Virus record (IMG/VR): IMGVR_UViG_3300031998_000017
Coordinates: 32,001-96,000 of that record
Source: a virus
Lineage: Duplodnaviria > Caudoviricetes
DNA: 64,000 bases
Reading direction: 5' to 3' (one strand)
In this document: piece after piece, positions 1 to 64,000 of the stretch
How positions within the stretch are numbered: the stretch's first letter is position 1
How the letters are laid out: every line of letters starts with the position of its first letter
The notes under the pieces: model-generated
Seen by the model: only the letters and a program-made list of their open reading frames with translations
Database searches by the model: none
What the model was told of the DNA's origin: nothing
Position numbers and translations under genes: made by a program

Positions 1-1
1 A

Positions 2-379
2 ATTTATAATCCTATTAAATTAGATATGTATTTTTCATTATATCTTGTATATCTATATAGTAATTTTAGTTTTACTGATAAACAAAGAGAAGATGAAGAA
101 AAATTATATGATACTTTAAAGAGTAATGGTATATTAGATAAAATTATTGATGCAATTGATGATAATGAATATAATGATTTATATACAATGTTAGTTGAAA
201 CTGAAGATAAAAAAATGGAATATCGTAAAAGTCTTATAGGGTTAGTTAATGAATTGGCAAATAGCGTAAGCGAAAATGCAGATGCTTTAAAAGAAATTGC
301 TGATAAATTTCAACCTGAAAAATTCCAAAATGTAATAGATTTTGCGCAAGCTGCTAATGGTAACAGACCTATTGAATAA
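2..379 (+). CDS. Hypothetical protein, 5'-truncated; possible tail assembly chaperone
   Basis: Frame is open from base 2 to TAA at 377-379. Helical acidic protein immediately upstream of the tape measure gene; function inferred from position only. Confidence 0.55.
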   Translation: MYNPIKLDMYFSLYLVYLYSNFSFTDKQREDEEKLYDTLKSNGILDKIIDAIDDNEYNDLYTMLVETEDKKMEYRKSLIGLVNELANSVSENADALKEIADKFQPEKFQNVIDFAQAANGNRPIE

Positions 380-390
380 AATAAGTAGCA

Positions 391-407
391 GGCCAAATTA
401 GATTAAT
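391..407 (+). promoter_or_regulatory. Putative phage late promoter motif GG-N3-A-N7-TAAT (copy 1)
   Basis: GGCCAAATTAGATTAAT; same spacing in six + strand intergenic regions. Confidence 0.5.
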
Positions 408-410
408 ATT

Positions 411-457
411 ATTCCCTTAATTTACAAAGATAGTAAATGAAGGGAATTTTTTATTTT
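411..457 (+). terminator. Intrinsic terminator-like hairpin
   Basis: ATTCCCTTAATTTAC / GTAAATGAAGGGAAT inverted repeat followed by a T-tract. Confidence 0.65.
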
Positions 458-488
458 GTAATAAAGTTAAAAAAGGAGGAACAAGGAT

Positions 489-3400
489 ATGGGGACTATA
501 AACACAAATATTAATGTCGGTTTTAACATAGATAAAAATGGATATAGCCAATTAATTAATAGCTTGCAAAAAGTAGAAAAACTTGCTAATAATACTACTA
601 ATAAAAATAGTATTTCAAAAGAATTCCAAGTTGCTAGTAAAGCCGCACAAGATTTAAAAAGTATTTTAAATAGCTCCTGAGACTCTAAATTAAATCAAAT
701 AAATTTAACTAAGTTAAATGCTGAATTGAAAAAGTCTAAAACAACAGCTGCTGAATTTTATAATAAGTTAGCTCAAGGTGGACAAGTTGGTGCACAGGGT
801 GCTGATGCATTTGCACGTTCTATTTTAAATGCTAATACTCAACTACGTCAATCAAACCAACTATTAGATAAAATGGCAGTTACTTTTAAAAATACTGTTA
901 GATATGGTATATCTTCTAGTATTTTTAATACTATGACTAATTCTATTCAAAAAGCGTATAATTATACTAAAAACTTAGATACAAGTTTAAATGATATTAG
1001 AATAGTTTCTAACCAAAGCGCTGAAGAGATGGAGAGATTTGCGGTTGCCGCAAATAAAGCTGCTCAAGCACTAGGTAAGACAACTCTTGACTATACAAAA
1101 GCAGCCACAATCTATTTCCAACAAGGTTTGTCTCAAGATGAAGTAGAAAGAAGAACTGAAATTACTTTAAAAGCTGCTAATGTAACTGGTCAAAATGCTC
1201 AAGACGTATCTGAACAATTAACAGCAGTATGAAATGGTTATCGTATTCAAGGAGAAGAACTTGAAAGATATGTAGATAGACTAAGTGCTGTTGCTAAAAA
1301 TAGCGCGTCAAATCTAGAAGAATTATCTACAGGTATGAGTAAAGTTGCATCTGCAGCAAAAGAAATGGGCGTTGATATTGACCAATTAACTGCGCAAATG
1401 TCTACTATTATATCAGTTACTAGACAAGCACCTGAGTCTGTTGGTACTGCTTTAAGAACTATTTATGCACGTATAGCAGATATAAAAGCTGGATTAGATG
1501 ACGAAACTTCTCTTGGTAATTATACTGGTAAAATGGCTAAACTTGGTATTAATGTTTTAGACGCTAGTGGTAATCTTAGAGAAATGGGAAAAGTTATTGA
1601 AGAAGTTGGTACTAAATGAGCTTCTATGACTGATGAACAAAGAATTAGTTTAGCTCAAACAATGGCAGGTACTCGTCAATACAATAACTTACTTACTTTA
1701 TTTAACAACTGAGATAAATATCAAAAAGCATTAGAGATATCTAAAAATTCAGCAGGAGAATTGCAAAAACAACAAGATATTTTCATGGAAAGTACCGAAG
1801 CTCATTTACAACAATTACAAGCAGAGGCTGAAAAAACATATAGTATATTGTTTGACCAAAAAACAATTAAAAGTTTTGCAGACTTATTAACTAAAGTTGT
1901 AAGTACATTTAATGGTTATATAAAAGGTATTGGCGGTGGCGGAAATGCTATCTTAAATATGGGTATGCAAATTGCTAATTTATATAATAAACAAATTGGT
2001 AGCGCTATCGTTCGTAATGTTGAAAATGTTAAATCATGAATTAGTGAAATTGTTAATGGTGGAAAACAAATTGAAAAATTAAAAGAAAGTATTAGAGATA
2101 GTAGAAAAGAACAATTAGAAAAACAAGCTAATATAGAAGAAAAACCTTACATGACTGATTTTGCTAAAGCTTATCAAGATAACACAAATGACCAGGCAGA
2201 GATAATTGAACAAGCTTGAAAAGTTAGAAAAGGTTTAACGAATGAACAATTCAAAGAAATTCAAAATGAAGCTGAATTAGTTACTCAACTAAAAGATGAA
2301 GTAGCTTTAAACGAAGCTTTAGTTCAATATGGTAAAGATACTTATGATATAGGTAATTCTGCTGAAGCTAAAGCAGCAGTAGACCAACAAGAAAAAGCAT
2401 TAAATACAAGTATTGAGCAAAAAAATAAATTAATACAACTTGAAACTCAATTAAATACATTATCAGATGATTCAAATCAAAAAGAAGAAGTCAAAACAGA
2501 GATAGAAAAAACACAAAAAGATATTTTAGAAAATATTAGATTGAATCAAGGTTTATTAGATGATGACCGTGTTCGTACAGCAGGTGAGCTAGAAGAAAAA
2601 CTACAACGGGAAGAATTAACTGAAGTTGACATTAAAGATTTAAAACAAATGCAAAACGAGTTAATTCAAGAACAAAATAATAATTTAAAAGAAACTAAAG
2701 ATATAGCAGAAGCTGTAAAACAAGAAGAAGAGGGCGTTACTCAACAAAAAAGAGACCAAGCAGAGTTAACCAAAAAGAGTGTTAAAGATAAAATTGGGGA
2801 CGCTAATACCAGAAGTAACACAGCGAGTGCTGTCCAAGTTCTTACTGCAACTGTTCAAGGGATAAGCGCCGTTACTGGAGCTTTACAAACTTTAGGTGAT
2901 GAAGGGTCTAGTGCAGCTGATAAAACAAATGCAGCTTTTGCAGGAATCTCTGGTGCGACAGCAGCAATCTTTAATGCAATTGCTCCTGGGTCTGGCTTTA
3001 TTGTAATGGGTCTTGCTCAGGTTGGAAAAGACCTTTTAAAAATTTCTGGCTTATGAGAAAAATGAGAAAATTCTTTTAAAACTAGCAATGAATTATTAGA
3101 AGAGTTAACTGAAAGTGCGAAAAAATTTACTGCCGCAATGAAAGAACAATCTAATAATGTTACAACTACAGAACAAAATATTAAAAATCTTGAAGAAATT
3201 AAAGATAGATTTGAATATTTACAAAATTTAGCAGAAAAAGGATTGTTACCAGATGATTTAAGAACTGAGTATGAATCTTATTTGACTAAGGTTCAAGATT
3301 ATAATGATAATATTATTATTAGTTATGATAAACAAGGCAAAATGATTACTAATAATAATAATGCTTTAGATGAAACAATAAAAAAATTAAAAGAACAAAA

Positions 3401-6400
3401 TGAAGAATCTAAAAAGAATTTATATATAGGAGAAAACTGAGACAAATTTAAAGAACAACAAGAAAATGATTATAATGGTAAAAAAGAAGCTTGAAACAAA
3501 TATAAAGATGAAACACAATCTGAATTAGAAAGCTTAATGAAGAAGAAAGTTAGTACTGGTCATCGCCATTCTACTACATACCATTATTTAGATAAACTTG
3601 GTCTTTCTACAGATACATGGGAAGAAGATATTAAAGACCCAGAAGCATGGAAAGAAAAGGCTTTAAAAGCTCTTGATAATGCTGGTGAAGAAAGTCGTTA
3701 TGATGAGTTTGTAGAAAGAATTGAAAATTATTATAAAAAATTACAAGATATTAGGTCTAAATATGACCATAAAAAAGCAGAAACAATAGGTTCTTTAGCT
3801 ATTGACCCAAATTTCTTAATTAATAATTTAGCAACAGATCCTAATCAATCTAAAAACTATGCTGAATTAGCAAATAAATTAGGAGAGTCCAATTTAAATA
3901 GTATTTTAAAAGGGTATTTGAATGGATTGGATTTATCAGGCGATGAGTTTCAAAAAAATGGAAAACTTAGCTTGGAAAAAATTAGAGATACGTTAAGAGA
4001 ATTTAATAATTCTTTGCTTGTTTTATTTACTAATTCTGATAATGGAGAGGCATTACAAGGTTTTTATAAAAAAATTCAAGAATTAAAAAATAAGACTGGA
4101 GAAATGACTTCTCAGGCTTATGAAGAAAAAATGAGACAAGCTATTGAGGATTTTTTAAAAACATTAACAAAAGAACAATTTGAAGAATATAAAGATAAAT
4201 TAGCACAAATGTTTGGTGTTGATAGTGTTAGTGCTATGTGAGATGAAGAAAAGGGCTATGCCACATTAGGTAAAAATGGCGGTAATATAGTTACTTCAGG
4301 TGAGGCAACTGCGCGTAAAGCTGGACGTCTTATTGCAGAAACAAATGTTGCTAATGAAGAAGATAAAGAACCAGTAGCAAGAGAAATTGAATCTTATTTA
4401 CAAAATAGTTTCTCTGAAGTAGATTTATCTAAATTAGATTTAACTAAATTATCTCAAGATTTTAATCAACTTCTTTATGATGCGATACAATCTGGAGATA
4501 AAGAAATTGGTATTGATAAATTATTAGCAAAAGCTTTAAGTAATCAAGATGTAGACTTTGTTCAATCTGAAATTAATAAAGTTATTTCAGCAGAACAAAC
4601 GGAAATTGAAAATTTTGGTTTAGATACAAAAGAATTAAGTTCTTATAGTAAATATTTAACTGAAATTGCAACTAAAAATAAACAATTAGCAGACTCTTTA
4701 GAAGAAGATGGTGAAAGTGCAGTTGTTGTTGCTAAGTCTGTAATGAGGCTTAACAATGGTGTTAAAACATTAAATACTAATTTTAAAGAATGAAATGATG
4801 TTTTAAAGAAAAGTGCAAAAGATAGTGAAGAATATTTTAATGCATTAGATAGTACTAAAGAAGCTATTGCAGATATCTTAGACGTAGAAAAGAAAGCGGT
4901 ATCTAATAAATTTATTGAGACACATTTAGATGATATTGCTAAAGCTGCAGAGGGAAATGAGAAAGCAATAGAAAAATTAAGAAATGAATATGCAGATTCT
5001 ATTTTATTAGATATAATGATAAAAAATGAAATAGATGTAGATTCTCAAAATGCATTAAAACAACAATTAGATAATCTTCAAGCGGAAATTCCTAAAATTG
5101 AAGTGGGAACTAAAATTGATGTAGATTCTATGAATGAATCTGAAGAAAAATTTATGAATGCTTGTATGAGCATTGTCAAAAATGCTAAAATGACAGCAGA
5201 ACAAGCAAAAGAATTTTTCTCTTCTATTGGATTTGATGCTGAGGTAGAAACTAAATCTGAACCTGTTGAAAAAACTGGTTATAGTACTATTACAGCTACT
5301 AAAATGTTAGGATATGATACTTTTGACACTGTAGATGGTGATGGGAACGTAAAACAAGTAAAAATTCCTTCTTATGAAACATTTACTAAACCAGGAACTC
5401 CATATAAATATACAGATTATGTTGATGTAGTAGCGATGTCAGCAGATGGCACTCCAAAAATAAAAGAGATAACTAAAAAAGGTGTAGGTTCAATGAACAA
5501 CCTATCTACACAAAATCCTGGTGGCGGATCAGGAAAGAGTGGAAAAAGTGGTTCATCTGCAAAGGCCGCTAAAAAAGACCCTAATAAAGACCAATTAGAT
5601 AGATATCAAAAAGTAAATGTCCAATTAAAAGAAATCAGTAAGCAATTAACTTCATTAGATAAACAAAAAAATAAATTGCTTGGTGGAGATTTAGTTAAAA
5701 ATTTAAATCAACAAGTTGATTTATTAAATAGACAAATTGAAGTTACCGAAGCAAAATTAAAAATTGCACAAGATGAACAAAGAGAAGTAGCTAGTGACTT
5801 ATCTAAATATGGTATTTCATTTGATAGCGATGGCAATATTGCAAATTATGCGCAAATATTTAAACAAGAGCAAGATAAATTAAATGCTGTATATGCTGCA
5901 TTTAATGGAATGAGTAAAGATGCTCAAGAGGCTTATCAAGATACCGTAAAAGCAGCTGAAGACTCTTGAAAGACATTTAAAGATAGTATTTCTAAATATG
6001 ACAATTTAATTGGTGATACAATTCCTCAGTTATATCAAGATATTCAGGATGCTTATGATAAACAAACTGAAAATCTTATTGAACAATTCAATATGGAAAT
6101 TAAAATCCGTTTGGATATGTCAGAAGCAACTAGAGACTGAAATGATTTTAAACGTAGAATTATAGATGGTATTAAAGATGATGATATACTTGGTACTACA
6201 AAAGCAAAAATAAAAGATTTCTTTAGTTATTACAATGAAGAAGGAACTGGAGAAATTCAAGCTCTTACTAAACATATCCAAGAACAGCTTGAAGAAATTA
6301 GAAAACAAGAAGAAGAAAATGGTGGAGATTGGTATAGAGATAATGACGCTAAAGCTTTTGAAGATTTAAAAGAATATTATGAAAAAATAAAAGGTCCTTT

Positions 6401-8702
6401 AACAGATATAGCTGAACTTGAAGAATTTGTTATCCAACAATTCTTAGCTTCTATGGATGAGGCGCAAGAAAAATTTGATGAACAAATTGATACTTTTGAA
6501 AATATAAATAAACATTTAGACCATAATATAGAATTAATAAATTTATTAACAGACCAAGATGATTATGAAAAATTGGCAGAACAATATGCTGCTCAAACTA
6601 AGAATAGACAAGACGAGCTTGATTTTTATACACAACAAAAAGATTTCTGAGCTAACTATTTAGACACTCTTGAAGAGGGTAGCGAAGAATGAAAAAATGC
6701 AAAAGAAAAATATAATGAAGCAGCAGAGGCTTGGAAAGGCGCAATAACAAATACCGTTCAAGCAGCTAGAGCAGAGTTTGAAAACAGTATAAAGTCAATT
6801 TTTAAAACAATAAATAATCAATTAACAAATAATAAAGGTTTAAGTTATTTAAACGAAGAGTGAGAATTGCTTGGAACTAATAGTGAATTAGTATTAGATA
6901 ATATTAATAAAATGCAAGGTTTCCAAGAATTAACTAAAAAATATAATGATGCAATTAATAGCACATCAAATGTAACTGCTCAGAAGAAACTTGCTCAATT
7001 GCGCGACCAAGAATTAGAGTCATTAAAAGCAATGGGAGGTTTAAGCGAACAAGATTTAGAAAGAGCAGAAAAGAAATTAGAAATTGTTAAAGCGCAAATT
7101 GCTCTTGAAGATGCTCAAAGAAATAAATCTCAAATGAGATTAAGAAGAGATAGTCAAGGTAATTATAGATATCAATTTGTTGCGGATGAAGAAGAAATTC
7201 AACAAGCACAACAAAATTTATATGCGGCTTATAATGAGTTATATAATTTCGATAAATCAAGATATATAAGTAATTTAAATGATGCAGCTCAAGCATGGCA
7301 AGAATACCAAGAAAAAATGGCGGAAGCCGCATTAATCAATGACCCTGAAAAGAGAGCAGAAAAAGAAGCCTTAATTAAGGAGCAATATGATGAACGTATT
7401 GGTATATTGCATGAACAATTACAAAGAGTAATGTCTGAATTAAATCAATCAACATTTGCAGAATTAAATGCTTTGTATGGTGAAAATGAAGCAAATTATG
7501 AGTTAATGACTGAAGAACAAAAAGCAGCACTTAATGATTTCAATAGTGCAAATCAAACTGCTTTTGATTTAGTATTTGATTTATATACTGATAATACTGA
7601 AAAATTCCGCAATATGGCGCAAGACCAAATTAATGTTATTCAAAAACAAATGGTTCCTCAATGAGAATCTGGTTATCAAGATTTGGTAAATGCTATTGAA
7701 GGAGAAGGCGGTATTGAACAAGTTTCTAATCGTATGATGGAAGAAATGCAAACCGCTATTGATAAATATAAAGAGTCTCTTGGGATAACTGGAGACGCTG
7801 CCGGGGATACTTTTGATGCAATTACAAGTGCACAAAATGAAGTTATTACTAGAACTACCCAAATGTTGAAAGGTAATAATGACCTTATTGCTCAATACCA
7901 AACTATGATTGATGAAATGAAAAAGTTATATTATGGTGAGGGAGAAAATAATGAGGGCGGCCTTATTGGTTTCATGAAAGCCTTTAAAGAGGAAGCTGAT
8001 GCGGCTAAAAAAGCAGCAGAAGATGCTTATGATAAAATTCAAGAAATAAATAAAGCACAAGCAGAAGCAGCTAAAAAGAATACTGATGAAGGCTCAAAAG
8101 CAAACGAACCTCCTACAACTCCAGTATCTCAACCTACTGCAGTTCCTAATTCTGGAGGAAATAATAGTGGCGGCGGAGATGGTGTTCCAAGTATAGGTGA
8201 TAGAGTTAAATTTGAAAACGGAGATTACTATGCTAATTCTTATGGTGGTGGAAACCATTATGGATATCATCATGGTGAAATGGCAACTATCACATATCTT
8301 AATCCAAAAGGTAGCCATCCATATCATTTAAATGATTGAGGATGGGTAAAGAAATCTCAAATCAGCGGTTATGATACAGGTGGTTATACAGGAGAATGGG
8401 GTAACTCAGGTAGATTAGCAATGCTACATCAAAAAGAGTTAGTTCTTAATAGACAAGACACTGCTAATATGTTGAATGCAATAGAAATTATGCGTGGTAT
8501 TACAGATAATATAGGCGCAGATTTACTAGGAAGAATGGCTGGTATGACAGCAGGTGGATTTAATTCATCTATTGCAAATGGTACATTAGACCAAAATGTA
8601 CATATTGAAGCAACATTCCCTGGAGTAACAAGTTCTATTGAAATTCAAGATGCTTTAAATAATTTAGTAAACATGGCAGCTCAAAGAGCGCAAGTTAAAT
8701 AA
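489..8702 (+). CDS. Tail tape measure protein (2737 aa in code 4) with C-terminal SH3-like domain
   Basis: AAGGAGG RBS. Twelve track ORFs share one frame and are separated only by about 19 TGA codons. TP901-type TMP motifs (LDTSLNDIRIVS, ESVGTALRTIYAR, MAGTRQYNNL), long coiled coils, C-terminal GYDTGGYTG...LAMLHQKELVLN; ends at TAA. Confidence 0.92.
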
Positions 8703-8734
8703 GAGATGGCGGAGAGTCATCTCTTTTTTATTTT
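8702..8734 (+). terminator. Intrinsic terminator
   Basis: AGAGATGGC-GGAGA-GTCATCTCT followed by a T-tract. Confidence 0.8.
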
Positions 8735-8751
8735 GGGCTAATTTATATAAT
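8735..8751 (+). promoter_or_regulatory. Putative late promoter motif (copy 2)
   Basis: GGGCTAATTTATATAAT directly after the terminator. Confidence 0.5.
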
Positions 8752-8819
8752 AGTAGGTAGTAAAAACTGAAATAAAAATAAAGGATTAACGATTGAAATA
8801 AAAGGAGAGATGAGGAGTT

Positions 8820-11800
8820 ATGAATAACAATTATGAGAATAAAATTCTTGATGCTATTCAAACTTTAGTAGATAACGCAGTTAGCAAAGCTGGTTATGAT
8901 AAAACTATTAAAGGTATTATTTCTAAATGTGTTAATGAAAGCACTGGGAAATATGTAGTTAGATATCAAGATAGCACTTTCTATGCTTATAGCAATGATT
9001 TAGACTCTGTATATAGTGGCGGAACTTCAGTATATGTTCTTATTCCTGGTAATGATATGTCACAAACTAAAACGATTCTTGGTTCTGTTGATAAACTAGG
9101 TACTGAATATATTAGTTTAACTGAATCAAATGCTGCTTATCAAGAAGTTGGTAATTCAATTGTCACTTCTAGAGGAGACCGTTTAGGAGTTAGTTCTTAT
9201 ACTCCAGGTGGAGATACTTTAGTTATTTATGACAAAGATAATTCTGCAGAAGATAATAAAGTTGATGTAGATATAGAAGGAGCTAATATATATTTTCAAA
9301 ATGCTAGTTATCTTGAAATTGGTGGCACATTTACCACTAAATTGAGTGATGAGCAAAAGAGAAAAGGTAATTATGGATTAGTTTTTGATATTGATTTCCG
9401 CGATGGTGCGGTGGATATAGATGAAGAAGAAATTGAAAATCATCTTATAAATAAAAAATTTGTTTTAGATATTAATTCTATGACAGGAAATCCATATTCA
9501 TATAATTTTGGAAGTGAACAAAATATTATATATGAAATTGATGGAGCTAATTTTTATAGATTAAATCGTATTACTCTTGAATGTAAAAATTTCCCTAAGA
9601 GTAGTACTCCACCTTGTATTAATGATATTTTTGTTGAAGATATAATTATGAAGGCTTTAACACCTTTAACAAGAGATGAAATTGCAAGTAATTCTTTAAC
9701 TTTTATAACTAAACAAGGTACTTATTTTAGTGATACAGATTTATCTAGTGCATCTAGATTAATTGAAACTGAAGTAAAAATTGATAAAAAAGTAGTACCA
9801 AGCACAAGTGATTTATTAAGATACTATTGGTTTAAACAAGATAGTACAATAGGTATTACAAGTATTGATTATTCACCTTTTGGCGGACCTGGATGGAGAA
9901 TTTTAAATGATTATAATGTTATTGATGAGACTAATAATATTAGAGATTATTTAACTGATGCAAATACTCTTACAGTGATAAAAGATTCACAAACTGAAAC
10001 TGAAGGGCGTGAACATCCTGAGTGGCATAACTTAGCAAAAGAGAATGAATATAAATGTGTAATTATATTTAATAATGAAATTCAAGTAGAAAGAAATATT
10101 ATTATATATAATCAAGCATCTCATTATACTATTTCTATTACATCTGACGAGGGTAACTATTTTAAATATAGCGAAGGTCGTCCAACATTAACTTGTACTG
10201 TTGACACTGATGTAACTCCAATGCCTACTTATAGTTATCAATGGAGTGTTACAGATAGTTCTAATAGAACTAGACCTTTAGCAGAAACAACTACTGAAAA
10301 CAATATTTATAATGGATATATAACAACAAGAGATACGTTATTAGAGAAAAAAGCAAGTGGCGTATGGACTGCTGAAGATGAGGCTAGTTTACTTGAAGCT
10401 GAAAGAAATATTGAAAATTATGATAAAAATGTCATGAGAATAGAAGGCAATAAAATCTATAACATAGAATTAGGTGAAATTGCTAATTTTAATAAGTATA
10501 CATGTTCTATATCATCAAGTGGAAATTTTTTAGGAAAATCAGATATTATAATTACAAATAGTTGGGACAAAGAAGATAACAGTTATTCTATGATTATGGA
10601 AAATGGCGACCAAATTTTCAAATATAATGAAAATGGTATTGCGCCAACAAACAAATCATTAGCCAAACCTATTGTTATAAAACCACTTCAATTTAGTGTT
10701 TATAATGAAAAAGGTCAACAAGTAGAAGATAATAAAATTGCGTCTACTGATGTTTCTTGGTATGTTCCTAAAGAAAACACAATGTTAAAAATTTCTGATA
10801 CTGGTATTGAACCAATAGAAGAAAAAGATTATTTAGTTTATACAGGAGTTAAAACTTTAAATTTTGAAATTGCTCCTTTATATAACAATAAAAAAATGAA
10901 TAACTCTATTAAATTAAAAGTTAAATATAATGATAGAGTTTTAATAGCTAACTCTGAATTAGAATTTATTAAAGAAGGAGAAATAGGGTCTAATGGAACT
11001 GATTTTGTATGTAGAATAGTTCCTAACGTAGCTGAAAATAGCCCAGTGCCTATGTATCCTACTTTTACAGCAGATATGAGTGTAAATCCTGTAACTGGAA
11101 ATATGAATTATACTAGACCTGTTGGAGAATTAGATAAATGATTTAAAATTCAATTATATAAAGATGGAGTGTTAATTTATGAAGGTGTTTCATCAGGAAC
11201 GTCTGATGAAGATAAAGCAGTTACTATTAATTGGTCAATGCTTACAAACAAATATTCAAGTACTATTTCTGATAGCACAAGCTTTAGTGTAAATTCAAGT
11301 ACTGGTGCTTTTTCTTATGTAGATTTAGATACTACTTTAGATAGAGCGGCAAATATTGTTAAAGCAACAGTTAGTTATAATAATATGACATATTATGCAA
11401 CTATGCCTATTATATTAGTTCAAGCAATTAACACAAATAGTATAAGTTATAATATTGATTTAGATAATAATACTGGTTTTAGATATGCAATATATACAAC
11501 AGATGGAATTAATCCAGCATATGATAGTAGCAACCCATTTGCGCTAAGAGTATATCAAACTGTTGGTGGAGTAAAGCAAGACATAAGTGTTGCCACAGGA
11601 ACTGCCACTGTTGATTATAATTGGTCTGTTTTAGGATGTGTTTATGATTCTACTTATGTATCACCTCGTCCTGGAGACCAAATGTATTGACCATCTTGTG
11701 GCAACTTGGTAGAAAAAGCACATACAAATGCAAATCCATTAGCGCATAATGAAAAAGATTATAAACCTATTGAAAAATTTGATGGGTTAAGTGTTAATAA

Positions 11801-14800
11801 TGCGTTAAGATGTATTATAAAAAGAAATAACGAAGAATTAGTAAGAGTTTATTTACCAATTCATCTTTATTTAAATAGATATGGAAATTCAGCTTTAAAT
11901 GGTTGAGATGGTAATCATATTGAAATCAATTCAAATGGTGGATTTATATTAGCGCCTCAAATAGGAGCTGGTAGAAAAGAACAAAATAATTCTTATACTG
12001 GTGTATTTATGAGTTCTGTTCGTGAAGCCGGTTCTAATACTGAAGAAGTTGGATTATTTGGGTATAATAGTGGTGCTCGTACTATTGAGTTAAATGCAGA
12101 AGATGGCTCTGCGCAATTTGGTGCTGGTCGTGGTAGAATTACTATCAAACCAGGAGAAAATAGCGCAAAACTTTATTCAAGCAATTATAGAGTAGATAGA
12201 GTTACCCCAAGTAGCATAGGGCAAACAACTTATCAATTAGGATATTCTTATTGAAGAAAAGAAACTGATAATAGTTATACTCTATTAAGAGCTAGATTAG
12301 ATAATCAAACACTTGGACCAAATGATTATCATATTGGAGATACGATTCCTGGTAATGTTTGGGTTTGGTCTGGCGGAGAAGGATTAGAAATAGATTTACA
12401 CGACCCGCATATTAGATTTGGTAGTGGTTATTTTAGAATTGATTCAGATGGACAATTATATGCGACAGGATTTACTACTGTTTATGAATTAGAACAAGGA
12501 TTATATAATATACCTGCTGAATCTGTAAAAGTTGATGGTTCGACTGCTTTACCTACTGTTTTAAGTAATTTACAAAGTCAAATAGATGGAGCAATTCAGT
12601 TTTGGAATGGTGAGGACCTTCCACTTCCAAACTCACAATATTCAGATTGGTCATACGCTAATTATCCAGCAGAAGATTGGACAACCGAAGAAGACCGTGA
12701 AAATCATAGGGCAGATGTATATACAGTAATCTATGATGAACAAGGTGTTTGGAAGCAAGGTAAAGGATATAGATTTGATAAAATTGAAACATCTCCAGGT
12801 GTTGAAAAATGATTATGAATTGAGCTAACAGATAATGAGTTAAGCGCAGTTCAAGCTTTAGCAGAAAGTAAAGCTAAAGTATGAGTTGTTCAACCAACAC
12901 CTCCTTATACATATGGAGATTTATGATTTAACAATGGAGATTTATATGGTGTTAAACCTGGGCATGAAAAAGATAATACTGGTTCTTTTTCTGCAGATGA
13001 CTGGGAATTAGCAACCAAATATACTGACAATACTGCTTTAAATACTTTTATTTCTAATACCTATAGTCCAACAGTACAATCATTACAAACACAAGTTGAT
13101 GGTAAAAGCGAAACTTGGTATCAAACTGCAGACCCTTCTACTTCATGAACAACAGCTGAATTAAAAGCTAAACATGAAGGTGATTTATGGTTTAATCCAA
13201 GTGAAAATAAAAATTATATATATCAAAAGAACTCAAGCAATGTATATGAATGAAAAGAGGTTGATGGAGTTCCGCAAACTGTTTATGATAAAATAGATGG
13301 TAAAGCGCAAATATTTGCTTCTCAACCTACACCTCCATATAGAGAGAATGACTTATGAGTTCAAGGAGAAAATGGTGATATCAAATATTGTATTAATACT
13401 AGATTATCAGGTTCTTTTGTAGATACTGATTGAGATATATCTAGTAAATATACTGATGATACCACTGCAAATCAAGTTCAAACTAATTTAAATAACTTAC
13501 AGATTGGTGCTAGAAACTTAGCTAGAAAAGGCGCCATTGTTAATTATAGTGGTTATACTACTGTTGTAGATACTAATTATCGCACAGATGGAAGTTGTAA
13601 TTTTTCTAGAGTTGCGCAACCTTATGATGGAGTTATTTTAGATAGATACATTAATTATAAACAAGGACAAAAATATATTATATCATTTCAAATTAAAAAA
13701 GTTTCTGGAACTGTTAATAATTTTTATTTATGAGATGATGGTTCTAAACCTCATACAAATAGTAAAGTATTTATAGATGGGGTTGAGTCAGGAACTTTAA
13801 AGAAATTATATACTTATCCTAATGATACAAATTATCATACTATTCAAATTTATTTTACAGGAACTGCTAAAACAACAGCAGAAGTTGAAGGCACTGACCC
13901 TTCTTATCATATTTTAATTCAACCTTCAAGAAATGATTCTGTTGCTTATGAAATGCAAATATTTAACTTTAAGATAGAAGAAGGAACAAAACCAACTAAC
14001 TGGACAAGACCTCCTGAAGATGAAGTTAAAACACTAGATGTAGAATATTATTTATCAACATCAAGTACGTCTCTTAGTGGAGGTAGTTGGAGTGTTACTG
14101 CTCCAGAATGAGTAGATGGTAAGTATATGTGGAGTCGTCAAAAATTAACTTATGGCGATGGCTCTTATGAATATAAAAATGAAACTTGTATTGCCGGTGC
14201 AACTGGAGCTACAGGTTCTACTGGTACAGGTATTGAATCAATTACTGAACAATATTATTTATCAACAAGAAAAGATACTCAGGCAGGCGGATCATGGGTT
14301 GATTCTCCACCAGCTTGAGAAAATGGTAAATATATTTGAACTAGAAGTAAAATAATATATAAAAACCCTTCTTCAACAGCGTATACAACGCCTTTATGTT
14401 CAAGTGAATGAGAAGCAATAAATGATTTAATAGTTGGTGGTCGTAACTTATTACAAAGAACGCAAGCATTTACTAATACTGGAGTTCAATCTACTGAGAT
14501 GGGTTATATGAAAAGTGGATATGCTATTTCAGGAACTTACAACAATTTTGTAACAAGAGGTTTTACAACAGCAATTACATCTATGAGCACTTTAACAGAA
14601 TATCAAGTATTAAATTGTAAACCAAAAGAACAATATACATTCTCATTTTATGCTAAGGGTGATGGTAGAGGTCGTGCATATTTTTATGGACCTAGTGGAT
14701 ATATACAAATTGCTCAAATAAAAGGAACTTCTGATGCAACAGGAACTATTACTACTAGAAATGATAATGATGGGCGTTTTGATTTTACACTAAGTAATGA

Positions 14801-17800
14801 ATGAACTCGTTATTATATAACTTATACATTAAAAGATACTTATCCTACAGAAGCAAATGTAAGTACTAAATATGCTTTAATTAGAAATGATAATTTAGCC
14901 AATGCTTTTGAAATTTGTGGATTAAAGTTAGAAAAAGGAAATATGGCATCTGAATGGTCTCCAGCACCAGAAGATGAAATTAAATCTTTGGATGTTGAAT
15001 ATTATTTATCTACATCTTCTACTTCAACAACTGGAGGTAGCTGGTCAACAACAGCACCTCAATGAGAAGATGGCAAATACATGTGGTCAAGACAAAAATT
15101 AACTTATGGGAATGGTTATATTGAATATAAAAATCAAACGTGCATAGCTGGAGCTAAAGGTAATGGTATTAGCACTGTAACTACTGAATATGCAGTAGAT
15201 GCATTAGCAGATGTAACTGTTACTGGAACAGATTTATCTTTTGTTTCAGAAGAAGATACAATAAAAAATTTAGTTATACAAGGAGACGCAGTTCAAGAGT
15301 CTTCTCAAGGCCTTAACTTATTAAAAAATACAAATGTAAACAGTGGAGATAATAATTATTGGGCAAATTATTCAACTTTTGATGAATTAAAAAGAACTTT
15401 AACAAGATCTACAACAGCAACGTCTGAACAATATATAGTTCATAAAATTAATGGTTTACAAAGCAATCATACATATACTTTAGTATTTGAAGCTTCTAAA
15501 AATAGTAATGTAGTTTCTGTAGAGGCATTTTGTTATAATAAAAATACTCAAGGAATTAAAAACAAACAATTCTCTGTAACAACTAACTTTCAACGTTTTG
15601 TATGAAGTTTTACTACTGATAGCGATATTGATTATAGCGATAATGCTACAATAAGATTCGACAATAATGGTTCTGCCTCAGCAGGACAAACAGCAACATT
15701 AACAGTAAGAAACGTAATGTTGTTAGATGGCACATATACAGCAGAAACTGCACCAGTATATCAAGATTATGGTATTACTCCATCTCCAGACTCTCCTCAA
15801 GTTATTAATAAAGTAACTGGAATTCAAAAAATTAAAAATATTGGTCACAATTGATTTGATATGAATATTTGGAACGATATGTCGATTGCCAATGGAACAA
15901 AAGAAATAAATGGAAATGCAATTACATTAAAGAATCCGCAAGGTGGAGACGTATATATGTCTGGAACTAATATTGGAGCAACATTCTATCCAGAGTCTAG
16001 TTGAAAATATATGTATGAAGTTCAACCAAATACTAAATACTATTTATCTTTTGATAAGACAAGCACTACTTTAACAGGTTCTCAATCTGATAGTAGTTAT
16101 CTTGCATTTATTGACAAAGACCACGTTTATATTCCGAATTTAGTTCCATTAACATCAGCTATTGGAGCAAGAACTAAAATAGAAGTAACAACACCTGCAA
16201 ATTGTAAATATATATCTATGAGATTTGGTGTTCGTATGTCAGTAGGTGAAATTACTTATTCAAATATTATGTTAACAGATATTAATACTGATAAATTTGA
16301 AGAATATAAGGAAATTACTGAAGAATTGAATTTTGGTAAAAATTTATATATTAGTTCTCAAGATTTTAGTGGAGATTGAGTAAATTCAGATAGCTGGGAA
16401 ACAGATTCTTCTACTTATAATGGATTAACGGTTAAAAAGAAAATCGGTACATGGAACGGTATTAGTAAAAATCTATATATTGAAAAAGGTTGTATATACA
16501 CTTTCTCATGCTACGTAAAAGCAGATCAAGCAAGAACTTGTAAATTATATACGGTAAACAGTGGAGACTATATAATTACTTCTCCTTATGATAAAGATTT
16601 AAGTGTAACAACTGATTGGCAAAGATTTTCATATACATTTACTTGTATTAAAAGTGGTTATATAAGACCAAGAATTGAAAACCCTACATCTATTAGTGGA
16701 AAATATACTTATATTTGTGGATATCAGTTAGAAAAATCTGACAAAATGACTGATTATGCGCCTTATTTCCCTCCTATTGAACTTTTAAAAACAGGAACTA
16801 TTAAAGATGAAATTAGACGCGGAACAGGTAAAAATTTATTTAATCAATATACATTAGTAATGAAAAATTATCCTGGAGCAGACTCAACAACAAGAGCTTG
16901 TAATTTACAACAACTATATTTAACACCAGGAACATATAAATTTTCTACTAATTTAGATTTAAATAACTTTGAATATAAAAATGATATTTTAGCAGCGCCG
17001 CCAACAACAGTAAGTACAGAGACTTATATTTATAATAGCGGATGAATAACTGCTAATAATTATACTATAACATTTAATCAAGGTGGTTTCTTTGCACTAT
17101 TGCTTAAGAAAAAGGATGGTAGTGATTTTGTGCTATCTGATTTAAATGATGTATATTTCCAATTAGAAAAAGGTAGTATTATTACTGAATATGAACCTTA
17201 TGGTTTTGCTAATAAATGATATAAATATGGATTAATTGGAAAAGATATATTTGATGGAACTAATTATGCTTTTGATGCATTAATAAAAACAGACAATTCT
17301 TCTTATATAGTTGTAAATAAATATGGCTCAAAATATAAAAAATTAGCAAGCAATAATGATTATGCGCCAATATCTGAAAAATTAAGAAAAGGCAGTATAT
17401 CTCAAACTTATAATGGTCAAGTTAATACAGTTGCGCAAGGTGGAAATGGTCAATATTTACAAGTGTGTTTGCCATATTCAATAGGTTCTACTCTTGAAGC
17501 TGTTAATACATGGCTTGAAACAAATACTTTGCCAGTTTATTATTTAGAAAATCGTCCAATTTGTACTTTATTAAATGATACTTTACAAAATCAATTAAAT
17601 TCTTTGAAAATTTTTGAAGATTATAATGATATTCATATTACTTCAAATGATTTACCAGGAATTTTAAATCTTACTTATACAAGAACAACAGAAACTCCTA
17701 CTGAGTGGCAATCTACAATGCCTTTAGATGTAAAACCTGGTCAATATTTATGGACTAGAGTTACAACAACTTATACAGATCCTAATATGAGTGATACTGT

Positions 17801-19421
17801 AACTTATTTATATACAAAAGTTCCTAAGCCTATTGATAATATTGAAGATAATCAAATAGAAATTGGTGGTCGTAACTTATTAAAATACACAGGATACGAA
17901 TCTCAATCTTTAGTTGGATACTCAAAACGAGGAGATGGAATTGTGCTTGAAATAGATTCAACAAGTACAGGTCAATTTCAAAATAATAATAGTTTAAAAA
18001 TTACATGTGGAGTGTCTTGTGTTAGTGGGTCTATTGATATTTGGCAGAAATGTTGAGGTGAATTACAAGTTAATAAACCTTTAAGATTATCATTCTTTAT
18101 TAAGGGTTCTACTGAATCGAATGCTTGATTTAGACTTGGTGGTGCTCAATCAGATGGAGAAATTCAAAAAGCGCCTGTTTCTACTTATTGACAAAAAATA
18201 GATTTAGATTTAGGTAAAGTTGTTAATGGCGGAATTGCAGGTCAAACGGAAGTTATTTATGGATTTGATTCTCCTGGTGTATATTATATTAATTCAATGA
18301 TGCTTGAATATGGTAATATTGTTAGTGATTGGTCCGCAGCTCCTGAAGATGATAAGGTTGCAACTATTATAGAATATATTACTACAACAACAAATCAATT
18401 ACCAGATATTGATTCTGAAGACTGAACTACGAATAGACCAACTGCAGGAGATTTATTTATATGACAAAGAACTGGAACTAAAGAGGTTAACGCACCTTCT
18501 ACTAGTTACAATACTCCAGTTTGTATCTATATGCCTGCAACAACATTATCTAGTATTGAATATTGTTTATGTACTTCTAATGTTTATGATGAGGCAAAAG
18601 TTATTCCTTATGATGATGAAGGAAATAAATGAAGAGCAACAGCATTTGAATGAAAAGATTCTTACGCTACTGGTCCAGATAATCCTACTTATAATGATGT
18701 AAAAGTAAATACTTATCAATTTATGAGAACTAAATATGAAGATAAATATGATACTGAAAAATCTATTACTCCATCTACACCAATCTTAGATAATAACTGA
18801 TTAACTTTTGGTAAAATGTCTTACTTAAAATCAGTAGAGGTAGATAGACTTAGTAAAATAACTTCTAATACAGTTATTCAACAAACTCAAACTGATGGTA
18901 TTTATTTCTATAACAGAGAAAATACATATCGTATTCATATTAATTCAGGAGGTATTAACTTTGGTAAGAAAGTTAATGGTAATTGAACTGAATTTAATGC
19001 TTGAAATATAGATGGTACGTTAAACACAGATTTAATTACTGTTACTACAATTAAAGCAAGTGATATTGAAAGTGGAAAATTATCATTAACAGATACTAAA
19101 TGGAAAAGTGCCGAAGGTGTCGAGGCAGCATTTATTTTAAATGGTCCAGTTGTTAATATGGTTAAAATAGACACTGATGGTGTTGAAGTCAATAACTTAA
19201 CTGGAGATAGTATTGTTTTAGGGACTTCTTCATATGGTGGAATTGCTGCTTATGTAAATGGAGATACAGAAAAAACTTCTCCATACTTCTCAACTAATCC
19301 AAATACAAAAACAACATCAATGGCTAAAGCTCAAATAACAAATGAGTTAATATTATTTGGAAAAGTAAAAGTAATAGAGACATCAAAAGGATTTTCTATG
19401 GTTAGAATGTCTAGTAATTAA
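8820..19421 (+). CDS. Giant tail/host-specificity protein (3533 aa in code 4)
   Basis: Single frame from ATG 8820 to TAA 19421 with more than 30 in-frame TGAs at Trp-type positions (LNG*DG, QPTPPYxxGDL*, APE*VDGKYMW). Contains tail-protein repeats, IGGRNLL carbohydrate-binding-like domains and one copy of the GKNL/EPY fibre module. Confidence 0.88.
14016..15152 (+). repeat. Internal coding repeats (about 14016-14200, 14250-14400 and 14970-15152)
   Basis: EYYLSTS...GGSWS..AP.W..GKYMWSRQKLTYG.G..EYKN.TCIAGA occurs twice with clear DNA similarity, plus a third diverged copy. Confidence 0.85.
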
Positions 19422-19438
19422 GGAGGTAAAAGGATTTT

Positions 19439-21553
19439 ATGGGAACTTTAACAACAGGTTGACAAGAAGTTGGCGTCGTAGCCTTAAGCGGTGTTAACGG
19501 CGCCTACTTAAAACTTTTTGCAAAATATAACTCACAAAGTATCGCTAATAATTCAAGTTCTATTTCTGTAGAATTAAGAATTTCGTGTGCTAGTGGAACT
19601 TATTTCCACTGCTATACTCATAGTGCAAGTTTCGGAGGTAGCTTTTCAAATTCTACTTCTGTAGGTAGTTATTATCATGGATGAGAAAGCGGCACTGTAA
19701 CAACAATTTTATCGGAAACTAAAGATATTGGACATGATGCAAATGGAAATTTAAATTTAAGCTTATCTGGAGCTTTTGATTGTAGTGTTGGGGTTAAAGG
19801 AAGTGTAGGTTTAAGTGAAACGTGGAGTTTACCTCAAATTGCAAGAGGTTTCTCTGCAAAACCTACTTTAACAATCACTTCTATTCAAGAGCAGCGAATA
19901 GATTTTAGATGAAATACTAGCGAAAATTGTAATCGAATTAGGCTTGGATATAAATTGCCTTCTGCAAGTACATTTAGTTGAGCAAGTGCTGTAACTATTG
20001 CCAATACAAAAACAGGCACTTCTTATGTTGAAACAGGATTAACTGCGGGAACTACGTATGATTTTTGTGTTGAATGTAGAAAATCAGATTCAAATTTGAC
20101 AATGAATAGTGAATCTCAACAGAAAACAATGTATTCTTATCCTTCAGTCACAGGAGTTGAAACAACATCAATTACATTACCAGTTCCAACTGGTCAATCA
20201 AGTCAGGTTGTTGCGCAAACTATTTATTTAAATAATCCTTTGAGTAGGACTGGAATAACTGTTTATGCAAAAACTGCTAATACCGCAGTAGAAAAAACTT
20301 GAACAGTGGATAATGTATCTGGGACTTCTACTGCAATAAATTTGGTAGTTAATGACTTATATACTTCATTAGGTAATGAAGGAAAAATAGGAAGTATTCA
20401 ATATTATTGTACTTATTCAGGTCACACAACAGCTGCACAAATAGGAGATTTTGCTACGGTTTCCGCAAACTGTTGCCCATCAACTACTGGTTCTTTATCT
20501 TATATAAATGATAGTTCAGACCACGTTACTTTATTAGGTAGTAATCAATATATTATTCAAGGAAAAAGTAAATTAAAAATTACAGGTCCTACATATGGAT
20601 TTAATGGTGGATTTGGAAGTATTGCTTATTATGAGTTTTCTTGGAATAATCAAAAACCTATTCAATCTGATTCTACTACAATTAATTATACTTCGGTTAG
20701 TGATGCAGGAGAAATACCAATTACAATGTGCGCAGTAGATAAACGTGGATATAAATCTGCACCATCTACAGCAACAGTTCATGTTCTTCCTTATCAAATT
20801 CCTTCTTTACAAGTAGTATGCACAAGAACTGGAGAATATGAAGATGCCACAGGAACTATTTCTTTAGTAGCAAAACGTTCCACATTAACAGTAAGTGGGA
20901 CTGAAAAGAATAAATGAATGGGTGATACTACTTCCAATAAAATTAAATATACAGTTTCACCAACTTCTTCAAGTTTAGTAAGTGGAGGCACGGTTAATAG
21001 CACTGCAGCATCATTTTCTACTGATATTGCGGTAACAGCATTAGATCCGCAATCTGTTTATACACTTACTTTTGATATAAGTGATTCAATTACTTCTAAT
21101 TTACAAGTAGTTGGAAGTTTTGAACAAGCAGAAAGTATATTCGATTGAAATATTGATGCTCCTGCTTTTGGTGTGGGCGCTATTGTTAATAAGAGTGGTG
21201 TTTTACCAGGATTTCATGGTCATGGTTTATATATAACGGATAGAACAGGGCAGAGTGATATTTCTCAAATTCAAACTACAAGTGTAGTATTGGGAAAAGC
21301 TGCTAGTACTGTAAGTATAGCTGGCTATGGAAACATGACAGCGCAAAAAGTTGAAGCAGTACCAATTTCAACTAAAACAGGTGCTACAATTACTAACACA
21401 AATAAAAATTTAAGTAATAAACTTTCATATGGAGAAACAGTTAATGGAGAGCTTTTTATTGGCGGACCTTTATCTGATGTAAAACAAGGTAAATTTTATT
21501 TATATAATGGAGAGGCTTATATACCTATAATATGGTATCATAAGAATAGTTAG
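19439..21553 (+). CDS. DUF859-like siphovirus minor structural protein (704 aa, code 4)
   Basis: AGGAGG RBS. N-terminus QSIANNSSSISVEL...IGHDANGN...LPQIAR, then Ig/FN3-like segments. Four track ORFs joined through TGA; ends at TAG. Confidence 0.75.
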
Positions 21554-21565
21554 GAGGAATAGTTC

Positions 21566-22921
21566 ATGGCAAGTAATTCAAAAACCGTTTATGCTTCAAA
21601 AGGTGGGTCATTTACCCTAAAAATAGAAGCAACTACTAGTAATAGTAGATTAGATAATGGAGTTCCAAAAACAGACGTTGCAATCACCGCAACTATTTCT
21701 GCTAATGGTTCAAGATTTAGCGGACAAACAACTCATTATTTGTATGTAGATTGGTATGATAATTACGGACGAACATCTTGAGAGAATTGAAAAGGTATTG
21801 GAGTTACTTCTTTATATGGAGAAGGATATGAGTCTGCTTCTACAACTGGTTCTGCTACAGTTACTCATAATGCTAGTGGTAATTTAACAGGTCATGCACG
21901 AGCTAGATGGGTAAATGGCGGAAATAGCTATGCTCCAGCTACTGCAGACATAGAAGTTTCTTTTGACCTTCCTCATATAGATGTTTATACTTATATTTAT
22001 TATGATGCAAATGGAGGAACTGGTGCGCCAGGAACACAGAATAAAAGTAAAAATGTTCCAATAACTTTATCAACAGCAACTCCTTCAAGAAGTAGCGTTT
22101 TAGCAGGGACAAGAACTATTACATACAATGCAAATAATGGAACATTAATTGGACCAAGTACAGATGCTGGATATAGTTATACAAGTTATACTTTTAGCAA
22201 ATGGCATACTACTGCTGCTGGTACTGGAGGTACAGATTATTCTCCAGGAGCAACATTTACATCCGATACAGATACAACCTTATATGCGCAATGGACATCT
22301 TCTACTTCAGCTTATAGCCCAGTTACATTGCCAAGTGCATTTAGGCAAGGATATACTTTATTAGGGTGGTCAACAAGTTCATCTGCTTCTGCTGCGGATT
22401 CAGGGAAAACTCCTGGGGCGCAATGGATTCCTGACCAAACAAGAACTTTATATGCAGTTTGACAGGTTCAAAGCGTAACTTTAAAAATTTGCCAAGAGTT
22501 ATATGATTTAATATATCCTGTTGGTTCGATATATTTAACCATTGCAAATGTAAATCCACAAACTTTGTTCGGTGGAACTTGAACTCAAGTTTGTCAGGGA
22601 CGAGCGCTATTTGGAGAAGGGTCTGTTAATACAGTATATAATGTAAATGGAACTTCAACAACTTATACCAATACTTATGCCGCAGATACTAACTACGCTG
22701 CTGGGTTACCTAATATTGTAGGTACTGGTCACTATGCAGATAACAATGGTGATTGGTCCGGCGCTTTATATAACGTAGGTAGCGCTAGTTACATAGGAGA
22801 TGGTTCTGCTAGTGGTACTCGTATAGGATTGGATGCTAACAGAAACAGAAGTATTTATGGAGCTTCTAACACTGTTCAGCCAAATGCTTATGCAGTTTAT
22901 GTTTGAAAAAGAACTGCTTAA
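21566..22921 (+). CDS. Structural protein with InlB-B/Flg_new-like repeats and C-terminal Gp10-like baseplate domain (451 aa, code 4)
   Basis: YDANGGTGAP...TLYAQW and GYTLLGWST...TLYAV* repeats; IYPVGSIYLTIANVNPQTLFGGT*...VQPNAYAVYV*KRTA followed by TAA. Confidence 0.8.
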
Positions 22922-22940
22922 TTTTGTAAACGAATAATAA

Positions 22941-22972
22941 AGGGTGAGTATAATTAAACTCACTCTTTTTTT
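22941..22972 (+). terminator. Intrinsic terminator
   Basis: AGGGTGAGT...ACTCACTCT followed by a T-tract. Confidence 0.75.
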
Positions 22973-22976
22973 ATTT

Positions 22977-22993
22977 GGGTAATTATATTTAAT
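22977..22993 (+). promoter_or_regulatory. Putative late promoter motif (copy 3)
   Basis: GGGTAATTATATTTAAT. Confidence 0.5.
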
Positions 22994-23036
22994 GAATTTT
23001 ATTAGATTTTAAAATAAGTAAAAGGAGGTATTATCC

Positions 23037-23384
23037 ATGTTTAAAATTAAAAATAATAATTTTCATGTAACTCGTGGAGATTATGGAAGTTTTAATATAA
23101 AATTTACTGATTATGTTTTTCATGTTGGAGACATACTAGAATTAAACATTTATAATGAAGATTGTATGAACACAGAACCAATCATGACAAAACAAGTAGA
23201 AGTAGATGTCGCAGGGGATACAGCTAATATGACATTATTAGGTAGTGATACTTGTCTTGGAACGCCTATCACTGAACGCGCGACTTATTGGTATGAAATC
23301 ACACTTAATGGCGACCAGACTCCATTCTGCTATGATGAAAACGGACCTAAATACTTCTATCTTTATCCAGGAGGTGTTGATTAA
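23037..23384 (+). CDS. Small beta-rich structural protein (BppU N-terminal-like adaptor)
   Basis: AAGGAGG RBS; HVTRGD...YWYEITL pattern; TAATG overlap with the next gene. Confidence 0.6.
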   Translation: MFKIKNNNFHVTRGDYGSFNIKFTDYVFHVGDILELNIYNEDCMNTEPIMTKQVEVDVAGDTANMTLLGSDTCLGTPITERATYWYEITLNGDQTPFCYDENGPKYFYLYPGGVD

Positions 23385-26300
23385 TGCGTAATGGAGAATT
23401 AATAGTAACAGAAGAATTAGTCGGCACTCTTAATTTGAATGAAATTTTAAATGGTGCGGTTGAAACAGCGATTAACCCAGACTATGCGTTAAAAGCCGAG
23501 GCTGCCGCCAAGATAGAATTACATATTAATAATGATGATTATAAAATGTATGCAGTTTTAAAAGATAAAAGTGGCAATGCTTTTTTCACATCTAATATTA
23601 TTGACTTACCTCTTGAATCAATGGTAGTAAATGGGAGATATGATGAAAATACTAAAAAATTAATTCTTACTCTTGACAATGGGAATGAAATAGAAATTCC
23701 ATTAGGAGCTTTAATAAGTGGATTACAAAATGAAATTACTCCTGAGAATATGCTAAGTAGTGATTTAGTTGATGACGTAAATCATACTCATAAATTTGTT
23801 ACTGCTGAAAACATATCTGATTGAGAAGAAACAAAAGACAGTGTTTTAGGAGAAGATATAATAAATAATGATGTTCAAAGTGATATATTATTTTTTAATG
23901 ACACTCAAGAAAATGCGCCATTACATTTAGACTTATATGGCAATGTAGACCAATATACTACAACAGGGAAGAATTTATTAAATTTTTCTTTACCTTTTAG
24001 TGTAAGTGGAGAACAAAACAAATTTATTACACCAGTGCCTCAATTAACAGTAGGACAAAATTATTATTTTGTAGGAAAATGTAGTGATGGAACAAAATTA
24101 AGTGCAAGTAATTGTGTATTTATATGGTATGACTCGTTAACTTCTCATGTAGTAAAACAAGTAAATGCAAACATTACATACACAGCAGAAGATTTAAGTA
24201 GTGCAAATAGTTTTTATATCTATTTAGGCAGTAATTTAGCAGGAAAGACAATAACAGAGTGTATGCTAGTAAAAGGAAATTATGATAGTTCAAATATTCC
24301 TGATTATGAGCCATATACAAATGGTATTTCACCAAATCCTTTATATCCACAAGATATTAATTCAGTCAGTGGAGATAATATTATAAAAATAGAAGGAAAA
24401 AATAGGTTTAATAATACTTTACCAGGTAATATAAAAACAGTTAATTGTACTGTTTCTTACGAAGATGGACAAATTGCTTTAACTGCTACTGGTGCAGATA
24501 TGAGATTTGGAGAAGTTGTAAATGCAGGTGCTGCATGGCAAGAGACTGATGGAGAGCTAATAGCTGTAAAACCTAGCACAAAATATTCTATAAAAATATC
24601 TAATAATACAATAAATAAAAATTTTATTACTTATTATAATAAAGATAGGATATCTATAGGAACAGGGAATCTATTTAATTCATTTGGAACGTTTACAACT
24701 TTAGCAGATGCAAAATATATTGGTTTAAGAATCGGTTATGGTAGTGCAATAACAGATACTAAATATAAATTTAATATAATGTTAGTAGAAGGAGAATATA
24801 CTTCTCAAACAATGCCTGAATATGAACTATATCAAGGAGAAAAATATCATATAGATTTACCTGTTGAAAATTTATTTGATTACTCACAAGTGCCTAGTAT
24901 TTCACAATATGAAAAAGGTGTAAAGCTAAATAAAACAAGTTATAGAACAGTTCATATTTTATTACCACAAGCGTTGAAACCAAATACGCAATATACAATA
25001 AGTGGAATAATAGATAGTAATACAGTAAATAATACAACAACATTAAGATATATAGCTTCATCAACAGGTACTGAAGTAAATATATATTCAATATCTTCAT
25101 TATCAACAGGAACGTTCACAAGTACTTTTACAACAAATACAGATGTTCCTGATAGTAGTGCGCAATTATATTTTTATATATCAAGTAGTGCAAATGAAAA
25201 TACTGAAATTAAAATAAATAATTTACAAATTGAAAAAGGCGATAACGCTAATCATTATACTCCTTATGGAATAACAGCTTTAAAAATGTTAAGTATAAAC
25301 AATTATAAAGATACTTTTATTAAAAATATCGGAAAAAATTTACTTACTCTTAATGCTTTATCAAATGAAACAAGAAACGGAGTAACAAAGACAATATCAG
25401 GAAGTAAAATATATTTAAACGGAACTACAACAGGAGGAAACGATATTGTATTAACTTCTGATTTAGGAATAAAATTATCAAAAGGAACTTATAGTTTTTC
25501 ATTATTTGCAAGTGGGACAATAACGCTTCCTAGTGGGAAAAATACAGTAGTAATTCTTAAAGATTTTAATGGCACTTCATTAGCTAGTGGAACTTTGGGT
25601 GCAATAAAATCAAAAGGAATTGCAGGTCAGGTCTTTTCTTTAAATGAAGATACTGAACTATATCTTCAAATATATTCAAATGGTTCTGGACAAATTTTTG
25701 ATTGTGATTTATATTGTCAAATTGAAGAGGGTTCTATATCTACTGTTTATGAGCCATATGGTAAAAATGAATGGTATGTAAAGAAAGCTTTTGAAAAAAT
25801 AATTATTAATTCAGCTACAAGTGAAAATGTTTCTGCTTCTTCTATGTCAGGAACAGAAAAAGAAGAAAAGTGGGCTTTTTCATATAAAACATTAAATCCA
25901 AATCAAAGTTTATATAATCAAATGCAATCAACATATGTAAACGTAAAAGCAAATAAATTTACTTTGGTTTCTCAAACTAGTGAATTAGATGTCAGCACAG
26001 GAACTTGTTTATCTACATATGGTCATGCAGATTGATTTGAATTAAGATTTAGAATTCCTACTGCAAAATATACAAAACAAGAAGCAATAGATTTTATCAA
26101 TGGGACAGAGGTTTATTATCCTTGTGCTCCTAAGTATATAAAGATAACTGATAAATTATTTGACCAATTAAATGCTTTGGAAAAAGCTGTCAGTTACAAA
26201 ACACAAACAAATATTTCTCAAATTAATAATGATTTACCTTTCTTATTAGAGGCACATGGCTATACTGATAATATGTCAGGTCGTGTAGCTGCATTAGAAG

Positions 26301-29300
26301 ATATTGCGCAAGACCAAAAAAATAATCTTTTAGATTTAATTACTAAATTTGGTTTTGATAAAGATGGACAAGATAAAATTAATTTTGCAGTTATTAAAGG
26401 AACTAGAAATGGACTTGCTTATGATGAGTTTTGATTATTGTCTAACGCTAGATATGATTACGAAACAGAATTATTTTATAGTTTAGACAAAACAAAAACT
26501 TCATTTGGTATCCAAATTCAAATGAATGGAACTTATCCAGGCGAAGAAATAATAGACCCCAATAATGCTGGAATTAACGTATGAAGACATGCAGCAAATA
26601 CAGCCGCATCATGAAATAGTTTTGGCGTAGTTAACGGTTGAATAAATCATCTTATGCTTGACAGCTATGGCGGTATTACTATTGGTGGTGCAGGTTTAGA
26701 AGTAGACGGCAATGGAATTACTCCATATACAAGATTAAGTTCATCTGCTTATACGGATGAAAATAATCAAACTTATTATCTATTAGGTTTATTAGATAAT
26801 GCTTATCATCCAACAACAAGCGGAACTTGGGGATTAGATACAAATAAAACATACTCTTGGTTCATGGGTCTTAGAACACCTGCAGCAACATCTGGAAACA
26901 TATCAAAAGATAATACAAAAACTGAATTTGTTATTATGTATAATGATACTCCTTATAATGCAAGCAATCCAAATCTTTTAGATAAAACTAAATGGCATGT
27001 ATTGTTTAATGTTAATCCGCAAGAAACTATTGAACAAACAGATATAATAAATATAAATTTAAATAATGTTACTCAATCACCTTTAAGCATTGACTTGAAA
27101 GGTAATAGTGAACAATATTCAGCTAGTAAAAATAAATTTACTTTAATGAATATACCTAATAATAGTGTTGTGGGTGTTAAAAGTGATATTGATAATAGTG
27201 TTGTAACTCTTCATGGAACTACTACTGGGTCTGGATATATTGTTGGTGGAGTTGCTAAAAGAGATTTAGGAATAGAGTTATTAGCAGGAACATATACTAT
27301 TTCTTATAAAATTAAAAGTGGAAGCTATACATTACCAAATTCTGGTGACGATGTGGCATTTTCTTTAAAGAAAAGTGACAATACTACAATTGTTTCTCCT
27401 AGAACATTAAGTTCTATGGTAAATATTGGAACGGTGTATACAAATACATTTACATTAACAGAAACAACTCATTTATATTATGACGTATATGCCAATAGAA
27501 CAAATATTGTATTTAGTAATTGCGTATTTGAAATTCAAATAGAACAAGGTTCTTCTGCTACTGCTTTTGAACAGTATGGAATTTTAACTATTACTACACC
27601 TCAAGACATTCATGTCGTAAAAGGTGATAATGCAATAATTGTAAGTGGAAAAAATTTATTTGATGGAAGATATACACAACAATATGTAGATACAGATGGA
27701 ACATTAGCAACTTCAACTAATACTGCTTTAACTGATTACATAGAAATTAATGGAAACTTAACCATAAGTGCCGCAAGAGATATGTATATAGCAGGAGTAG
27801 GATATTATGATAGTTCAAAGACATTTATATCAAGAGAACAAAAAACAGATAGGAATATTAAGAGTATATCTTATACAACACCAAACAATGTTAAATATGT
27901 AAGAGTATATGTAAATACAGGAATAACTAATTTCACTGATATAGATTTACAAAGTTTTTCAATACAAATAGAAAAAGGAGCAACCGCAACAGCTTATGAA
28001 CCTTATACATTAGAAAAATATACACTTAATTTACCTGTTGAGAATTTAGTTAACATAGAAGATTTCACTAGAGATACTGACCCAGCTAGTCATAGCGAAG
28101 GTCTTACTATTGTGACTTTAGACCCTGGATATTATACATTATCTTGAGACCAAGTAGATAGTATGGCTTCGAATGTAAGAAATACTCCAGAGGTTAAATT
28201 ACGCAATGGAACAGTTTACACACGTCAAACAGATGCGCCAAATATAAACTTAGAAAAAGGTCATTATTCATGAACATTCTGAATTGGTACAGCTGCTGAA
28301 TACGTAATTTGTTATTGAACTCATACTTTAAGTACAACATGTTCATATAAAAATTTCCAATTAGAAAAAGGAAAAATTGCAAATGCTTATAATCCTTATG
28401 GAACACCTGCTGTAGAAATGAGAAAAATTGAAGATTTCTATCAAGATAAAATTATTAAAGGTGTCGGAAAAAATTTATTTAATAAAGATAATGGTAATGA
28501 AAAAAAATATATAGGTATTAATACTGGAGAATTATCAAATGATAATCAAATGTTTACTTCTAATTTTATTAAAGTAGAACCAAATACTGTTTATGGTTAT
28601 TATACAATAGGTATGGGGTCTGCTGGAAAAATAAATATAGCATGTTATGATAAAGATTATAATTATTTAACTTATTCTCTTTCTAATTTAAATGGTTTTG
28701 CAAGCTTTACTACTCCTGCAAATTGTGAGTATGTAAGGTGTATATGTATGACACAATTTAAAGAAATTACTTATTTATATAAAGGAGAAACTGCTTTATC
28801 ATATTATGAACCATATGGCGCAAAAGATAAGTGATTAAAATATGGAGAAGTTGGAAAACTTGTTATGCCAGGCGCAAACGGAGGATGGTCTTTAAATCAA
28901 GAAAGCACATACGTAATTCAATACGTATCAAGTCATAATTTATTTAATCCACCTCCTATTGATAATACTCAAAAAATTAGATGTACTAATTTAAAATATA
29001 AAGCTGGTAATCCATCTAGTACAACTAACGAAGATTATATTTGGTGTTATGGAAGAGCTATGGTAGTAAACGTTAGAAAAACATTTGCTGCAGATTTGAC
29101 TGCATTTAAAGCTTTAATTGATGAAGTCAAACCAGTAGTTTATTATCCATGCGCAATACCTTATTGTGAATTTTTACCTGAGAGTGTAGAAAAACAATTA
29201 GATGCTATTAAAACTGCACGTATACATAGTGAAAAAACAATCCTTACTCAAACCAATGCAGATTTACCTTTCTTATTAGACATTAAAACATTTAGTAATA

Positions 29301-31813
29301 ATTCTACAAGTAGAATTGCTGGTTTAGAAAATGGAAAAGAAGATAAAGCTAATAAGGTTGTTAGCTTAAATGAATTAAATACAGATGCGCAATATCCAAG
29401 TGCAAAATGTGTTTATAATAATATAAATCCTTTACAAGAAGAATTATCTAAAGATAATAATTGTATAAATGAAAATGATATTATTACTGTAGATAATAGT
29501 GGAGATAGTCTAATTAAGGATATTGTTTTAAAAGGAAACACATCTCAAATTAGATATAACGGTGTAAATTTATATTATATGAATTATAGTGACCAAACAA
29601 ATGGAAATTGAAATGGTGTTTCTGTAAAAAGTACAAAAACAGGTTATGAATTAAAGAATACTGCGACTGCAACAGGTGGATATACTTTAGTAGATAGATA
29701 CATATCATTCCCTGCAGGAACTTATACATTTAAATTAAAAAATGAAAGCGCAGCTAACATATCTTTAAGTCAGACTAATTATCATCCTGTTGTTACTCTT
29801 ACTCCTGGAATGACGTCAAAGTCATTTACGTTAACAGAAACAACAAATTTATGTTTAACATTAGGTATTACGCAAGGTCAAAGTTACAATGAAACTAATG
29901 AAGCAATGGTATATAGCGGAACTAATAATTATAATTTTGAGCCTTATGTTGGTAGTACAACAAGTTTGGTAATGCCATGTCCAAATCCATTATATCCACA
30001 GCTAGTTAATAAAGTTCAAGGAGACAATATAATTCAAGTTTGTGGTAAAAATCTTGCATTTAAAGAATTACAAGGAAAGTATAGAGCCATATCTGCTTCA
30101 GGAAGTATTGTTAATTTAGAAACATATAGTTCATACAAAGCTATTGTTAAAGAAAACACTTGATATAGAGCAGTAGCTTGTGATAATCCTAATTCAGATT
30201 ATTCAAATCTATGTTTCTTTGATAAAGATATGAAATTCTTATCTGGACTTGCCTTTAATAGTGGTGGTCCATCTAGAGTTTTCCAAACTCCTAAAGATTG
30301 TAAATTTGCAACAGTTGCAGTTCCAAATACTACAACTCAATTTATAATTATAGAAGGGGATACAGATGAAAGAGATTATATTCCTTACGCAGGAATTGAT
30401 TATAAAGTTACTTTACCTGTTGAGAATTTATTTAAATTACCTGAAAGTGAAACAAAAAATGGTATTGTCTATACTAAAAATGAAAATGGAACAATTTCAT
30501 TGCATGGAACAGCAAGTCAAAATCTTTCATTTGTTCTTTATAGAGATATTCAAGATTCAAATTTAAAAACTCTTGAACCATATATATTATTTGCTACACA
30601 AAATTTACCTAGTGGAGTGGAAATAAGGTTTGAAGGATATAACGGAGATACTTGGCAAAAGCATCTATTAGGGGGAGTTTTAGATAACACAACAAATTCT
30701 TGGACTAAAGCGATAGATCTGACAAACGTTACTAGAGTAAGATCTTGTATCTACGTAGCAAGTGGTACTAATGTTGATATAGATAATCTTGGAGTTCAAG
30801 TTGAAATTGGAAATAAAATGAATACTTTCCAACCATATGGAGCTCAAATAGTTGACTTATGTCATATAAACACTACACAAGATTATTTTAAAAGAACTGA
30901 GGGTATTCAGTTATTTAATAAAACTACTGTATTAAGAAATAAAATGGCTCAAGGAAATGGTAATATTATTGATTATGAAGGCATTTTCTCTAGTGATTTT
31001 ATCAAAGTTGAACCTTGTACAGCATATTATGTTAATCAATATGCGCCAACTGTTATCCAATATGATAAAAATCAAATGGTAATAGGTTATGCAAGAAATA
31101 CTGGTGCGGCAGGAACTTTTACGACAGATACTGCTTGTGAATATATTAGAATTCGTGCTTTTGATACAACTATTGATATGGAAACAGCTATTGAAAATAC
31201 TATGTTAAATAAAGGTAGTTCTGCTGCAGAGTATGAACCTTATGGAAAAGGTTTATGAGTAAAACATTGTGAAGTTGGTAAAATAACTTATTGTGGTGCC
31301 TCTACTGAAAATTGACAATATTATAATGGTATTATTTATATTGATAATAGCAATATAAAAGCATATAGTACTAATCCATTAAATTTCTTTACAAATTATT
31401 TCAAACCTGCAGATGGAAAAGCATATATTGCACACACAACTTATCAAAGACTTCATATTACATTGTCTGCTTGAGGGTTATCAAGTATAACAACTGCAGC
31501 AGCTTGAAAAACTTGATTAAATACTCATCCTTTAGATTTCTATTATGAATTGACTACTCCAACAAACGAACTAATAACATATAAACCTTTAATAGAACAA
31601 TTAGATAAGATAGAACAAATGAGAAGTAATAAGAATCATACTCAAATTGCGCAAGATAATAATGACAATTCATTTATTATTAATGCAGAAATATTTAAAA
31701 ATACTATAAGTGGAGATGTTGACGGTGCTAAAAATGAAATTCAATATTTATTTAATAGTATTGGTAATTTAGAGCATGTCTTAACTACTCTTGATATTGG
31801 AAATGGGGTATAG
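23384..31813 (+). CDS. Giant modular tail fibre/receptor-binding protein (2809 aa, code 4)
   Basis: Nine track ORFs in one frame joined by about 17 TGAs. Three tandem roughly 750-800 aa modules with GKNL, EPY, PNPLYPQ (absent in the middle copy) and LPVENL motifs; ends at TAG. Confidence 0.82.
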
Positions 31814-31816
31814 TGT

Positions 31817-34354
31817 ATGTCAATAGCAAATAGAATAGAACAAATAAAAGAGCATATTAATAATGCTTATAGCACTCTTGAGATAGGTGGAGCTAATATT
31901 AATTCTATTAATAAAAATATAGATAATATTAGCTCTTCTCTTGAAGAGAGATTAATATATTATATGAATAATGGATTAAGTGTAGTATGAAATAATTGAA
32001 ATAAAATAACTAGTAGTGGAGCTTTATTAGAATTACACAACACAATTAAAGCACCTATTTCTTTAACTTTAAAAGGAAATACTGTTCAAACTACTTTTAC
32101 TGGGAAAAATAAACTTAATTATGTTGATAATTTAAGAGCAAGTTATGGAGGACTAACAAGTGTAATAAATAGTGATGGTAGTATTACAACAACTGGATTA
32201 CCAAATGGAGACTATAGATGTATTTTAGAATATAATATAACTGATGATTTAGAAGACGGAGCTACATACACTTTTTGACAAGAAACTGCAAATGCTCATT
32301 TATTATATTTGCAAATAAATGCAAAAGATATAAGTACTTCTCAAATGGCTTATTACTCTTTAAATACAGGAGAGGCAAAGAAAACTTTAACAATAAATAA
32401 AAGTAAATATACTTATACTATGAATATTCAAACAGAAAGTGTATCTAGTTGAAATCAAACTTCTAAAACGTTAACCAATAAATATATGTTAGAAAAAGGT
32501 AGCGATAAAACATCTTTTGAGCCGTATTGTGGTGCAGAACCTAGTCCAAATCCATTATATCCGCAAGAGGTTCAAGTGGTAAAAGGTCATAACTCTACTA
32601 AGGTTAACGGAAAAAATTTATTTGATGGAATGTTTAGACAGGGTGGCTGATCTGGCCCTGCCACAACTAGAGTTATGTCTGTTAATGGAATTGTTACAGA
32701 TAATACATCAACACAATATACAATATCAACTAATTTAGATACAAGCACATATTGTTGAGGAGTAAGCGAAAGTAAACAAACTTTACCTAGAACTTCTTTT
32801 GATGAACTTTTTAATTCTGGTTGATTAACAACTTCTTCATATACTTTTACTTGTTCTAAGAATGGCTATCTTTATATTACTATTGCTGCGGCAAATAAAA
32901 CTGATGATGTCAGTATAAATGCGGTTAAAGATTTTAAGTTTCAAGTTGAAAGAGGTGGAATAGTAACAGAATATGAAGTTTATGATGGAAAAGTGTATCC
33001 AATAAGTTTTCCTGTTGAAAATAAATGATATATAGAACCTCAATCAGCAATTGGAGTTACATTATCTTATCAAGATGGTGTAACTATTTTAAATGGAACA
33101 ACCAATACTACTTGAGGAGCTTTGAGACAAGCTGTAAATTTAAGTGGAACCTATACTTTAAGTGTAGAAACTGATGCAATTAAAAATAATGTTTATGTAA
33201 GAATAAGAGATTCAAATGAAAATATTTTACAAACAGTATCAATTGCAAATAGTACTAAAGGTTTTGCAACAATAACAAGTAATGATATTGCTTATTTAGA
33301 AATTACTTTAGGAGCGCAAAATATAAATTTTGATAGACAGAAAATAAAAATTCAATTAGAGCAAGGAGACAAAGTTAATGATTTTACTCCTTATGGTGTT
33401 GAACCCATTGAGTTTTGTAAAATAGTTGATAACTCTGATGTTATTAAAAAAGGAACTGGAAAAAATAAAATAACCTTTCTTCCTCAGACAAAAACAATGA
33501 ATGGTTTAACTATGGTTGCTAATGAAGATGGTTCTTTAAGAGTGTATGGAACTGCTACTGCCACAGGTTCTACATATTTCACTTTAAAAGAAAATATTCT
33601 TTTAGGCAATAAAACATATTCATTTAGCGGAAAAGTAATGGGTACATTAAATGATAATTTATGTTCACTTAGGTTAGTAGATTCTGATGGCAATAGTTTT
33701 AAAAATGATTTTTTAACAATTAATAGTTCTATAGTTAGAAAATTAACTTCATCAGCAGAAAATGGTAGAAATTTTATTAAATGTTTATTCTATTATACAA
33801 ATGGTACTAAATGTGATTTCACAGTATATTATCAATTAGAAGAGAATTCTGTTGTTACTGAATGGGAACCAGGAAATTCTAAAGATAAGTGGTATATTGA
33901 AAAACAAATAGGTTATAGAGATATTTTGGGAACAGGAGATACTGCTGCTGCAGGACCTGTTTCAGAAGGTTTTTATTTAAATACAGGAGGAGTAAATTGA
34001 AATCATTCTCTTGCTTCTAAAGATGTATTTGTAAATAAATTTATTGCATATCCAACTTATAGTGCTTATAACGCACAATCAAATGCTATGGGTTATATAT
34101 ATACTTCAGTTAATCAATTATATATAAAAGTAAAAGGTATTTCAACATTAGAGGCTATGAATACTTTTTTAAGCAGTAATAATGTAAGAGTATATTATGT
34201 ATTGAATGCATATCGTTATATTATATTAAATGACACTCTTCAAAAACAATTAAATGATATTCAAGATATGAAAAGTTTTGATAATATAACAATTTTAACT
34301 CAAGATAATAATTATTTACCAATAGATTGAAATGTTGGTATTTTAACAAAATAG
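31817..34354 (+). CDS. Modular tail fibre/receptor-binding protein (845 aa, code 4)
   Basis: MSIANRIEQIKEHINNAY N-terminus followed by one copy of the same module. In-frame TGAs; ends at TAG 34352-34354. Confidence 0.8.
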
Positions 34355-34378
34355 AAATAAAAAGAAAAGGAAATTGAA

Positions 34379-34588
34379 ATGAAAGATTTATTAGAATTGT
34401 ATCGTAATTATCTTTTTACTTTACAAGAAAGAGCAGAGTATGGAGATAGATATGGCGATACAGATGAAATTGTGAAACACTACGAAAAAGTGTTAAAATT
34501 AAAACGCGCGAACCCGGTTAAGAATCCTAGAGGTGGATCCTTACAAAATAACCCGGGTTCCGCATGAAAGGGAAAGAGAGAGGAGTAA
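34379..34588 (+). CDS. Small hypothetical protein (69 aa in code 4; stops at 34567 in code 11)
   Basis: AAAGGA RBS and ATG; one TGA at 34565; TAA at 34586-34588, 4 nt before the next ATG. Confidence 0.5.
34506..34563. other. GC-rich nested stem-loop upstream of the lysis cassette
   Basis: GAACCCGG (34510-17) pairs with CCGGGTTC (34553-60). Inner TAAGAATCC/GGATCCTTA stem has one mismatch. A T-rich run follows on the minus strand. Confidence 0.7.
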
Positions 34589-34592
34589 AAAC

Positions 34593-34733
34593 ATGGAAGA
34601 AGAAATTCTAGTAGAAGGTTTAGAAGATAATGAACCATTCTATGCAGCTATTGGCGATATTCAAGATGTATATGATGAAGTAGAACCAGTAGAAGAAAAC
34701 GAAGAAAATAAAGAAGAAAGGGAGGAAGAATAA
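34593..34733 (+). CDS. Small, highly acidic peptide (46 aa)
   Basis: AGGAG RBS; MEEEILVEGLEDNEPF...EEREEE; stop lies 1 nt before the endolysin ATG. Confidence 0.6.
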   Translation: MEEEILVEGLEDNEPFYAAIGDIQDVYDEVEPVEENEENKEEREEE

Positions 34734-34734
34734 T

Positions 34735-35760
34735 ATGGCTATATTAATGACAGGACAACAATTAGCAGATAAATGTAAAAATGTCGCATTAAATTATAAA
34801 ACATTATATGTTTATGGATGCTTTGGTGCGCCAATGAACGCTAGAAATAAAGAAAGATATAAACATAATTATGCTTATAATGAACAACCTTCAAGACAAG
34901 CAAAAATTAACGCAGCTAGCTCTAACACATTTGGATTTGACTGTGTTAATATGATTAAAGGTATTTTATGGGGTTGGAACGGTAATGTAAATGCTACATA
35001 TGGAGGAGCTGTATATGGTTCTAATGGTGTACCAGACACTAGCGCTGATGGTTTAATGAACTATTGTACTGGTGTATCAACTAATTTCTCTAATATTCAA
35101 GTTGGTGAAATGGTTCATATGGCAGGACATATAGGAGTATATATCGGTAATGGTTTAGCTGTTGAATGTACACCAATCTGGAAAGATGGATGTCAAATCA
35201 CAGCAGTAGGTAATATTGGTAAAAAATCTGGATATAATACTCGTACATGGACTAATCATGGAAAATTAAAATTCATTGATTATGGCAGTACACCTACACC
35301 AGGAGGATTCCTACCACCAAGAGGATATTTCCAACCAGGAGATAGTGGCGCAAATGTAGAAAAAATTGACGCATTCTTATCTCATCAAACAACAGGAGAT
35401 TTCTTTGGTACATTCACTAAATATGCAGTTAAAGCATTCCAAACTGAATGTGGATTAGAAACTGATGGAAATATTGGTCCTCTTACATTAGGTAGAATGA
35501 AAGATAAAGGTTTAGATAAAAATGTTAATCTACCTTCAAGAGGTTATTATAGAGTTGGAGATAGTGGAAGTGCAATAAATAAAATTGATGCTTTCTTAGC
35601 TCAAAGAATTCTTGGAGATTATTATGGTAATTATACTAAACATGCAGTTATGGCTTTACAAGAGAAAGGTAAAACTGAAGGACGTTATCATGATGATGTA
35701 GATGGATATTTTGGACCACTTACTCTAGCTTGTGCAGAGGCATATGGTTTTAAATATTAG
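34735..35760 (+). CDS. Endolysin: NlpC/P60-CHAP-like peptidase plus two peptidoglycan-binding (PG_binding_1-like) repeats
   Basis: FDCVNMIKG...HIGVYIGNG catalytic Cys/His; two repeats of T..AV.A(F/L)Q....L..DG..GPLTL. Confidence 0.88.
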   Translation: MAILMTGQQLADKCKNVALNYKTLYVYGCFGAPMNARNKERYKHNYAYNEQPSRQAKINAASSNTFGFDCVNMIKGILWGWNGNVNATYGGAVYGSNGVPDTSADGLMNYCTGVSTNFSNIQVGEMVHMAGHIGVYIGNGLAVECTPIWKDGCQITAVGNIGKKSGYNTRTWTNHGKLKFIDYGSTPTPGGFLPPRGYFQPGDSGANVEKIDAFLSHQTTGDFFGTFTKYAVKAFQTECGLETDGNIGPLTLGRMKDKGLDKNVNLPSRGYYRVGDSGSAINKIDAFLAQRILGDYYGNYTKHAVMALQEKGKTEGRYHDDVDGYFGPLTLACAEAYGFKY

Positions 35761-35771
35761 GAGGTATTAAT

Positions 35772-36245
35772 ATGTGGGAAGCAGTATGTGCAACTTTAAA
35801 CATTGTTATGTGGATTGGAGTAGTTCTTGGACTATTGTTAATCGTTAATACAATGTGCGGAATTATTTGTAATATTAATAAAGGAGAACAATTCTCATGG
35901 AATAAATTCTTTCAAGGAATTGGAAAAGCTTTGGCATTTTATCTTGGCATTGCTTTATTGAGTGTTGTTTCTACTTTGTTACCTTTCGTTAATGCAATGG
36001 TAATAGAAGTATTTAATATTGAATTATTATCTTCATCTGTATTAAGTACTTTATCTACTGCAGCTATATTCGGAATTGCAGCTGCCGCTATTACTGTTCA
36101 AGGTAAAAAAGCACTTGAAAATTTATTTGAATTAGCTAAATTATCAGTAGGTAATATTGAATTAAAGAAACAAATGGTTGCGGAAGAAGAAGACAACGAA
36201 GAAGAAACTCAAGAGGAAGAAAAAGAAGAAGAATATAGTGAATAA
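35772..36245 (+). CDS. Holin-like membrane protein
   Basis: Three hydrophobic segments and an acidic tail, directly after the endolysin. Confidence 0.7.
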   Translation: MWEAVCATLNIVMWIGVVLGLLLIVNTMCGIICNINKGEQFSWNKFFQGIGKALAFYLGIALLSVVSTLLPFVNAMVIEVFNIELLSSSVLSTLSTAAIFGIAAAAITVQGKKALENLFELAKLSVGNIELKKQMVAEEEDNEEETQEEEKEEEYSE

Positions 36246-36264
36246 AACTATATTCTTTTTTTTT
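36228..36264 (+). terminator. Intrinsic terminator
   Basis: AGAATATAGT-GAATAAA-ACTATATTCT followed by a T-tract. Confidence 0.7.
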
Positions 36265-36299
36265 ATTGAAATTTTTTAGCAAAAATTTTAATAAAACTT

Positions 36300-36316
36300 G
36301 GGACAAAGTTTATAAT
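36300..36316 (+). promoter_or_regulatory. Putative late promoter motif (copy 4)
   Basis: GGGACAAAGTTTATAAT. Confidence 0.5.
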
Positions 36317-36360
36317 TCATTCATTTTAAAATTCATATATACATGAAGGGAAATGAATGA

Positions 36361-36417
36361 AAGAGACCGTATGGTAAGAAGTATTCATTTCTTGCTATGC
36401 GGTCTTTTTTTGTTTTT
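36361..36417 (+). terminator. Terminator/attenuator-like hairpin just before an RBS
   Basis: AGACCGTATGGTAAGAA / TTCTTGCTATGCGGTCT followed by T-tract, then AGGAGG. Confidence 0.65.
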
Positions 36418-36434
36418 GAAAGGAGGAATTGAAT

Positions 36435-36884
36435 ATGCCTTATGGGAATAATATGATTAATCAATTATATAGGCAAAAAGACAATATCGAGAATATGATT
36501 GCTCAGTACGCAAATCCGCAGCCTGCGCCGGTACAAAATATCATAAACACGTCTACATCTACAAGTGATACAGAAATAAAATATTTAAGCAAAAATGATG
36601 ATGTAAATAATATAATAATAATGAAGAAAACAGTGTTTATAGATGAATATAACAATAAAATAATGATAAAAGAATTAGATGGGACTATTTCAAAATCTTA
36701 TGATATTATTGTGCCAAAGGATGAAAAAGATTTAAAAATAGAAGAATTAGAAAACAAAGTAAAGGAATTGGAGGAAAAAATAAATGATAAATATTCAAAA
36801 CTTGATGTCTCAATTGATGATGTCAAACCAGCCTCAACAAATGTTATCAAGCCTATTAAATCCGCAACAGCAACAAATTTTTAG
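36435..36884 (+). CDS. Hypothetical protein (cassette gene 1)
   Basis: AGGAGG 8 nt before ATG 36435; Q/P-rich N-terminus and coiled-coil C-terminus. Confidence 0.7.
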   Translation: MPYGNNMINQLYRQKDNIENMIAQYANPQPAPVQNIINTSTSTSDTEIKYLSKNDDVNNIIIMKKTVFIDEYNNKIMIKELDGTISKSYDIIVPKDEKDLKIEELENKVKELEEKINDKYSKLDVSIDDVKPASTNVIKPIKSATATNF

Positions 36885-37002
36885 TAATTTAATGGGGAAA
36901 AGCGGAAATGAGCAAGCTGCGGCAATTGCGAAAATGTGTAATGAAAAGGGCATTACAAAAGAACAACTTGCTCAAATAATTAAAATGGCAAATGGGAAAT
37001 AA
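36784..37002 (+). CDS. Small Met/Gln-rich helical protein (cassette gene 2)
   Basis: GGAGG RBS; overlaps the previous gene by about 100 nt. Confidence 0.7.
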   Translation: MINIQNLMSQLMMSNQPQQMLSSLLNPQQQQIFSNLMGKSGNEQAAAIAKMCNEKGITKEQLAQIIKMANGK

Positions 37003-37053
37003 AAGGCGTAAGTCTTTTATTATATAAAAAATATTTAGAAAGGGGAATGAAAA

Positions 37054-37623
37054 ATGAACGATAATACTGGAATGTCAGCTACTGATGTATTAGCGCTAAC
37101 AAGAGGTAATGATGGCTTATTTGGAGGAAATGGAATCTTAGCCTTAATCATTATTTTTGTATTACTATTCGGAGGAAATGGAGGTCTTTGGGGCGGTAAT
37201 ACCGCAACTGCTTTAGGACAAAGCGATTTACAAAACTCTCTATACTTCCAAAGTCAAGATGCTGCTATTAGAGGTTTAGCGCAAGGTCAATGCGCACTTA
37301 CTGATACTGTTCTTACATCTAACTATAATAATTTAGTTTCTATGAAAGATATTCAACAACAAATTAGTAACAGTATTGCTTCTATTGGCAACTTAGTAGT
37401 TCAAGAAAATAGCGCAACTAGAACAATGATTCAAGATAACTACATCAGAGAATTAAGCGACAAATTACAAACAACAAGAGATGCATTATCAAATGCAAAT
37501 CAAACTGCTGCTTTAACTGCAGCTATTCAAGGTTCTACAGACACAATCTTAAATCTACAAGGTAGATATGTTTTAAATCCGCCTTGTTATTATGCTTGCC
37601 CTTATAATCCTGTATCTATATAA
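37054..37623 (+). CDS. Gly-flanked single-TM, coiled-coil protein (cassette gene 3)
   Basis: GLFGGNGILALIIIFVLLFGGNGGLWGG, then a Q/N-rich coiled coil and a Cys-containing tail. Confidence 0.75.
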   Translation: MNDNTGMSATDVLALTRGNDGLFGGNGILALIIIFVLLFGGNGGLWGGNTATALGQSDLQNSLYFQSQDAAIRGLAQGQCALTDTVLTSNYNNLVSMKDIQQQISNSIASIGNLVVQENSATRTMIQDNYIRELSDKLQTTRDALSNANQTAALTAAIQGSTDTILNLQGRYVLNPPCYYACPYNPVSI

Positions 37624-37640
37624 TATAGGAGGTTGCGCAT

Positions 37641-38078
37641 ATGGAGATTAAACATTATGTAGACAAAATTATGGCATCTGATAATCAAGAGAAAAAAGAA
37701 GAACTTATTGATATGATTTCTTCCATTATCGACTGTTGAGAAGATGAAGACAAAAAAGAGCTAGAAAATCAACTTTACGAAATCGCCGAAGGAAAAGTAT
37801 TAAATGAAGAAAAAGCTGAATCATTGATTAAAGCTATGAAACCTAGTGGTATGAAATGAACTCTTGGAGATACCAATGGTGTAAAAACACAATTTGGTTA
37901 TGATGATATCAGACCCGTTGATTTTTGAATTGTAATGAATTCAGCATATAATGATTATTATGATTTATTTAAAGATAATGTAGAATATTATGCAAAATAT
38001 GCACACGGGTTCATAAAAGATGAAGATGCTGTTGATGATAAAGTATATTATTACTTTACCATGATACCAAAAAATTAA
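37641..38078 (+). CDS. Hypothetical helical protein (145 aa, code 4; cassette gene 4), missed by the ORF track
   Basis: AGGAGG RBS; three TGAs (GMK*TL, VDF*IVMNSAYNDY); ends at TAA. Confidence 0.75.
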
Positions 38079-38084
38079 TACATT

Positions 38085-38101
38085 GGACTAAATGTAATAA
38101 T
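38085..38101 (+). promoter_or_regulatory. Putative late promoter motif (copy 5)
   Basis: GGACTAAATGTAATAAT. Confidence 0.5.
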
Positions 38102-38107
38102 TTATTA

Positions 38108-38168
38108 TCCCCTCTTTTCAATAACATATAGAACATCTAATGTTATTGTTAGAGGGGAATTTTTATTT
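38108..38168 (+). terminator. Long terminator-like hairpin
   Basis: CCCCTCT..CAATAACAT / ATGTTATTG..AGAGGGG followed by a T-rich run. Confidence 0.6.
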
Positions 38169-38183
38169 AGGAGGGTTTTACAT

Positions 38184-38879
38184 ATGGAGTGGATAGAAAT
38201 TGCAAAAGCAATATCTGAACTTGGCATTCTAGTAGTAATTGCAGGACTTTTCTTATTTATAGCATTCAAACAAAATAAAAGTCAAGAAACTATGCTTACA
38301 AATTTGTTTAATGAAATGCTTGACCAAATGAAAAAATGCGCAGGCGGCCATGTGTTGACCGAAGAAGAAGACAAAACTGCAATAAAAATAGATAACGCAA
38401 TCAATACACTATTACAAAAAGCTATTTCAGATTTACAATGCGGAAGAATTATGGTAGTTAGATATCACAATGGCGGAAAAGATATGAATTCTATCTCTTT
38501 CTTAAAATTAAGTGTTAGTAACGAATGCGTTAACCATGGGTATAAACCAGTTATGGGCGAATTTCAAAATCAATTTCGTTCAATAGTTGGATATCCTGTA
38601 AATCAAATTGAAAAAACTGGACACAGTTATGTTACAAATCTTGAAGATATTAAAACTTATGATATTGGAACTTACGAATTATTAAAATCAAAAAACGTAA
38701 GGTCTTATTATGCGCATAGTTTAACTAATACAACAGGTTATGTTATTGGCGCAGTTCTAATATTATATCATAATGATAATAAAATAGAAGAAAATCAAGA
38801 AGATGTCCATCAATATTTGACACATCTATCAGACCAAATATCAGGATTGTTAAATGTAAAAAATACAGAGAGCAAATAA
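38184..38879 (+). CDS. Single-TM protein with GAF-like domain (T4 holin T-like architecture)
   Basis: N-terminal TM, coiled coil, then RIMVVRYHNGG...VRSYYAHSL...VIGAVLILY GAF-like pattern. Confidence 0.55.
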   Translation: MEWIEIAKAISELGILVVIAGLFLFIAFKQNKSQETMLTNLFNEMLDQMKKCAGGHVLTEEEDKTAIKIDNAINTLLQKAISDLQCGRIMVVRYHNGGKDMNSISFLKLSVSNECVNHGYKPVMGEFQNQFRSIVGYPVNQIEKTGHSYVTNLEDIKTYDIGTYELLKSKNVRSYYAHSLTNTTGYVIGAVLILYHNDNKIEENQEDVHQYLTHLSDQISGLLNVKNTESK

Positions 38880-38896
38880 GCTCTCTTTTTTATTTT
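38866..38896 (+). terminator. Intrinsic terminator
   Basis: AGAGAGC-AAATAA-GCTCTCT followed by a T-tract. Confidence 0.75.
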
Positions 38897-38913
38897 GGTC
38901 TAAAATAATTAAT
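38897..38913 (+). promoter_or_regulatory. Putative late promoter motif (copy 6)
   Basis: GGTCTAAAATAATTAAT. Confidence 0.5.
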
Positions 38914-38966
38914 TAAAGATAAAACTTTTTAAAGTATTATGAGAATATAAAATGAGTTAAAAGGAG

Positions 38967-40628
38967 ATGAATTATATGGCAATTATAAATTTATATCCAC
39001 CAGTGATTGATACTTATCAACCTGCGCAAATTAAGGGTTCTGCCTTAAGAATTTATTTTTCTATTTCAGATTATAATGTTTATAGTGAGATGAAAAATTT
39101 TGCGCAAATTACTATATCTGACCAAGAGTCTAATTTATCAGTTTTAGATAAAACAAAATATCCTACTCAAATAATGTTAAAAACAATAAATATTGATAAT
39201 ACTAGAACTGTTGATAAATATTATGTAGATATAGCCACAACTGATGGAACCTTTGATATAGATAAATTTTATAAAGTTCAAATCAGATTTACTAGTTCAA
39301 CAGCAACAGCAGTCAGTTTAACTACACCTCAAGCTATTGATGCTTGGCTTAGTTTAAATCTTGATAAATTTTCAGAATGGTCAAGAGTAACGTTAATTAA
39401 ATGGATTGCGCAAAATTCTATTAGTATTAATGGAACTACTATTGGAATTAGCACTACAATTAATTTACCTGTGTCTGATGAAACTTTATTAGGTAAACTT
39501 ACTTTTAATGAAAAAAGTGAAGAATATTTAAATAGTTATAGATTTAAACTATATGACGATGAAGAAAATTTACTTTTAGATAGTGATTTATTATATACAG
39601 ATAAAAATTCTAATGATATAAATGAATTTTGATATAAATTAAAATATGGATTAACTGCTGGTGAAGATTATACACTTAATATTTATTATCAAACTAATAG
39701 TTTATATAGTAGAGAATTAAATTGCACTATTTCAGCAACTGGTAGCACTGGTTCAGACCAAGGCTTTATATTTAGTGCTCATGAAAATATTGAAGATGGA
39801 GAAATATTACTTCGTATAACAAGACCTCCACAAGCTACGTTTACAGGTAAAATAACAATTAAACGTTCTTGCGATAAAGATGCATTTACTATATGAGAAG
39901 ATATGCATACAGTAGATGTAAACGGGGTTACAAATTATTTATATGACTGAACAGACCAAACTGTTGAAAGTGGTGTGTTATATAAATATGCTTTATTAGA
40001 AACTTATACTAGTAATAATAATGAAGTTAGTTATTGAAAAGATTATAATAAAATACTAATGATAGTATTGGATGATATGTATTTAGATGTGGCAGGACAA
40101 CAATTAAAAGTTCAATTTAATCCACAAGTTAGTTCATTCAAAAGAGTTATTAACGAAGGAAAAATTGAAACAATAGGTTCTCCATATCCTTACATAAGAA
40201 GAAATGCAGCAATCAATTATGCGCAATTTCCTATTTCAGGACTTATATCTTGTCAAATGGATGAAAATGAAAAATTTATTACAAAAGAAGCTTTATATGG
40301 CGGAAGAGAATTTTTAAGAAAATATGAACAATTTAATTCTTATGCTACTAATGAGCCTTTTGAAACTACTATTGGTAATGATTTTGTTTATGAAAAGAAA
40401 TTTAGAGATGCGGTTATGGCATTTTTAATGGATGGTAAAGTAAAATTATTTAGGTCAGCTTCTGAAGGTAATTACTTAGTTAGATTGACAGATGTATCAT
40501 TTGCTCCTAATCAACAATTAGGTAGAATGGTATGGACATTTAGCGCAACCGCTAATGAAATTGCTGATAATACTATTGATAATTATTATAAATATAATAT
40601 TTTAGAAGAGTATAAACCATCAGAGTAA
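38967..40628 (+). CDS. Putative baseplate/distal-tail-type structural protein (553 aa, code 4)
   Basis: Two track ORFs in one frame joined by TGAs; FN3-like segment (*TDQTVESGVLYKY); C-terminal ETIGSPYP...KLFRSASEGN...W.FSATANE. Confidence 0.65.
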
Positions 40629-40639
40629 GGAGGTTGCCT

Positions 40640-42679
40640 ATGAAAAGAAATTATCCTTATTGAAATGATAAAGATTTTTTATATACAATAGATACTTTGC
40701 CAGTGTCAAATGAATATGTAAGAGTGATTGCACTAACTTGGGAAGATGAACCTATTCAAGAGATTCAAGGTTTAATTACAGATGGTAGTTTAACTATCAA
40801 TGGAGATTCTTCAATGCGTAGAGCAGTTAACTTTACTGCGGCCTTTCAAGATAATTCATTTGCGCAAATTACAGATGTAGATAATATATTTTCAATTAAT
40901 AAAAGAATATATTTAGAAAAAGGAATTACCAATACAACAGGACAATACACTGACTATCCTATTATTTGACAACCTCTTGGCGAATATATCATTATAAATT
41001 GTAGTGTATCTCATGATGCGGGTAATGTTTCCGTTAGCGTGCAAGCGCAAGATAAAATGTGTTTACTTAATGGAACATGCGGAGGTACAATTCCTGCATC
41101 TACACAATTAGACAGTTATGATACTCTTGATGAAAATGGAGATTGAATATTAACTAAACCAGTTGTTGCGCAAATTATTCGTGAAGTTGTAAATCACTTT
41201 GGCGGAGAGCAATTAAGTAAAATTATTATTAATGATATTGATAATCAAATAAAAGCGGTTATGCGTTGATTAGGAACAACTCCTATTTATTTAATTGAAT
41301 CTCAAGGTCAAGCAACTTTAACAACTGTAACTCCTAGTAGTATGGTTGGTGTTAAAAAATATGAGTATGGGGATGACGTTGGATACATTTACACTGATTA
41401 TATATATAATAAAGAATTAATTGCAAATCCTGGAGATAATGTTTGTTCTATATTAGACCAAATGGTTTCTTACCTAGGAGGTAATTATGAATATTTCTAT
41501 GATATATGAGGAAATTTTATATTTCAAGAGAAAAAGAATTATGTAAATATTTCTCATGCAGAAACAATACATATAAATACATTAATAAACGAAGATTATA
41601 AATATGATATGTTAAGTGGTAAACGCGCTTTTGATTTTAGCAATTTACCAATATTTACTTCTTTTTCTAATAGTCCTCAATATAATAATATTAAAAATGA
41701 CTATGTAGTATGAGGGATGAGAAAAACTCCAGAAGGATTAAATATTCCTATTCGTTTCCATTTAGCTATTGACCAAAAACCAAAAACAGGAAATACATAT
41801 AAAGTGTTTTTCTATACAGACCCAGATGATGGAATTGAAAAGGCACAAATGCCTGTTCAATATTCTAGTAAAAGTAATTTCCCTATGCAAGGAGCGGCTG
41901 GTGTATATTATGAAGATTCATCCAATGGTAAAATATATATATGAACATGGGTAGCTGCAGAGAATCCTGTAAATAGTAAATATGATTATAAAGAAATTGC
42001 GGATTATAGCAAATTTGAAAATATTACTACTACTGACTGACGTAGTGAATTATATTTACAAGGAGTAGCTGCAGAACCATTAGGTTTAAAATCTAATTTC
42101 TATTATACAGAACTTGCAAATGAATGACCTAAATTATATAATTTACATACAGGAACTTGGAGACAAGAAGTAATAGATGACCCTAGGTCTGTTGATTATT
42201 TCTTAGATTTCATTGATGATAGCGCAGCAGTAGGTAAGTTTAGCATAAGCAATATAGGGCGTAGGTCTATGGTAGAAAGCAAAGATGATTTTAATTGTGT
42301 TTTTGAAAATGTTATTCCTGACTATGTTTTAATTGAAAACGGTCAAGATGATACTTATGCAAAGAGAGAAGATTGTATTAAACGTAATCAAGCATATATA
42401 CAAATAGATAGCAGTATATATAAAGGTTTAGGACTTGGAGGAATATATAATAGCTGTTTTAATGAAATTAAAATGTTATTATATGAAAAAACAGGGTATA
42501 ACGAATCTATTCAAATGAACTGTTTACCAATTTATCATCTTGAACCTAATATTCGTATAGGCGCTAAAGATATATCAAGTGATATCTATGGTGATTATAT
42601 GTTAAAATCAATGACAATACCTCTACGTGCAGGTGGAACGATGTCCATTAGCGCAACTAGAGTTACTGAGAAATTATAA
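40640..42679 (+). CDS. DUF5048-like tail/baseplate hub protein (679 aa, code 4)
   Basis: GGAGG RBS; IQEIQG.ITDGSLTINGDSSMRR, QDKMCLLNG, EYFYDI*GNFIFQ, LPIYHLEPN; ends at TAA. Confidence 0.7.
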
Positions 42680-42683
42680 CAAT

Positions 42684-42726
42684 AAAAAAAAGAGATGCTT
42701 TTTTAAGGCATCTCTTCTTTTTTTTT
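42684..42726. terminator. Bidirectional terminator between the convergent late and early blocks
   Basis: A-tract, AGAGATGC...GCATCTCT, T-tract. Confidence 0.85.
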
Positions 42727-42810
42727 GCTTTAAATTTTAATCTATTTATTGCTTTATTTGTAAAATTATATAATCTTACGATAAAGTGTTATCGTATATT
42801 TAAAAAATTT

Positions 42811-43317
42811 TTATTCTCAATTTATCTCATTATTGTCTTGAGCTTGATATTGCGCTAATCCTATACATATAGCATCAGCTTCATCATCATTAACTTTAAT
42901 GTAATATTTATTTTGAACAAATTCAACATCTGCTTCTTTTAATGTCATACGTTTGATACCACGTCCATTTTTAATTCCAAGAGAAGCGCGTCAAGAGCTA
43001 GGATAAATATAATCAATATCTACGCCAGGCATTTCATCATGAATTCAAAAAGCAACAGCAGCTTGTAATCACATTAGCGCACGATGGGTCTTAAGATTCC
43101 CTACCCCATATCCACCTTCAGGTCTTACTTCTTCCACTACTATTTTAGATGGAGTAAAATGTGTTGTTACAGTTTTTAATTCTTTAACTATTTTTTCTAT
43201 TCTATTGATTAAGTCTGTTGAGGATGCAGTTATACACCCATGTGCAATTAATTGACCATCTTCAAAAAATGCTCAACCTGTTGATTTAGTTGATAAATCT
43301 AAACTTAGTATATTCAT
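42811..43317 (-). CDS. ruvC: RuvC-like Holliday junction resolvase (168 aa, code 4), missed by the ORF track
   Basis: MNILSLDLSTKSTG*A, IVVEE, YPSS*R, NDDEADAICIG. All five Trp codons are TGA. Confidence 0.85.
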
Positions 43318-44471
43318 TATATTGTCATCTCCTGGCTACCATCTTCTGATGTTACTTTTATAAGTTCAACAAATTTCTTTTTATATTTATTTCCACCATT
43401 TAAGTAATCATATCTTCCTTTACTAATAGGGAATGGAAATTTCTCGCCTGAATCTGGTATCTTGTTTAAACTTATGTCTCTTAAATGGCATTTTTGATAT
43501 TCATCTGTTGCTTTAACTCAGTATAATGCTTTTAATTCTTCTTGATATTTTGATTTACCAGGCGCTAATAATTTATCTCAACTATCTTCTTTAGGTTTAT
43601 ATTCAAATTTAAATTCTTTGTTCGCAATTTTATCTACGACATCTCTTAAATTAGAACAATCAAATTCAAGAGTTATAGAATTAGTATCGTCTAAACCTAT
43701 TTCTTTAAATACAGGGATAGGCGTTACAACAACAGGAACCCCTAAATTTAATGCCTCTACTATTGAATAACAATAGCCTTCATTATCAGATAATTGAACT
43801 AAGAAATCTGCTTGTGATATTTCGTTTATTATATCTAATTTTGGTTTTTTGATATGCATATGTGGACTTAATTTTTGATTTATAGTTCTATTTGAGTAGA
43901 CATCTCAATCATAATCAACACCAAGTTTATCAAGAGCATCAGCTAATTGAGCCATGCGGTTTCCGCCTTTTTCCACAGATAGGCGAGTAGCGCTGATTAG
44001 TTTTAGCTTATGGTGAGGTTTATCTGGTGCAAATGGATTATAGCACAACTCTGCGTCTTTACCAGTTACTCTTTTTCAAGCATCACATACTTGTTTAGAT
44101 ATCCCTATATATTTAGTAATTTTAGCATGTCCAGGGAAGTTTTCTCTTAATAGTTGATGACGATTAAGCATATCTTCGTAGTCACCATGCAATACTAAAT
44201 AATATCCATCAGTAGCTTCTACATTTTCTATAATATCTGTATTAAAATTAAAGAAGGCGCGAGTACATTTAAATTTCATACCAGGCATGTATTGAATACA
44301 TCTAACGTATTCACGTAATCTTTCTAATTGTTTTGGGTTACCTTGTTGATATACTATTGTTAAATCATAGTCTTTATATTTTTTAGCCAGATAATAAAAA
44401 AATGTTTCAATTCCGCCAATCTCTAATATAGAGTGGAAGTAATATAAATTGGTTGTTTTTATTGTTTCCAT
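43317..44471 (-). CDS. GT-B (GT4-like) glycosyltransferase (384 aa, code 4)
   Basis: IGGIETF, ISATRLSVEKG, EGYCYSIVEALNLGVPVVVT (EX7E). Joins track ORFs 44076-44471 and 43578-43859. Confidence 0.85.
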
Positions 44472-45670
44472 TAGTTACCCCTTTCTTTTGATACCTCTCC
44501 TCTGTCGTATCTACGAGTCAAACTATCTTTTCTAATATTATAATAATATATAATGTTTTTACTAAATCCTATTGTAAGGTCTGGAATTTTAAATACTTTC
44601 TCTCAAAATTCATTTTCTTCTCCAACATTTAATTTATTATTAAATCTAATGTTTTCAAATATTCTTTTTTTAAATAAGCAACCTCATGGGGCTATATTAA
44701 TTTGTTTTGTTGAATTCACTATTGCTTGGCCATATGTACTATCTCAACTTAACCAAGTTAAATCATTGTGCTTTTTAGCTTCTTCTATAATTGTAAAAGC
44801 ATAATTTTCTAATATTTTATCATCACAATCTATAAAAACTATATAATCTCCTGTTGCGGCATCCAACCCTACGTTTCTAGACCCTGGGCCTCCAAGATTT
44901 TTTGGATTTTTAATATAGATGTCAACCATTTTAGAAAGTTTATCTCCATCTCTACTATCATCTACTAATATTAATTCAGTATTTGTTCCTTTTCTTTGTT
45001 TATTTAATTCTTCTATAAGATTTTTAGTTAAATCATAAGTTTTATAATAAGGAATAATAATACTAATTTTTTCTTGAGGAGGTTGTAATTTTCTTATAAA
45101 TTCTTCATATTCATAAGGATAATCTATATCGTCTGTGCCATCTAAAATTTTTACATATCTATTTGTAATATGATGTTCTTCATAAGGAAGATTATTCATG
45201 CAACGATAAATTTCTCAACCAATACAACGATGAATTTGTTGTGTTAAATAAAGATTTTTAACTATCTTTTTACAATCATAGAAAAATTTTTTATTTACAA
45301 TTTTAATCGCAAATATTTCTCATTCATGACCAAAATATAATACATCATCTGTAGGAGTGTTTACTATTGTTTTAATTGCATTTTCAGTATAATAAACATC
45401 TCCATACAGATAACATATAGGTTCATTTGTGTTTATTTCTTCAAACCTATCAATTTCACAATCATGATAAGATTGTTCCATTGTTAAGCCGTATTGAGCA
45501 TAACAATTATTGGCGCATGTAATAATATAATCGGTTGCACCATTTTCTTTTAATAGTCTAGTTGTTCTACCTAATAAAGTTTCTCCATTTATTTCAATTA
45601 AATGTTTTGGTATCCCGAGGTAATTATTCCAGCGGGTACCAGCTCCAGCCGCCATAATAATATATTTCAT
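44471..45670 (-). CDS. Nucleotidyltransferase-like / GT2 glycosyltransferase fusion (399 aa, code 4)
   Basis: N-terminal IIMAAGAGTRW...PKHLIEINGE...LYGDVYY; C-terminal ISIIIPYY, LVDD, RNVGLDAATGDYIVFIDCDD. One frame joined by TGAs. Confidence 0.82.
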
Positions 45671-45694
45671 TATGCTCCTTCTTTCTTAGCAATA

Positions 45695-46120
45695 TTATTT
45701 TAAAGTATTTCTATTAACGCAACGTTTATCATCAATTAGATATTCTTCTTTTCCGCCTCTCATATTTACATATAATTGGTGTAAGAAATCTTTTTTAATA
45801 TCTTGAGCTTTATCTAAATAAATGATAAATTGTCCTTTTGTTAAATCTAATAAATCTTTTCCTTCTTCATCTACCACAATGATTTCAGTTTCAGGATAAT
45901 AGTTTTTCTTTTGGAATTCTAATTTTTCTAATAATCCCTTTGCGTCAACTACATCATTGTTTAATACAACAACAGATACAGCATTAACAATTTTCTTTTC
46001 AATAACAGGTTTAACTTCTTCAACAACAGGTTCTTCAACTACTGAAACTATTTCTTCTACTTTTTCTTCTGTTGCTGGTTTAATTATTGTCTTATTAAAG
46101 ACAGATTTTTTCTTTTTCAT
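45695..46120 (-). CDS. Protein with Glu/Val-rich N-terminus and degenerate GT2-like domain
   Basis: VSVVV...EIIVVD...TKGQFIIYLD resembles a shortened GT-A N-terminal fold without an intact DxD. Confidence 0.5.
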   Translation of the reverse strand: MKKKKSVFNKTIIKPATEEKVEEIVSVVEEPVVEEVKPVIEKKIVNAVSVVVLNNDVVDAKGLLEKLEFQKKNYYPETEIIVVDEEGKDLLDLTKGQFIIYLDKAQDIKKDFLHQLYVNMRGGKEEYLIDDKRCVNRNTLK

Positions 46121-46149
46121 AAATATCTATATCTCCTTCTCATATTTAG

Positions 46150-46177
46150 ATTATATCACAAAAATCTAACTCTGTCA
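46150..46177 (-). promoter_or_regulatory. SigmaA-type promoter
   Basis: TTGACA-N17-TATAAT with extended -10 TG. Confidence 0.8.
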
Positions 46178-46219
46178 AACTTTTGTGCAAATAAAAAAGT
46201 GATTTTCATCACTTATTTT

Positions 46220-46321
46220 TTAATCATCATGACGACTTGCTGCACTTAATATTATCGCAAATCCAAAGCCACACACAAATCAAATCATTCTTGATAATAC
46301 AGCCCCTGCAACTTCTAACAT
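46220..46321 (-). CDS. Small hydrophobic peptide (33 aa, code 4)
   Basis: MLEVAGAVLSRMI*FVCGFGFAIILSAASRHDD; starts 1 nt after the dut stop and is followed by a hairpin. Confidence 0.5.
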
Positions 46322-46322
46322 A

Positions 46323-46793
46323 TTACGCTCCTGTACTTCCGAAACCTCCGGCACCACGGCTAGTTTCATCTAAAGATTCAACCTCTTTAAATACCATTGG
46401 TATATATGGTAGTAATACCATTTGCGCAATTCTGTCTCCAGGTTCTATTGTTTTATCTTCGTTTGTATCATTATGAAGAGCAACAATATATTCTCCACGA
46501 TAATCACTATCACAAACTCCTACACAATTGGCAGGACGTAAGCCTTGTTTAGTCGCTAATCCGCTTCTTGCGAATATAGCTGCGAATGTATTTTGTGGTA
46601 GGGCGAATGCTAATCCAGTTCCTACTTTAACTGTTTGATGAGCAGGAATTACTGTTGGTTCGCTTGTAGCTGCATATAAGTCGTATCCAGCTGCATATTC
46701 ACTACCTCTTGTTGGTTCATGAGCTAACTCATTTAGTTTAATATAATTAATAAATCTATCAGTATAATTACCAAATATATCTTGTGAAAACAT
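46323..46793 (-). CDS. dut: Trimeric dUTPase
   Basis: AGYDL, ARSGLA, GVCDSDYRGE, RIAQMV, RGAGGFGSTG. Confidence 0.95.
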   Translation of the reverse strand: MFSQDIFGNYTDRFINYIKLNELAHEPTRGSEYAAGYDLYAATSEPTVIPAHQTVKVGTGLAFALPQNTFAAIFARSGLATKQGLRPANCVGVCDSDYRGEYIVALHNDTNEDKTIEPGDRIAQMVLLPYIPMVFKEVESLDETSRGAGGFGSTGA

Positions 46794-47044
46794 TAATAAG
46801 CACTCTCCTGTTCGTATGTTACTTTAGTTTGGAAATTAGGTTCTTTTTCTTCTGTGAATAATTTTACTAAAGTTACTTTATAATAACTATCTATTACTTC
46901 GCCTTTTTGCTTTCTTTCTTTATATTGAGAACCATATTTTTGAAGTATATAGCCGCTTTCTTTTTTAGCTTCTTCAATTAATTGAGTAGCTTCATCTTCA
47001 GTGCTAACTCTATATTCTTCTGTTGTTTTAAGTAAATATTTCAT
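46793..47044 (-). CDS. Hypothetical protein
   Basis: GGAGG RBS; coupled to dut. Confidence 0.75.
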   Translation of the reverse strand: MKYLLKTTEEYRVSTEDEATQLIEEAKKESGYILQKYGSQYKERKQKGEVIDSYYKVTLVKLFTEEKEPNFQTKVTYEQESAY

Positions 47045-47052
47045 ATATCCTC

Positions 47053-47319
47053 CTAGTTAGCTCTTACATCTATGTTTAATTTATTACAATTATATTTAGC
47101 CATTTCAGTTGCTTTAATTTTATTTTTAATACCTGTAGAAAATCTTTTAGCGCCAACTAATGTAATATCAGTAATTTCATTTTGATTTGCCATTTCTACA
47201 AGGGCATCTTGCAATTCAGCCAATTTAATTTGACTTACTTCAAGAATTTCATCATTTTCATAAATATAAACATTTTGATTTAATGTAAAAGGTTTAATTA
47301 CAGTAACAATTTTCTTCAT
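47053..47319 (-). CDS. Hypothetical protein
   Basis: AGGAGG RBS; within the operon. Confidence 0.75.
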   Translation of the reverse strand: MKKIVTVIKPFTLNQNVYIYENDEILEVSQIKLAELQDALVEMANQNEITDITLVGAKRFSTGIKNKIKATEMAKYNCNKLNIDVRAN

Positions 47320-47333
47320 TGTTTTACCTCCTT

Positions 47334-47753
47334 TTAAAAATCATTTATTACACCATTATCATATGGGAAGAAATAATATACATATGCGTCATCGTCTATT
47401 ATCATCCATATTTCAATAGCATCTTTATCTCTTGTTAAATCTATTCCACGGATTTCTCCACGATTTGTTAAACATTCATCTATTAAACATTTTGCGCAAT
47501 CTTCGCAAATTGGAGTATCCCAATCATAATTATCTCTATCTCTCTTAAAGTCAAAGACAGTATAATCTTTTCTTTCATTACAAAGTAGCATATAATAATT
47601 ATTGTTTTGATTATAGATAAAATCTCTAACTATTAATTTTTTGCTATTTAGCACAGCTTCACTTAGTTTAATTTCTTTTTGTTTAACTAAATTTTTATTT
47701 ACATCATATAGAGTTCCGAATTCAACTTCTTGTGTCTTTTTTTCTTCATCCAT
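47334..47753 (-). CDS. Hypothetical protein
   Basis: AAGGAG RBS; YYMLLCNERKDYT...AIEIW...YYFFPYD. Confidence 0.75.
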   Translation of the reverse strand: MDEEKKTQEVEFGTLYDVNKNLVKQKEIKLSEAVLNSKKLIVRDFIYNQNNNYYMLLCNERKDYTVFDFKRDRDNYDWDTPICEDCAKCLIDECLTNRGEIRGIDLTRDKDAIEIWMIIDDDAYVYYFFPYDNGVINDF

Positions 47754-48190
47754 TTTAATAAATCTCCTTTATTGATATGATAGTAATATTCATATTTTGT
47801 ATAGTTAAGAAAATATTTCCAATATTCAATCGAGAATATGCTTACTATATTTAATAAAATTGTTTGAAAAATATTTAATTTATAATGAAATCTATATTTA
47901 TATGGATTTTTTTTATTTAAAATAGTAAATAGTTTATATATTTTATTAAAAAATAACCATTGTTTTATAAATGAATTTATATTACGCGCAGTTCTGTAAT
48001 TATCCATTCTTTCCAAAGTTTGATATATTATATCACACATTGTTTCTGCTTTTGTAATAGTATAGAAATTCATTATTTCAAAATTAAATCTATTATATAC
48101 AATTTTTAATCTATTAATTTTAGCATATCTTGTTTTATAATCTTTAGAATTATAATACTTACGTTTCATCATATAATAAACACTTTCCAT
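47699..48190 (-). CDS. Hypothetical basic, very AT-rich protein (start may be 48172)
   Basis: Open frame fills the gap between def and the next gene. Confidence 0.5.
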   Translation of the reverse strand: MESVYYMMKRKYYNSKDYKTRYAKINRLKIVYNRFNFEIMNFYTITKAETMCDIIYQTLERMDNYRTARNINSFIKQWLFFNKIYKLFTILNKKNPYKYRFHYKLNIFQTILLNIVSIFSIEYWKYFLNYTKYEYYYHINKGDLLKWMKKKRHKKLNSELYMM

Positions 48191-48611
48191 TCATATGGTC
48201 AACTTCATGCTGAATAATATCACTCATGCGGCCGCCTTCAGCTATTTCCGCAGGATTTCCATTTTCATCTATATATGAACACCATACTTTTTGATACCTA
48301 GTAATTTTCTTAAATACACCGGGTACGCTTAAGCAACCTTCAACATAATCTTGACTACCTCTTACTCTTGTAAATGTTGGGTTAGCCATTACAACATACA
48401 TAGTTCCCCATTTACAAATGCATACTCTTAAAGGCACTCCAATTTGGATTGCAGATATTCCACGCGCATCTTGTATTACATCAAAAGTATCTTTTAAATC
48501 TTGGATAAGTTGTTTAAACTCTTCGCTATTGAAGTCTGTCACTTCAGCGCTAGTCTGTGATAATATTTGTCTGTCTTCTTCATTATTATAATTCAATATT
48601 CTTTTCATCAT
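48159..48611 (-). CDS. def: Peptide deformylase
   Basis: GISAIQIG, EGCLS and HEVDH motifs. Confidence 0.93.
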   Translation of the reverse strand: MMKRILNYNNEEDRQILSQTSAEVTDFNSEEFKQLIQDLKDTFDVIQDARGISAIQIGVPLRVCICKWGTMYVVMANPTFTRVRGSQDYVEGCLSVPGVFKKITRYQKVWCSYIDENGNPAEIAEGGRMSDIIQHEVDHMNGKCLLYDET

Positions 48612-48641
48612 AAAATAATTCCTCTTTTCACTTATATAAAT

Positions 48642-48670
48642 ATTATATCATATATTTTATAAAAAGTCAA
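48642..48670 (-). promoter_or_regulatory. SigmaA-type promoter
   Basis: TTGACT-N17-TATAAT with extended -10 TG. Confidence 0.8.
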
Positions 48671-48672
48671 AA

Positions 48673-49092
48673 TTATAAAGGAATTCGATTATTTATAAAT
48701 TCTTTCTTGATTAAGCGTTTACCATTATCATAGGTATCATCAGCATGTTTTTCTTCAAAAGATAAAAGAAGTTCGCGGATACGTAACAAAGACTCTCTAG
48801 TTATTTTTTTGTTTACGTTTTCTAATACCATTTGGTCAGTAATTCATAAGAAAGTTTCTCTATCTACTTCTTGAATGCGGTGCAAATAATCATGGGCGGT
48901 ATTGCGCACAAGTATGGCGCCATTCCACCAGACATAACCATCTCCAATGCCTTCTTTTTGACTATCTTTTCTTGGTATTATCAAATGATGAAAACTTAAT
49001 TCTTTAGGATTTTTAAATGTATATCCCATAAAATCATAACCTAAAGCATCTAGGTTGTAAATTTGTATCATATCTTTTGTAAGTTCTTTCAT
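48673..49092 (-). CDS. Hypothetical protein with HNH-like His pattern (139 aa, code 4)
   Basis: LSFHHLIIP...NGAIL...AHDYLH; reads through TGA 48844 to TAA. Confidence 0.6.
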
Positions 49093-49093
49093 T

Positions 49094-50026
49094 CTATTTT
49101 CTCCTACTTAACTTTTTAGTTCCAAATTCTTCTAATTCAGGGGTTATCTTATGTATATTTCCTTTATCGTCAAAATCTACATCAACTCACCAGGCTGACT
49201 TATCATTTGACAATCCCATACTTCTGCAATATGGAGTTTGGTCTTCTAAGCAACTAGTTTGGAAACAATGTGTTTTATCTTGTTTCATATAGAATGCTTG
49301 ATGTATATGACCTGTTTGTAGGATATCAGGTCTTTCTGCAACAGGAATCGTATCTAAATATTTTTGTAATTTATATGATTTAGCATATGCGCCTCCTCCA
49401 GAGCCATGAAACAATCTAATCTTAAGATTTCCAATACGCATATCCGCAATATCCGCACCAAGATAAACTATATCATCTCTTTGTTTGGCTATTGTCTTAA
49501 CTATTTCGCTACCAGCGCTTTTATACCACCAGTCATCATGGTTTCCTTGAATAACATAAGTTTTTCCACTAAATGTAGGATATTTACTTACGCAATAGTC
49601 AACTTGACCTTCATATGATGGTTCACGCAATTCATATACTTGTTCAGGTCTTGTAGAGCGACCATCTGTAAAGTCACCAGAGTGAAGTATATGTTTTATA
49701 CCTTTTTCTTCTGCTTTATCATATAAATATCTTAATATATCCATTCTATCATATTTGCTACCTAGATGTGTATCACTAATAAGTAATAATTTTAAATGTT
49801 CTAAATTATTAGGTAATTGATATACATCTTCATGTTTAGGTGGTGTTTTGCGAACAACAACCTCATTGTTGACAAAATCTATGTTGTATCCTTCCTGCGT
49901 CATAAGAACTATTAAACCGGCTACTTCATAATCATTTAATTCTAATTTTTCACAAATTTCTAAAAATGATTTTTTCTTTTTAGCCATATAATAAATCTTA
50001 TCACATATTTCTTTTCTATTTTCCAT
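49094..50026 (-). CDS. Calcineurin-like metallophosphoesterase with N-terminal HTH-like segment (310 aa, code 4)
   Basis: DTHLG, GDFTD, GNHD, H, GHIH motifs; one TGA at 49187; ends at TAG. Confidence 0.88.
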
Positions 50027-50044
50027 ACCACGACCTCCTTATAG

Positions 50045-50076
50045 CAAAAAAAGGACTAAGTAAAAACTTAGTCCCC
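50045..50076 (-). terminator. Terminator-like hairpin
   Basis: GGACTAAG/CTTAGTCC stem with a T-tract on the minus strand. Confidence 0.65.
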
Positions 50077-50080
50077 TTTC

Positions 50081-50239
50081 CTATTTATTTCTAAACAATA
50101 ATCCTGTATATAATAAAGATGCTCCAAGCCATTGTAAAGATACAGGCCAATCACCTTTAGTAACTATATTAACTATTAAACTTCCACCTGCGCCTATTAC
50201 CATCATAGCGGGGAAAGCAACTTTTAAAAATTCTATCAT
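50081..50239 (-). CDS. Small two-TM membrane protein (52 aa)
   Basis: AGGAG RBS; MIEFLKVAFPAMMVIGAGGSL...LQWLGASLLYTGLLFRNK. Confidence 0.65.
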   Translation of the reverse strand: MIEFLKVAFPAMMVIGAGGSLIVNIVTKGDWPVSLQWLGASLLYTGLLFRNK

Positions 50240-50250
50240 TTTCTCTCCTA

Positions 50251-50727
50251 TTATCTTAAAATTCTAATACGTTGATTGCGGCTGCCGCGCCATTTCAAAG
50301 TTATGTCACGCTTGTCTTGCATATAAGGGCCATCAATTAAATAATTTATATTTTTTAATATATAAGTCATACTAGAATTAATTTTTAAATCTTTATATTC
50401 ATATCCAGTTCAAATTGCTATTTTAATATTTGGATACTTGTCTTTAACTTTATATATAAGTTGTTTTACAAATTCTATTTTTTCATCAGTATCAAGAGGT
50501 TCTCCTCCAAGAATACTTAAATTTCTTTGAATTCCATTATCTGCTATTGCGGAAATGATATATTCAATTAATTCATCTTCCACTCAAGCTTGACCTCCAT
50601 TTGGGTCTCATGCTTCTGGATTATGACATCCAGGACAGCGAAAATGACAACCTTGAAGGAATAAACTTACGCTTACTCCTTCACCATTAATGACGTCATT
50701 TTTATTCAAACCAGCAACCCTAATCAT
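50251..50727 (-). CDS. nrdG: Anaerobic ribonucleotide reductase activase (158 aa, code 4), missed by the ORF track
   Basis: GCHFRCPGCHNPEA*D radical-SAM motif, LSILGGEP, I*TGY, LIDGPY, WRGSRNQR. Confidence 0.93.
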
Positions 50728-52918
50728 TTCAATTCTCCAATAGTTTGCTGTGTTTGTACCTTTGTTCGGTTTCTTGAATTTTACCTTTATTAAAGGCAGT
50801 TTTATAATCTCCTGTTAGATATCCAGTTACTCTACGTAATTGTTGAATATGTTTACTATGACACATTGGACATTCATCATTAAATTCATCAGTATATCCG
50901 CAATCTAAGCAAGTGTCATTTGGAACATTAATTGCAAAGTAAGGGATATCTTTATCCATTGCATAGTTTACTATTGTTTCAAGAGCTTCAAGATTATTTT
51001 TAACTCCGCCCTCTAATTCAACATATGTAATACATCCTGCATTACTATATCCTGTTAGTTGACTTTCTATATCAATTTTTTCAAATGGGCTCATTTCTTT
51101 CCATACTGGTACGTGTATACTATTAGTGAAGTAATCTCTGTCAGATACATTAGGAATAATTCCATATTTATCTTTAAATTTTTTCATTGATGTATAACAC
51201 ATATTTTCAGCAGGCGTATAATAAACACCAATATTTAAATGTAATTCTTTTTTAAATTGTGCGCATCTGTCTTTAAATAATTGTTCAATTCTTTTCGCTA
51301 ATTCCATCCCTCTTGGTTCGGTATGGTCACAACCCAACAAGATTTGTAATGTTTCCGCCAATCCAATTTGACCTATAACAAGAGTACCATGTTTCATTGC
51401 ACTTTCAACTGTTTTTCCATCATACCCAAGCATGATATTATTTTCATACATGAATTTTGCTGATTCAGGTGATTGACTAATTATCCATTGATATCTTTCT
51501 AATAACATATCTCTTGCTTCATGGATTTTTTTGTCTAGTAATTCCATAAATTTTTCAACATCTTTATCTGCTTCCATAGCTAATGTTGGCATCACTATTG
51601 TTACTGGACATATATTTCCGCGACCATCTTTAGTTTGTGGATTAGTTCCAGATTCTGCATTTATATCGCTACCATTATATGTTCTACATCCCATTGTAGA
51701 TACATAAGTTTTAGGGTCATTAACATCGTATCCAGCATTAACAGACCAGTCTACATTAACATAGTTAGGATATAATCTTTGAGCTGTTGATTTAAGGGCT
51801 AACTTAAATAAATCATAGTTAGGGTCTCCAGGTTTACGATTGACACCTTTCATACATTGGAAGATACCGCATGGGAATATAGGAGTTTTTCTAACTTTAC
51901 CAACACCTTCAATAGAACCTTCTAGTAATGCTTTTGTAACCATTCTACCTTCAGGTAAAATGCAAGTCCCATAATTAATTGATGTAAATGGTAATTGATT
52001 TCCGCTACGAGATTGTAATGTATTTAAATTATGATACATACCTTGAACTGCTTGCATTAATTCTTTTTCAGTCATATCCATTGCATATCTATATGCGTTT
52101 GGATGAGAAGTATAAACTTCATCATCAATAGATAAACCATCGACTAATTCTAAACCTACATGTTCAATATATCTCATTCCATCAATCCAATGTTTTTTGA
52201 ATGATAATCTTACATATGGAACCATAGTCCAATCTAAATGACTAGCGCTAACGCCTCCAAATTGTTGTAAAGATTGTAATTGGAATAATACAGCTACTAA
52301 TTGAAATGCTGTGTTAATTGAGCGCGCTGGTCTTACATCTGTTTGTCTAGTATTGAAACCTTTTGCTAATAACATATCAAAAGGAACAGTTAAACAGTTG
52401 TGCATACCAACTGCATATGCATCTAAATCATGAATATATACTTCATTATTTAAATGGTTCTCTCTAGCCATTGGTGAAACTAGATAATTAAGCGCATAGT
52501 CTTTCATAAGCGCTGACCTTGCTTCTCCCATACGGCCACCGAATGAATATTCATCAATGTTAGCATTTTGATTTTGAACATTTGATGCTTCAATCTTTTC
52601 TTTTATATCCTTCATTAAATGAGAGTTTTTATTTCTTATTTTACTTCTCTCTTCTCTATAAAGAATATATTCTTTTGCTACGTCTTTGCGCTTACAACTC
52701 ATTAAACCTTTTTCAACTAAATCTTGAATTTCCTCTATTTCAGGTGTCTCATCAACATCTAAATAGTATCCTTCAATATAGTCTGCTATGTTTTCTGCTT
52801 TTGCTTGCGCATAATCTGTAATCTCGCCATCTACTGCTTGAAACGCTTTCAAAATTGCGTTCTTGATTTTAAAAGAGTCAAATGGCACAACTCTCCCATC
52901 ACGTTTAATAACGTTCAT
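50720..52918 (-). CDS. nrdD: Class III anaerobic ribonucleoside-triphosphate reductase with ATP-cone
   Basis: VIKRDG ATP-cone, HIHDLD-like motif, MGCRT, TPAE, CxxC...CxxC, RRVTGYL. Code-11 stop at 50729 (TGA); code-4 stop at 50720 (TAG). Confidence 0.96.
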
Positions 52919-52992
52919 ATAAGTTCCTCCTTAGTATTTAATTATTTCAAGGATTTAACCTTTATATCTATATGAAAAACAAAAGTAAATAA

Positions 52993-53532
52993 TTATTTAC
53001 TTCTGCTTAATTTTAAGTCTTGCAAATCTAATTCGCGTTCATTATCAAAAACTTTATATTCAAAAGGAATATCTTGAAAATCTTCCTCATCTGTCATATA
53101 ACGTCTACATATCTCTGCACAATCTGGATTTTCTTCTCTTTTAAGTGCGCGGATAAGTCTAGTTTTGTCTGTCGCTTGAACATATACAGGATGCACATCT
53201 AATCTATCATCTTTTAACATATTAACAATACCTGATATATTAAATACACCTACGTTAGTTTTATCTGGGTCTAATCCGTCAATAGGAGTACCATAAAACC
53301 AATTGCGGAAGATAGTTGTTTCCAACATATCTCCACTAATTGTTTTTCTAGTAAATTCATCTTCGGTTAAGAAGAAATAGTCTACTCCTTCTTCTTCATA
53401 ATCTCTTTTAGGGCGTGTTGTGCAACTAACCACTTTATGATAATTAGTGTTTTGGTCTAACATCATTTTTTGTAGTGTATCTTTACCAGCGGCGCTTTTA
53501 CCGAATAGTGCAATTATTTTTATTTTATTCAT
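52993..53532 (-). CDS. gmk: Guanylate kinase-like protein
   Basis: GKSAAGKDT, SCTTRPKRDYEEEGVDYFF, YGT. Confidence 0.88.
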   Translation of the reverse strand: MNKIKIIALFGKSAAGKDTLQKMMLDQNTNYHKVVSCTTRPKRDYEEEGVDYFFLTEDEFTRKTISGDMLETTIFRNWFYGTPIDGLDPDKTNVGVFNISGIVNMLKDDRLDVHPVYVQATDKTRLIRALKREENPDCAEICRRYMTDEEDFQDIPFEYKVFDNERELDLQDLKLSRSK

Positions 53533-56500
53533 CTGACATAACCCCCTCTCTATCGTGAGTAAGTTCTACATTTCCTTTCTCATCAATAGATGTTATCTTA
53601 TATAATTGATGGAAACCTGTATTCTTATAAGTTTTTGCTACAAATGTATCATCTCTGCGGAACCCCGCTACTAACAATTTGACACCTCTTGTAAACCAAC
53701 CTTTTTCAGTTACATGCTTTGTTCCATCTTCTCCCATTTCACTTAATTGTCTATTATACATTGTAAAATAATCTTTTGTAAATTTAACATTTACTACACC
53801 TGTTGGAGTTAATAATGTTACAGATGAACGTGTATCATTCTTACCTATAACTGTTCCAACTATTTTATGTATTCTATAAATCGGTAGTTCGTGTCCATTT
53901 CTTTTAAAATATGTGTCAACAATAGGTTCACTAGGAAGTGAATCAAAATCTATAACACCATACTTACTTTTATTAATATGCGCTAATTCATGCTCATGAT
54001 AATAGAAACATAATGCTTCCATTTCATACGCGCTAATGTTACCTAACGCATATTTATCCCAACATTCTTTAAATAACAAGTCATTAAAATCTCTCAATAT
54101 TTGACTTTGATTATCTCTAATCCAATCACGCGCACTATCCATTTGCGCCTGATAAATTTTTTCCCATCTGTCTTGTAAGATACAAGTTAATCCATTTATT
54201 ATTTCTAACTGGTCAGAGTCAAAATACTTATTATAAAATTCTTCACATTCGCTATCAAAGACATAATACTTTCCTGTCTTTTTATTTGCTTTTAAATACT
54301 TTGTGAACAAGAATGTTTTCTTTTGCAAATCTAATTCACTAGGAACTAAATTATGTTGTATTAAACCATTAAAGTTTTGTAAAGTTATTCTTTTCTTTGC
54401 TTCACACACTTTTGAGATATAATATGCCATAACCGCCATACGAGGTTCAATACCTAATTCTTTTCCTAAATCTATTTCTAACTTATCAAAAGCTCCTGCT
54501 TTAATCAAACTAAACATTGCGCTTTTGTTAAGTGGACATCTTGCCATAAAATCTTGTATACCGCTATATGGACGGTTCGCAATAATCTGGTCGATAATCG
54601 GACCTCCAACATTATTTAATGCTTTCATACCAAATAAGATTTCATTATTTTCTACATCTGGTTCAAAACTATATGATGATTTATTTATATCAACTAAACT
54701 AACTCTAATTCCTCTTGATATAATATCACCAATAGCTTTTGCTATTTTACCATAATCAGTTCCGCGCTCTTTCTTTTCTACATTTCCTTCTTCATCTTCT
54801 TCAAACTCATCACCATCTTCAAGACTACCACTATTAACTACTAAACACGCTGTGTTCCAATAGATAGGATTCCATCTTGTTGCAATATACATTGTTTGAA
54901 AACCGATGAAACTATATGCTAATGCGTGGATGATACTAAATGAATATCCCATCTGAGGACCGATACCACATGTCCATACATAATTGCCTAAACATGGAGA
55001 TTTAGCTTGATTTAATACCTTTTGACGAAGTTCAGGTATCTTACTCATTTGTTTCTTACCAACAACTTTACGTGCTGCGTTCGCTTCTGCTAATGTAAAT
55101 CCACATATATTCTCATCCATTAACATCTTCATTAATTGTTCCTGACTTGGCGGAACTCCATATGAAGTTTTAAAATATGGCTCTAATGTTTTTTGCTCCG
55201 CTTGAGTTAAACCATATTCGCGCATTTCTTTATACCACAATGAGATATCATTCTTAAATCTAATATATTTTTCCATTGGAGTTTCTTGACCTTTTTCTGC
55301 TGTCATTAATCTCATTAATCCATTTGCGTCTGCCATTTCTAACATTGACCCCGGCTTAATTTTCTTAGCCGCTTGTCCGCCAACATCACTATCAAACTGG
55401 AAGATATTTAATACACTATTCTCTTGAAGAACTTTCCATATATCTTCATCATCAATAGGCAATACACTTGGGTGAAAATACTTATCATAAATTTCTCTTA
55501 ATGTCAAGTCACTCTCAATTTCACCATAATCTTGCAACATTCTGATTGCTTCTGCTAATTTATCTTGAACTTCTGTTACTAAGAAATCATACTTTGTCAT
55601 ACCACATGCTTCACACATATGTAGGTCATATGATGTGATTACTTCACCTCTTGGAGTTCTCATAAATGTTCCAAATTCATATGGGTCTTCATCAAATAAG
55701 ATAACTCCTGAAGCATGTGAACTTCTTTTATTTATCAATCCTTCAATTCCGTCCATTATATCTAATAGACCAGGATATAAATTTACTTCATTTATAAATG
55801 TTTTAATTGGCTTACGACCTTTATCTTCATTCCCATTTATAACATCTGCAAGAGGCCATAAGAATCCACGTTCACTTGGGATAAGTGAACTTAAATATTG
55901 CGCTGTATCAACATCTATTCCATCTGGATACTCTTCACTACGATAACCGCGGCATGCAGTTAAGATTGTTGAACGAGTTCCTTCTGTTCCAAATGTTGCT
56001 ATTAATGTACATCCTAAATTCTTACGACTTAATTCATCTATATCACTCTTGAAGTTTTGTCCTCTTTCTTTTTTAATTTCATTTAATATCTTAGGACGCT
56101 TACTTGGACATAAATCTAAGTCAATATCACCTAATTCTACACGTTCTTTATTTAAATAACGCCAGAATGGAAGTTCCCATTTAATTGGGTCAAGCTGTGT
56201 AATACCTAATAGATAGTGATTCAAACCTGAACAACTTGAACCACGTCCTGCTCCTACGATACTTCCGCAATTCCAAAACAAATCAACATAGTGCTGTAAA
56301 GTTACTGGATATGCAAACATATTTGTTCCTAACTTACCACTAATTGTTCTTTTAATATCTGCCTCTTCCTCAAGTCTACTCAAATATGTTTCATTATACA
56401 AATCTTTTGTGATTAATTTATTAACACATTCATTAACCCAATATCTTTCAATTTTGTCATCAGACATATACATACTATTTAATATTGGATAATCTTTTAA

Positions 56501-57466
56501 CTGGTCTGTTTTACCATATTCTTTTACTTCAACTTGCGGAATAGTTTGCGCATGTGCTAAACTATACTTTTCTATTTTATTCCAAATTTCATAACTATTT
56601 TCAAACATTTGTTCAACGAACTCATTATCAAAACCAGATGCTGCCAAATGTTCTTTAATTTCATCATTTGTTTGAAGATATGCAAATTCATAGAACTCAT
56701 CTACTTCACGCTCTCCAAACTTACTGTTAAGATATGCTTTATGAACATATCTATCTTCTTTTTTAAGATAATGCGCATCTGACCCTATTACCATTTTCAA
56801 ATCAAATGCTTTTGCAATAGCAGGAAATCTTTTATTAACTAAAACTTGTTCTCTTGATGTTCCTGGTGCACATTCTATATAAAAGTTACCTTCTCCAAAC
56901 ACTTCTTTACCCCATAATAAGAAGTTTACTATATTATTATGTGCGATTGCCGCACCATTTGTATCCCCCGTTTGTTCTGCTGTAATAAGCGCCAATGTAT
57001 TAACACTCAACTCTCCTCCTAAACATGCTGTTGTTGCTATCAAACTGTTAGGATACTTTTTCATTATTTCTTCAATATCACTTTTTAATGTTGGGACTCT
57101 TTCAAGACCTCTATCCCAATAACTATTCATCCACGCTCTTGATGATAATTCTCTCAATACTCTATGACCTTCTTTATTTTTTGCAATCAAAATAAAGTGA
57201 TAATATCTTTGCCCCATATCACGCGTGTCTGTTAAATATATTTCATTTCCTAATGCTATTTTAAAATCAGGATTCTCTTTCTCTACTTCAGATTGATAAA
57301 AGTTTATCTCTGGATGAGAGGATACACATTCATGGTCAGTTATTGCGATACCTGATAACCCTAATTCAATAGCTCTGTTGATTAAATCTTTAGGTCTATT
57401 GATTGAGTCAAGCAAACGCAAATTACTATAATGTGTATGTGAGTGAACTTCAAATCTATTTCCCAT
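53525..57466 (-). CDS. dnaE: DNA polymerase III alpha subunit (family C, PHP domain)
   Basis: HSHTHYS, ITDHE, GAGRGS, DIDLD, SHASGV, KYDFL, C-terminal OB fold. AAGGAGG RBS before ATG 57466. Confidence 0.95.
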   Translation of the reverse strand: MGNRFEVHSHTHYSNLRLLDSINRPKDLINRAIELGLSGIAITDHECVSSHPEINFYQSEVEKENPDFKIALGNEIYLTDTRDMGQRYYHFILIAKNKEGHRVLRELSSRAWMNSYWDRGLERVPTLKSDIEEIMKKYPNSLIATTACLGGELSVNTLALITAEQTGDTNGAAIAHNNIVNFLLWGKEVFGEGNFYIECAPGTSREQVLVNKRFPAIAKAFDLKMVIGSDAHYLKKEDRYVHKAYLNSKFGEREVDEFYEFAYLQTNDEIKEHLAASGFDNEFVEQMFENSYEIWNKIEKYSLAHAQTIPQVEVKEYGKTDQLKDYPILNSMYMSDDKIERYWVNECVNKLITKDLYNETYLSRLEEEADIKRTISGKLGTNMFAYPVTLQHYVDLFWNCGSIVGAGRGSSCSGLNHYLLGITQLDPIKWELPFWRYLNKERVELGDIDLDLCPSKRPKILNEIKKERGQNFKSDIDELSRKNLGCTLIATFGTEGTRSTILTACRGYRSEEYPDGIDVDTAQYLSSLIPSERGFLWPLADVINGNEDKGRKPIKTFINEVNLYPGLLDIMDGIEGLINKRSSHASGVILFDEDPYEFGTFMRTPRGEVITSYDLHMCEACGMTKYDFLVTEVQDKLAEAIRMLQDYGEIESDLTLREIYDKYFHPSVLPIDDEDIWKVLQENSVLNIFQFDSDVGGQAAKKIKPGSMLEMADANGLMRLMTAEKGQETPMEKYIRFKNDISLWYKEMREYGLTQAEQKTLEPYFKTSYGVPPSQEQLMKMLMDENICGFTLAEANAARKVVGKKQMSKIPELRQKVLNQAKSPCLGNYVWTCGIGPQMGYSFSIIHALAYSFIGFQTMYIATRWNPIYWNTACLVVNSGSLEDGDEFEEDEEGNVEKKERGTDYGKIAKAIGDIISRGIRVSLVDINKSSYSFEPDVENNEILFGMKALNNVGGPIIDQIIANRPYSGIQDFMARCPLNKSAMFSLIKAGAFDKLEIDLGKELGIEPRMAVMAYYISKVCEAKKRITLQNFNGLIQHNLVPSELDLQKKTFLFTKYLKANKKTGKYYVFDSECEEFYNKYFDSDQLEIINGLTCILQDRWEKIYQAQMDSARDWIRDNQSQILRDFNDLLFKECWDKYALGNISAYEMEALCFYYHEHELAHINKSKYGVIDFDSLPSEPIVDTYFKRNGHELPIYRIHKIVGTVIGKNDTRSSVTLLTPTGVVNVKFTKDYFTMYNRQLSEMGEDGTKHVTEKGWFTRGVKLLVAGFRRDDTFVAKTYKNTGFHQLYKITSIDEKGNVELTHDREGVMSDE

Positions 57467-57495
57467 TTTTTCCTCCTTTTCCATCTTATAATAAT

Positions 57496-57524
57496 ATTAT
57501 ATCATTTTTTTAATTAAAAGTCAA
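57496..57524 (-). promoter_or_regulatory. SigmaA-type promoter for dnaE
   Basis: TTGACT-N17-TATAAT with extended -10 TG. Confidence 0.8.
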
Positions 57525-58029
57525 ATGGTAAGTGTTTGATGGAGGCTAAGTTATTTATTGGATAATCCAGCTCTTTACATTCCCATCCATGTTTAGTAAA
57601 ATATTCTTGCAAAGGAATACGTTCACTACACATATTACCAGGTGCTTCATATACTATTAAAACTAAAATTATTTCTTCTTCAATATTATTATCTTTTGCA
57701 TATTTATCGGCGAGATTGCGCATATCCGCAATCATCTCATCAAAATCTATTTTATCTAAATTCTTTCTATAATTACTTAAAAAAGAACAAATTGTAAAAT
57801 TTTTTTCTTGGCAAGGGCATGGGACAGGTTCTTGTTCTCCACATTTCTTACCAGCTTGAATAATAGGATTAATTCTTACACCATTTAGAATTTTTCTTGC
57901 ATTATAAAAAATATGATTCTCTCCTTGGTTTGCGTGAAACCAAGTTGGGTCCCACAACGCTGTGGATATGGGAATCATATTACGATTAAAATTTCTAATT
58001 TGATAAAAGTAACTAGTCCTTATTTTCAT
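57514..58029 (-). CDS. Hypothetical protein (weak DUF488-like pattern)
   Basis: IRTSYF...PISTA...LIVYE....CSER. Confidence 0.6.
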   Translation of the reverse strand: MKIRTSYFYQIRNFNRNMIPISTALWDPTWFHANQGENHIFYNARKILNGVRINPIIQAGKKCGEQEPVPCPCQEKNFTICSFLSNYRKNLDKIDFDEMIADMRNLADKYAKDNNIEEEIILVLIVYEAPGNMCSERIPLQEYFTKHGWECKELDYPINNLASIKHLPFDF

Positions 58030-58246
58030 TATTTTCTTCCTTTAGCATAGTCTTTAAACATCTAATTAAATCTTTAATTTCTTTTTTCTTTTCAAATTGC
58101 ACAACTGCAACTGCACCTTTTTTGCTAATAGGGATATTTATTGTTAAAGCTTCATCAACAATAAAATGATTACCAATTCTTTTTGCTTTACAAGGGGCTA
58201 CTAATTGCAATTCCGCAAGTTCTTGACAATTATTTATATTTCTCAT
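58013..58246 (-). CDS. Hypothetical protein
   Basis: Overlaps both neighbours in the operon. Confidence 0.6.
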   Translation of the reverse strand: MRNINNCQELAELQLVAPCKAKRIGNHFIVDEALTINIPISKKGAVAVVQFEKKKEIKDLIRCLKTMLKEENNENKD

Positions 58247-58518
58247 TATGCAGATTCTTCTGTTGTTCTATGCTTAGGATGGAAACCACCATTATTTTTA
58301 TAAAAGTTTTTGATAGCATTGAAAATAATTTGACTATCTAGTTGTTCTTGACTTTTGCTTCCATTTACTTTCCATCTAAAAGCAAATTTAGCTGGTCTTG
58401 TTCCAGGGTATAAATCAATAATTTTATATACTCCTAATTTACCTTTGGCATTTATTTCTTGATACCATATTGCCCATCTGTCATCTACTACTCTGTCAAT
58501 CTTATATAATTTACTCAT
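58246..58518 (-). CDS. Hypothetical protein
   Basis: GAGGAG RBS. Confidence 0.65.
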   Translation of the reverse strand: MSKLYKIDRVVDDRWAIWYQEINAKGKLGVYKIIDLYPGTRPAKFAFRWKVNGSKSQEQLDSQIIFNAIKNFYKNNGGFHPKHRTTEESA

Positions 58519-58530
58519 TCTATCTCTCCT

Positions 58531-59721
58531 CTATTTTCTTATTATTACCAATTTCTTTGCAGCTCTGGTACAAGCTGTATATAACCATCTCTTATGCTCT
58601 TCTAAAACATAAGGGAACCCCTCTTCTATAACCAAGACCTTATCCCATTCACTGCCTTGCGCTTTGTGGCAAGTGATAGCATATCCATAAGTAAACTGGT
58701 CAGGCACCATATTCATATAGCGCCAATTCCTACGCATCTTATATGTAGTCTTCCAATCTAATCCCGGCTCACCTGTTAAGATTAATTTCTTATCCATTTC
58801 TAATTCGCCATAGCTTTCACCTGTATCTGATATAAATTCCGCATGAATAATATCTAATTTCTTAGCTTTGCCATCGCTAGTTATTCTACCAGGTAGGTTA
58901 ATATAAGTACTGAAGCTATTGTTTAAATAACCAATAGTTCCATTAACTAATGGGTTATCATCGTTTGAAAAGACCTCCCAGTTATTCTTTAAACAAATAA
59001 CTTTGTCTCCATCTTCAGGGTCGCCTTCATGTCCTAACAAGTCACGCATTTGATTATTTAGTGCAACTCTTGTTGCATTAGTGGCGCATATTATTTGGTC
59101 AGCCCATTCTAACATTCCTGTTGATAATTCATCTTTATCTAATATCTGAACTTGTTGACCGATATAATGATTAAGTGGTTTTCCTTCACGAATATCCATT
59201 GTTAATTTAATAATCTCACTTTCCGCCTCTTGACGCATAATTTCATCTAGGAAGATATGCGGATTATCTAATAAATGGTTATCTTCACTTTTGTCAACTG
59301 GTGGCAACTGACCAGGGTCTCCTAAACATATAATATGCACAGGATAACTTGCTAATCGTTGCAATAAATCTTTTGGTACCATAGACACTTCATCTACTAT
59401 TACTACTTTATAAGGTACTATCTCCACAGGTTTACGAAAGAATGTCCCATCAGGACGAGGTATACTCTCAAACAAGAGTTTATGTAAAGTGCTTACATTT
59501 TTATTACCTTTCTTTTGTAAGACCTGTGTTGCTTTACCTGTGAACGATGTATATACCACATCTAATTCAGGGTCTATATCTGGGAGGGCCGATATGATAA
59601 ATTTAACTAGTGTTGATTTCCCTGTTCCTGCATATCCAGCTATGACTGTATATTTAGAACCATCGTTGTATCTATCAACAGCAATTTGCAAACCTTGCTT
59701 TTGCTTGTCGTTTAATTCCAT
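58531..59721 (-). CDS. SF1B RecD/Dda-like DNA helicase
   Basis: GYAGTGKS, IVDEVSMV, GDPGQLPPV, YAITCHKAQGSEW, LYTACTRA. Confidence 0.92.
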   Translation of the reverse strand: MELNDKQKQGLQIAVDRYNDGSKYTVIAGYAGTGKSTLVKFIISALPDIDPELDVVYTSFTGKATQVLQKKGNKNVSTLHKLLFESIPRPDGTFFRKPVEIVPYKVVIVDEVSMVPKDLLQRLASYPVHIICLGDPGQLPPVDKSEDNHLLDNPHIFLDEIMRQEAESEIIKLTMDIREGKPLNHYIGQQVQILDKDELSTGMLEWADQIICATNATRVALNNQMRDLLGHEGDPEDGDKVICLKNNWEVFSNDDNPLVNGTIGYLNNSFSTYINLPGRITSDGKAKKLDIIHAEFISDTGESYGELEMDKKLILTGEPGLDWKTTYKMRRNWRYMNMVPDQFTYGYAITCHKAQGSEWDKVLVIEEGFPYVLEEHKRWLYTACTRAAKKLVIIRK

Positions 59722-59741
59722 AACTCCTCCTTTATATTATA

Positions 59742-59770
59742 ATTATATCATATTTCTTTATAAAAATCAA
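59742..59770 (-). promoter_or_regulatory. SigmaA-type promoter
   Basis: TTGATT-N17-TATAAT with extended -10 TG. Confidence 0.75.
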
Positions 59771-61522
59771 TTAAAACAAATATTTACCTGAACCTACTAC
59801 TTCATAATCTTCTACAAATAATTGTGGAGTTCTTATTCCATTTCATTCATTTATATTACATTTTCCTACTGCGTTGATTGATATATAAGCCGTATCAAAT
59901 TCTTCAAATGTTTCACAATCTTTATCAGTAGCATTAAATATCATTAAACTTATTTTATTTTGTAATGTTATTTTTAATGTATTACTTGTTTTTCTATAAA
60001 CTGTTACCATATCTTTACTAACTTTTAAATTTTCTATTGCGATATATGGTTCATCCATATCTTTTCCCCATAAATCACTAAGACTAGCAATAGTAAGAAT
60101 ATCATTAGCTTGAACGTCTGCTCCTGTGTAGATATAGTCTACATAATATACTGGCTCTGCGGAAATGCTTGCTAATGCTGCGTCAGTCTTGGTTAAGAAC
60201 TCTTGAACCGCCTCTGCCGCCAAACACATACCAAATGCATTTTCATGTCCCTGGCACCATTCCGCCCCAGACTCTTCGCATATAGTCTTAAAATTAGTTA
60301 TACCAGTCATTTCATATCCGCGCGCACTGCCTTGATATCCCTCTGGAGTATCAAATAATATGCAACATGGACGTTGATATTTATTAGCTAACTTATTTGC
60401 TATAAGACCTGCTATATTTCTATCTATTGCTCCGCTATCAAGAGTAAACAATATAACTTTATGGTCAAGTAGATTGTCAGACTTCATCTGTCTTTCTAAA
60501 TCTTCCATAGCTTTATCTTGTTCTCTTGTCTGTCTATTCTTTACATTATTAGAAGTTCTAATTGCTTGGTCAACTATTCTTTCCATTTCACCAGGCGCAT
60601 GTCCGCGCTTAGTAGATGGAACCATTTTAAAAGCTTCATACTTAAGCATTGACTTAAATAGCAATTCTTTTTCTTCTATTGTTCCACTACGTTGAACTGC
60701 ATTAACTAGGGGAACTATATAAAAGGCTGCTCCTATTGAAGTAAGGTGCTCACCTAATTTAAACTTATTTTTTTGCCATGACTCATATAGATATGGGTTA
60801 TGAATATTTTCAGGTTCAAAACCTTTTGTTATAATATGTTTTGTTTCTATTGATGTTAGGCTCATCATATCTCCGCAGTTACCTAAAGCTACTAGGTCTA
60901 TATAATTATCTGCGTTGTTACCGCCTAATTGTTGGTCTAAGTATCTGCAAAATTGCCATACTATACCAACTCCTGAAAAATCTTTATTACTATAATCACT
61001 TAATTGATTATTTATAACTATTGCATATTCACTTACTTTATTAGCTAAGTGGTGGTCTAAGATAATAATATCTTTACCTTGACCTTTAAGTGTCAAATGC
61101 GCATCATAATCATTGGAACCAGCATCTGGAACTATAATTAATTCAAAATCTCTATAATTGATATAGTCCATACAATCATTAATTCCATGCTGTTTTCCTT
61201 CGTGCACCCATCACTTTAAGTTATTTTCAACCCAAGCAGGGAATAAATCATGAAGATAGTTAATTAATACTGCGGATGCGGTAAATCCATCGCAATCGCA
61301 ATCTACTATTACTAAAGCATTATCATTATTTTTAATGTGAGTAAGAAGCGTTCGAGCTGCTTTCACTAGACAATCTTGCCCAAGCGCCTCTGGTTTATTT
61401 ATATCTGCATCTGTTGTATTTAGATAATGCGCAACTTCTTCATAAGGGATATTTCTATTTGTTAATATTTGTTCTATTGTATTATATAATGGATTAATAG
61501 GTTTTATTAATTTGTATTGCAT
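59771..61522 (-). CDS. recJ: RecJ-like ssDNA exonuclease, DHH family (583 aa, code 4)
   Basis: DCDCDG, DAGSN, LDHH, GSARG, GHENAFG, C-terminal NE*NG..TPQ. Joins track ORFs through TGA at 61211 and 59843. Confidence 0.92.
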
Positions 61523-61534
61523 TATCTATTTCAC

Positions 61535-61741
61535 CTAATTCAAAATCATTGCAATTATTACAAAGATAATTAAGAATAATACGACTAATGCTGCTGGAAT
61601 CCAAAGTGGTGCTAATACCCATAGCCAACCCCAATTAATAACTCCACACAATTTTAATACTACAAATGCTATTGTTAACAATCCACAAAATCCTATTCCT
61701 CCGCTACGAACTACTGTTGTATTCTTATCATTATAATTCAT
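61535..61741 (-). CDS. Small two-TM membrane protein
   Basis: GGIGFCGLLTIAFVVLKLCGVINWGWLWVLAPLWIP. Confidence 0.75.
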   Translation of the reverse strand: MNYNDKNTTVVRSGGIGFCGLLTIAFVVLKLCGVINWGWLWVLAPLWIPAALVVLFLIIFVIIAMILN

Positions 61742-62832
61742 TATATTATTATTCTCCTTTCAAACAACTCTAAAAATGTATCTGGTCCTTTATCAATAGG
61801 ACTATCTTTATAGCCTAATAAATTCCATTTATCAAACATAAAGCTAATTTTAATTAAAGGACTATATTTCTTATTTATATCTTTTAATTTTTTTGTCCAA
61901 CCTTTAAATTCATTATCCCCTATTTCTTTAAATTGCTTATCAAAAGCAACAACAATTTCTTCTACATCTAGTGATTGTAGGAGCTGTACTTGATAGTTAG
62001 TTAAGTTACTTCCGCAAACTGCAACACTTATATCATTATCAAAACCAAAGTATGATTGATATAATAAGCAACTCTTTTCTCCTTCAAATACAATTACTTT
62101 TTTCATTCTTCTTATATTATGCTTACTATTATTCAAATTATATAAGTTGAAACCTAATGGGTGATTATACATTTGATAATTTAATATCGCAGGTTTATAC
62201 TTACCATTAGCTTCTTCTTCTTTTATCATTGTTCTTTCTCTGATACCAATTAACTTACCATCAATATTATAATGCGGGATTACTATACCCCAGTTAACTG
62301 GGTCAAAAGCAATACCACTATGATTCATTGATTCCTGTGTGATTCCTTCATCTAACCATGCTGGAATCTTAGGACGCGGTAAATATCTTAATATCTTATC
62401 ATCATAATATTTAAATTCTACAATTCTCTCTTCTTTTGTTTCTTGTTTCTTCTCATAATTATTTAATATTTTCCAATCGTCAGTTTCTGCGCTGCTATAT
62501 ACTTCATTATTAAAAGAAACATTTAATCCAAAGAAATTTATAATAAAATTAATTGATTGCATTAATGTATATTCAATATTTTTTAATTTTTTTACTTTTA
62601 TTATAAAGTCAAAAACATCAAAGGTATCTGAACACTCTGTATAACATCTAAATAACTTTGTGTTGTCATAATAATATAGCTTATGGCTACTTCCGCCATG
62701 ACACAAAGTCCTTGATATTATTAGCTCTCCTTTGATGACCGGGTCTCCGCCTAGGGCATATAACAATTCCTTTACTTGGTCTATTGTTAAACTATTTTTG
62801 ATGTTTTCTGACCACTCTTTAAGATTGTCCAT
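61741..62832 (-). CDS. DNA primase-like protein (Zn-binding plus TOPRIM)
   Basis: CH...CYTEC, IVIPH, VFEGEKS, VVAFD. GAGGTG RBS before ATG 62832. Confidence 0.82.
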   Translation of the reverse strand: MDNLKEWSENIKNSLTIDQVKELLYALGGDPVIKGELIISRTLCHGGSSHKLYYYDNTKLFRCYTECSDTFDVFDFIIKVKKLKNIEYTLMQSINFIINFFGLNVSFNNEVYSSAETDDWKILNNYEKKQETKEERIVEFKYYDDKILRYLPRPKIPAWLDEGITQESMNHSGIAFDPVNWGIVIPHYNIDGKLIGIRERTMIKEEEANGKYKPAILNYQMYNHPLGFNLYNLNNSKHNIRRMKKVIVFEGEKSCLLYQSYFGFDNDISVAVCGSNLTNYQVQLLQSLDVEEIVVAFDKQFKEIGDNEFKGWTKKLKDINKKYSPLIKISFMFDKWNLLGYKDSPIDKGPDTFLELFERRIII

Positions 62833-62860
62833 ATGAACACCTCTTTTCCTATATATAATA

Positions 62861-62889
62861 ATTATATAATAAATTATTAAAATAGTCAA
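62861..62889 (-). promoter_or_regulatory. SigmaA-type promoter
   Basis: TTGACT-N17-TATAAT. Confidence 0.75.
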
Positions 62890-63999
62890 TTAGAAAGCGG
62901 AAACCTGCATCTTTGGATTTACATTTATTTGTAAATCAGGTAAATCTATTAGCTGATAATTATAATCAGTAGCGAACATAGGTATTACTCTACATGTTCC
63001 TTGATTTGCCTTACATCATAATAATATATCTTTGTATTGTCCTCTACGATTTTTATATACTGAAATCTTTATTGCGGGCTCTTCAAATTTAAAGCGCGCT
63101 ATAACTTCTCTTAAGGCTTCTTTATCTTCTTTACTTGTCTTAAGCATAATCATACCTAAGTCAATTTTGTCGGCTATTGATTTAGCACCACGCAATAGGT
63201 TTTGGTCATATTGTTGAGCGGTAGTGTAATCAGCATTTAACTGTGTAGCAGTTAAGATAAACACACCATATTCATTACATAGGTCTTTAAGTTTAATAGA
63301 AATCATAAATAATACATTATCTTCTCTTAAACCTTTTATTCCTGTTTTCGATGTAACCTCACTCAATATCTTCATTGACGTATGTAAGTAATCGAAAAAG
63401 ATATATCGTACATCCCATTCATGTATACCAAATTTAATAGTGTTTTCGATGTCCTTCATAGAAAAGTCAGGAAGTTTCTTAATGTAGATTGGACATTTTT
63501 TCAATAACTCTGCTGCATATAGAACTCTTTCTAGCTCTCCTTCTTCATAGTTGTTATAAATTATATGGCTTTCGTTTACATCAGATAAGAACGCAAGCAT
63601 CATTGTTTGTATCTCATCTACTTCTTGCTCTGTTGTGATAAACATAGTAGGTTCTTTCGTTCCATTGTCTATCCATTTTCCTTGTTCTGAATCATATATT
63701 CTATCGCATGCAATAGAGCATGAATCAGCTATCATACTACGAGTTTTACCAACACCTGTAGCCGCAGAACGTAAATAGAATTTCTTTAAACGAGCTCCAC
63801 GCGTAACTGTGTTAATGTAAGGGCCATACATTGGGTAACCAATCTCAGGTCTTTTTTGTAAACTTTCGATAAGTTCGTTGACTTTATCTCCTGCTTGAAT
63901 GAAATCCTCATTAGAATCATCTACATATTTCATTCTTATTTCAGTTATTTTTTTATCTATTAAATCCGCAATAGCGTCAAGAGATGAATTATCTAACCA
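62890..63999 (-). CDS. DnaB-like replicative helicase, 5'-truncated by the window
   Basis: SAATGVGKT, FITTEQ, FFDYL, TATQLN, GAKSIADKID, YKNRRG. Reads through TGA 63016 to TAA 62890. Confidence 0.88.
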
Positions 64000-64000
64000 A

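Follow-up and report, generated by a model that had tools for sequence, protein, structure and literature searches.

Evidence for gene-class-specific use of TGA as a tryptophan codon in a low-GC phage carrying a two-armed tRNA(UCA)

The window analysed here is a stretch of 64,000 nucleotides (bases 32001-96000) from an IMG/VR phage record of 134.9 kb with a GC content of 30%; it carries tail, baseplate, fibre-like and endolysin genes on the plus strand and genes for a RuvC-like resolvase, glycosyltransferases, ribonucleotide reduction and replication on the minus strand (Table 1). A first-pass annotation had proposed that TGA is reassigned to tryptophan across this region, that its long genes are interrupted solely by TGA, that recoding restores proteins of 2700-3500 aa and that coding density should be compared under alternative codes. 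Indeed, the longest frames in the window grow from 1323 aa to 3539, 2820 and 2743 aa when TGA is treated as sense, and the resulting genes of 2737, 3533, 2809 and 845 aa contain no in-frame TAA or TAG and require no frameshift. Since a random frame at 30% GC would meet a TAA or TAG about every 16 codons (our own arithmetic), frames of 2700-3500 codons interrupted by TGA alone are not a product of chance. Correspondingly, ORF coverage of the window rises from 0.74 to 0.89 once TGA is sense; treating TAG as sense gave no comparable gain in frames, and the increase in ORFs and density is thus specific to TGA. Genes lying wholly inside the window contain 136 in-frame TGA and 150 TGG codons, such that about half of the phage's tryptophans would be written as TGA.

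Table 1. Genes of the window, with positions counted from its first base and genes delimited with TGA as sense.
Feature	Position	Strand	Length (aa)	TGA and TGG codons	Matches
Tape measure protein	489..8702	+	2737	19 TGA, 7 TGG	
Giant tail protein	8820..19421	+	3533	35 TGA, 36 TGG	PHROG tail protein
Tail protein	19439..21553	+	704	7 TGA	phrog_372, E 9.8e-42, residues 21-624; fn3 domain
Baseplate Gp10_C-like protein	21566..22921	+	451	5 TGA	PF21939 Gp10_C, E 1.6e-11
Fibre-like protein	23384..31813	+	2809	18 TGA	one PHROG of unknown function
845-aa protein	31817..34354	+	845	11 TGA, 2 TGG	
Endolysin	34735..35760	+	341	0 TGA	PHROG endolysin families, phrog_3513, E 6.6e-14
DUF7841 protein	37641..38078	+	145	3 TGA, 0 TGG	PF25223, E 2.3e-9, residues 42-139
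Two tail-associated genes	38967..42679	+	553; 681	4 TGA; 9 TGA	PHROG
RuvC-like resolvase	42811..43317	-	168	5/5 Trp-equivalent codons are TGA	
Two glycosyltransferases: GT1; NTP-transferase+GT2	43317..45670	-	384; 399	4 TGA; 5 TGA	PF00534, PF00535
NrdG activase; NrdD	50251..52918	-	158; 732	3 TGA; 1 TGA (codon 730)	
DNA polymerase III alpha-like	53525..57484	-	1319	0 TGA, 18 TGG	phrog_405, E 1.8e-207
RecJ-like exonuclease	59771..61522	-	583	2 TGA	Pfam DHH, DHHA1, RecJ_OB

Several of these genes can be followed across their TGAs in profiles and in related phages. PHROG tape-measure families match over many TGA sites of the tape measure gene (phrog_4211 at E 1.4e-73; phrog_28 over residues 51-1026), and its homologues in relatives each occupy one open frame (2609-2913 aa), which in two cases is TGA-free; a search for related loci with the tape-measure N-terminus returned no match. 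Relatives were searched with 2900 of the 3533 aa of the giant tail protein, and its N-terminal ~1140 aa correspond, in recoded relatives, to a separate frame of 1075-1212 aa with 5-7 TGAs. Likewise, the Gp10_C match of the baseplate protein covers residues 313-450, across TGAs 339 and 447, and both tail-associated genes at 38967..42679 are among those aligned to relatives for the codon comparison described below. The 845-aa protein shares modules with the giants at 8820-19421 and 23384-31813 (BLAST pairs). The fibre-like protein found no match among the five relatives searched, and the open frame itself is therefore the evidence for the continuity of its gene. Among the shorter genes, ruvC, nrdG and 37641-38078 hold 3-5 TGAs each and are fragmented under table 11; the Pfam match of the RuvC-like protein falls under the cut-off (E 6.7e-4), and NrdD, the anaerobic ribonucleotide reductase, matches PF13597 (E 6e-150).

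The view that these TGAs are true stops, in a decayed or mis-assembled phage or in short genes sharing a frame by chance, has nothing but the table-11 reading in its favour and is refuted, with next to no probability left to it, by frames cut 136 times by TGA and never by TAA or TAG, by profile matches that extend over the TGAs, by the single tape-measure frame of standard-code relatives, by TGA sites that recur identically in independent metagenome contigs and alternate there with TGG, and by the lack of restart signals, no in-frame SD+ATG having been found downstream of TGAs in the 8820-19421 gene. The base after in-frame TGAs is T in 17% of cases, as after sense codons, compared with 61% after true TAA stops; a +4 base that weakens RF2 was sought at these TGAs and none was found, their context being sense-codon-like. 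Gene ends conform to the earlier statement that TAA or TAG can close every gene (104 TAA and 48 TAG among 152 calls for the whole genome under code 4), although treating TGA as sense makes this outcome inevitable. A TGA lies within 12 codons of the end in 14 genes, and in the two of these examined, RuvC (codon 167) and NrdD (codon 730, TGG in relatives L121 and L122), the near-end TGA corresponds to Trp or TGG in relatives.

The meaning of TGA was assessed by aligning this phage to 12 related phage contigs, which yielded 232 aligned TGA sites. The codons facing them were TGG at 88 and TGA at 49 (137/232 together), those for glycine at none and those for cysteine at one, so that the glycine that the first-pass annotation had named as evidence against its reading did not appear in this comparison. 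The contigs found through RuvC homologues (n=12) comprise seven without an in-frame stop over ~2,900-3,700 aligned residues and five with 14-24 TGAs. The seven stop-free relatives, which use the standard code, carry TGG at this phage's conserved TGA sites; 104 of their sites face its TGAs, and 59 of these are Trp. Within the tape measure, TGA sites 248, 377, 408 and 2125 are TGG in the two relatives with a TGA-free gene; glycine faces 4 of 75 TGA sites there, every one at a variable position. With TGA counted as Trp, the tail block contains 1.43% Trp instead of 0.61%, which lies within the range of the other blocks.

Homologues outside the group point in the same direction. The motifs on which the first-pass annotation had relied (CHNPEAxD in NrdG, NINExNG in RecJ, STGxA and PSSxR in RuvC, GGTx and YVxKRTA in the Gp10-like protein) were all recovered, and standard-code PDB homologues have Trp at two TGA positions, namely X40 of NrdG (in PflA) and X560 of RecJ (8y30, 'INEWNG'). 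RuvC has 582 homologues, and among the 120 listed, 105-120 sequences have W at four of the five TGA columns; position X15 is Tyr in E. coli RuvC. PDB alignments of RuvC and of the GT2 gene matched too weakly at most TGA columns to bear on the question. The giant tail protein contains a repeat motif, GGSW..P.x..GKY[MI][W/x][ST]R, in which the previously noted pairing of GKYM-W-SR at 14118 with GKYI-x-TR at 14325 holds and is joined by a third copy, with W, at 15072. Extended to the whole genome, the internal-paralogue comparison gave a weak Trp signal, with scattered residues facing TGA (W at 3 of ~58), which is attributable to paralogues that are too diverged. Collectively, the codon alignments support, independently of the motifs, a reading of TGA as a Trp codon synonymous with TGG.

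A candidate decoder lies 25 kb past the window, at record positions 121092-121187, where a Trp-like tRNA(UCA) adjoins an ordinary tRNA-Trp(CCA) in an array of 27 tRNAs. Its 7-bp acceptor stem carries A1-U72, G2-C71 and G3-C70, followed by G73 and an encoded CCA, features that we take to be bacterial tRNA-Trp identity elements. The anticodon loop is CUUCAAA, the Rfam tRNA score is 61.6 bits, and the long variable arm folds into a hairpin of 5 bp with the loop CUCCAAA, which reproduces the anticodon loop of tRNA-Trp. In the Infernal alignment the UCA hairpin takes the place of the anticodon arm, and the second hairpin falls in the variable region as an insertion of 23 nt. ARAGORN calls this gene 'tRNA-SeC', a label that reflects its length, and phages with code 25 are known, in which, as in Absconditabacteria and Gracilibacteria, TGA encodes glycine. 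The resulting proposal that TGA stands for glycine, cysteine or selenocysteine is nonetheless refuted by the codon alignments given above and retains a negligible probability: the sole tRNA with a UCA anticodon has an acceptor end of the Trp type and a 7-bp acceptor stem in place of the extended stem of tRNA-Sec, the molecule fits the ordinary tRNA model save for the variable-region insertion, and 136 sites in one window far exceed any selenoprotein usage. No TrpRS or release-factor domain was found in the 134.9 kb record and no translation-related gene near the tRNA array by Pfam; this phage must therefore depend on a host synthetase.

The second arm recurs in other viruses. A scan of IMG/VR for tRNA(UCA) with a long variable region, in which the second loop was left unconstrained, returned 43 unique tRNAs with TCCA in that region, and the motif sits in a 7-nt hairpin loop in 43/43. 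Their stems are of 35 distinct sequences and pair at 4.67 of 5 positions, compared with 2.81 for shuffled partners. A further 27 unique matches without TCCA have mostly tRNA-Sec-like acceptor ends, and a few are probably not tRNAs; the ORF coverage of their surroundings did not tell the three classes of tRNA(UCA) loci apart. Within the phage group, tRNA(UCA) occurs in four of six recoded phages and in none of seven standard-code relatives (hypergeometric p = 0.02, our own arithmetic). One of the tRNA(UCA)-negative standard-code relatives is a 100% complete record, and the two recoded relatives in which the gene was not found are incomplete (74% and 35%). In relative G006, the tRNA(UCA) gene is split at the anticodon by an insertion that encodes a PD-(D/E)XK homing endonuclease and is probably a group I intron; no Rfam group I intron model matched it. 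Bacterial genomes scanned for the two-arm tRNA yielded mostly genuine tRNA-Sec genes, many of which, in a search for the motif, likewise carry UCCAA in the variable loop. The scan also gave five copies with Trp-like features, located on short contigs of MAGs (Coriobacteriia, Oscillospiraceae, Treponema and Bacilli), too weak a basis for a host call. A joint reading in which the variable arm is a decoy anticodon arm for host TrpRS and recoding in this group depends on acquiring the tRNA(UCA) gene has somewhat less than an even chance. The putative decoy, a covarying 5-bp stem capped by the loop N-U-C-C-A-A-N, may show the CCA identity element to host TrpRS, as the true anticodon would no longer supply it; the UCCAA of genuine tRNA-Sec genes weighs against this role. 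No description of a decoy-arm suppressor tRNA was found in the literature searched.

The Trp meaning in the initial claim is thus borne out by the codon alignments; its uniformity across the region is not. The tail block holds 113 TGA and 85 TGG and the replication block 11 and 105 (Fisher 2e-18), and the share of TGA among both codons amounts to 0.57 for the tail block, 0.88 for RuvC and the glycosyltransferases, 0.25 for the head block and 0.09 for the replication block. TGA is abundant in tail, fibre, baseplate, glycosyltransferase, RuvC and late accessory genes, near-absent both from the replication block and, immediately upstream of the window, from the genes for capsid and packaging, and avoided by portal, terminase-like and other head-region genes. 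Recoding is therefore gene-class-specific. The early gene set is not strictly code-neutral, given that 8 of 35 replication-block genes hold 1-3 TGAs.

Together with the codon alignments and the tRNA(UCA), this distribution makes a two-stage genetic code very probable, with TGA-free genes early and TGA-laden genes late, in a host that would be a standard-code bacterium, probably of the Bacillota. Soon after infection, as judged from gene functions, only TGA-free genes could be fully translated; suppressor tRNA(UCA), charged by host TrpRS, would then build up and outcompete RF2 at UGA, allowing translation of the TGA-laden late genes. Giant genes that hold 19-35 TGAs each would call for very efficient suppression. 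TGA may also limit the yield of low-copy virion parts.

Alternatively, the host itself could use code 4, for instance as a Mycoplasmatota-like bacterium, and the phage could simply share its code without any switch during infection, as would suit the low GC of 30%, a TGA that reads as Trp throughout and the missing release factor and TrpRS. We consider this very unlikely, as TGA should then dominate everywhere in so AT-rich a genome, and the TGA-free polymerase and the replication block do not follow this expectation. Bacillus and Enterococcus use the standard code, and the nearest cultured relatives of the polymerase (39% identity) are SPbeta-like Bacillus phages and Enterococcus phages. Additionally, the phage brings its own tRNA(UCA), and in-frame TGA is missing from sister phages whose RuvC is 54-58% identical, one of them using TGA as its nrdD stop.

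A further possibility accepts TGA as Trp and explains its uneven use by dosage instead of timing: losses to RF2 would be avoided in high-copy or essential proteins such as capsid, portal and polymerase, and the low-copy tape measure, fibres and baseplate would tolerate TGA or exploit it for attenuation. Portal, terminase-like and other genes of the head region contain no TGA despite being late, the endolysin lacks TGA as well, and the codon is richest in the largest and lowest-copy virion proteins. However, 35 TGAs with a 5% loss at each would leave <20% full-length product (our own arithmetic), and a gene with that many TGAs implies near-complete suppression and only a small attenuation per site; moreover, RuvC and the glycosyltransferases are TGA-rich yet are not virion parts. 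Dosage instead of timing as the cause is rather unlikely.

Recoding of stop codons in gut phages was already cited by the first-pass annotation and is published; the phage described here is a clear new example of TGA recoding, a phenomenon already described in gut and rumen phages. Its pattern matches that of the Agate-type phages, TGA-recoded phages of animal guts (Borges et al., bioRxiv 10.1101/2021.08.26.457843), in size, code and gene pattern, a likeness drawn from these traits rather than from reference sequences. Specifically, both combine TGA-to-Trp recoding with a low-GC genome of >100 kb, a phage TGA suppressor tRNA, TGAs that pile up in structural and not in replication genes, very close standard-code relatives, Firmicutes-like affinities and a GC-skew flip where two gene blocks converge. 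Unlike in Agate-type phages, the endolysin lacks TGA, and the published proposal of recoding as a gate on lysis enzymes is therefore not borne out at this gene. Detectable TGA suppressors were reported in only 35% of code-4 phages, and the extra anticodon-like arm is not described in that work (bioRxiv 10.1101/2021.08.26.457843). The code-change operon of Jade phage consists of a phage TrpRS, tRNA(UCA) and RF1 (bioRxiv 10.1101/2021.08.26.457843), and for the AP1 and HF2 pairs mass spectrometry demonstrated insertion of Trp at UGA (bioRxiv 10.1101/2025.10.30.685624). Jade and the present phage both appear to read UGA as Trp through a phage tRNA(UCA) with G73; the present phage differs in lacking TrpRS and RF1 and in the extra CCA-loop arm of its tRNA. 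No proteomic proof of TGA-to-Trp reading was found for this phage group in the literature searched. For crAss-like and Lak phages, such proof exists for reassignment of TAG to Gln (code 15; PMC9523058; PMC7886860); they share with this phage the reassignment of a stop codon in late genes through a phage-encoded suppressor tRNA, in a host that keeps the standard code (presumed here), and differ in codon, amino acid and host phylum.

A different regime is known from cellular genomes. Under NCBI genetic code 4, as in Mycoplasma and Spiroplasma, every gene of the genome uses TGA as its major Trp codon. The phage resembles these bacteria in its AT-rich genome, TGA-encoded Trp and tRNA-Trp(UCA), whereas its TGA use is specific to gene classes and its decoder is supplied by the virus.

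For annotation, the correct code is needed for about a quarter of the window, since table 11 fragments the tape measure, the fibres, RuvC, NrdG and both glycosyltransferases. The phage adds a well-documented case of gene-class-specific TGA-to-Trp recoding, and, with both recoded and standard-code sister phages at hand, the group is useful for studying how a virus alters the genetic code within a cell that uses the standard one. Of broader interest is the decoder: as the phage has neither synthetase nor release factor, charging and use of the odd tRNA(UCA) by the host would be the actual mechanism of the code change, and a decoy-arm tRNA, if true, would solve the problem of charging for a recoded phage that lacks a synthetase of its own.

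Read with TGA as a sense codon, the longest open frame of the window grows from 1323 aa (translation table 11) to 3539 aa, followed by frames of 2820 and 2743 aa, while reading TAG as sense leaves the longest frames unchanged. At 30% GC, a random frame should by arithmetic run into TAA or TAG about once in 16 codons, so open frames that are thousands of codons long and broken only by TGA are not due to chance. The window spans bases 32001-96000 of an IMG/VR record (134,901 bp, linear, 30% GC, an estimated 89% complete). Over the whole record, switching from table 11 to table 4 lifts greedy ORF cover from 0.742 to 0.893 and lengthens the mean gene from 176 to 264 aa; 136 in-frame TGA and 150 TGG codons lie in genes that fall wholly within the window. 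The first-pass annotation had described long genes interrupted only by TGA, which these figures bear out, and the comparison of coding density that it proposed shows a gain under table 4; every motif that it quoted was found at an in-frame TGA, and its paralogue pair, GKYM-W-SR (14118) and GKYI-x-TR (14325), has a third copy at 15072 with W.

For searches, TGA was translated as X, so that tryptophan (Trp) was not presupposed. A RuvC query with five TGAs returned 582 homologues, and among the 120 listed, W occupies four of the five TGA columns in 105-120 sequences. As these homologues might themselves be code-4 gene calls, the comparison was extended to DNA codons in 12 IMG/VR contigs carrying a RuvC homologue (54-66% identity). 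Opposite our TGAs, these relatives show 88 TGG, 49 TGA and 95 hydrophobic or other codons; glycine, named in the first-pass annotation among the outcomes that would contradict Trp, was looked for and stands at none of the 232 sites. The only in-frame stops in the relatives are TGAs, opposite our TGA (50) or our Trp (18), and the relatives split cleanly: five are recoded, their aligned genes holding 14-24 in-frame TGAs each, and seven have none. The latter show no in-frame stop over about 2,900-3,700 aligned residues each and thus use the standard code; opposite our TGAs they have Trp in 59 of 104 cases. In five relatives, one frame of 2609-2913 aa encodes the homologue of the tape measure; two of these frames lack TGA, and both have TGG at our TGA sites 248, 377, 408 and 2125. 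Likewise, codon 730 of NrdD, three codons before its TAG, must be sense because two relatives have TGG there. Distant solved standard-code proteins agree at conserved sites: Trp stands opposite TGA residue 40 of NrdG (in PflA) and 560 of RecJ (in RecJ 8y30). Counting TGA raises Trp content from 0.61% to 1.43% in the tail block, from 0.21% to 1.68% in RuvC and the glycosyltransferases, and from 1.02% (TGG alone) to 1.12% in the replication block. Additionally, the base 3' of in-frame TGAs is distributed as for any sense codon, and that following real TAA stops is T in 61%. Collectively, the codon alignments, solved proteins, Trp content and +4 base exclude glycine, cysteine, selenocysteine or broken genes, and TGA encodes Trp in this phage, as first annotated.

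The 3' end of nrdD offers a small snapshot of a TGA stop being replaced during recoding: in a standard-code relative (G005, L130) the gene ends with TGA as a true stop, and in recoded phages it continues for a few codons, across a Trp codon that is either TGG or TGA, and ends at TAA or TAG.

A tRNA search of the window found none. The record carries an array of 27 tRNAs and a tmRNA (84.8 bits) on the plus strand at 114-125.7 kb, including a tRNA(UCA) with acceptor stem AGGGGCU (A1-U72, G2-C71, G3-C70), discriminator G73 and an encoded CCA; an ordinary tRNA-Trp(CCA) lies 128 nt downstream. Between its anticodon and T arms, tRNA(UCA) has a second hairpin, CGGGU-CUCCAAA-ACUCG, which Infernal aligns as 23 nt inserted into the variable region. 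A search of the record for TrpRS-family and release-factor domains found neither; apart from a Trp-like tRNA(UCA), the phage provides no recognisable recoding machinery. Beyond the window, record positions 125565-125957 (L006 12565-12957) match the Rfam OLE RNA (RF01071) at 85 bits against a cut-off of 50; the match squeezes all 616 model positions into 393 nt that overlap a tRNA-Tyr call. An OLE RNA would be unusual in a phage, and this hit may be spurious.

An IMG/VR scan fixing only the UCA arm and T loop gave 111 tRNA(UCA) loci. Of the unique sequences whose variable region is long, 43 carry TCCA in that region, in every case within a stem-closed 7-nt loop (CUCCAAA 17, GUCCAAA 17, others 9); their 35 distinct extra-arm stems pair at 4.67 of 5 positions, versus 2.81 with shuffled partners. 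Most of the 27 lacking TCCA resemble tRNA-Sec in their acceptor ends, though a few probably do not represent tRNAs. Our genome and three of the five recoded relatives carry the two-arm tRNA (the records of the other two are 74% and 35% complete); none of the seven standard-code relatives has it, including one that is 100% complete. Trp-like two-arm genes also occur on short MAG contigs (L131, L145, L147, L148, L160) binned as Coriobacteriia, Oscillospiraceae, Treponema and Bacilli; the contigs probably come from phages, in which case this tRNA type reaches beyond the present group. In one recoded relative (G006:C1:99216-99918; L179 317-1019, minus strand), about 606 bp split the gene exactly in the anticodon loop (..GGTCTT/CAAAACC..) and encode a 153-aa PD-(D/E)XK endonuclease (PF11645, E 2.4e-17). 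No Rfam intron model matched the insert, but it resembles a group I intron that carries a homing endonuclease and sits at the classic 34/35 site; if it is one, the suppressor tRNA would require splicing.

TGA-to-Trp recoding itself is already known from several gut-phage clades (Borges et al., bioRxiv 10.1101/2021.08.26.457843). Feature by feature, the present phage fits the published description of one of them, the Agate phages (about 127 kb; cattle, pig and tortoise; predicted Firmicutes hosts; standard-code relatives above 90% ANI), and is likened to them by these described features; of the code-4 phage genomes, just 35% had a detected suppressor tRNA (bioRxiv 10.1101/2021.08.26.457843). 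Metagenome 3300033463, which holds a related tRNA-bearing contig, is listed in a paper on rumen datasets. In the literature examined, proteomic proof of phage stop recoding concerns TAG to Gln only, and UGA-to-Trp insertion has been demonstrated for the TrpRS:tRNA(UCA) pairs that phages of another clade encode (bioRxiv 10.1101/2025.10.30.685624). The literature searched holds no description of an extra arm on a suppressor tRNA, and the real novelty is this unusual decoder, which lies outside the window.

Gene blocks and decoder tRNA, with in-frame TGA and TGG codons (window positions unless marked)
Feature	Position	Strand	TGA/TGG	TGA fraction	Remarks
Head and packaging block	upstream of window		14/41	0.25	
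Tail block: tape measure, tail, baseplate and fibre genes, lysis cassette	489-42679	+	113/85	0.57	domain/PHROG matches
RuvC and two glycosyltransferases	42811-45670	-	14/2	0.88	distal end, where minus-strand block begins
Replication block: nucleotide metabolism and replication (NrdG, NrdD, DNA polymerase III alpha, RecJ)	45695-63999	-	11/105	0.09	
tRNA(UCA)	record (G000) 121092-121187	+			96 nt, anticodon UCA

The plus- and minus-strand blocks are convergent, and GC skew flips sign where they meet. The use of TGA is specific to gene class (tail versus replication block, Fisher test 2e-18): the DNA polymerase has 18 TGG and no TGA, and the portal, a terminase-like protein, other head-region genes, the endolysin (34735-35760) and its neighbouring 157-aa and 151-aa genes are also free of TGA. 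Within the tail block, a 3533-aa gene (8820-19421) joins a tail protein in frame to fibre modules of about 2400 aa; its N-terminal ~1140 aa correspond to a separate gene of 1075-1212 aa in three recoded relatives, and its fibre modules recur in 23384-31813 and 31817-34354.

Avoidance of TGA in early genes is the main, indirect, argument for a host that reads TGA as stop, as an AT-rich code-4 organism should prefer TGA everywhere. The host would be a standard-code bacterium, probably of the Bacillota; the DNA polymerase is nearest to those of SPbeta-like Bacillus phages and Enterococcus phages (39% identity). Host TrpRS would charge the phage tRNA(UCA). For bacterial TrpRS the anticodon is an identity element, and the CCA-loop arm could thus assist charging. 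Uneven TGA use might also reflect dosage, with genes for abundant proteins shunning TGA because some RF2 termination occurs at each UGA, an explanation that is either a rival or a complement to a switch. Under the switch, TGA-containing genes would be translatable only once tRNA(UCA) has accumulated. In the lysis region (34379-36884), the flanking small ORFs 34379-34588 and 36266-36451 carry one TGA each; if recoding regulates lysis here, its target would be small membrane or leader ORFs and not the enzyme. The gene that opens the late plus-strand block (record 16404-17711; L004 404-1711), 14.3 kb upstream of the window, has 3-4 in-frame TGAs and matches PHROG 5767 'sigma factor' (E 2e-47), with no sigma domain in a Pfam search. 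If this gene encodes a late sigma factor, its own translation, and hence late transcription, would await the suppressor tRNA.

What the first reader, a model, noticed from the sequence alone, without database searches (positions are those of the whole stretch)
34379..34735. Lysis-cassette leader with a GC-rich hairpin, a single TGA and a chain of coupled micro-ORFs
Seen: a 58-nt, unusually GC-rich nested stem-loop (34506-34563) lies in a small ORF and ends 1 nt before an in-frame TGA (34565). In code 11 the ribosome stops 25 nt before the next start. In code 4 it runs over the AGGAG RBS and stops 4 nt before the ATG of a 46-aa acidic peptide, whose stop is 1 nt from the endolysin ATG. Inference: a code-sensing translational-coupling switch could time lysis even though the endolysin has no TGA. 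Alternatively the hairpin is an antisense terminator or small RNA, since a T-rich run follows it on the minus strand.
Basis: inference. Interest (0 to 1): 0.72.

Follow-up and report, generated by a model that had tools for sequence, protein, structure and literature searches.

The report
Lysis-module leader with conserved hairpin
In this cattle-gut phage, which reads TGA as tryptophan, the stretch before the endolysin holds a real small gene, a conserved 58-nt hairpin and a conserved acidic mini-protein, but the single TGA varies among close relatives and is not a conserved lysis switch.

Summary
The hairpin at 34506-34563 is real and is among the ten most stable 64-nt stretches on the + strand of the 135-kb genome.

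The 62/69-aa ORF is a real gene of a small, unnamed phage family. Only its first ~45 residues are conserved. The hairpin persists in 19 related loci, always once and always just before the lysin's ribosome-binding site. It also persists where the ORF is absent (L001), degenerate (L032) or stops inside the loop (L012, L013). So it probably acts as nucleic acid, although formal covariation is weak.

The TGA is not conserved. The codon is TGA, CGA or AGA among near-identical relatives, and recoded relatives L001 and L012 have no TGA anywhere in leader, lysin or holin. Both downstream Shine-Dalgarno sites are predicted to be unpaired, so coupling is not obligatory. The minus-strand T-run disappears wherever the upstream sequence does not encode lysines.

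The 46-aa acidic peptide belongs to a conserved micro-protein family (GD..V..E motif). Its stop always abuts or overlaps the start of this NlpC/P60-like lysin.

My best reading is an ordinary lysis-module leader with an uncharacterised RNA stem-loop, probably a processing or stability element. The code-sensing switch is unlikely (about 7%).

The parts
31817..34354 (+). Tail-fibre-like gene that ends the structural block (845 aa under code 4; 11 TGA against 2 TGG)
   Evidence: In relatives, at least three unrelated fibre C-termini precede the same leader.
34379..34588 (+). Small gene 'ORF69': 62 aa if TGA stops, 69 aa if TGA = Trp. Residues 1-45 are the conserved domain of an unnamed phage family.
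   Evidence: 10 homologues at 63-93% identity. 49 clusters at E<=1e-3, typically 50-70 aa, matching profile positions 1-50. No Pfam or PHROG hit.
34506..34563 (.). Conserved 58-nt GC-rich nested stem-loop: an 11-bp basal stem with one bulge and an 8-9-bp inner stem. The strand of action is unresolved.
34565..34567 (+). In-frame TGA (codon 63 of ORF69). Polymorphic in relatives: TGA, CGA or AGA.
34568..34588 (+). Polypurine tail holding the GAGGAG Shine-Dalgarno site (34580-34585) and the TAA stop of the long ORF69 form (34586-34588)
   Evidence: The SD is predicted unpaired, P 0.87. The same layout is found in all clade A and B relatives.
34593..34733 (+). 46-aa acidic micro-protein, a member of a conserved 24-50-aa family with invariant G21, D22, V26 and E29
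   Evidence: Its stop always lies from 1 nt overlapping to a few nt (at most 5) before the lysin ATG.
34720..34726 (+). Shine-Dalgarno site (GGGAGGA) of the endolysin, inside the acidic ORF
   Evidence: Predicted unpaired, P 0.96.
34735..35760 (+). Endolysin: NlpC/P60-like Cys/His N-terminal domain plus PG_binding_1 repeats. 0 TGA, 4 TGG.
35772..36245 (+). Holin-like membrane protein with an acidic tail. 0 TGA, 3 TGG.
36222..36264 (+). AT-rich hairpin followed by a T-run straight after the holin (canonical terminator type, shown for contrast)
   Evidence: I22. A second, strong terminator lies at 36361-36408.

Best explanation
This is the head of the phage's lysis module. It is not a genetic-code sensor. 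The module has four parts:
1. A real small gene of unknown function (ORF69).
2. A conserved 58-nt stem-loop that overlaps ORF69's poorly conserved 3' tail and is kept for its own sake.
3. A polypurine Shine-Dalgarno tract.
4. A conserved acidic micro-protein whose stop abuts the start of an NlpC/P60-type endolysin, followed by the holin and a terminator.

The TGA is an ordinary recoded Trp codon, or a harmless early stop, in a tail that tolerates W, R or truncation.

I infer that the stem-loop acts as RNA in the + strand late transcript. It would be an intercistronic processing, stability or boundary element: a double-stranded substrate for an RNase III-type cut, or a barrier to exonucleases. 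It sits 7-21 nt upstream of the purine-rich ribosome-binding site, so the lysis message would be set apart from the much more abundant fibre message.

The acidic peptide is made with the endolysin by termination-reinitiation and probably works with it.

Shown here: the anatomy; conservation of the hairpin independent of coding; polymorphism of the TGA; conservation of the peptide family and of the coupling geometry.

Inferred: action at the RNA level, the strand, processing or stability as the function, and peptide-lysin partnership.
For: Hairpin:
- It is found once per locus in 20 loci, always at the junction before the lysin's SD, and nowhere else in 206 kb searched.
- It is 58-59 nt long in 19 of the 20, despite different interiors.
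- Both arms are retained in L001, which has no ORF69; there the hairpin is intergenic and 20 nt shorter.
- It is intact in L032, where ORF69 is degenerate.
- In L012 and L013 the ORF stops in the loop and the non-coding 3' arm has a different sequence that still pairs with the 5' arm.
- It precedes two unrelated lysin types: NlpC/P60-like, and an M23-like 296-aa protein followed by a holin.
- Compensated pair 8-54: U-A in 7 sequences, C-G in 2. 87.6% of cells are paired, against 16-57% when partners are slid.
- It has no U-tract on the + strand, whereas the genome's other top hairpins are canonical terminators.

TGA:
- Polymorphic in relatives.
- TGA = W is shown by TGA/TGG columns in the lysin alignment.

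ORF69 is a real gene.

Acidic peptide:
- Conserved with its lysin across 10 loci, including distant ones where a holin lies upstream.
- Complex prediction gave weak support: score 0.42 against a best control of 0.00. That mark was reached by 58 of 80 solved complexes and 2 of 110 mismatched pairs, but scores at or under 0.60 came from only 7 of those 80 and from both passing mismatches. Runs agree in at least 56% of contacts. The partner's pLDDT is at least 45.

From established knowledge: phage SP82 early mRNA carries RNase III hairpins (cited in PMC4838370), and a purine-rich SD-like tract stabilises the downstream RNA (Hue et al. 1995, cited in PMC7509114).
Against: - Formal covariation is weak. 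Only one of 11 basal pairs changes on both sides, and the covariation score was reached by 17 of 500 shuffles. The relatives are close, so much of the conservation could be shared descent.
- Folding energies do not favour one strand consistently across variants. A DNA-level role or a minus-strand role is therefore not excluded.
- L020 lacks the hairpin through a clean 111-nt in-frame deletion, so it may be dispensable.
- There is no Rfam match.
- RNase III cleavage is a resemblance recalled from known systems, not a test.
- Peptide-lysin binding has only weak in-silico support.
Confidence: 0.45

Rival explanations
1. Code-sensing coupling switch. Early in infection TGA stops the ORF69 ribosome 25 nt short of the next start. 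Once the phage's tRNA(UCA) is made, the ribosome runs over the SD to the TAA 4 nt before the ATG and hands on to the acidic ORF and the endolysin. This would time lysis even though the lysin has no TGA.
For: - The geometry is exact and the long-form stop position is conserved.
- Lysin plus holin have 0 TGA of 7 Trp codons, against 95 TGA: 67 TGG in the structural genes.
- The three ORF69-bearing loci whose lysin shows no TGA (window; L015 and L020, both partial) all carry the leader TGA. 12 loci with CGA or AGA all have 2-4 TGA in the lysin.
- The general idea that recoding gates lysis is published (Borges et al.).
Against: - The TGA is polymorphic among near-identical relatives.
- L035 has TGA in both the leader and the lysin.
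- L012 (ORF69 present) and L001 are recoded phages with no TGA in leader, lysin or holin.
- The downstream SDs are strong and predicted unpaired, and 25 nt is still within reach for reinitiation, so no on/off mechanism is evident.
- The association rests on one complete and two partial lysins in related lineages.
- The cassette follows heavily recoded fibre genes and is probably transcribed late anyway.
Confidence: 0.07
2. DNA-level element. The inverted repeat (invariant 5' arm GCGCGAAYCCGRT) is a protein-binding site, or a conserved linker at a mosaic junction where fibre modules and lysis modules are exchanged by recombination.
For: - The 5' arm is invariant in all 20 copies, including the non-coding ones.
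- There is no consistent strand preference in folding.
- The same ORF69-hairpin block is flanked by at least three unrelated fibre C-termini upstream and by two lysin types downstream.
- The interior deletion in L001 is 20 nt, about two helical turns.
Against: - The 3' arm changes sequence while keeping complementarity (L012, L013, L032, the 8-54 pair). That points to pairing rather than to two identical half-sites.
- No candidate binding protein has been identified.
- The motif occurs once in the genome.
Confidence: 0.2
3. No function of its own. The hairpin is a passively inherited piece of the ORF69 tail, or a decayed terminator, and has not yet diverged among close relatives.
For: - Weak covariation statistics.
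- Natural deletion in L020.
- ORF69 homologues elsewhere are followed by ordinary terminators (L022-L024), so a terminator relic is conceivable.
Against: - It is retained where the ORF is lost or degenerate (L001, L032), while the neighbouring sequence has diverged or been replaced.
- The arms re-pair after the interior deletion in L001.
- L012 and L013 have alternative 3' arms that still pair.
- It is among the ten most stable structures on the + strand of a 31%-GC genome.
Confidence: 0.15
4. Minus-strand intrinsic terminator, or the 3' end of an antisense small RNA that covers the lysis start sites.
For: - In the window the minus strand folds better (-29.2 kcal/mol, z -4.3) and is followed by GUUUUAAUUUU.
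- L012 and L013 also have T-rich tails on the minus strand.
Against: - The T-run is the complement of Lys-rich coding (LKLKR). It is absent in L001 and L032 and poor in L011 and L015.
- Promoter-like sites on the minus strand are no more frequent than chance and are not conserved.
- All genes from 1 to 42.7 kb lie on the + strand.
- In half of the variants the + strand is the more stable one.
Confidence: 0.06

Closest known systems
Stop-codon recoding as a gate on late and lysis genes in TGA-recoded 'Agate'-type gut phages (Borges et al., bioRxiv 10.1101/2021.08.26.457843)
   Same: A ~135-kb low-GC gut phage with TGA = Trp concentrated in structural genes. The fibre gene next to the lysis cassette is heavily recoded. 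The phage carries its own tRNA(UCA). Replication genes are largely free of TGA.
   Different: Here the endolysin and holin themselves contain no TGA (0 of 7 Trp codons). The only TGA in the cassette head sits in a non-conserved tail of a leader ORF and is polymorphic. Recoded relatives exist whose lysis cassettes are completely TGA-free.
Translational coupling by termination-reinitiation (for example RNA phage MS2 coat to lysis gene, or overlapping TAATG junctions in operons)
   Same: The stops lie 3-4 nt before the next ATG (ORF69 to peptide), or 1 nt before it to 1 nt overlapping it (peptide to lysin). This geometry is conserved in relatives.
   Different: In MS2 the downstream start is closed and depends on the upstream terminating ribosome. 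Here both downstream starts have strong, accessible SD sites, so coupling is at most a modulator.
Intercistronic RNase III processing hairpins of phage mRNAs (T7 R sites; B. subtilis phage SP82) and the SP82-derived polypurine 5' stabiliser
   Same: An imperfect duplex of about 20 bp with an internal loop, lying between cistrons of a phage polycistronic message and followed within 7-21 nt by a purine-rich SD-like tract.
   Different: Cleavage is untested and there is no sequence similarity. The host and its RNases are unknown. In most relatives the hairpin overlaps a coding tail rather than being purely intergenic.
Rho-independent terminators
   Same: A GC-rich stem-loop at the end of a gene.
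   Different: There is no U-tract on the + strand. The T-run on the - strand is not conserved. The phage's evident terminators have AT-rich stems followed by long T-runs.

Membership tests
Recoding-gated lysis genes (Borges et al.) | The phage reads TGA as a sense codon in late genes and carries a suppressor tRNA | tested here: met
   Fibre ORFs of 2737-3533 aa open only with TGA as sense. TGA aligns with TGG in lysin homologues. tRNA(UCA) is present in the genome.
Recoding-gated lysis genes (Borges et al.) | In-frame recoded codons inside the lysis genes themselves | tested here: not met
   Window endolysin 0 TGA / 4 TGG and holin 0 / 3. The feature is met in clade-B relatives, which have 2-4 TGA in the lysin.
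   L012 (ORF69 without TGA; lysin and holin without TGA; phage recoded) and L001 (no ORF69, no TGA in the cassette). The codon is TGA, CGA or AGA in relatives.
Obligatory translational coupling (MS2-type) | Stop and next start overlap or lie within a few nt | tested here: met
Obligatory translational coupling (MS2-type) | The downstream start is inaccessible unless the upstream ORF is translated | tested here: not met
   SD sites GAGGAG and GGGAGGA have predicted unpaired probabilities of 0.87 and 0.96. This is a prediction only.
Intrinsic terminator | A U-tract directly 3' of the stem on the transcribed strand, conserved in relatives | tested here: not met
   On the + strand the tail is AUGAAAGGG. 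The - strand T-run is present in the window, L012 and L013 but absent in L001 and L032 and poor in L011 and L015.
RNase III-type intercistronic processing site | Imperfect duplex of about two helical turns, between cistrons | tested here: met
   11-bp basal stem plus 8-9-bp inner stem with an internal loop. The position before the lysin SD holds in 20 loci.
RNase III-type intercistronic processing site | Cleavage by RNase III in vivo or in vitro | not testable with these tools
   No RNA holder was listed among the public runs.
Any curated RNA family (Rfam 15) | Covariance-model match | tested here: not met
   Only a chance snoRNA hit at E = 4.2 elsewhere in 33800-36400.
Bacterial SECIS / read-through stimulator | Structure immediately 3' of the UGA | tested here: not met
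   The hairpin ends 1 nt 5' of the TGA. The sequence downstream is an unstructured purine tract.
DGR target-site hairpin (IMH-associated) | A reverse transcriptase and template repeat in the genome | tested here: not met
   No RVT_1 match in the 134.9-kb record.

The most novel reading that the evidence does not exclude
In lineages of this phage group that have purged TGA from the endolysin and holin, a single TGA in the leader ORF, translationally chained to the acidic peptide and the lysin, takes over the code-dependent delay of lysis. The gate would have moved from the enzyme to an upstream micro-ORF. The conserved hairpin would slow or space the ribosomes that feed the chain.
Probability: 0.07. 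Interest if true: 0.7.

Novelty: new variant of a known kind. Interest (0 to 1): 0.35.

Why it matters
The published idea that recoded phages delay lysis by placing recoded stops in lysis genes does not hold literally for this phage. Its lysin and holin avoid TGA (0 of 7 Trp codons) although the neighbouring fibre genes are full of it. That makes the head of the cassette the natural place to look for other controls.

Two conserved, undescribed parts are there:
- A structured 58-nt element kept at the fibre/lysis junction regardless of coding.
- A family of 24-50-aa acidic micro-proteins always chained to one type of endolysin.

Either could be a small new piece of lysis regulation, or could help express these lysins. 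Both can be tested cheaply with reporters. The specific 'code sensor' reading would be striking, but the comparative data mostly speak against it.

Tried and rejected
- Rfam scan of 33800-36400 at E<=10: nothing relevant.
- ARAGORN on the window: no tRNA, so the hairpin is not a tRNA or tRNA fragment call.
- INPHARED blastn of 33800-36300: no match.
- IMG/VR scans with ORF69 alone or as an alignment: no relatives.
- Public runs: no RNA holder listed. Laying contigs of four bovine-gut runs gave no cover of 34402-34554, so no extra hairpin variants.
- Pfam, PHROGs and the ESM Atlas gave nothing for ORF69. Pfam and PHROGs gave nothing for the acidic peptide; the Atlas was not queried with it.
- PDB sequence search of the lysin: only weak PG-binding hits.
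- Classical -1 frameshift site before the hairpin: no X XXY YYZ heptamer in frame (read).
- RF2-type +1 shift at GCA-TGA: no re-pairing possible.
- T4 gene-60-type bypass: the hairpin is not at a take-off codon.
- DGR hairpin: no reverse transcriptase.
- More distant lysin loci (L002-L008): no analogous GC-rich hairpin before the peptide or lysin.
It was re-sent with code-11 sequences only.
- Hue et al. 1995 could not be opened.
- Literature search for an acidic peptide coupled to an endolysin: no counterpart found.

Full report
WHAT IS THERE

The window is bases 32001-96000 of a 134.9-kb, 31%-GC IMG/VR phage record from a bovine gut sample. Under table 11 the structural genes fall apart. With TGA read as sense they fuse into fibre ORFs of 2737, 3533, 2809 and 845 aa. 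The genome carries 26 tRNA genes, among them one with anticodon UCA. In alignments of the endolysin with its relatives, TGA falls in columns that are otherwise TGG. So TGA = Trp in this phage group, as published for the 'Agate' gut phages.

All coordinates in the finding check out:
- ORF 34379-34567, extended to 34588 under code 4.
- Hairpin 34506-34563.
- TGA 34565-34567.
- 25 nt (code 11) or 4 nt (code 4) to ATG 34593.
- 46-aa acidic ORF to 34733.
- Endolysin ATG at 34735.

The hairpin folds at -24.4 kcal/mol on the + strand (z -2.7) and -29.2 on the - strand (z -4.3). It ranks 9th among 22,473 + strand windows of the whole genome. Most of the others in the top set are canonical terminators with T-runs.

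THE SMALL ORF IS A REAL GENE, BUT ONLY ITS FIRST 45 RESIDUES

A protein search found ten homologues at 63-93% identity. Residues 1-43 are almost invariant. The tail encoded by the hairpin region is variable or absent. A profile search of 1.84 billion representatives found 49 clusters. Most are 50-70 aa and match only profile positions 1-50. Homologues also occur in non-lysis settings, next to SSB, HNH or ParB genes or at the end of an operon before an ordinary terminator. There is no Pfam, PHROG or Atlas annotation.

THE HAIRPIN IS CONSERVED FOR ITS OWN SAKE

I retrieved 19 related loci that contain it. A covariance model finds exactly one copy per locus, always between the fibre/ORF69 side and the SD of the first lysis gene. 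It finds none elsewhere in 206 kb. In 19 of the 20 copies (window included) it is 58-59 nt long.

The informative cases:
- L001 is the closest relative by lysin (86%). It has no ORF69. The hairpin starts one base after the fibre stop. It has lost 20 interior nt but keeps both arms, which pair.
- L032 has a degenerate, frame-broken ORF69 behind a strong TTGACC-17-TATAAT promoter with an extended -10. Its hairpin is intact.
- In L012 and L013 the ORF stops inside the loop. The 3' arm is non-coding and has a different sequence that still pairs with the invariant 5' arm. The gene that follows is a different lysin: an M23-like 296-aa protein, then a holin.

Pair 8-54 is U-A in seven distinct sequences and C-G in two. 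L012 has an A-U where the others have G-C.

The formal count is modest. 87.6% of cells are paired, against 16-57% for slid partners. Only one of 11 pairs changes on both sides, and 17 of 500 shuffles reach the observed covariation score. The sequences are close relatives. So the case rests on persistence without coding rather than on covariation statistics. L020 has lost the hairpin and half of ORF69 through a clean 111-nt in-frame deletion.

THE TGA IS NOT A CONSERVED FEATURE

Codon 63 is TGA in the window, L015, L020 and L035. It is CGA in nine loci and AGA in four. L035 differs from its CGA siblings at that codon by one C/T. In the Arg-codon relatives the ORF runs in any code to the same TAA, 3-4 nt before the next ATG. 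The long form is therefore the common one, and in the window the TGA most simply reads as Trp.

At first there seemed to be an anticorrelation: leader TGA where the lysin has none, and leader Arg where the lysin has 2-4 TGA. More loci weakened it:
- L035 has both.
- L029 has a TGA at codon 55 as well as lysin TGAs.
- The lysins of L015 and L020 are only partly sequenced.
- L012 is recoded (5 TGA in its fibre gene) and has ORF69, lysin and holin all without TGA. L001 (8 TGA in its fibre) likewise has a TGA-free cassette.

Mechanistically, both downstream starts have strong SD sites that are predicted to be unpaired (0.87 and 0.96). A structure 5' of a stop codon cannot act like a SECIS or a read-through stimulator. 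I put the switch at about 7%.

THE MINUS-STRAND TERMINATOR READING

The T-run is the complement of the Lys-rich LKLKR codons. Where that coding is absent (L001, L032) the run is absent, and in L011 and L015 it is poor. Minus-strand promoter-like sites are at chance level (22 found against 18.9 expected) and are not conserved. Across variants the more stable strand is + in about half and - in about half. No RNA run is available.

THE ACIDIC MICRO-ORF

The 46-aa peptide has relatives of 24-50 aa in every locus that carries this NlpC/P60-like lysin. That includes distant phages in which a holin, not ORF69, lies upstream. G21, D22, V26 and E29 are invariant. Its stop lies from 1 nt overlapping (TAATG) to at most 5 nt before the lysin ATG. 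It is absent before the M23-like lysins of L012 and L013.

A complex prediction with the lysin's catalytic half gave weak support. The score was 0.42 against a best control of 0.00. That mark was reached by 58 of 80 solved complexes and 2 of 110 mismatched pairs, but scores at or below 0.60 came from only 7 of those 80 and from both passing mismatches. The runs agree in at least 56% of contacts, and the partner's pLDDT is at least 45. This is a lead, not a demonstration.

HOW IT MOST LIKELY WORKS

The block ORF69 + hairpin + purine-rich SD is a conserved head of the lysis module. It is joined upstream to at least three unrelated fibre C-termini and downstream to two kinds of lysin.

The hairpin has no U-tract on the + strand, so it is not the phage's usual kind of terminator. 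Its form is about 20 bp with an internal loop. It sits between cistrons of a late message, 7-21 nt before a polypurine ribosome-binding tract. That is what one sees at RNase III processing sites of T7 and SP82 mRNAs, and at the SP82-derived 5' stabiliser. This comparison comes from established knowledge, cited through PMC4838370 and PMC7509114, and was not tested here.

I therefore favour a + strand RNA element that sets the lysis message apart from the fibre message in processing or stability. Confidence in the whole reading is about 0.45. A DNA-level junction or binding site stands at about 0.2 and no function at about 0.15.

A POINT WORTH KEEPING

In this phage the lysin and holin use 0 TGA among 7 Trp codons, while the structural genes use 95 TGA against 67 TGG. 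That runs against the published tendency for lysis genes to be preferentially recoded in such phages, and relatives differ in this respect.

VERDICT

The hairpin and the coupled micro-ORF chain are conserved. The code-sensing switch and the antisense terminator are not supported. This is a new variant of a known kind, of moderate interest.

Noticed in passing
window 34735-36245, compared with 489-34354: The endolysin and holin use no TGA for Trp (0 of 7), whereas the adjacent structural genes use 95 TGA against 67 TGG. Clade-B relatives carry 2-4 TGA in the homologous lysin, at columns 81, 129, 150 and 269. This runs against the published trend of preferential recoding of lysis genes.
   Followed up: partly
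G000:C1:121092-121187 (outside the window): The tRNA with anticodon UCA is 96 nt long, and ARAGORN types it as SeC-like. Its identity elements and its long extra arm or insert were not examined. It lies in an array of 26 tRNAs.
   Followed up: no
G000:C1:115820-116228 (outside the window): ARAGORN calls a tmRNA-like gene with tag peptide ANKVKSLFSFNRVSFA inside the phage's tRNA array.
   Followed up: no
L032:780-966: A relative in which ORF69 is truncated and frame-broken but preceded by a near-consensus SigA-type promoter (TTGACC, 17 nt, TATAAT with an upstream TG). The hairpin and the lysis genes behind it are intact. This suggests the lysis module can have its own promoter.
   Followed up: partly
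L020:1108-1212: A clean 111-nt in-frame deletion removes codons 28-62 of ORF69 and the whole hairpin, but keeps the TGA, the purine tail and the coupled chain.
   Followed up: partly
L014, L018, L019, L022-L025: ORF69-family genes also occur away from lysis cassettes. They lie next to SSB-like, HNH and ParB/TAGT genes, or as the last gene before a canonical terminator. This is a small mobile phage gene of unknown function.
   Followed up: partly
upstream of ORF69 in L011-L037: At least three unrelated fibre-gene C-termini are joined to the same purine-rich ORF69 leader. This marks a mosaic junction between the host-range and lysis modules.
   Followed up: partly
G000:C1:7100-12000 (outside the window): A cluster of GC-rich hairpins interspersed with repeated AAAAAGTGTAAAG...TTGACA-type motifs stands out among the most stable structures of the genome.
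   Followed up: no
window 36361-36408: A very strong canonical terminator (20-bp stem, long T-run, -31.6 kcal/mol) lies about 115 nt after the holin. It lies between the holin and the next gene block.
   Followed up: no
L007:3748-3999 and window 36180-36245: Holin-like proteins in this group end in acidic tails that resemble the free-standing acidic peptide. In L007 such a protein directly precedes the lysin and no separate peptide is present.
   Followed up: no

Follow-up and report, generated by a model that had tools for sequence, protein, structure and literature searches.

A phage of the cattle gut, with a genome of 135 kb, reads TGA as tryptophan but uses this codon very unevenly: it abounds in tail and fibre genes and is almost absent from most of the replication block, from the core head genes and from the lysis genes. 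We consider it fairly probable that this pattern reflects purifying selection against TGG-to-TGA changes in genes that are made before the code switches or at very high output, with AT-driven drift acting elsewhere. The window analysed here, a stretch of 64,000 nucleotides, is part of a 134.9-kb record that is 89% complete. A search of sequencing runs placed the phage in bovine and other animal gut, one RNA run being included with a small share.

TGA encodes Trp in this phage. Open reading frames of at least 100 aa cover 0.605 of the genome under code 11 and 0.804 under code 4, and 36 of the 60 TGA codons that could be aligned to a residue in the standard-code relatives G003 and G004 correspond there to TGG-encoded Trp. 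In both of these sister phages the coverage by such reading frames is about equal under the two codes and 15-18% of the genes end in TGA; the standard-code relatives show no TGA at any conserved Trp column, with TGG throughout. Counts for each reading frame were made under code 4 and are written below as TGA/TGG, with coordinates of the window unless genome positions are indicated. TGA was present in 38 of the 97 genes of at least 100 aa (39%).

The replication block, which is read leftward, is mostly free of TGA. The guanylate kinase (0/1) and the DnaE-type DNA polymerase III alpha subunit (0/18) occupy positions 52993..57484 of the minus strand, DnaE itself lying at 53525-57484 with 0 TGA and 18 TGG. 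The same strand carries a Dda/RecD-like helicase (58531..59721, 0/6; PHROG 325, E=2e-97), the DNA primase (61741..62889, 0/6; PHROG 47) and NrdD (50720..52918; PHROG 487, E=5e-195), which has five TGG and one TGA. A preliminary description of this DNA had reported TGG at 18/18 Trp codons of DnaE, 6/6 of the helicase, 6/6 of the primase and five internal codons of NrdD, and all these counts were reproduced. Its claim that there is no internal in-frame TGA between 50.7 and 59.7 kb also holds: among 37 Trp codons the sole TGA is the one near the end of NrdD, an outcome with P = 1.8e-6 given that TGA makes up 35.6% of Trp codons over the whole genome. This TGA (50729-50731, codon 730/732) lies three codons ahead of a TAG. 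Only 1 nt separates it from the nrdG ATG, with which it forms a stop-restart junction, and it therefore probably acts as a stop under the standard code. The ligase, topoisomerase, Sak4, RNase H and many small early genes are TGA-free as well. The preliminary description had called most of the replication core readable in either code, and "most" is the right word, because NrdG, RecJ and DnaB do carry TGA. The NrdG activase is recoded inside the block (50251..50727, minus strand, 3/1; PHROG 626, E=6e-44), the RecJ-like exonuclease (59771..61522, minus strand) has two in-frame TGA (codons 104 and 560) and six TGG, with a PHROG 2484 match that covers both TGAs, and the DnaB-like helicase (62890..64000, minus strand; PHROG 19), which extends beyond the window end, has one TGA (codon 471/512) and four TGG. 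Since these proteins need TGA read-through, replication would not be fully independent of the switch.

The opposite situation was found in the tail and fibre genes of the plus strand. The tail tape measure protein (489..8702, 2737 aa; PHROG 4211, E=1e-73) has 19/7, as roughly counted before, and is followed by a giant tail protein of 3533 aa with 35/36 (8820..19421; PHROG tail families), by two tail/baseplate-like proteins of 704 aa (7/3) and 451 aa (5/7) at 19439..22921 (PHROG 372 and 6465), and by fibre-like giants of 2809 aa (18/11) and 845 aa (11/2) at 23384..34354. The rightward late block closes with a DUF7841 protein (3/0) and proteins of 231 aa (0/1), 553 aa (4/4) and 681 aa (9/3) at 37641..42679 on the plus strand, whose TGA sites align to TGG in the standard-code relatives. 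At the distal end of the leftward block (42811..45670, minus strand), the RuvC resolvase (5/0, the 5/5 TGA reported previously), a glycosyltransferase (4/0) and an NTP-transferase/GT2 protein (5/2) jointly hold 14 TGA and 2 TGG.

Not all virion genes follow the tail genes. Eight consecutive head genes (TerL, portal, phrog_3313, the probable capsid protein and small neighbours) have 0 TGA and 23 TGG; the probable capsid protein is TGA-free in all four recoded genomes compared (0/19 summed), and a tail-tube-like protein has 0/4. The lysis cassette (34735..36245, plus strand) consists of an endolysin of the PHROG endolysin families with a PG_binding_1 domain (Pfam, E=1.6e-11; 0/4) and a holin-like protein (0/3) whose Phage_holin_4_1 match is below the cut-off; around it, only the tail gene upstream and the DUF7841 gene downstream are recoded. 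The claim that virion genes cannot be read in the standard code thus stands for tail and fibre genes and fails for the head core. Since head and lysis genes are as free of TGA as replication genes, the split does not run between early and virion functions.

The segregation is well supported statistically when TGA/TGG is tabulated by gene and functional class over the genome, a check proposed with the preliminary description. Tail genes have 95 TGA and 67 TGG (59% TGA) and the replication block 11 and 107 (9%; Fisher p = 2e-18), and the heterogeneity between genes (237) exceeded that of all 5000 permutations (mean 123, maximum 173). At conserved Trp columns TGA occupies 1/35 positions in replication genes, 2/20 in head genes and 12/16 in a late set, while conserved Lys/Glu/Gln columns are 80-88% A-ending in replication, head and late classes alike.

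Several general properties of the genes were considered as causes and rejected. Base composition does not explain the pattern, because out-of-frame TGA is equally common across the blocks (19-26 per kb) and A-ending Lys/Glu/Gln codons make up 77-92% in every one of them. Evolutionary rate was discarded, the TGA share being uncorrelated with ortholog identity (rho = -0.06) and poorly conserved early genes having 0/34, and so was gene length (rho = 0.03).

The preliminary description had linked the TGA-free genes to sigma-A-driven transcription, and the distribution of promoters agrees with this. Sigma-A-type promoters gave 57 matches of at least 11/12 in the genome, against 13.7 in shuffled sequences, and near-consensus matches cluster in the TGA-poor blocks: the small left-end genes, the first 15 genes of the leftward block, DnaE, the helicase, the primase and the right end are all promoter-rich and nearly TGA-free. 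Examples are a 12/12 match with an extended -10 in an intergenic region 30 nt 5' of a gene (46150..46178, minus strand; genome 78178-78150) and an 11/12 match directly 5' of dnaE (57496..57524, minus strand; genome 89524-89496). For the 15 genes that open the leftward block, the TGA counts in three genomes are 0/36, 0/33 and 1/39, and the share climbs toward the distal end. The late block at genome 16.6-77.6 kb has only 4-5 sigma-A matches, of which just one is intergenic and in sense; TGA is abundant in this promoter-poor 61-kb rightward block, but only in its tail and fibre part. A search by eye of 11 late intergenic regions for a conserved late-promoter motif yielded nothing convincing. The early and late classes used throughout were assigned from promoters, gene order and function.

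A suppressor tRNA-Trp(UCA), whose existence had been suggested beforehand, was located by ARAGORN and Rfam outside the window, at genome 121092-121187. It is of the Trp type (A1-U72, G73) and adjoins a tRNA-Trp(CCA) within an array of 27 phage tRNAs, which lies downstream of sigma-A-like promoters in the divergent early region. The other candidates that had been proposed, RF1, TrpRS or an RF2 antagonist, were not found: the whole 134.9-kb record gave no match to the RF1/RF2 families PF00472 and PF03462 or to TrpRS (PF00579), although at 89% completeness this leaves their absence unproven.

The tRNA(UCA) is five-armed. Its variable region forms a conserved stem-loop, an extra arm supported by covariation, with a CCA anticodon-like loop of 7 nt that matches the tRNA-Trp(CCA) anticodon loop exactly. 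In some relatives the tRNA(UCA) gene is split by insertions, in which the Rfam group I intron model found no match. Full-text literature was searched for a Trp suppressor tRNA bearing a second anticodon-like arm and yielded none, which does not in itself prove novelty.

Relatives in IMG/VR include both standard-code phages and more heavily recoded ones, and they allowed us to follow DnaE through the clade. The gene is TGA-free in 35 of 50 relatives. Over 26 recoded relatives it sums to 30 TGA and 440 TGG, against 508 and 782 in the neighbouring genes within 10 kb on either side, and its TGA share is below that of the flanks in 26/26, a pooled statistic that overstates independence since these genomes are phylogenetically related. 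The DnaE pattern argues for selection rather than lack of time, as far as such sequence comparisons can tell. Readability of the replication core in the standard code is no hard rule, because the DnaE of some relatives holds up to 6 TGA: in one lineage, whose DnaE is 83% identical, the gene has 6/19 TGA, against 0/18 in the phage studied here and in G002. In G001 and G005 the DnaE, helicase and primase are recoded, so the constraint against TGA in the replication core is lineage-specific or open to bypass.

Purifying selection of this kind could operate as follows. After infection, a host ribosome working with active RF2 would finish only genes free of TGA; as the phage tRNA builds up, TGA would come to be read as Trp and the remaining genes would become translatable. 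A gene with 35 in-frame TGAs would imply near-complete reassignment by the late stage, and delayed translation of tail genes would be a consequence that need not be a selected timer. A second factor, which may be expression level, is needed because the head core, endolysin and holin-like genes, which are presumably late, are TGA-free; very high output may account for the clean capsid and head core.

A less probable reading, which we hold possible but doubtful, is the adaptive timing switch put forward in the preliminary description and by Borges et al. (bioRxiv 10.1101/2021.08.26.457843), in which late-gene TGAs are positively selected as a translational lock against premature synthesis of virion and lysis proteins. 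The TGA segregation and the promoter data apply to it too, and the recoded genes include two HNH homing endonucleases (2/0 and 3/0), echoing a published recoded intron endonuclease. Moreover, two genes at the head of the late block, encoding the HTH/Zn-ribbon protein and phrog_3314, contain TGA in each of the four recoded genomes and lack it in the standard-code relatives, except for one probable stop artefact in G004. However, the endolysin, holin-like, capsid, portal and terminase genes are TGA-free, so that the proteins most harmful when made early would be the unlocked ones. In addition, the TGA share of late genes (59-88%) never rises above the mutational expectation given by comparable two-fold codons (85-92% A-ending); drift alone is sufficient, and we therefore see no sign that TGA was positively selected as a timer.

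A more elaborate proposal, to which we give similarly modest credence, starts from the tRNA itself: its extra loop may present a CCA identity element to the TrpRS of the host, and UGA would be read by the true UCA anticodon. If suppression is that efficient, the TGA density along an operon, zero near the promoter and increasing with distance from it, would serve as a graded translational clock, and the recoded HTH/Zn-ribbon protein would be a possible gate for the TGA-free head and lysis genes. A recoded sigma factor gating late transcription stays speculative because the "sigma factor" label given by PHROGs to the gene at genome 16404-17711 is unconfirmed: we obtained no Pfam match, no PDB sequence match and no Foldseek match at E<=0.001, and a weak sigma-4-like HTH match (3mzy, Z 6.9, 75 residues) stood among many equally weak ones.

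We regard it as unlikely that translation efficiency is the only cause, with suppression always imperfect, TGA purged from genes of high or reliable output and timing irrelevant. The clean record of the probable capsid and tail-tube-like proteins fits this idea, as does that of DnaE even where its neighbours reach 50-60% TGA. Yet ligase, topoisomerase, Sak4, RNase H and the small early genes are unlikely to be of high output, the 19 and 35 TGAs of the 2737-aa and 3533-aa genes would be ruinous if read-through fell appreciably below 100%, and TGA-free genes coincide with sigma-A promoter blocks and promoter-proximal position.

A code-4 host, with the TGG-only replication genes as recent imports from standard-code phages, would explain a code shared with Mycoplasmatales and the presence of relatives in small (1.1 Mb) low-GC 'Bacilli' MAGs (binning being weak host evidence), but it is highly improbable. 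Orthologues of the replication module, with conserved gene order, occur even in relatives whose DnaE is only 55% identical; across 50 relatives the module and the remainder of the genome have diverged together, and its A-ending codon share of 0.80-0.83 is close to that of the other blocks. These properties of the module refute the recent acquisition that had been offered as an alternative. Moreover, TGA occurs in just 38/97 genes where ~90% is reported for phages of recoded hosts, the sister phages are standard-code with genes ending in TGA, and the four MAGs with binned relatives encode RF1 and an RF2 with SPF or SPY motifs. The phage also has a peptidoglycan-binding endolysin, and free-living bacteria known to use code 4 lack a wall. 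This endolysin, the standard-code sisters and the RF1 and RF2 of the MAGs indirectly favour a standard-code host with a cell wall.

Both the segregation pattern and the idea of a timing switch have been published, and by size, habitat, code and layout our phage matches the mixed-code phages of the 'Agate' type (Borges et al., bioRxiv 10.1101/2021.08.26.457843). That clade likewise has genomes of ~127-154 kb, cattle gut among its sources, TGA as Trp, a suppressor tRNA, close standard-code relatives and a GC skew indicating two replichores; its TGA also gathers in structural genes and not in nearby replication machinery, with a strongly recoded tail gene upstream of the lysis cassette and recoded homing endonucleases. 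It differs in the lysis genes, whose preferential recoding Borges et al. stress and which, together with the head core, are TGA-free here. A block-wise dual code is described for crAss-like and Lak phages (Yutin et al. 2021, PMC7886860; Mgcod preprint 10.1101/2022.06.29.495998); they too combine standard-code and recoded blocks, with late genes in the recoded block and a phage suppressor tRNA, but they belong to other lineages with Bacteroidota hosts and are mostly TAG-to-Gln, whereas recoding here forms a gene-specific gradient and no clean block. Phages of Mycoplasma and Spiroplasma also read TGA as Trp; in their case the code comes from the host and almost every gene should contain TGA, unlike the 39% found here in a phage with its own tRNA(UCA) and a peptidoglycan-binding endolysin. 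The nearest cultured relatives are large siphoviruses of Bacillota (Enterococcus phages EF1, H1 and VRE9; Bacillus SPbeta and phi3T), of similar genome size (127-142 kb), with a DnaE 39% identical over 98-99% of its length and a homologue of the HTH/Zn-ribbon "sigma factor" at 35-37%; the similarity is distant, and among the matches listed their annotation records no recoding.

These results add a well-resolved example to the mixed-code phages and limit the "lysis timer" reading, since in this genome the lysis and head genes are left unlocked, the lock applying to tail genes, fibre genes and a small number of genes for DNA processing. Genomes of this kind need their code handled gene by gene in annotation, any single table failing in one direction or the other. 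The clade forms a natural series from the standard code through partial recoding to a recoded replication core, in which the stepwise change of a genetic code could be studied.

The window covers bases 32001-96000 of a single 134,901-bp IMG/VR virus record (31% G+C, classed as linear, 89% complete), whose genes are those of a large tailed phage. Its rightward block starts with an HTH/Zn-ribbon protein and the large terminase, continues with portal, head and tail genes, and later encodes a tape measure (2737 aa) and two giant fibre-like proteins (3533 and 2809 aa) ahead of the lysis cassette. The leftward block opens with phosphoesterase, RNase H, type II topoisomerase, NAD ligase and Sak4, carries DnaB, primase, RecJ, a Dda-like helicase, DnaE, guanylate kinase, NrdD and NrdG in its middle, and ends distally with two glycosyltransferases and RuvC. 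The contig's terminal 127 bases recur exactly at genome positions 1841-1967, perhaps through an overlap in the assembly or as an internal repeat. The closest cultured relatives are large Bacillota siphoviruses (35-39% identity), and the sequencing runs containing this phage DNA came from bovine and other animal guts.

Reading TGA as sense raised the coding density from 0.60 to 0.80, and 36 of the 60 TGA codons alignable to a residue in two standard-code relatives lie opposite a TGG-encoded tryptophan. The suppressor tRNA foreseen in the preliminary description is present outside the window: a 96-nt, five-armed tRNA(UCA) at genome positions 121092-121187 (L004:9092-9187), within a 27-tRNA array. 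It has the Trp-type A1-U72 and G73, and an ordinary tRNA-Trp(CCA) follows 130 nt beyond it. No release factor or TrpRS gene was found in the whole record, at its 89% completeness. One gene contains 35 in-frame TGAs, which implies that reassignment would be near-complete late in infection.

Counting codons in all code-4 ORFs, we reproduced every figure of the preliminary description. The segment at 50.7-59.7 kb of the window, described as free of internal TGA, holds a single one at the end of nrdD and no other among 37 Trp codons; given that TGA makes up 35.6% of Trp codons genome-wide, such scarcity has a chance of 1.8e-6. This TGA lies three codons 5' of the nrdD TAG and one base 5' of the nrdG ATG, an arrangement expected, judged from the sequence, of a real stop followed by a coupled restart. 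Over the whole record, the TGA/TGG counts were 95/67 in the tail block, 13/7 in two large genes 3' of the lysis cassette and 14/2 in RuvC plus the glycosyltransferases; they were 11/107 in the replication block, 7/32 in head and packaging and 3/44 at the right end (tail vs replication block, p = 2e-18). Of the few TGAs counted in the "clean" blocks, several are not genuine: some arise where an ORF was extended at its start or end, and others fall in spurious ORFs over tRNA genes. Base composition was rejected as the cause, with out-of-frame TGA equally common in all blocks and A-ending Lys, Glu and Gln codons at 77-92% in every one.

Most of the replication core had been said to be readable in either code and the virion genes only in code 4, which overstates the case on two points. 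NrdG (3/1), RecJ (2/6) and DnaB (1/4) need the TGA reading; the tail and fibre genes are indeed recoded, but the head core (TerL, portal, phrog_3313, a probable capsid protein and neighbours) has 0 TGA and 23 TGG. The endolysin (0/4) and a holin-like gene (0/3) are readable in the standard code, as is DnaE. Recoding concerns the genes for tail and fibres and a few others.

A DnaE search returned 50 loci (49-99% identity), many on contigs of 100-144 kb, and we compared five relatives as whole genomes (G001-G005). Two of them, G003 and G004, use the standard code: coding density is equal under both tables, tRNA(UCA) is absent, TGA ends 15-18% of genes, and no TGA occurs at any conserved Trp column. 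G002 resembles the window's genome, and recoding goes further in G001 and G005. The TGA share at conserved Trp columns is 3% in replication genes, 10% in head genes and 75% in the late set of the window's genome, and 29%, 38-40% and 62-81%, respectively, in G001/G005. The alternative of a recently acquired replication module fails here, since the window's genome and all five relatives share the module's gene order. DnaE lacks TGA in 35 of the 50 relatives, and across 26 recoded loci it totals 30/440 vs 508/782 in its neighbours, falling below its flanks in every locus; DnaE is specifically protected from TGA. One lineage has TGA at 6 of 19 DnaE Trp codons, so protection can be lost. TGA share correlated neither with protein conservation (rho = -0.06) nor with gene length. 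In several relatives (loci L039, L040, L043-L045, L053, L054) DnaE carries a ~1-kb insertion with its own ORF, which is probably an intron or intein encoding a homing endonuclease.

We mapped sigma-A consensus matches of at least 11/12 bases and obtained 57, vs 13.7 in shuffled sequence. The candidate promoters are intergenic, correctly oriented, often with an extended -10, and clustered at 3-14 kb on the left, within the leftward replication block and in the region of the tRNAs and the right end. The stretch from 16.6 to 77.6 kb has a single match that is both intergenic and in sense. Genome positions 3300-14400 (L001) hold about two dozen densely packed, near-consensus, extended -10 promoters, mostly 15-50 nt 5' of small leftward genes and some in tandem triplets ~90 nt apart, and look like a putative host-takeover early region. 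The first 15 genes of the leftward block have TGA counts of 0/36 in the window's genome, 0/33 in G002 and 1/39 in G001; TGA starts at DnaB and is highest at the distal RuvC end. These patterns would fit genes read by unmodified host machinery staying TGA-free. The true start of a protein labelled "sigma factor" by PHROGs (genome 16404-17711; L002:404-1711) is probably near codon 82. The protein combines an invariant 4-Cys motif with a possible sigma-4-like HTH; its gene carries 3-4 TGAs in the window's genome and one or more in each recoded relative.

Three indirect lines point to a standard-code Bacillota host: the endolysin has a peptidoglycan-binding domain, sister phages use the standard code with TGA stops, and RF1 and RF2 occur in 4/4 MAGs with binned relatives. 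The RF2 of these MAGs has an SPF or SPY motif; the MAGs (contigs L099-L102) are labelled Bacilli (two), Erysipelotrichaceae and Clostridium, and three of the four measure only about 1.1 Mb.

The variable region of tRNA(UCA) forms an extra 5-6 bp stem-loop whose loop, CUCCAAA, is the tRNA-Trp(CCA) anticodon loop. A pattern scan that fixed both loops recovered this design in 23 IMG/VR contigs, the independent evidence being stem covariation only (98.8% paired, compensatory changes in 4/5 pairs, 20-sequence alignment). Bacterial TrpRS recognizes the CCA anticodon and G73 as identity elements, which makes a putative decoy loop for TrpRS an attractive explanation. The gene is split by 207 nt in G001 (22986-23288; L057) and by 605 nt, including a 153-aa ORF, in G005 (106277-106978; L058). 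Both insertions sit after the first anticodon base, with U ending the upstream exon and G ending the insert; a group I intron would fit, and neither insertion matched Rfam. The tRNA region also holds two matches at Rfam gathering level, each of 85 bits: an OLE RNA (L004:13565-13957; genome 125565-125957) overlapping a tRNA-Tyr call, and a tmRNA (L004:3820-4228; genome 115820-116228) whose tag, ANKVKSLFSFNRVSFA, does not have the usual ...LAA end.

The best-supported reading of the segregation is one of constraint. After acquisition of a suppressor, AT pressure would turn TGG to TGA wherever tolerated; selection would purge TGA from genes required before the tRNA has accumulated and from a few whose products are needed in large amounts, and delayed tail-gene translation would follow automatically. 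That delay may instead be a selected timer, as first proposed, but the TGA share of late genes in no case rises above the neutral expectation, and neither the lysis nor the head genes are locked.

The phenomenon is that of Borges et al. (bioRxiv 10.1101/2021.08.26.457843), who described standard-code relatives at >90% ANI, variably recoded replication genes, suppressor tRNAs and an early-standard, late-recoded model. Block-wise dual coding is also known in crAss-like phages, according to Yutin et al. (2021; PMC7886860) and a preprint (10.1101/2022.06.29.495998). The finding is a correct rediscovery of a published phenomenon in a further genome, refined by tail-centred recoding, a gradient along gene order and a promoter map, with an interesting suppressor tRNA as a by-product.
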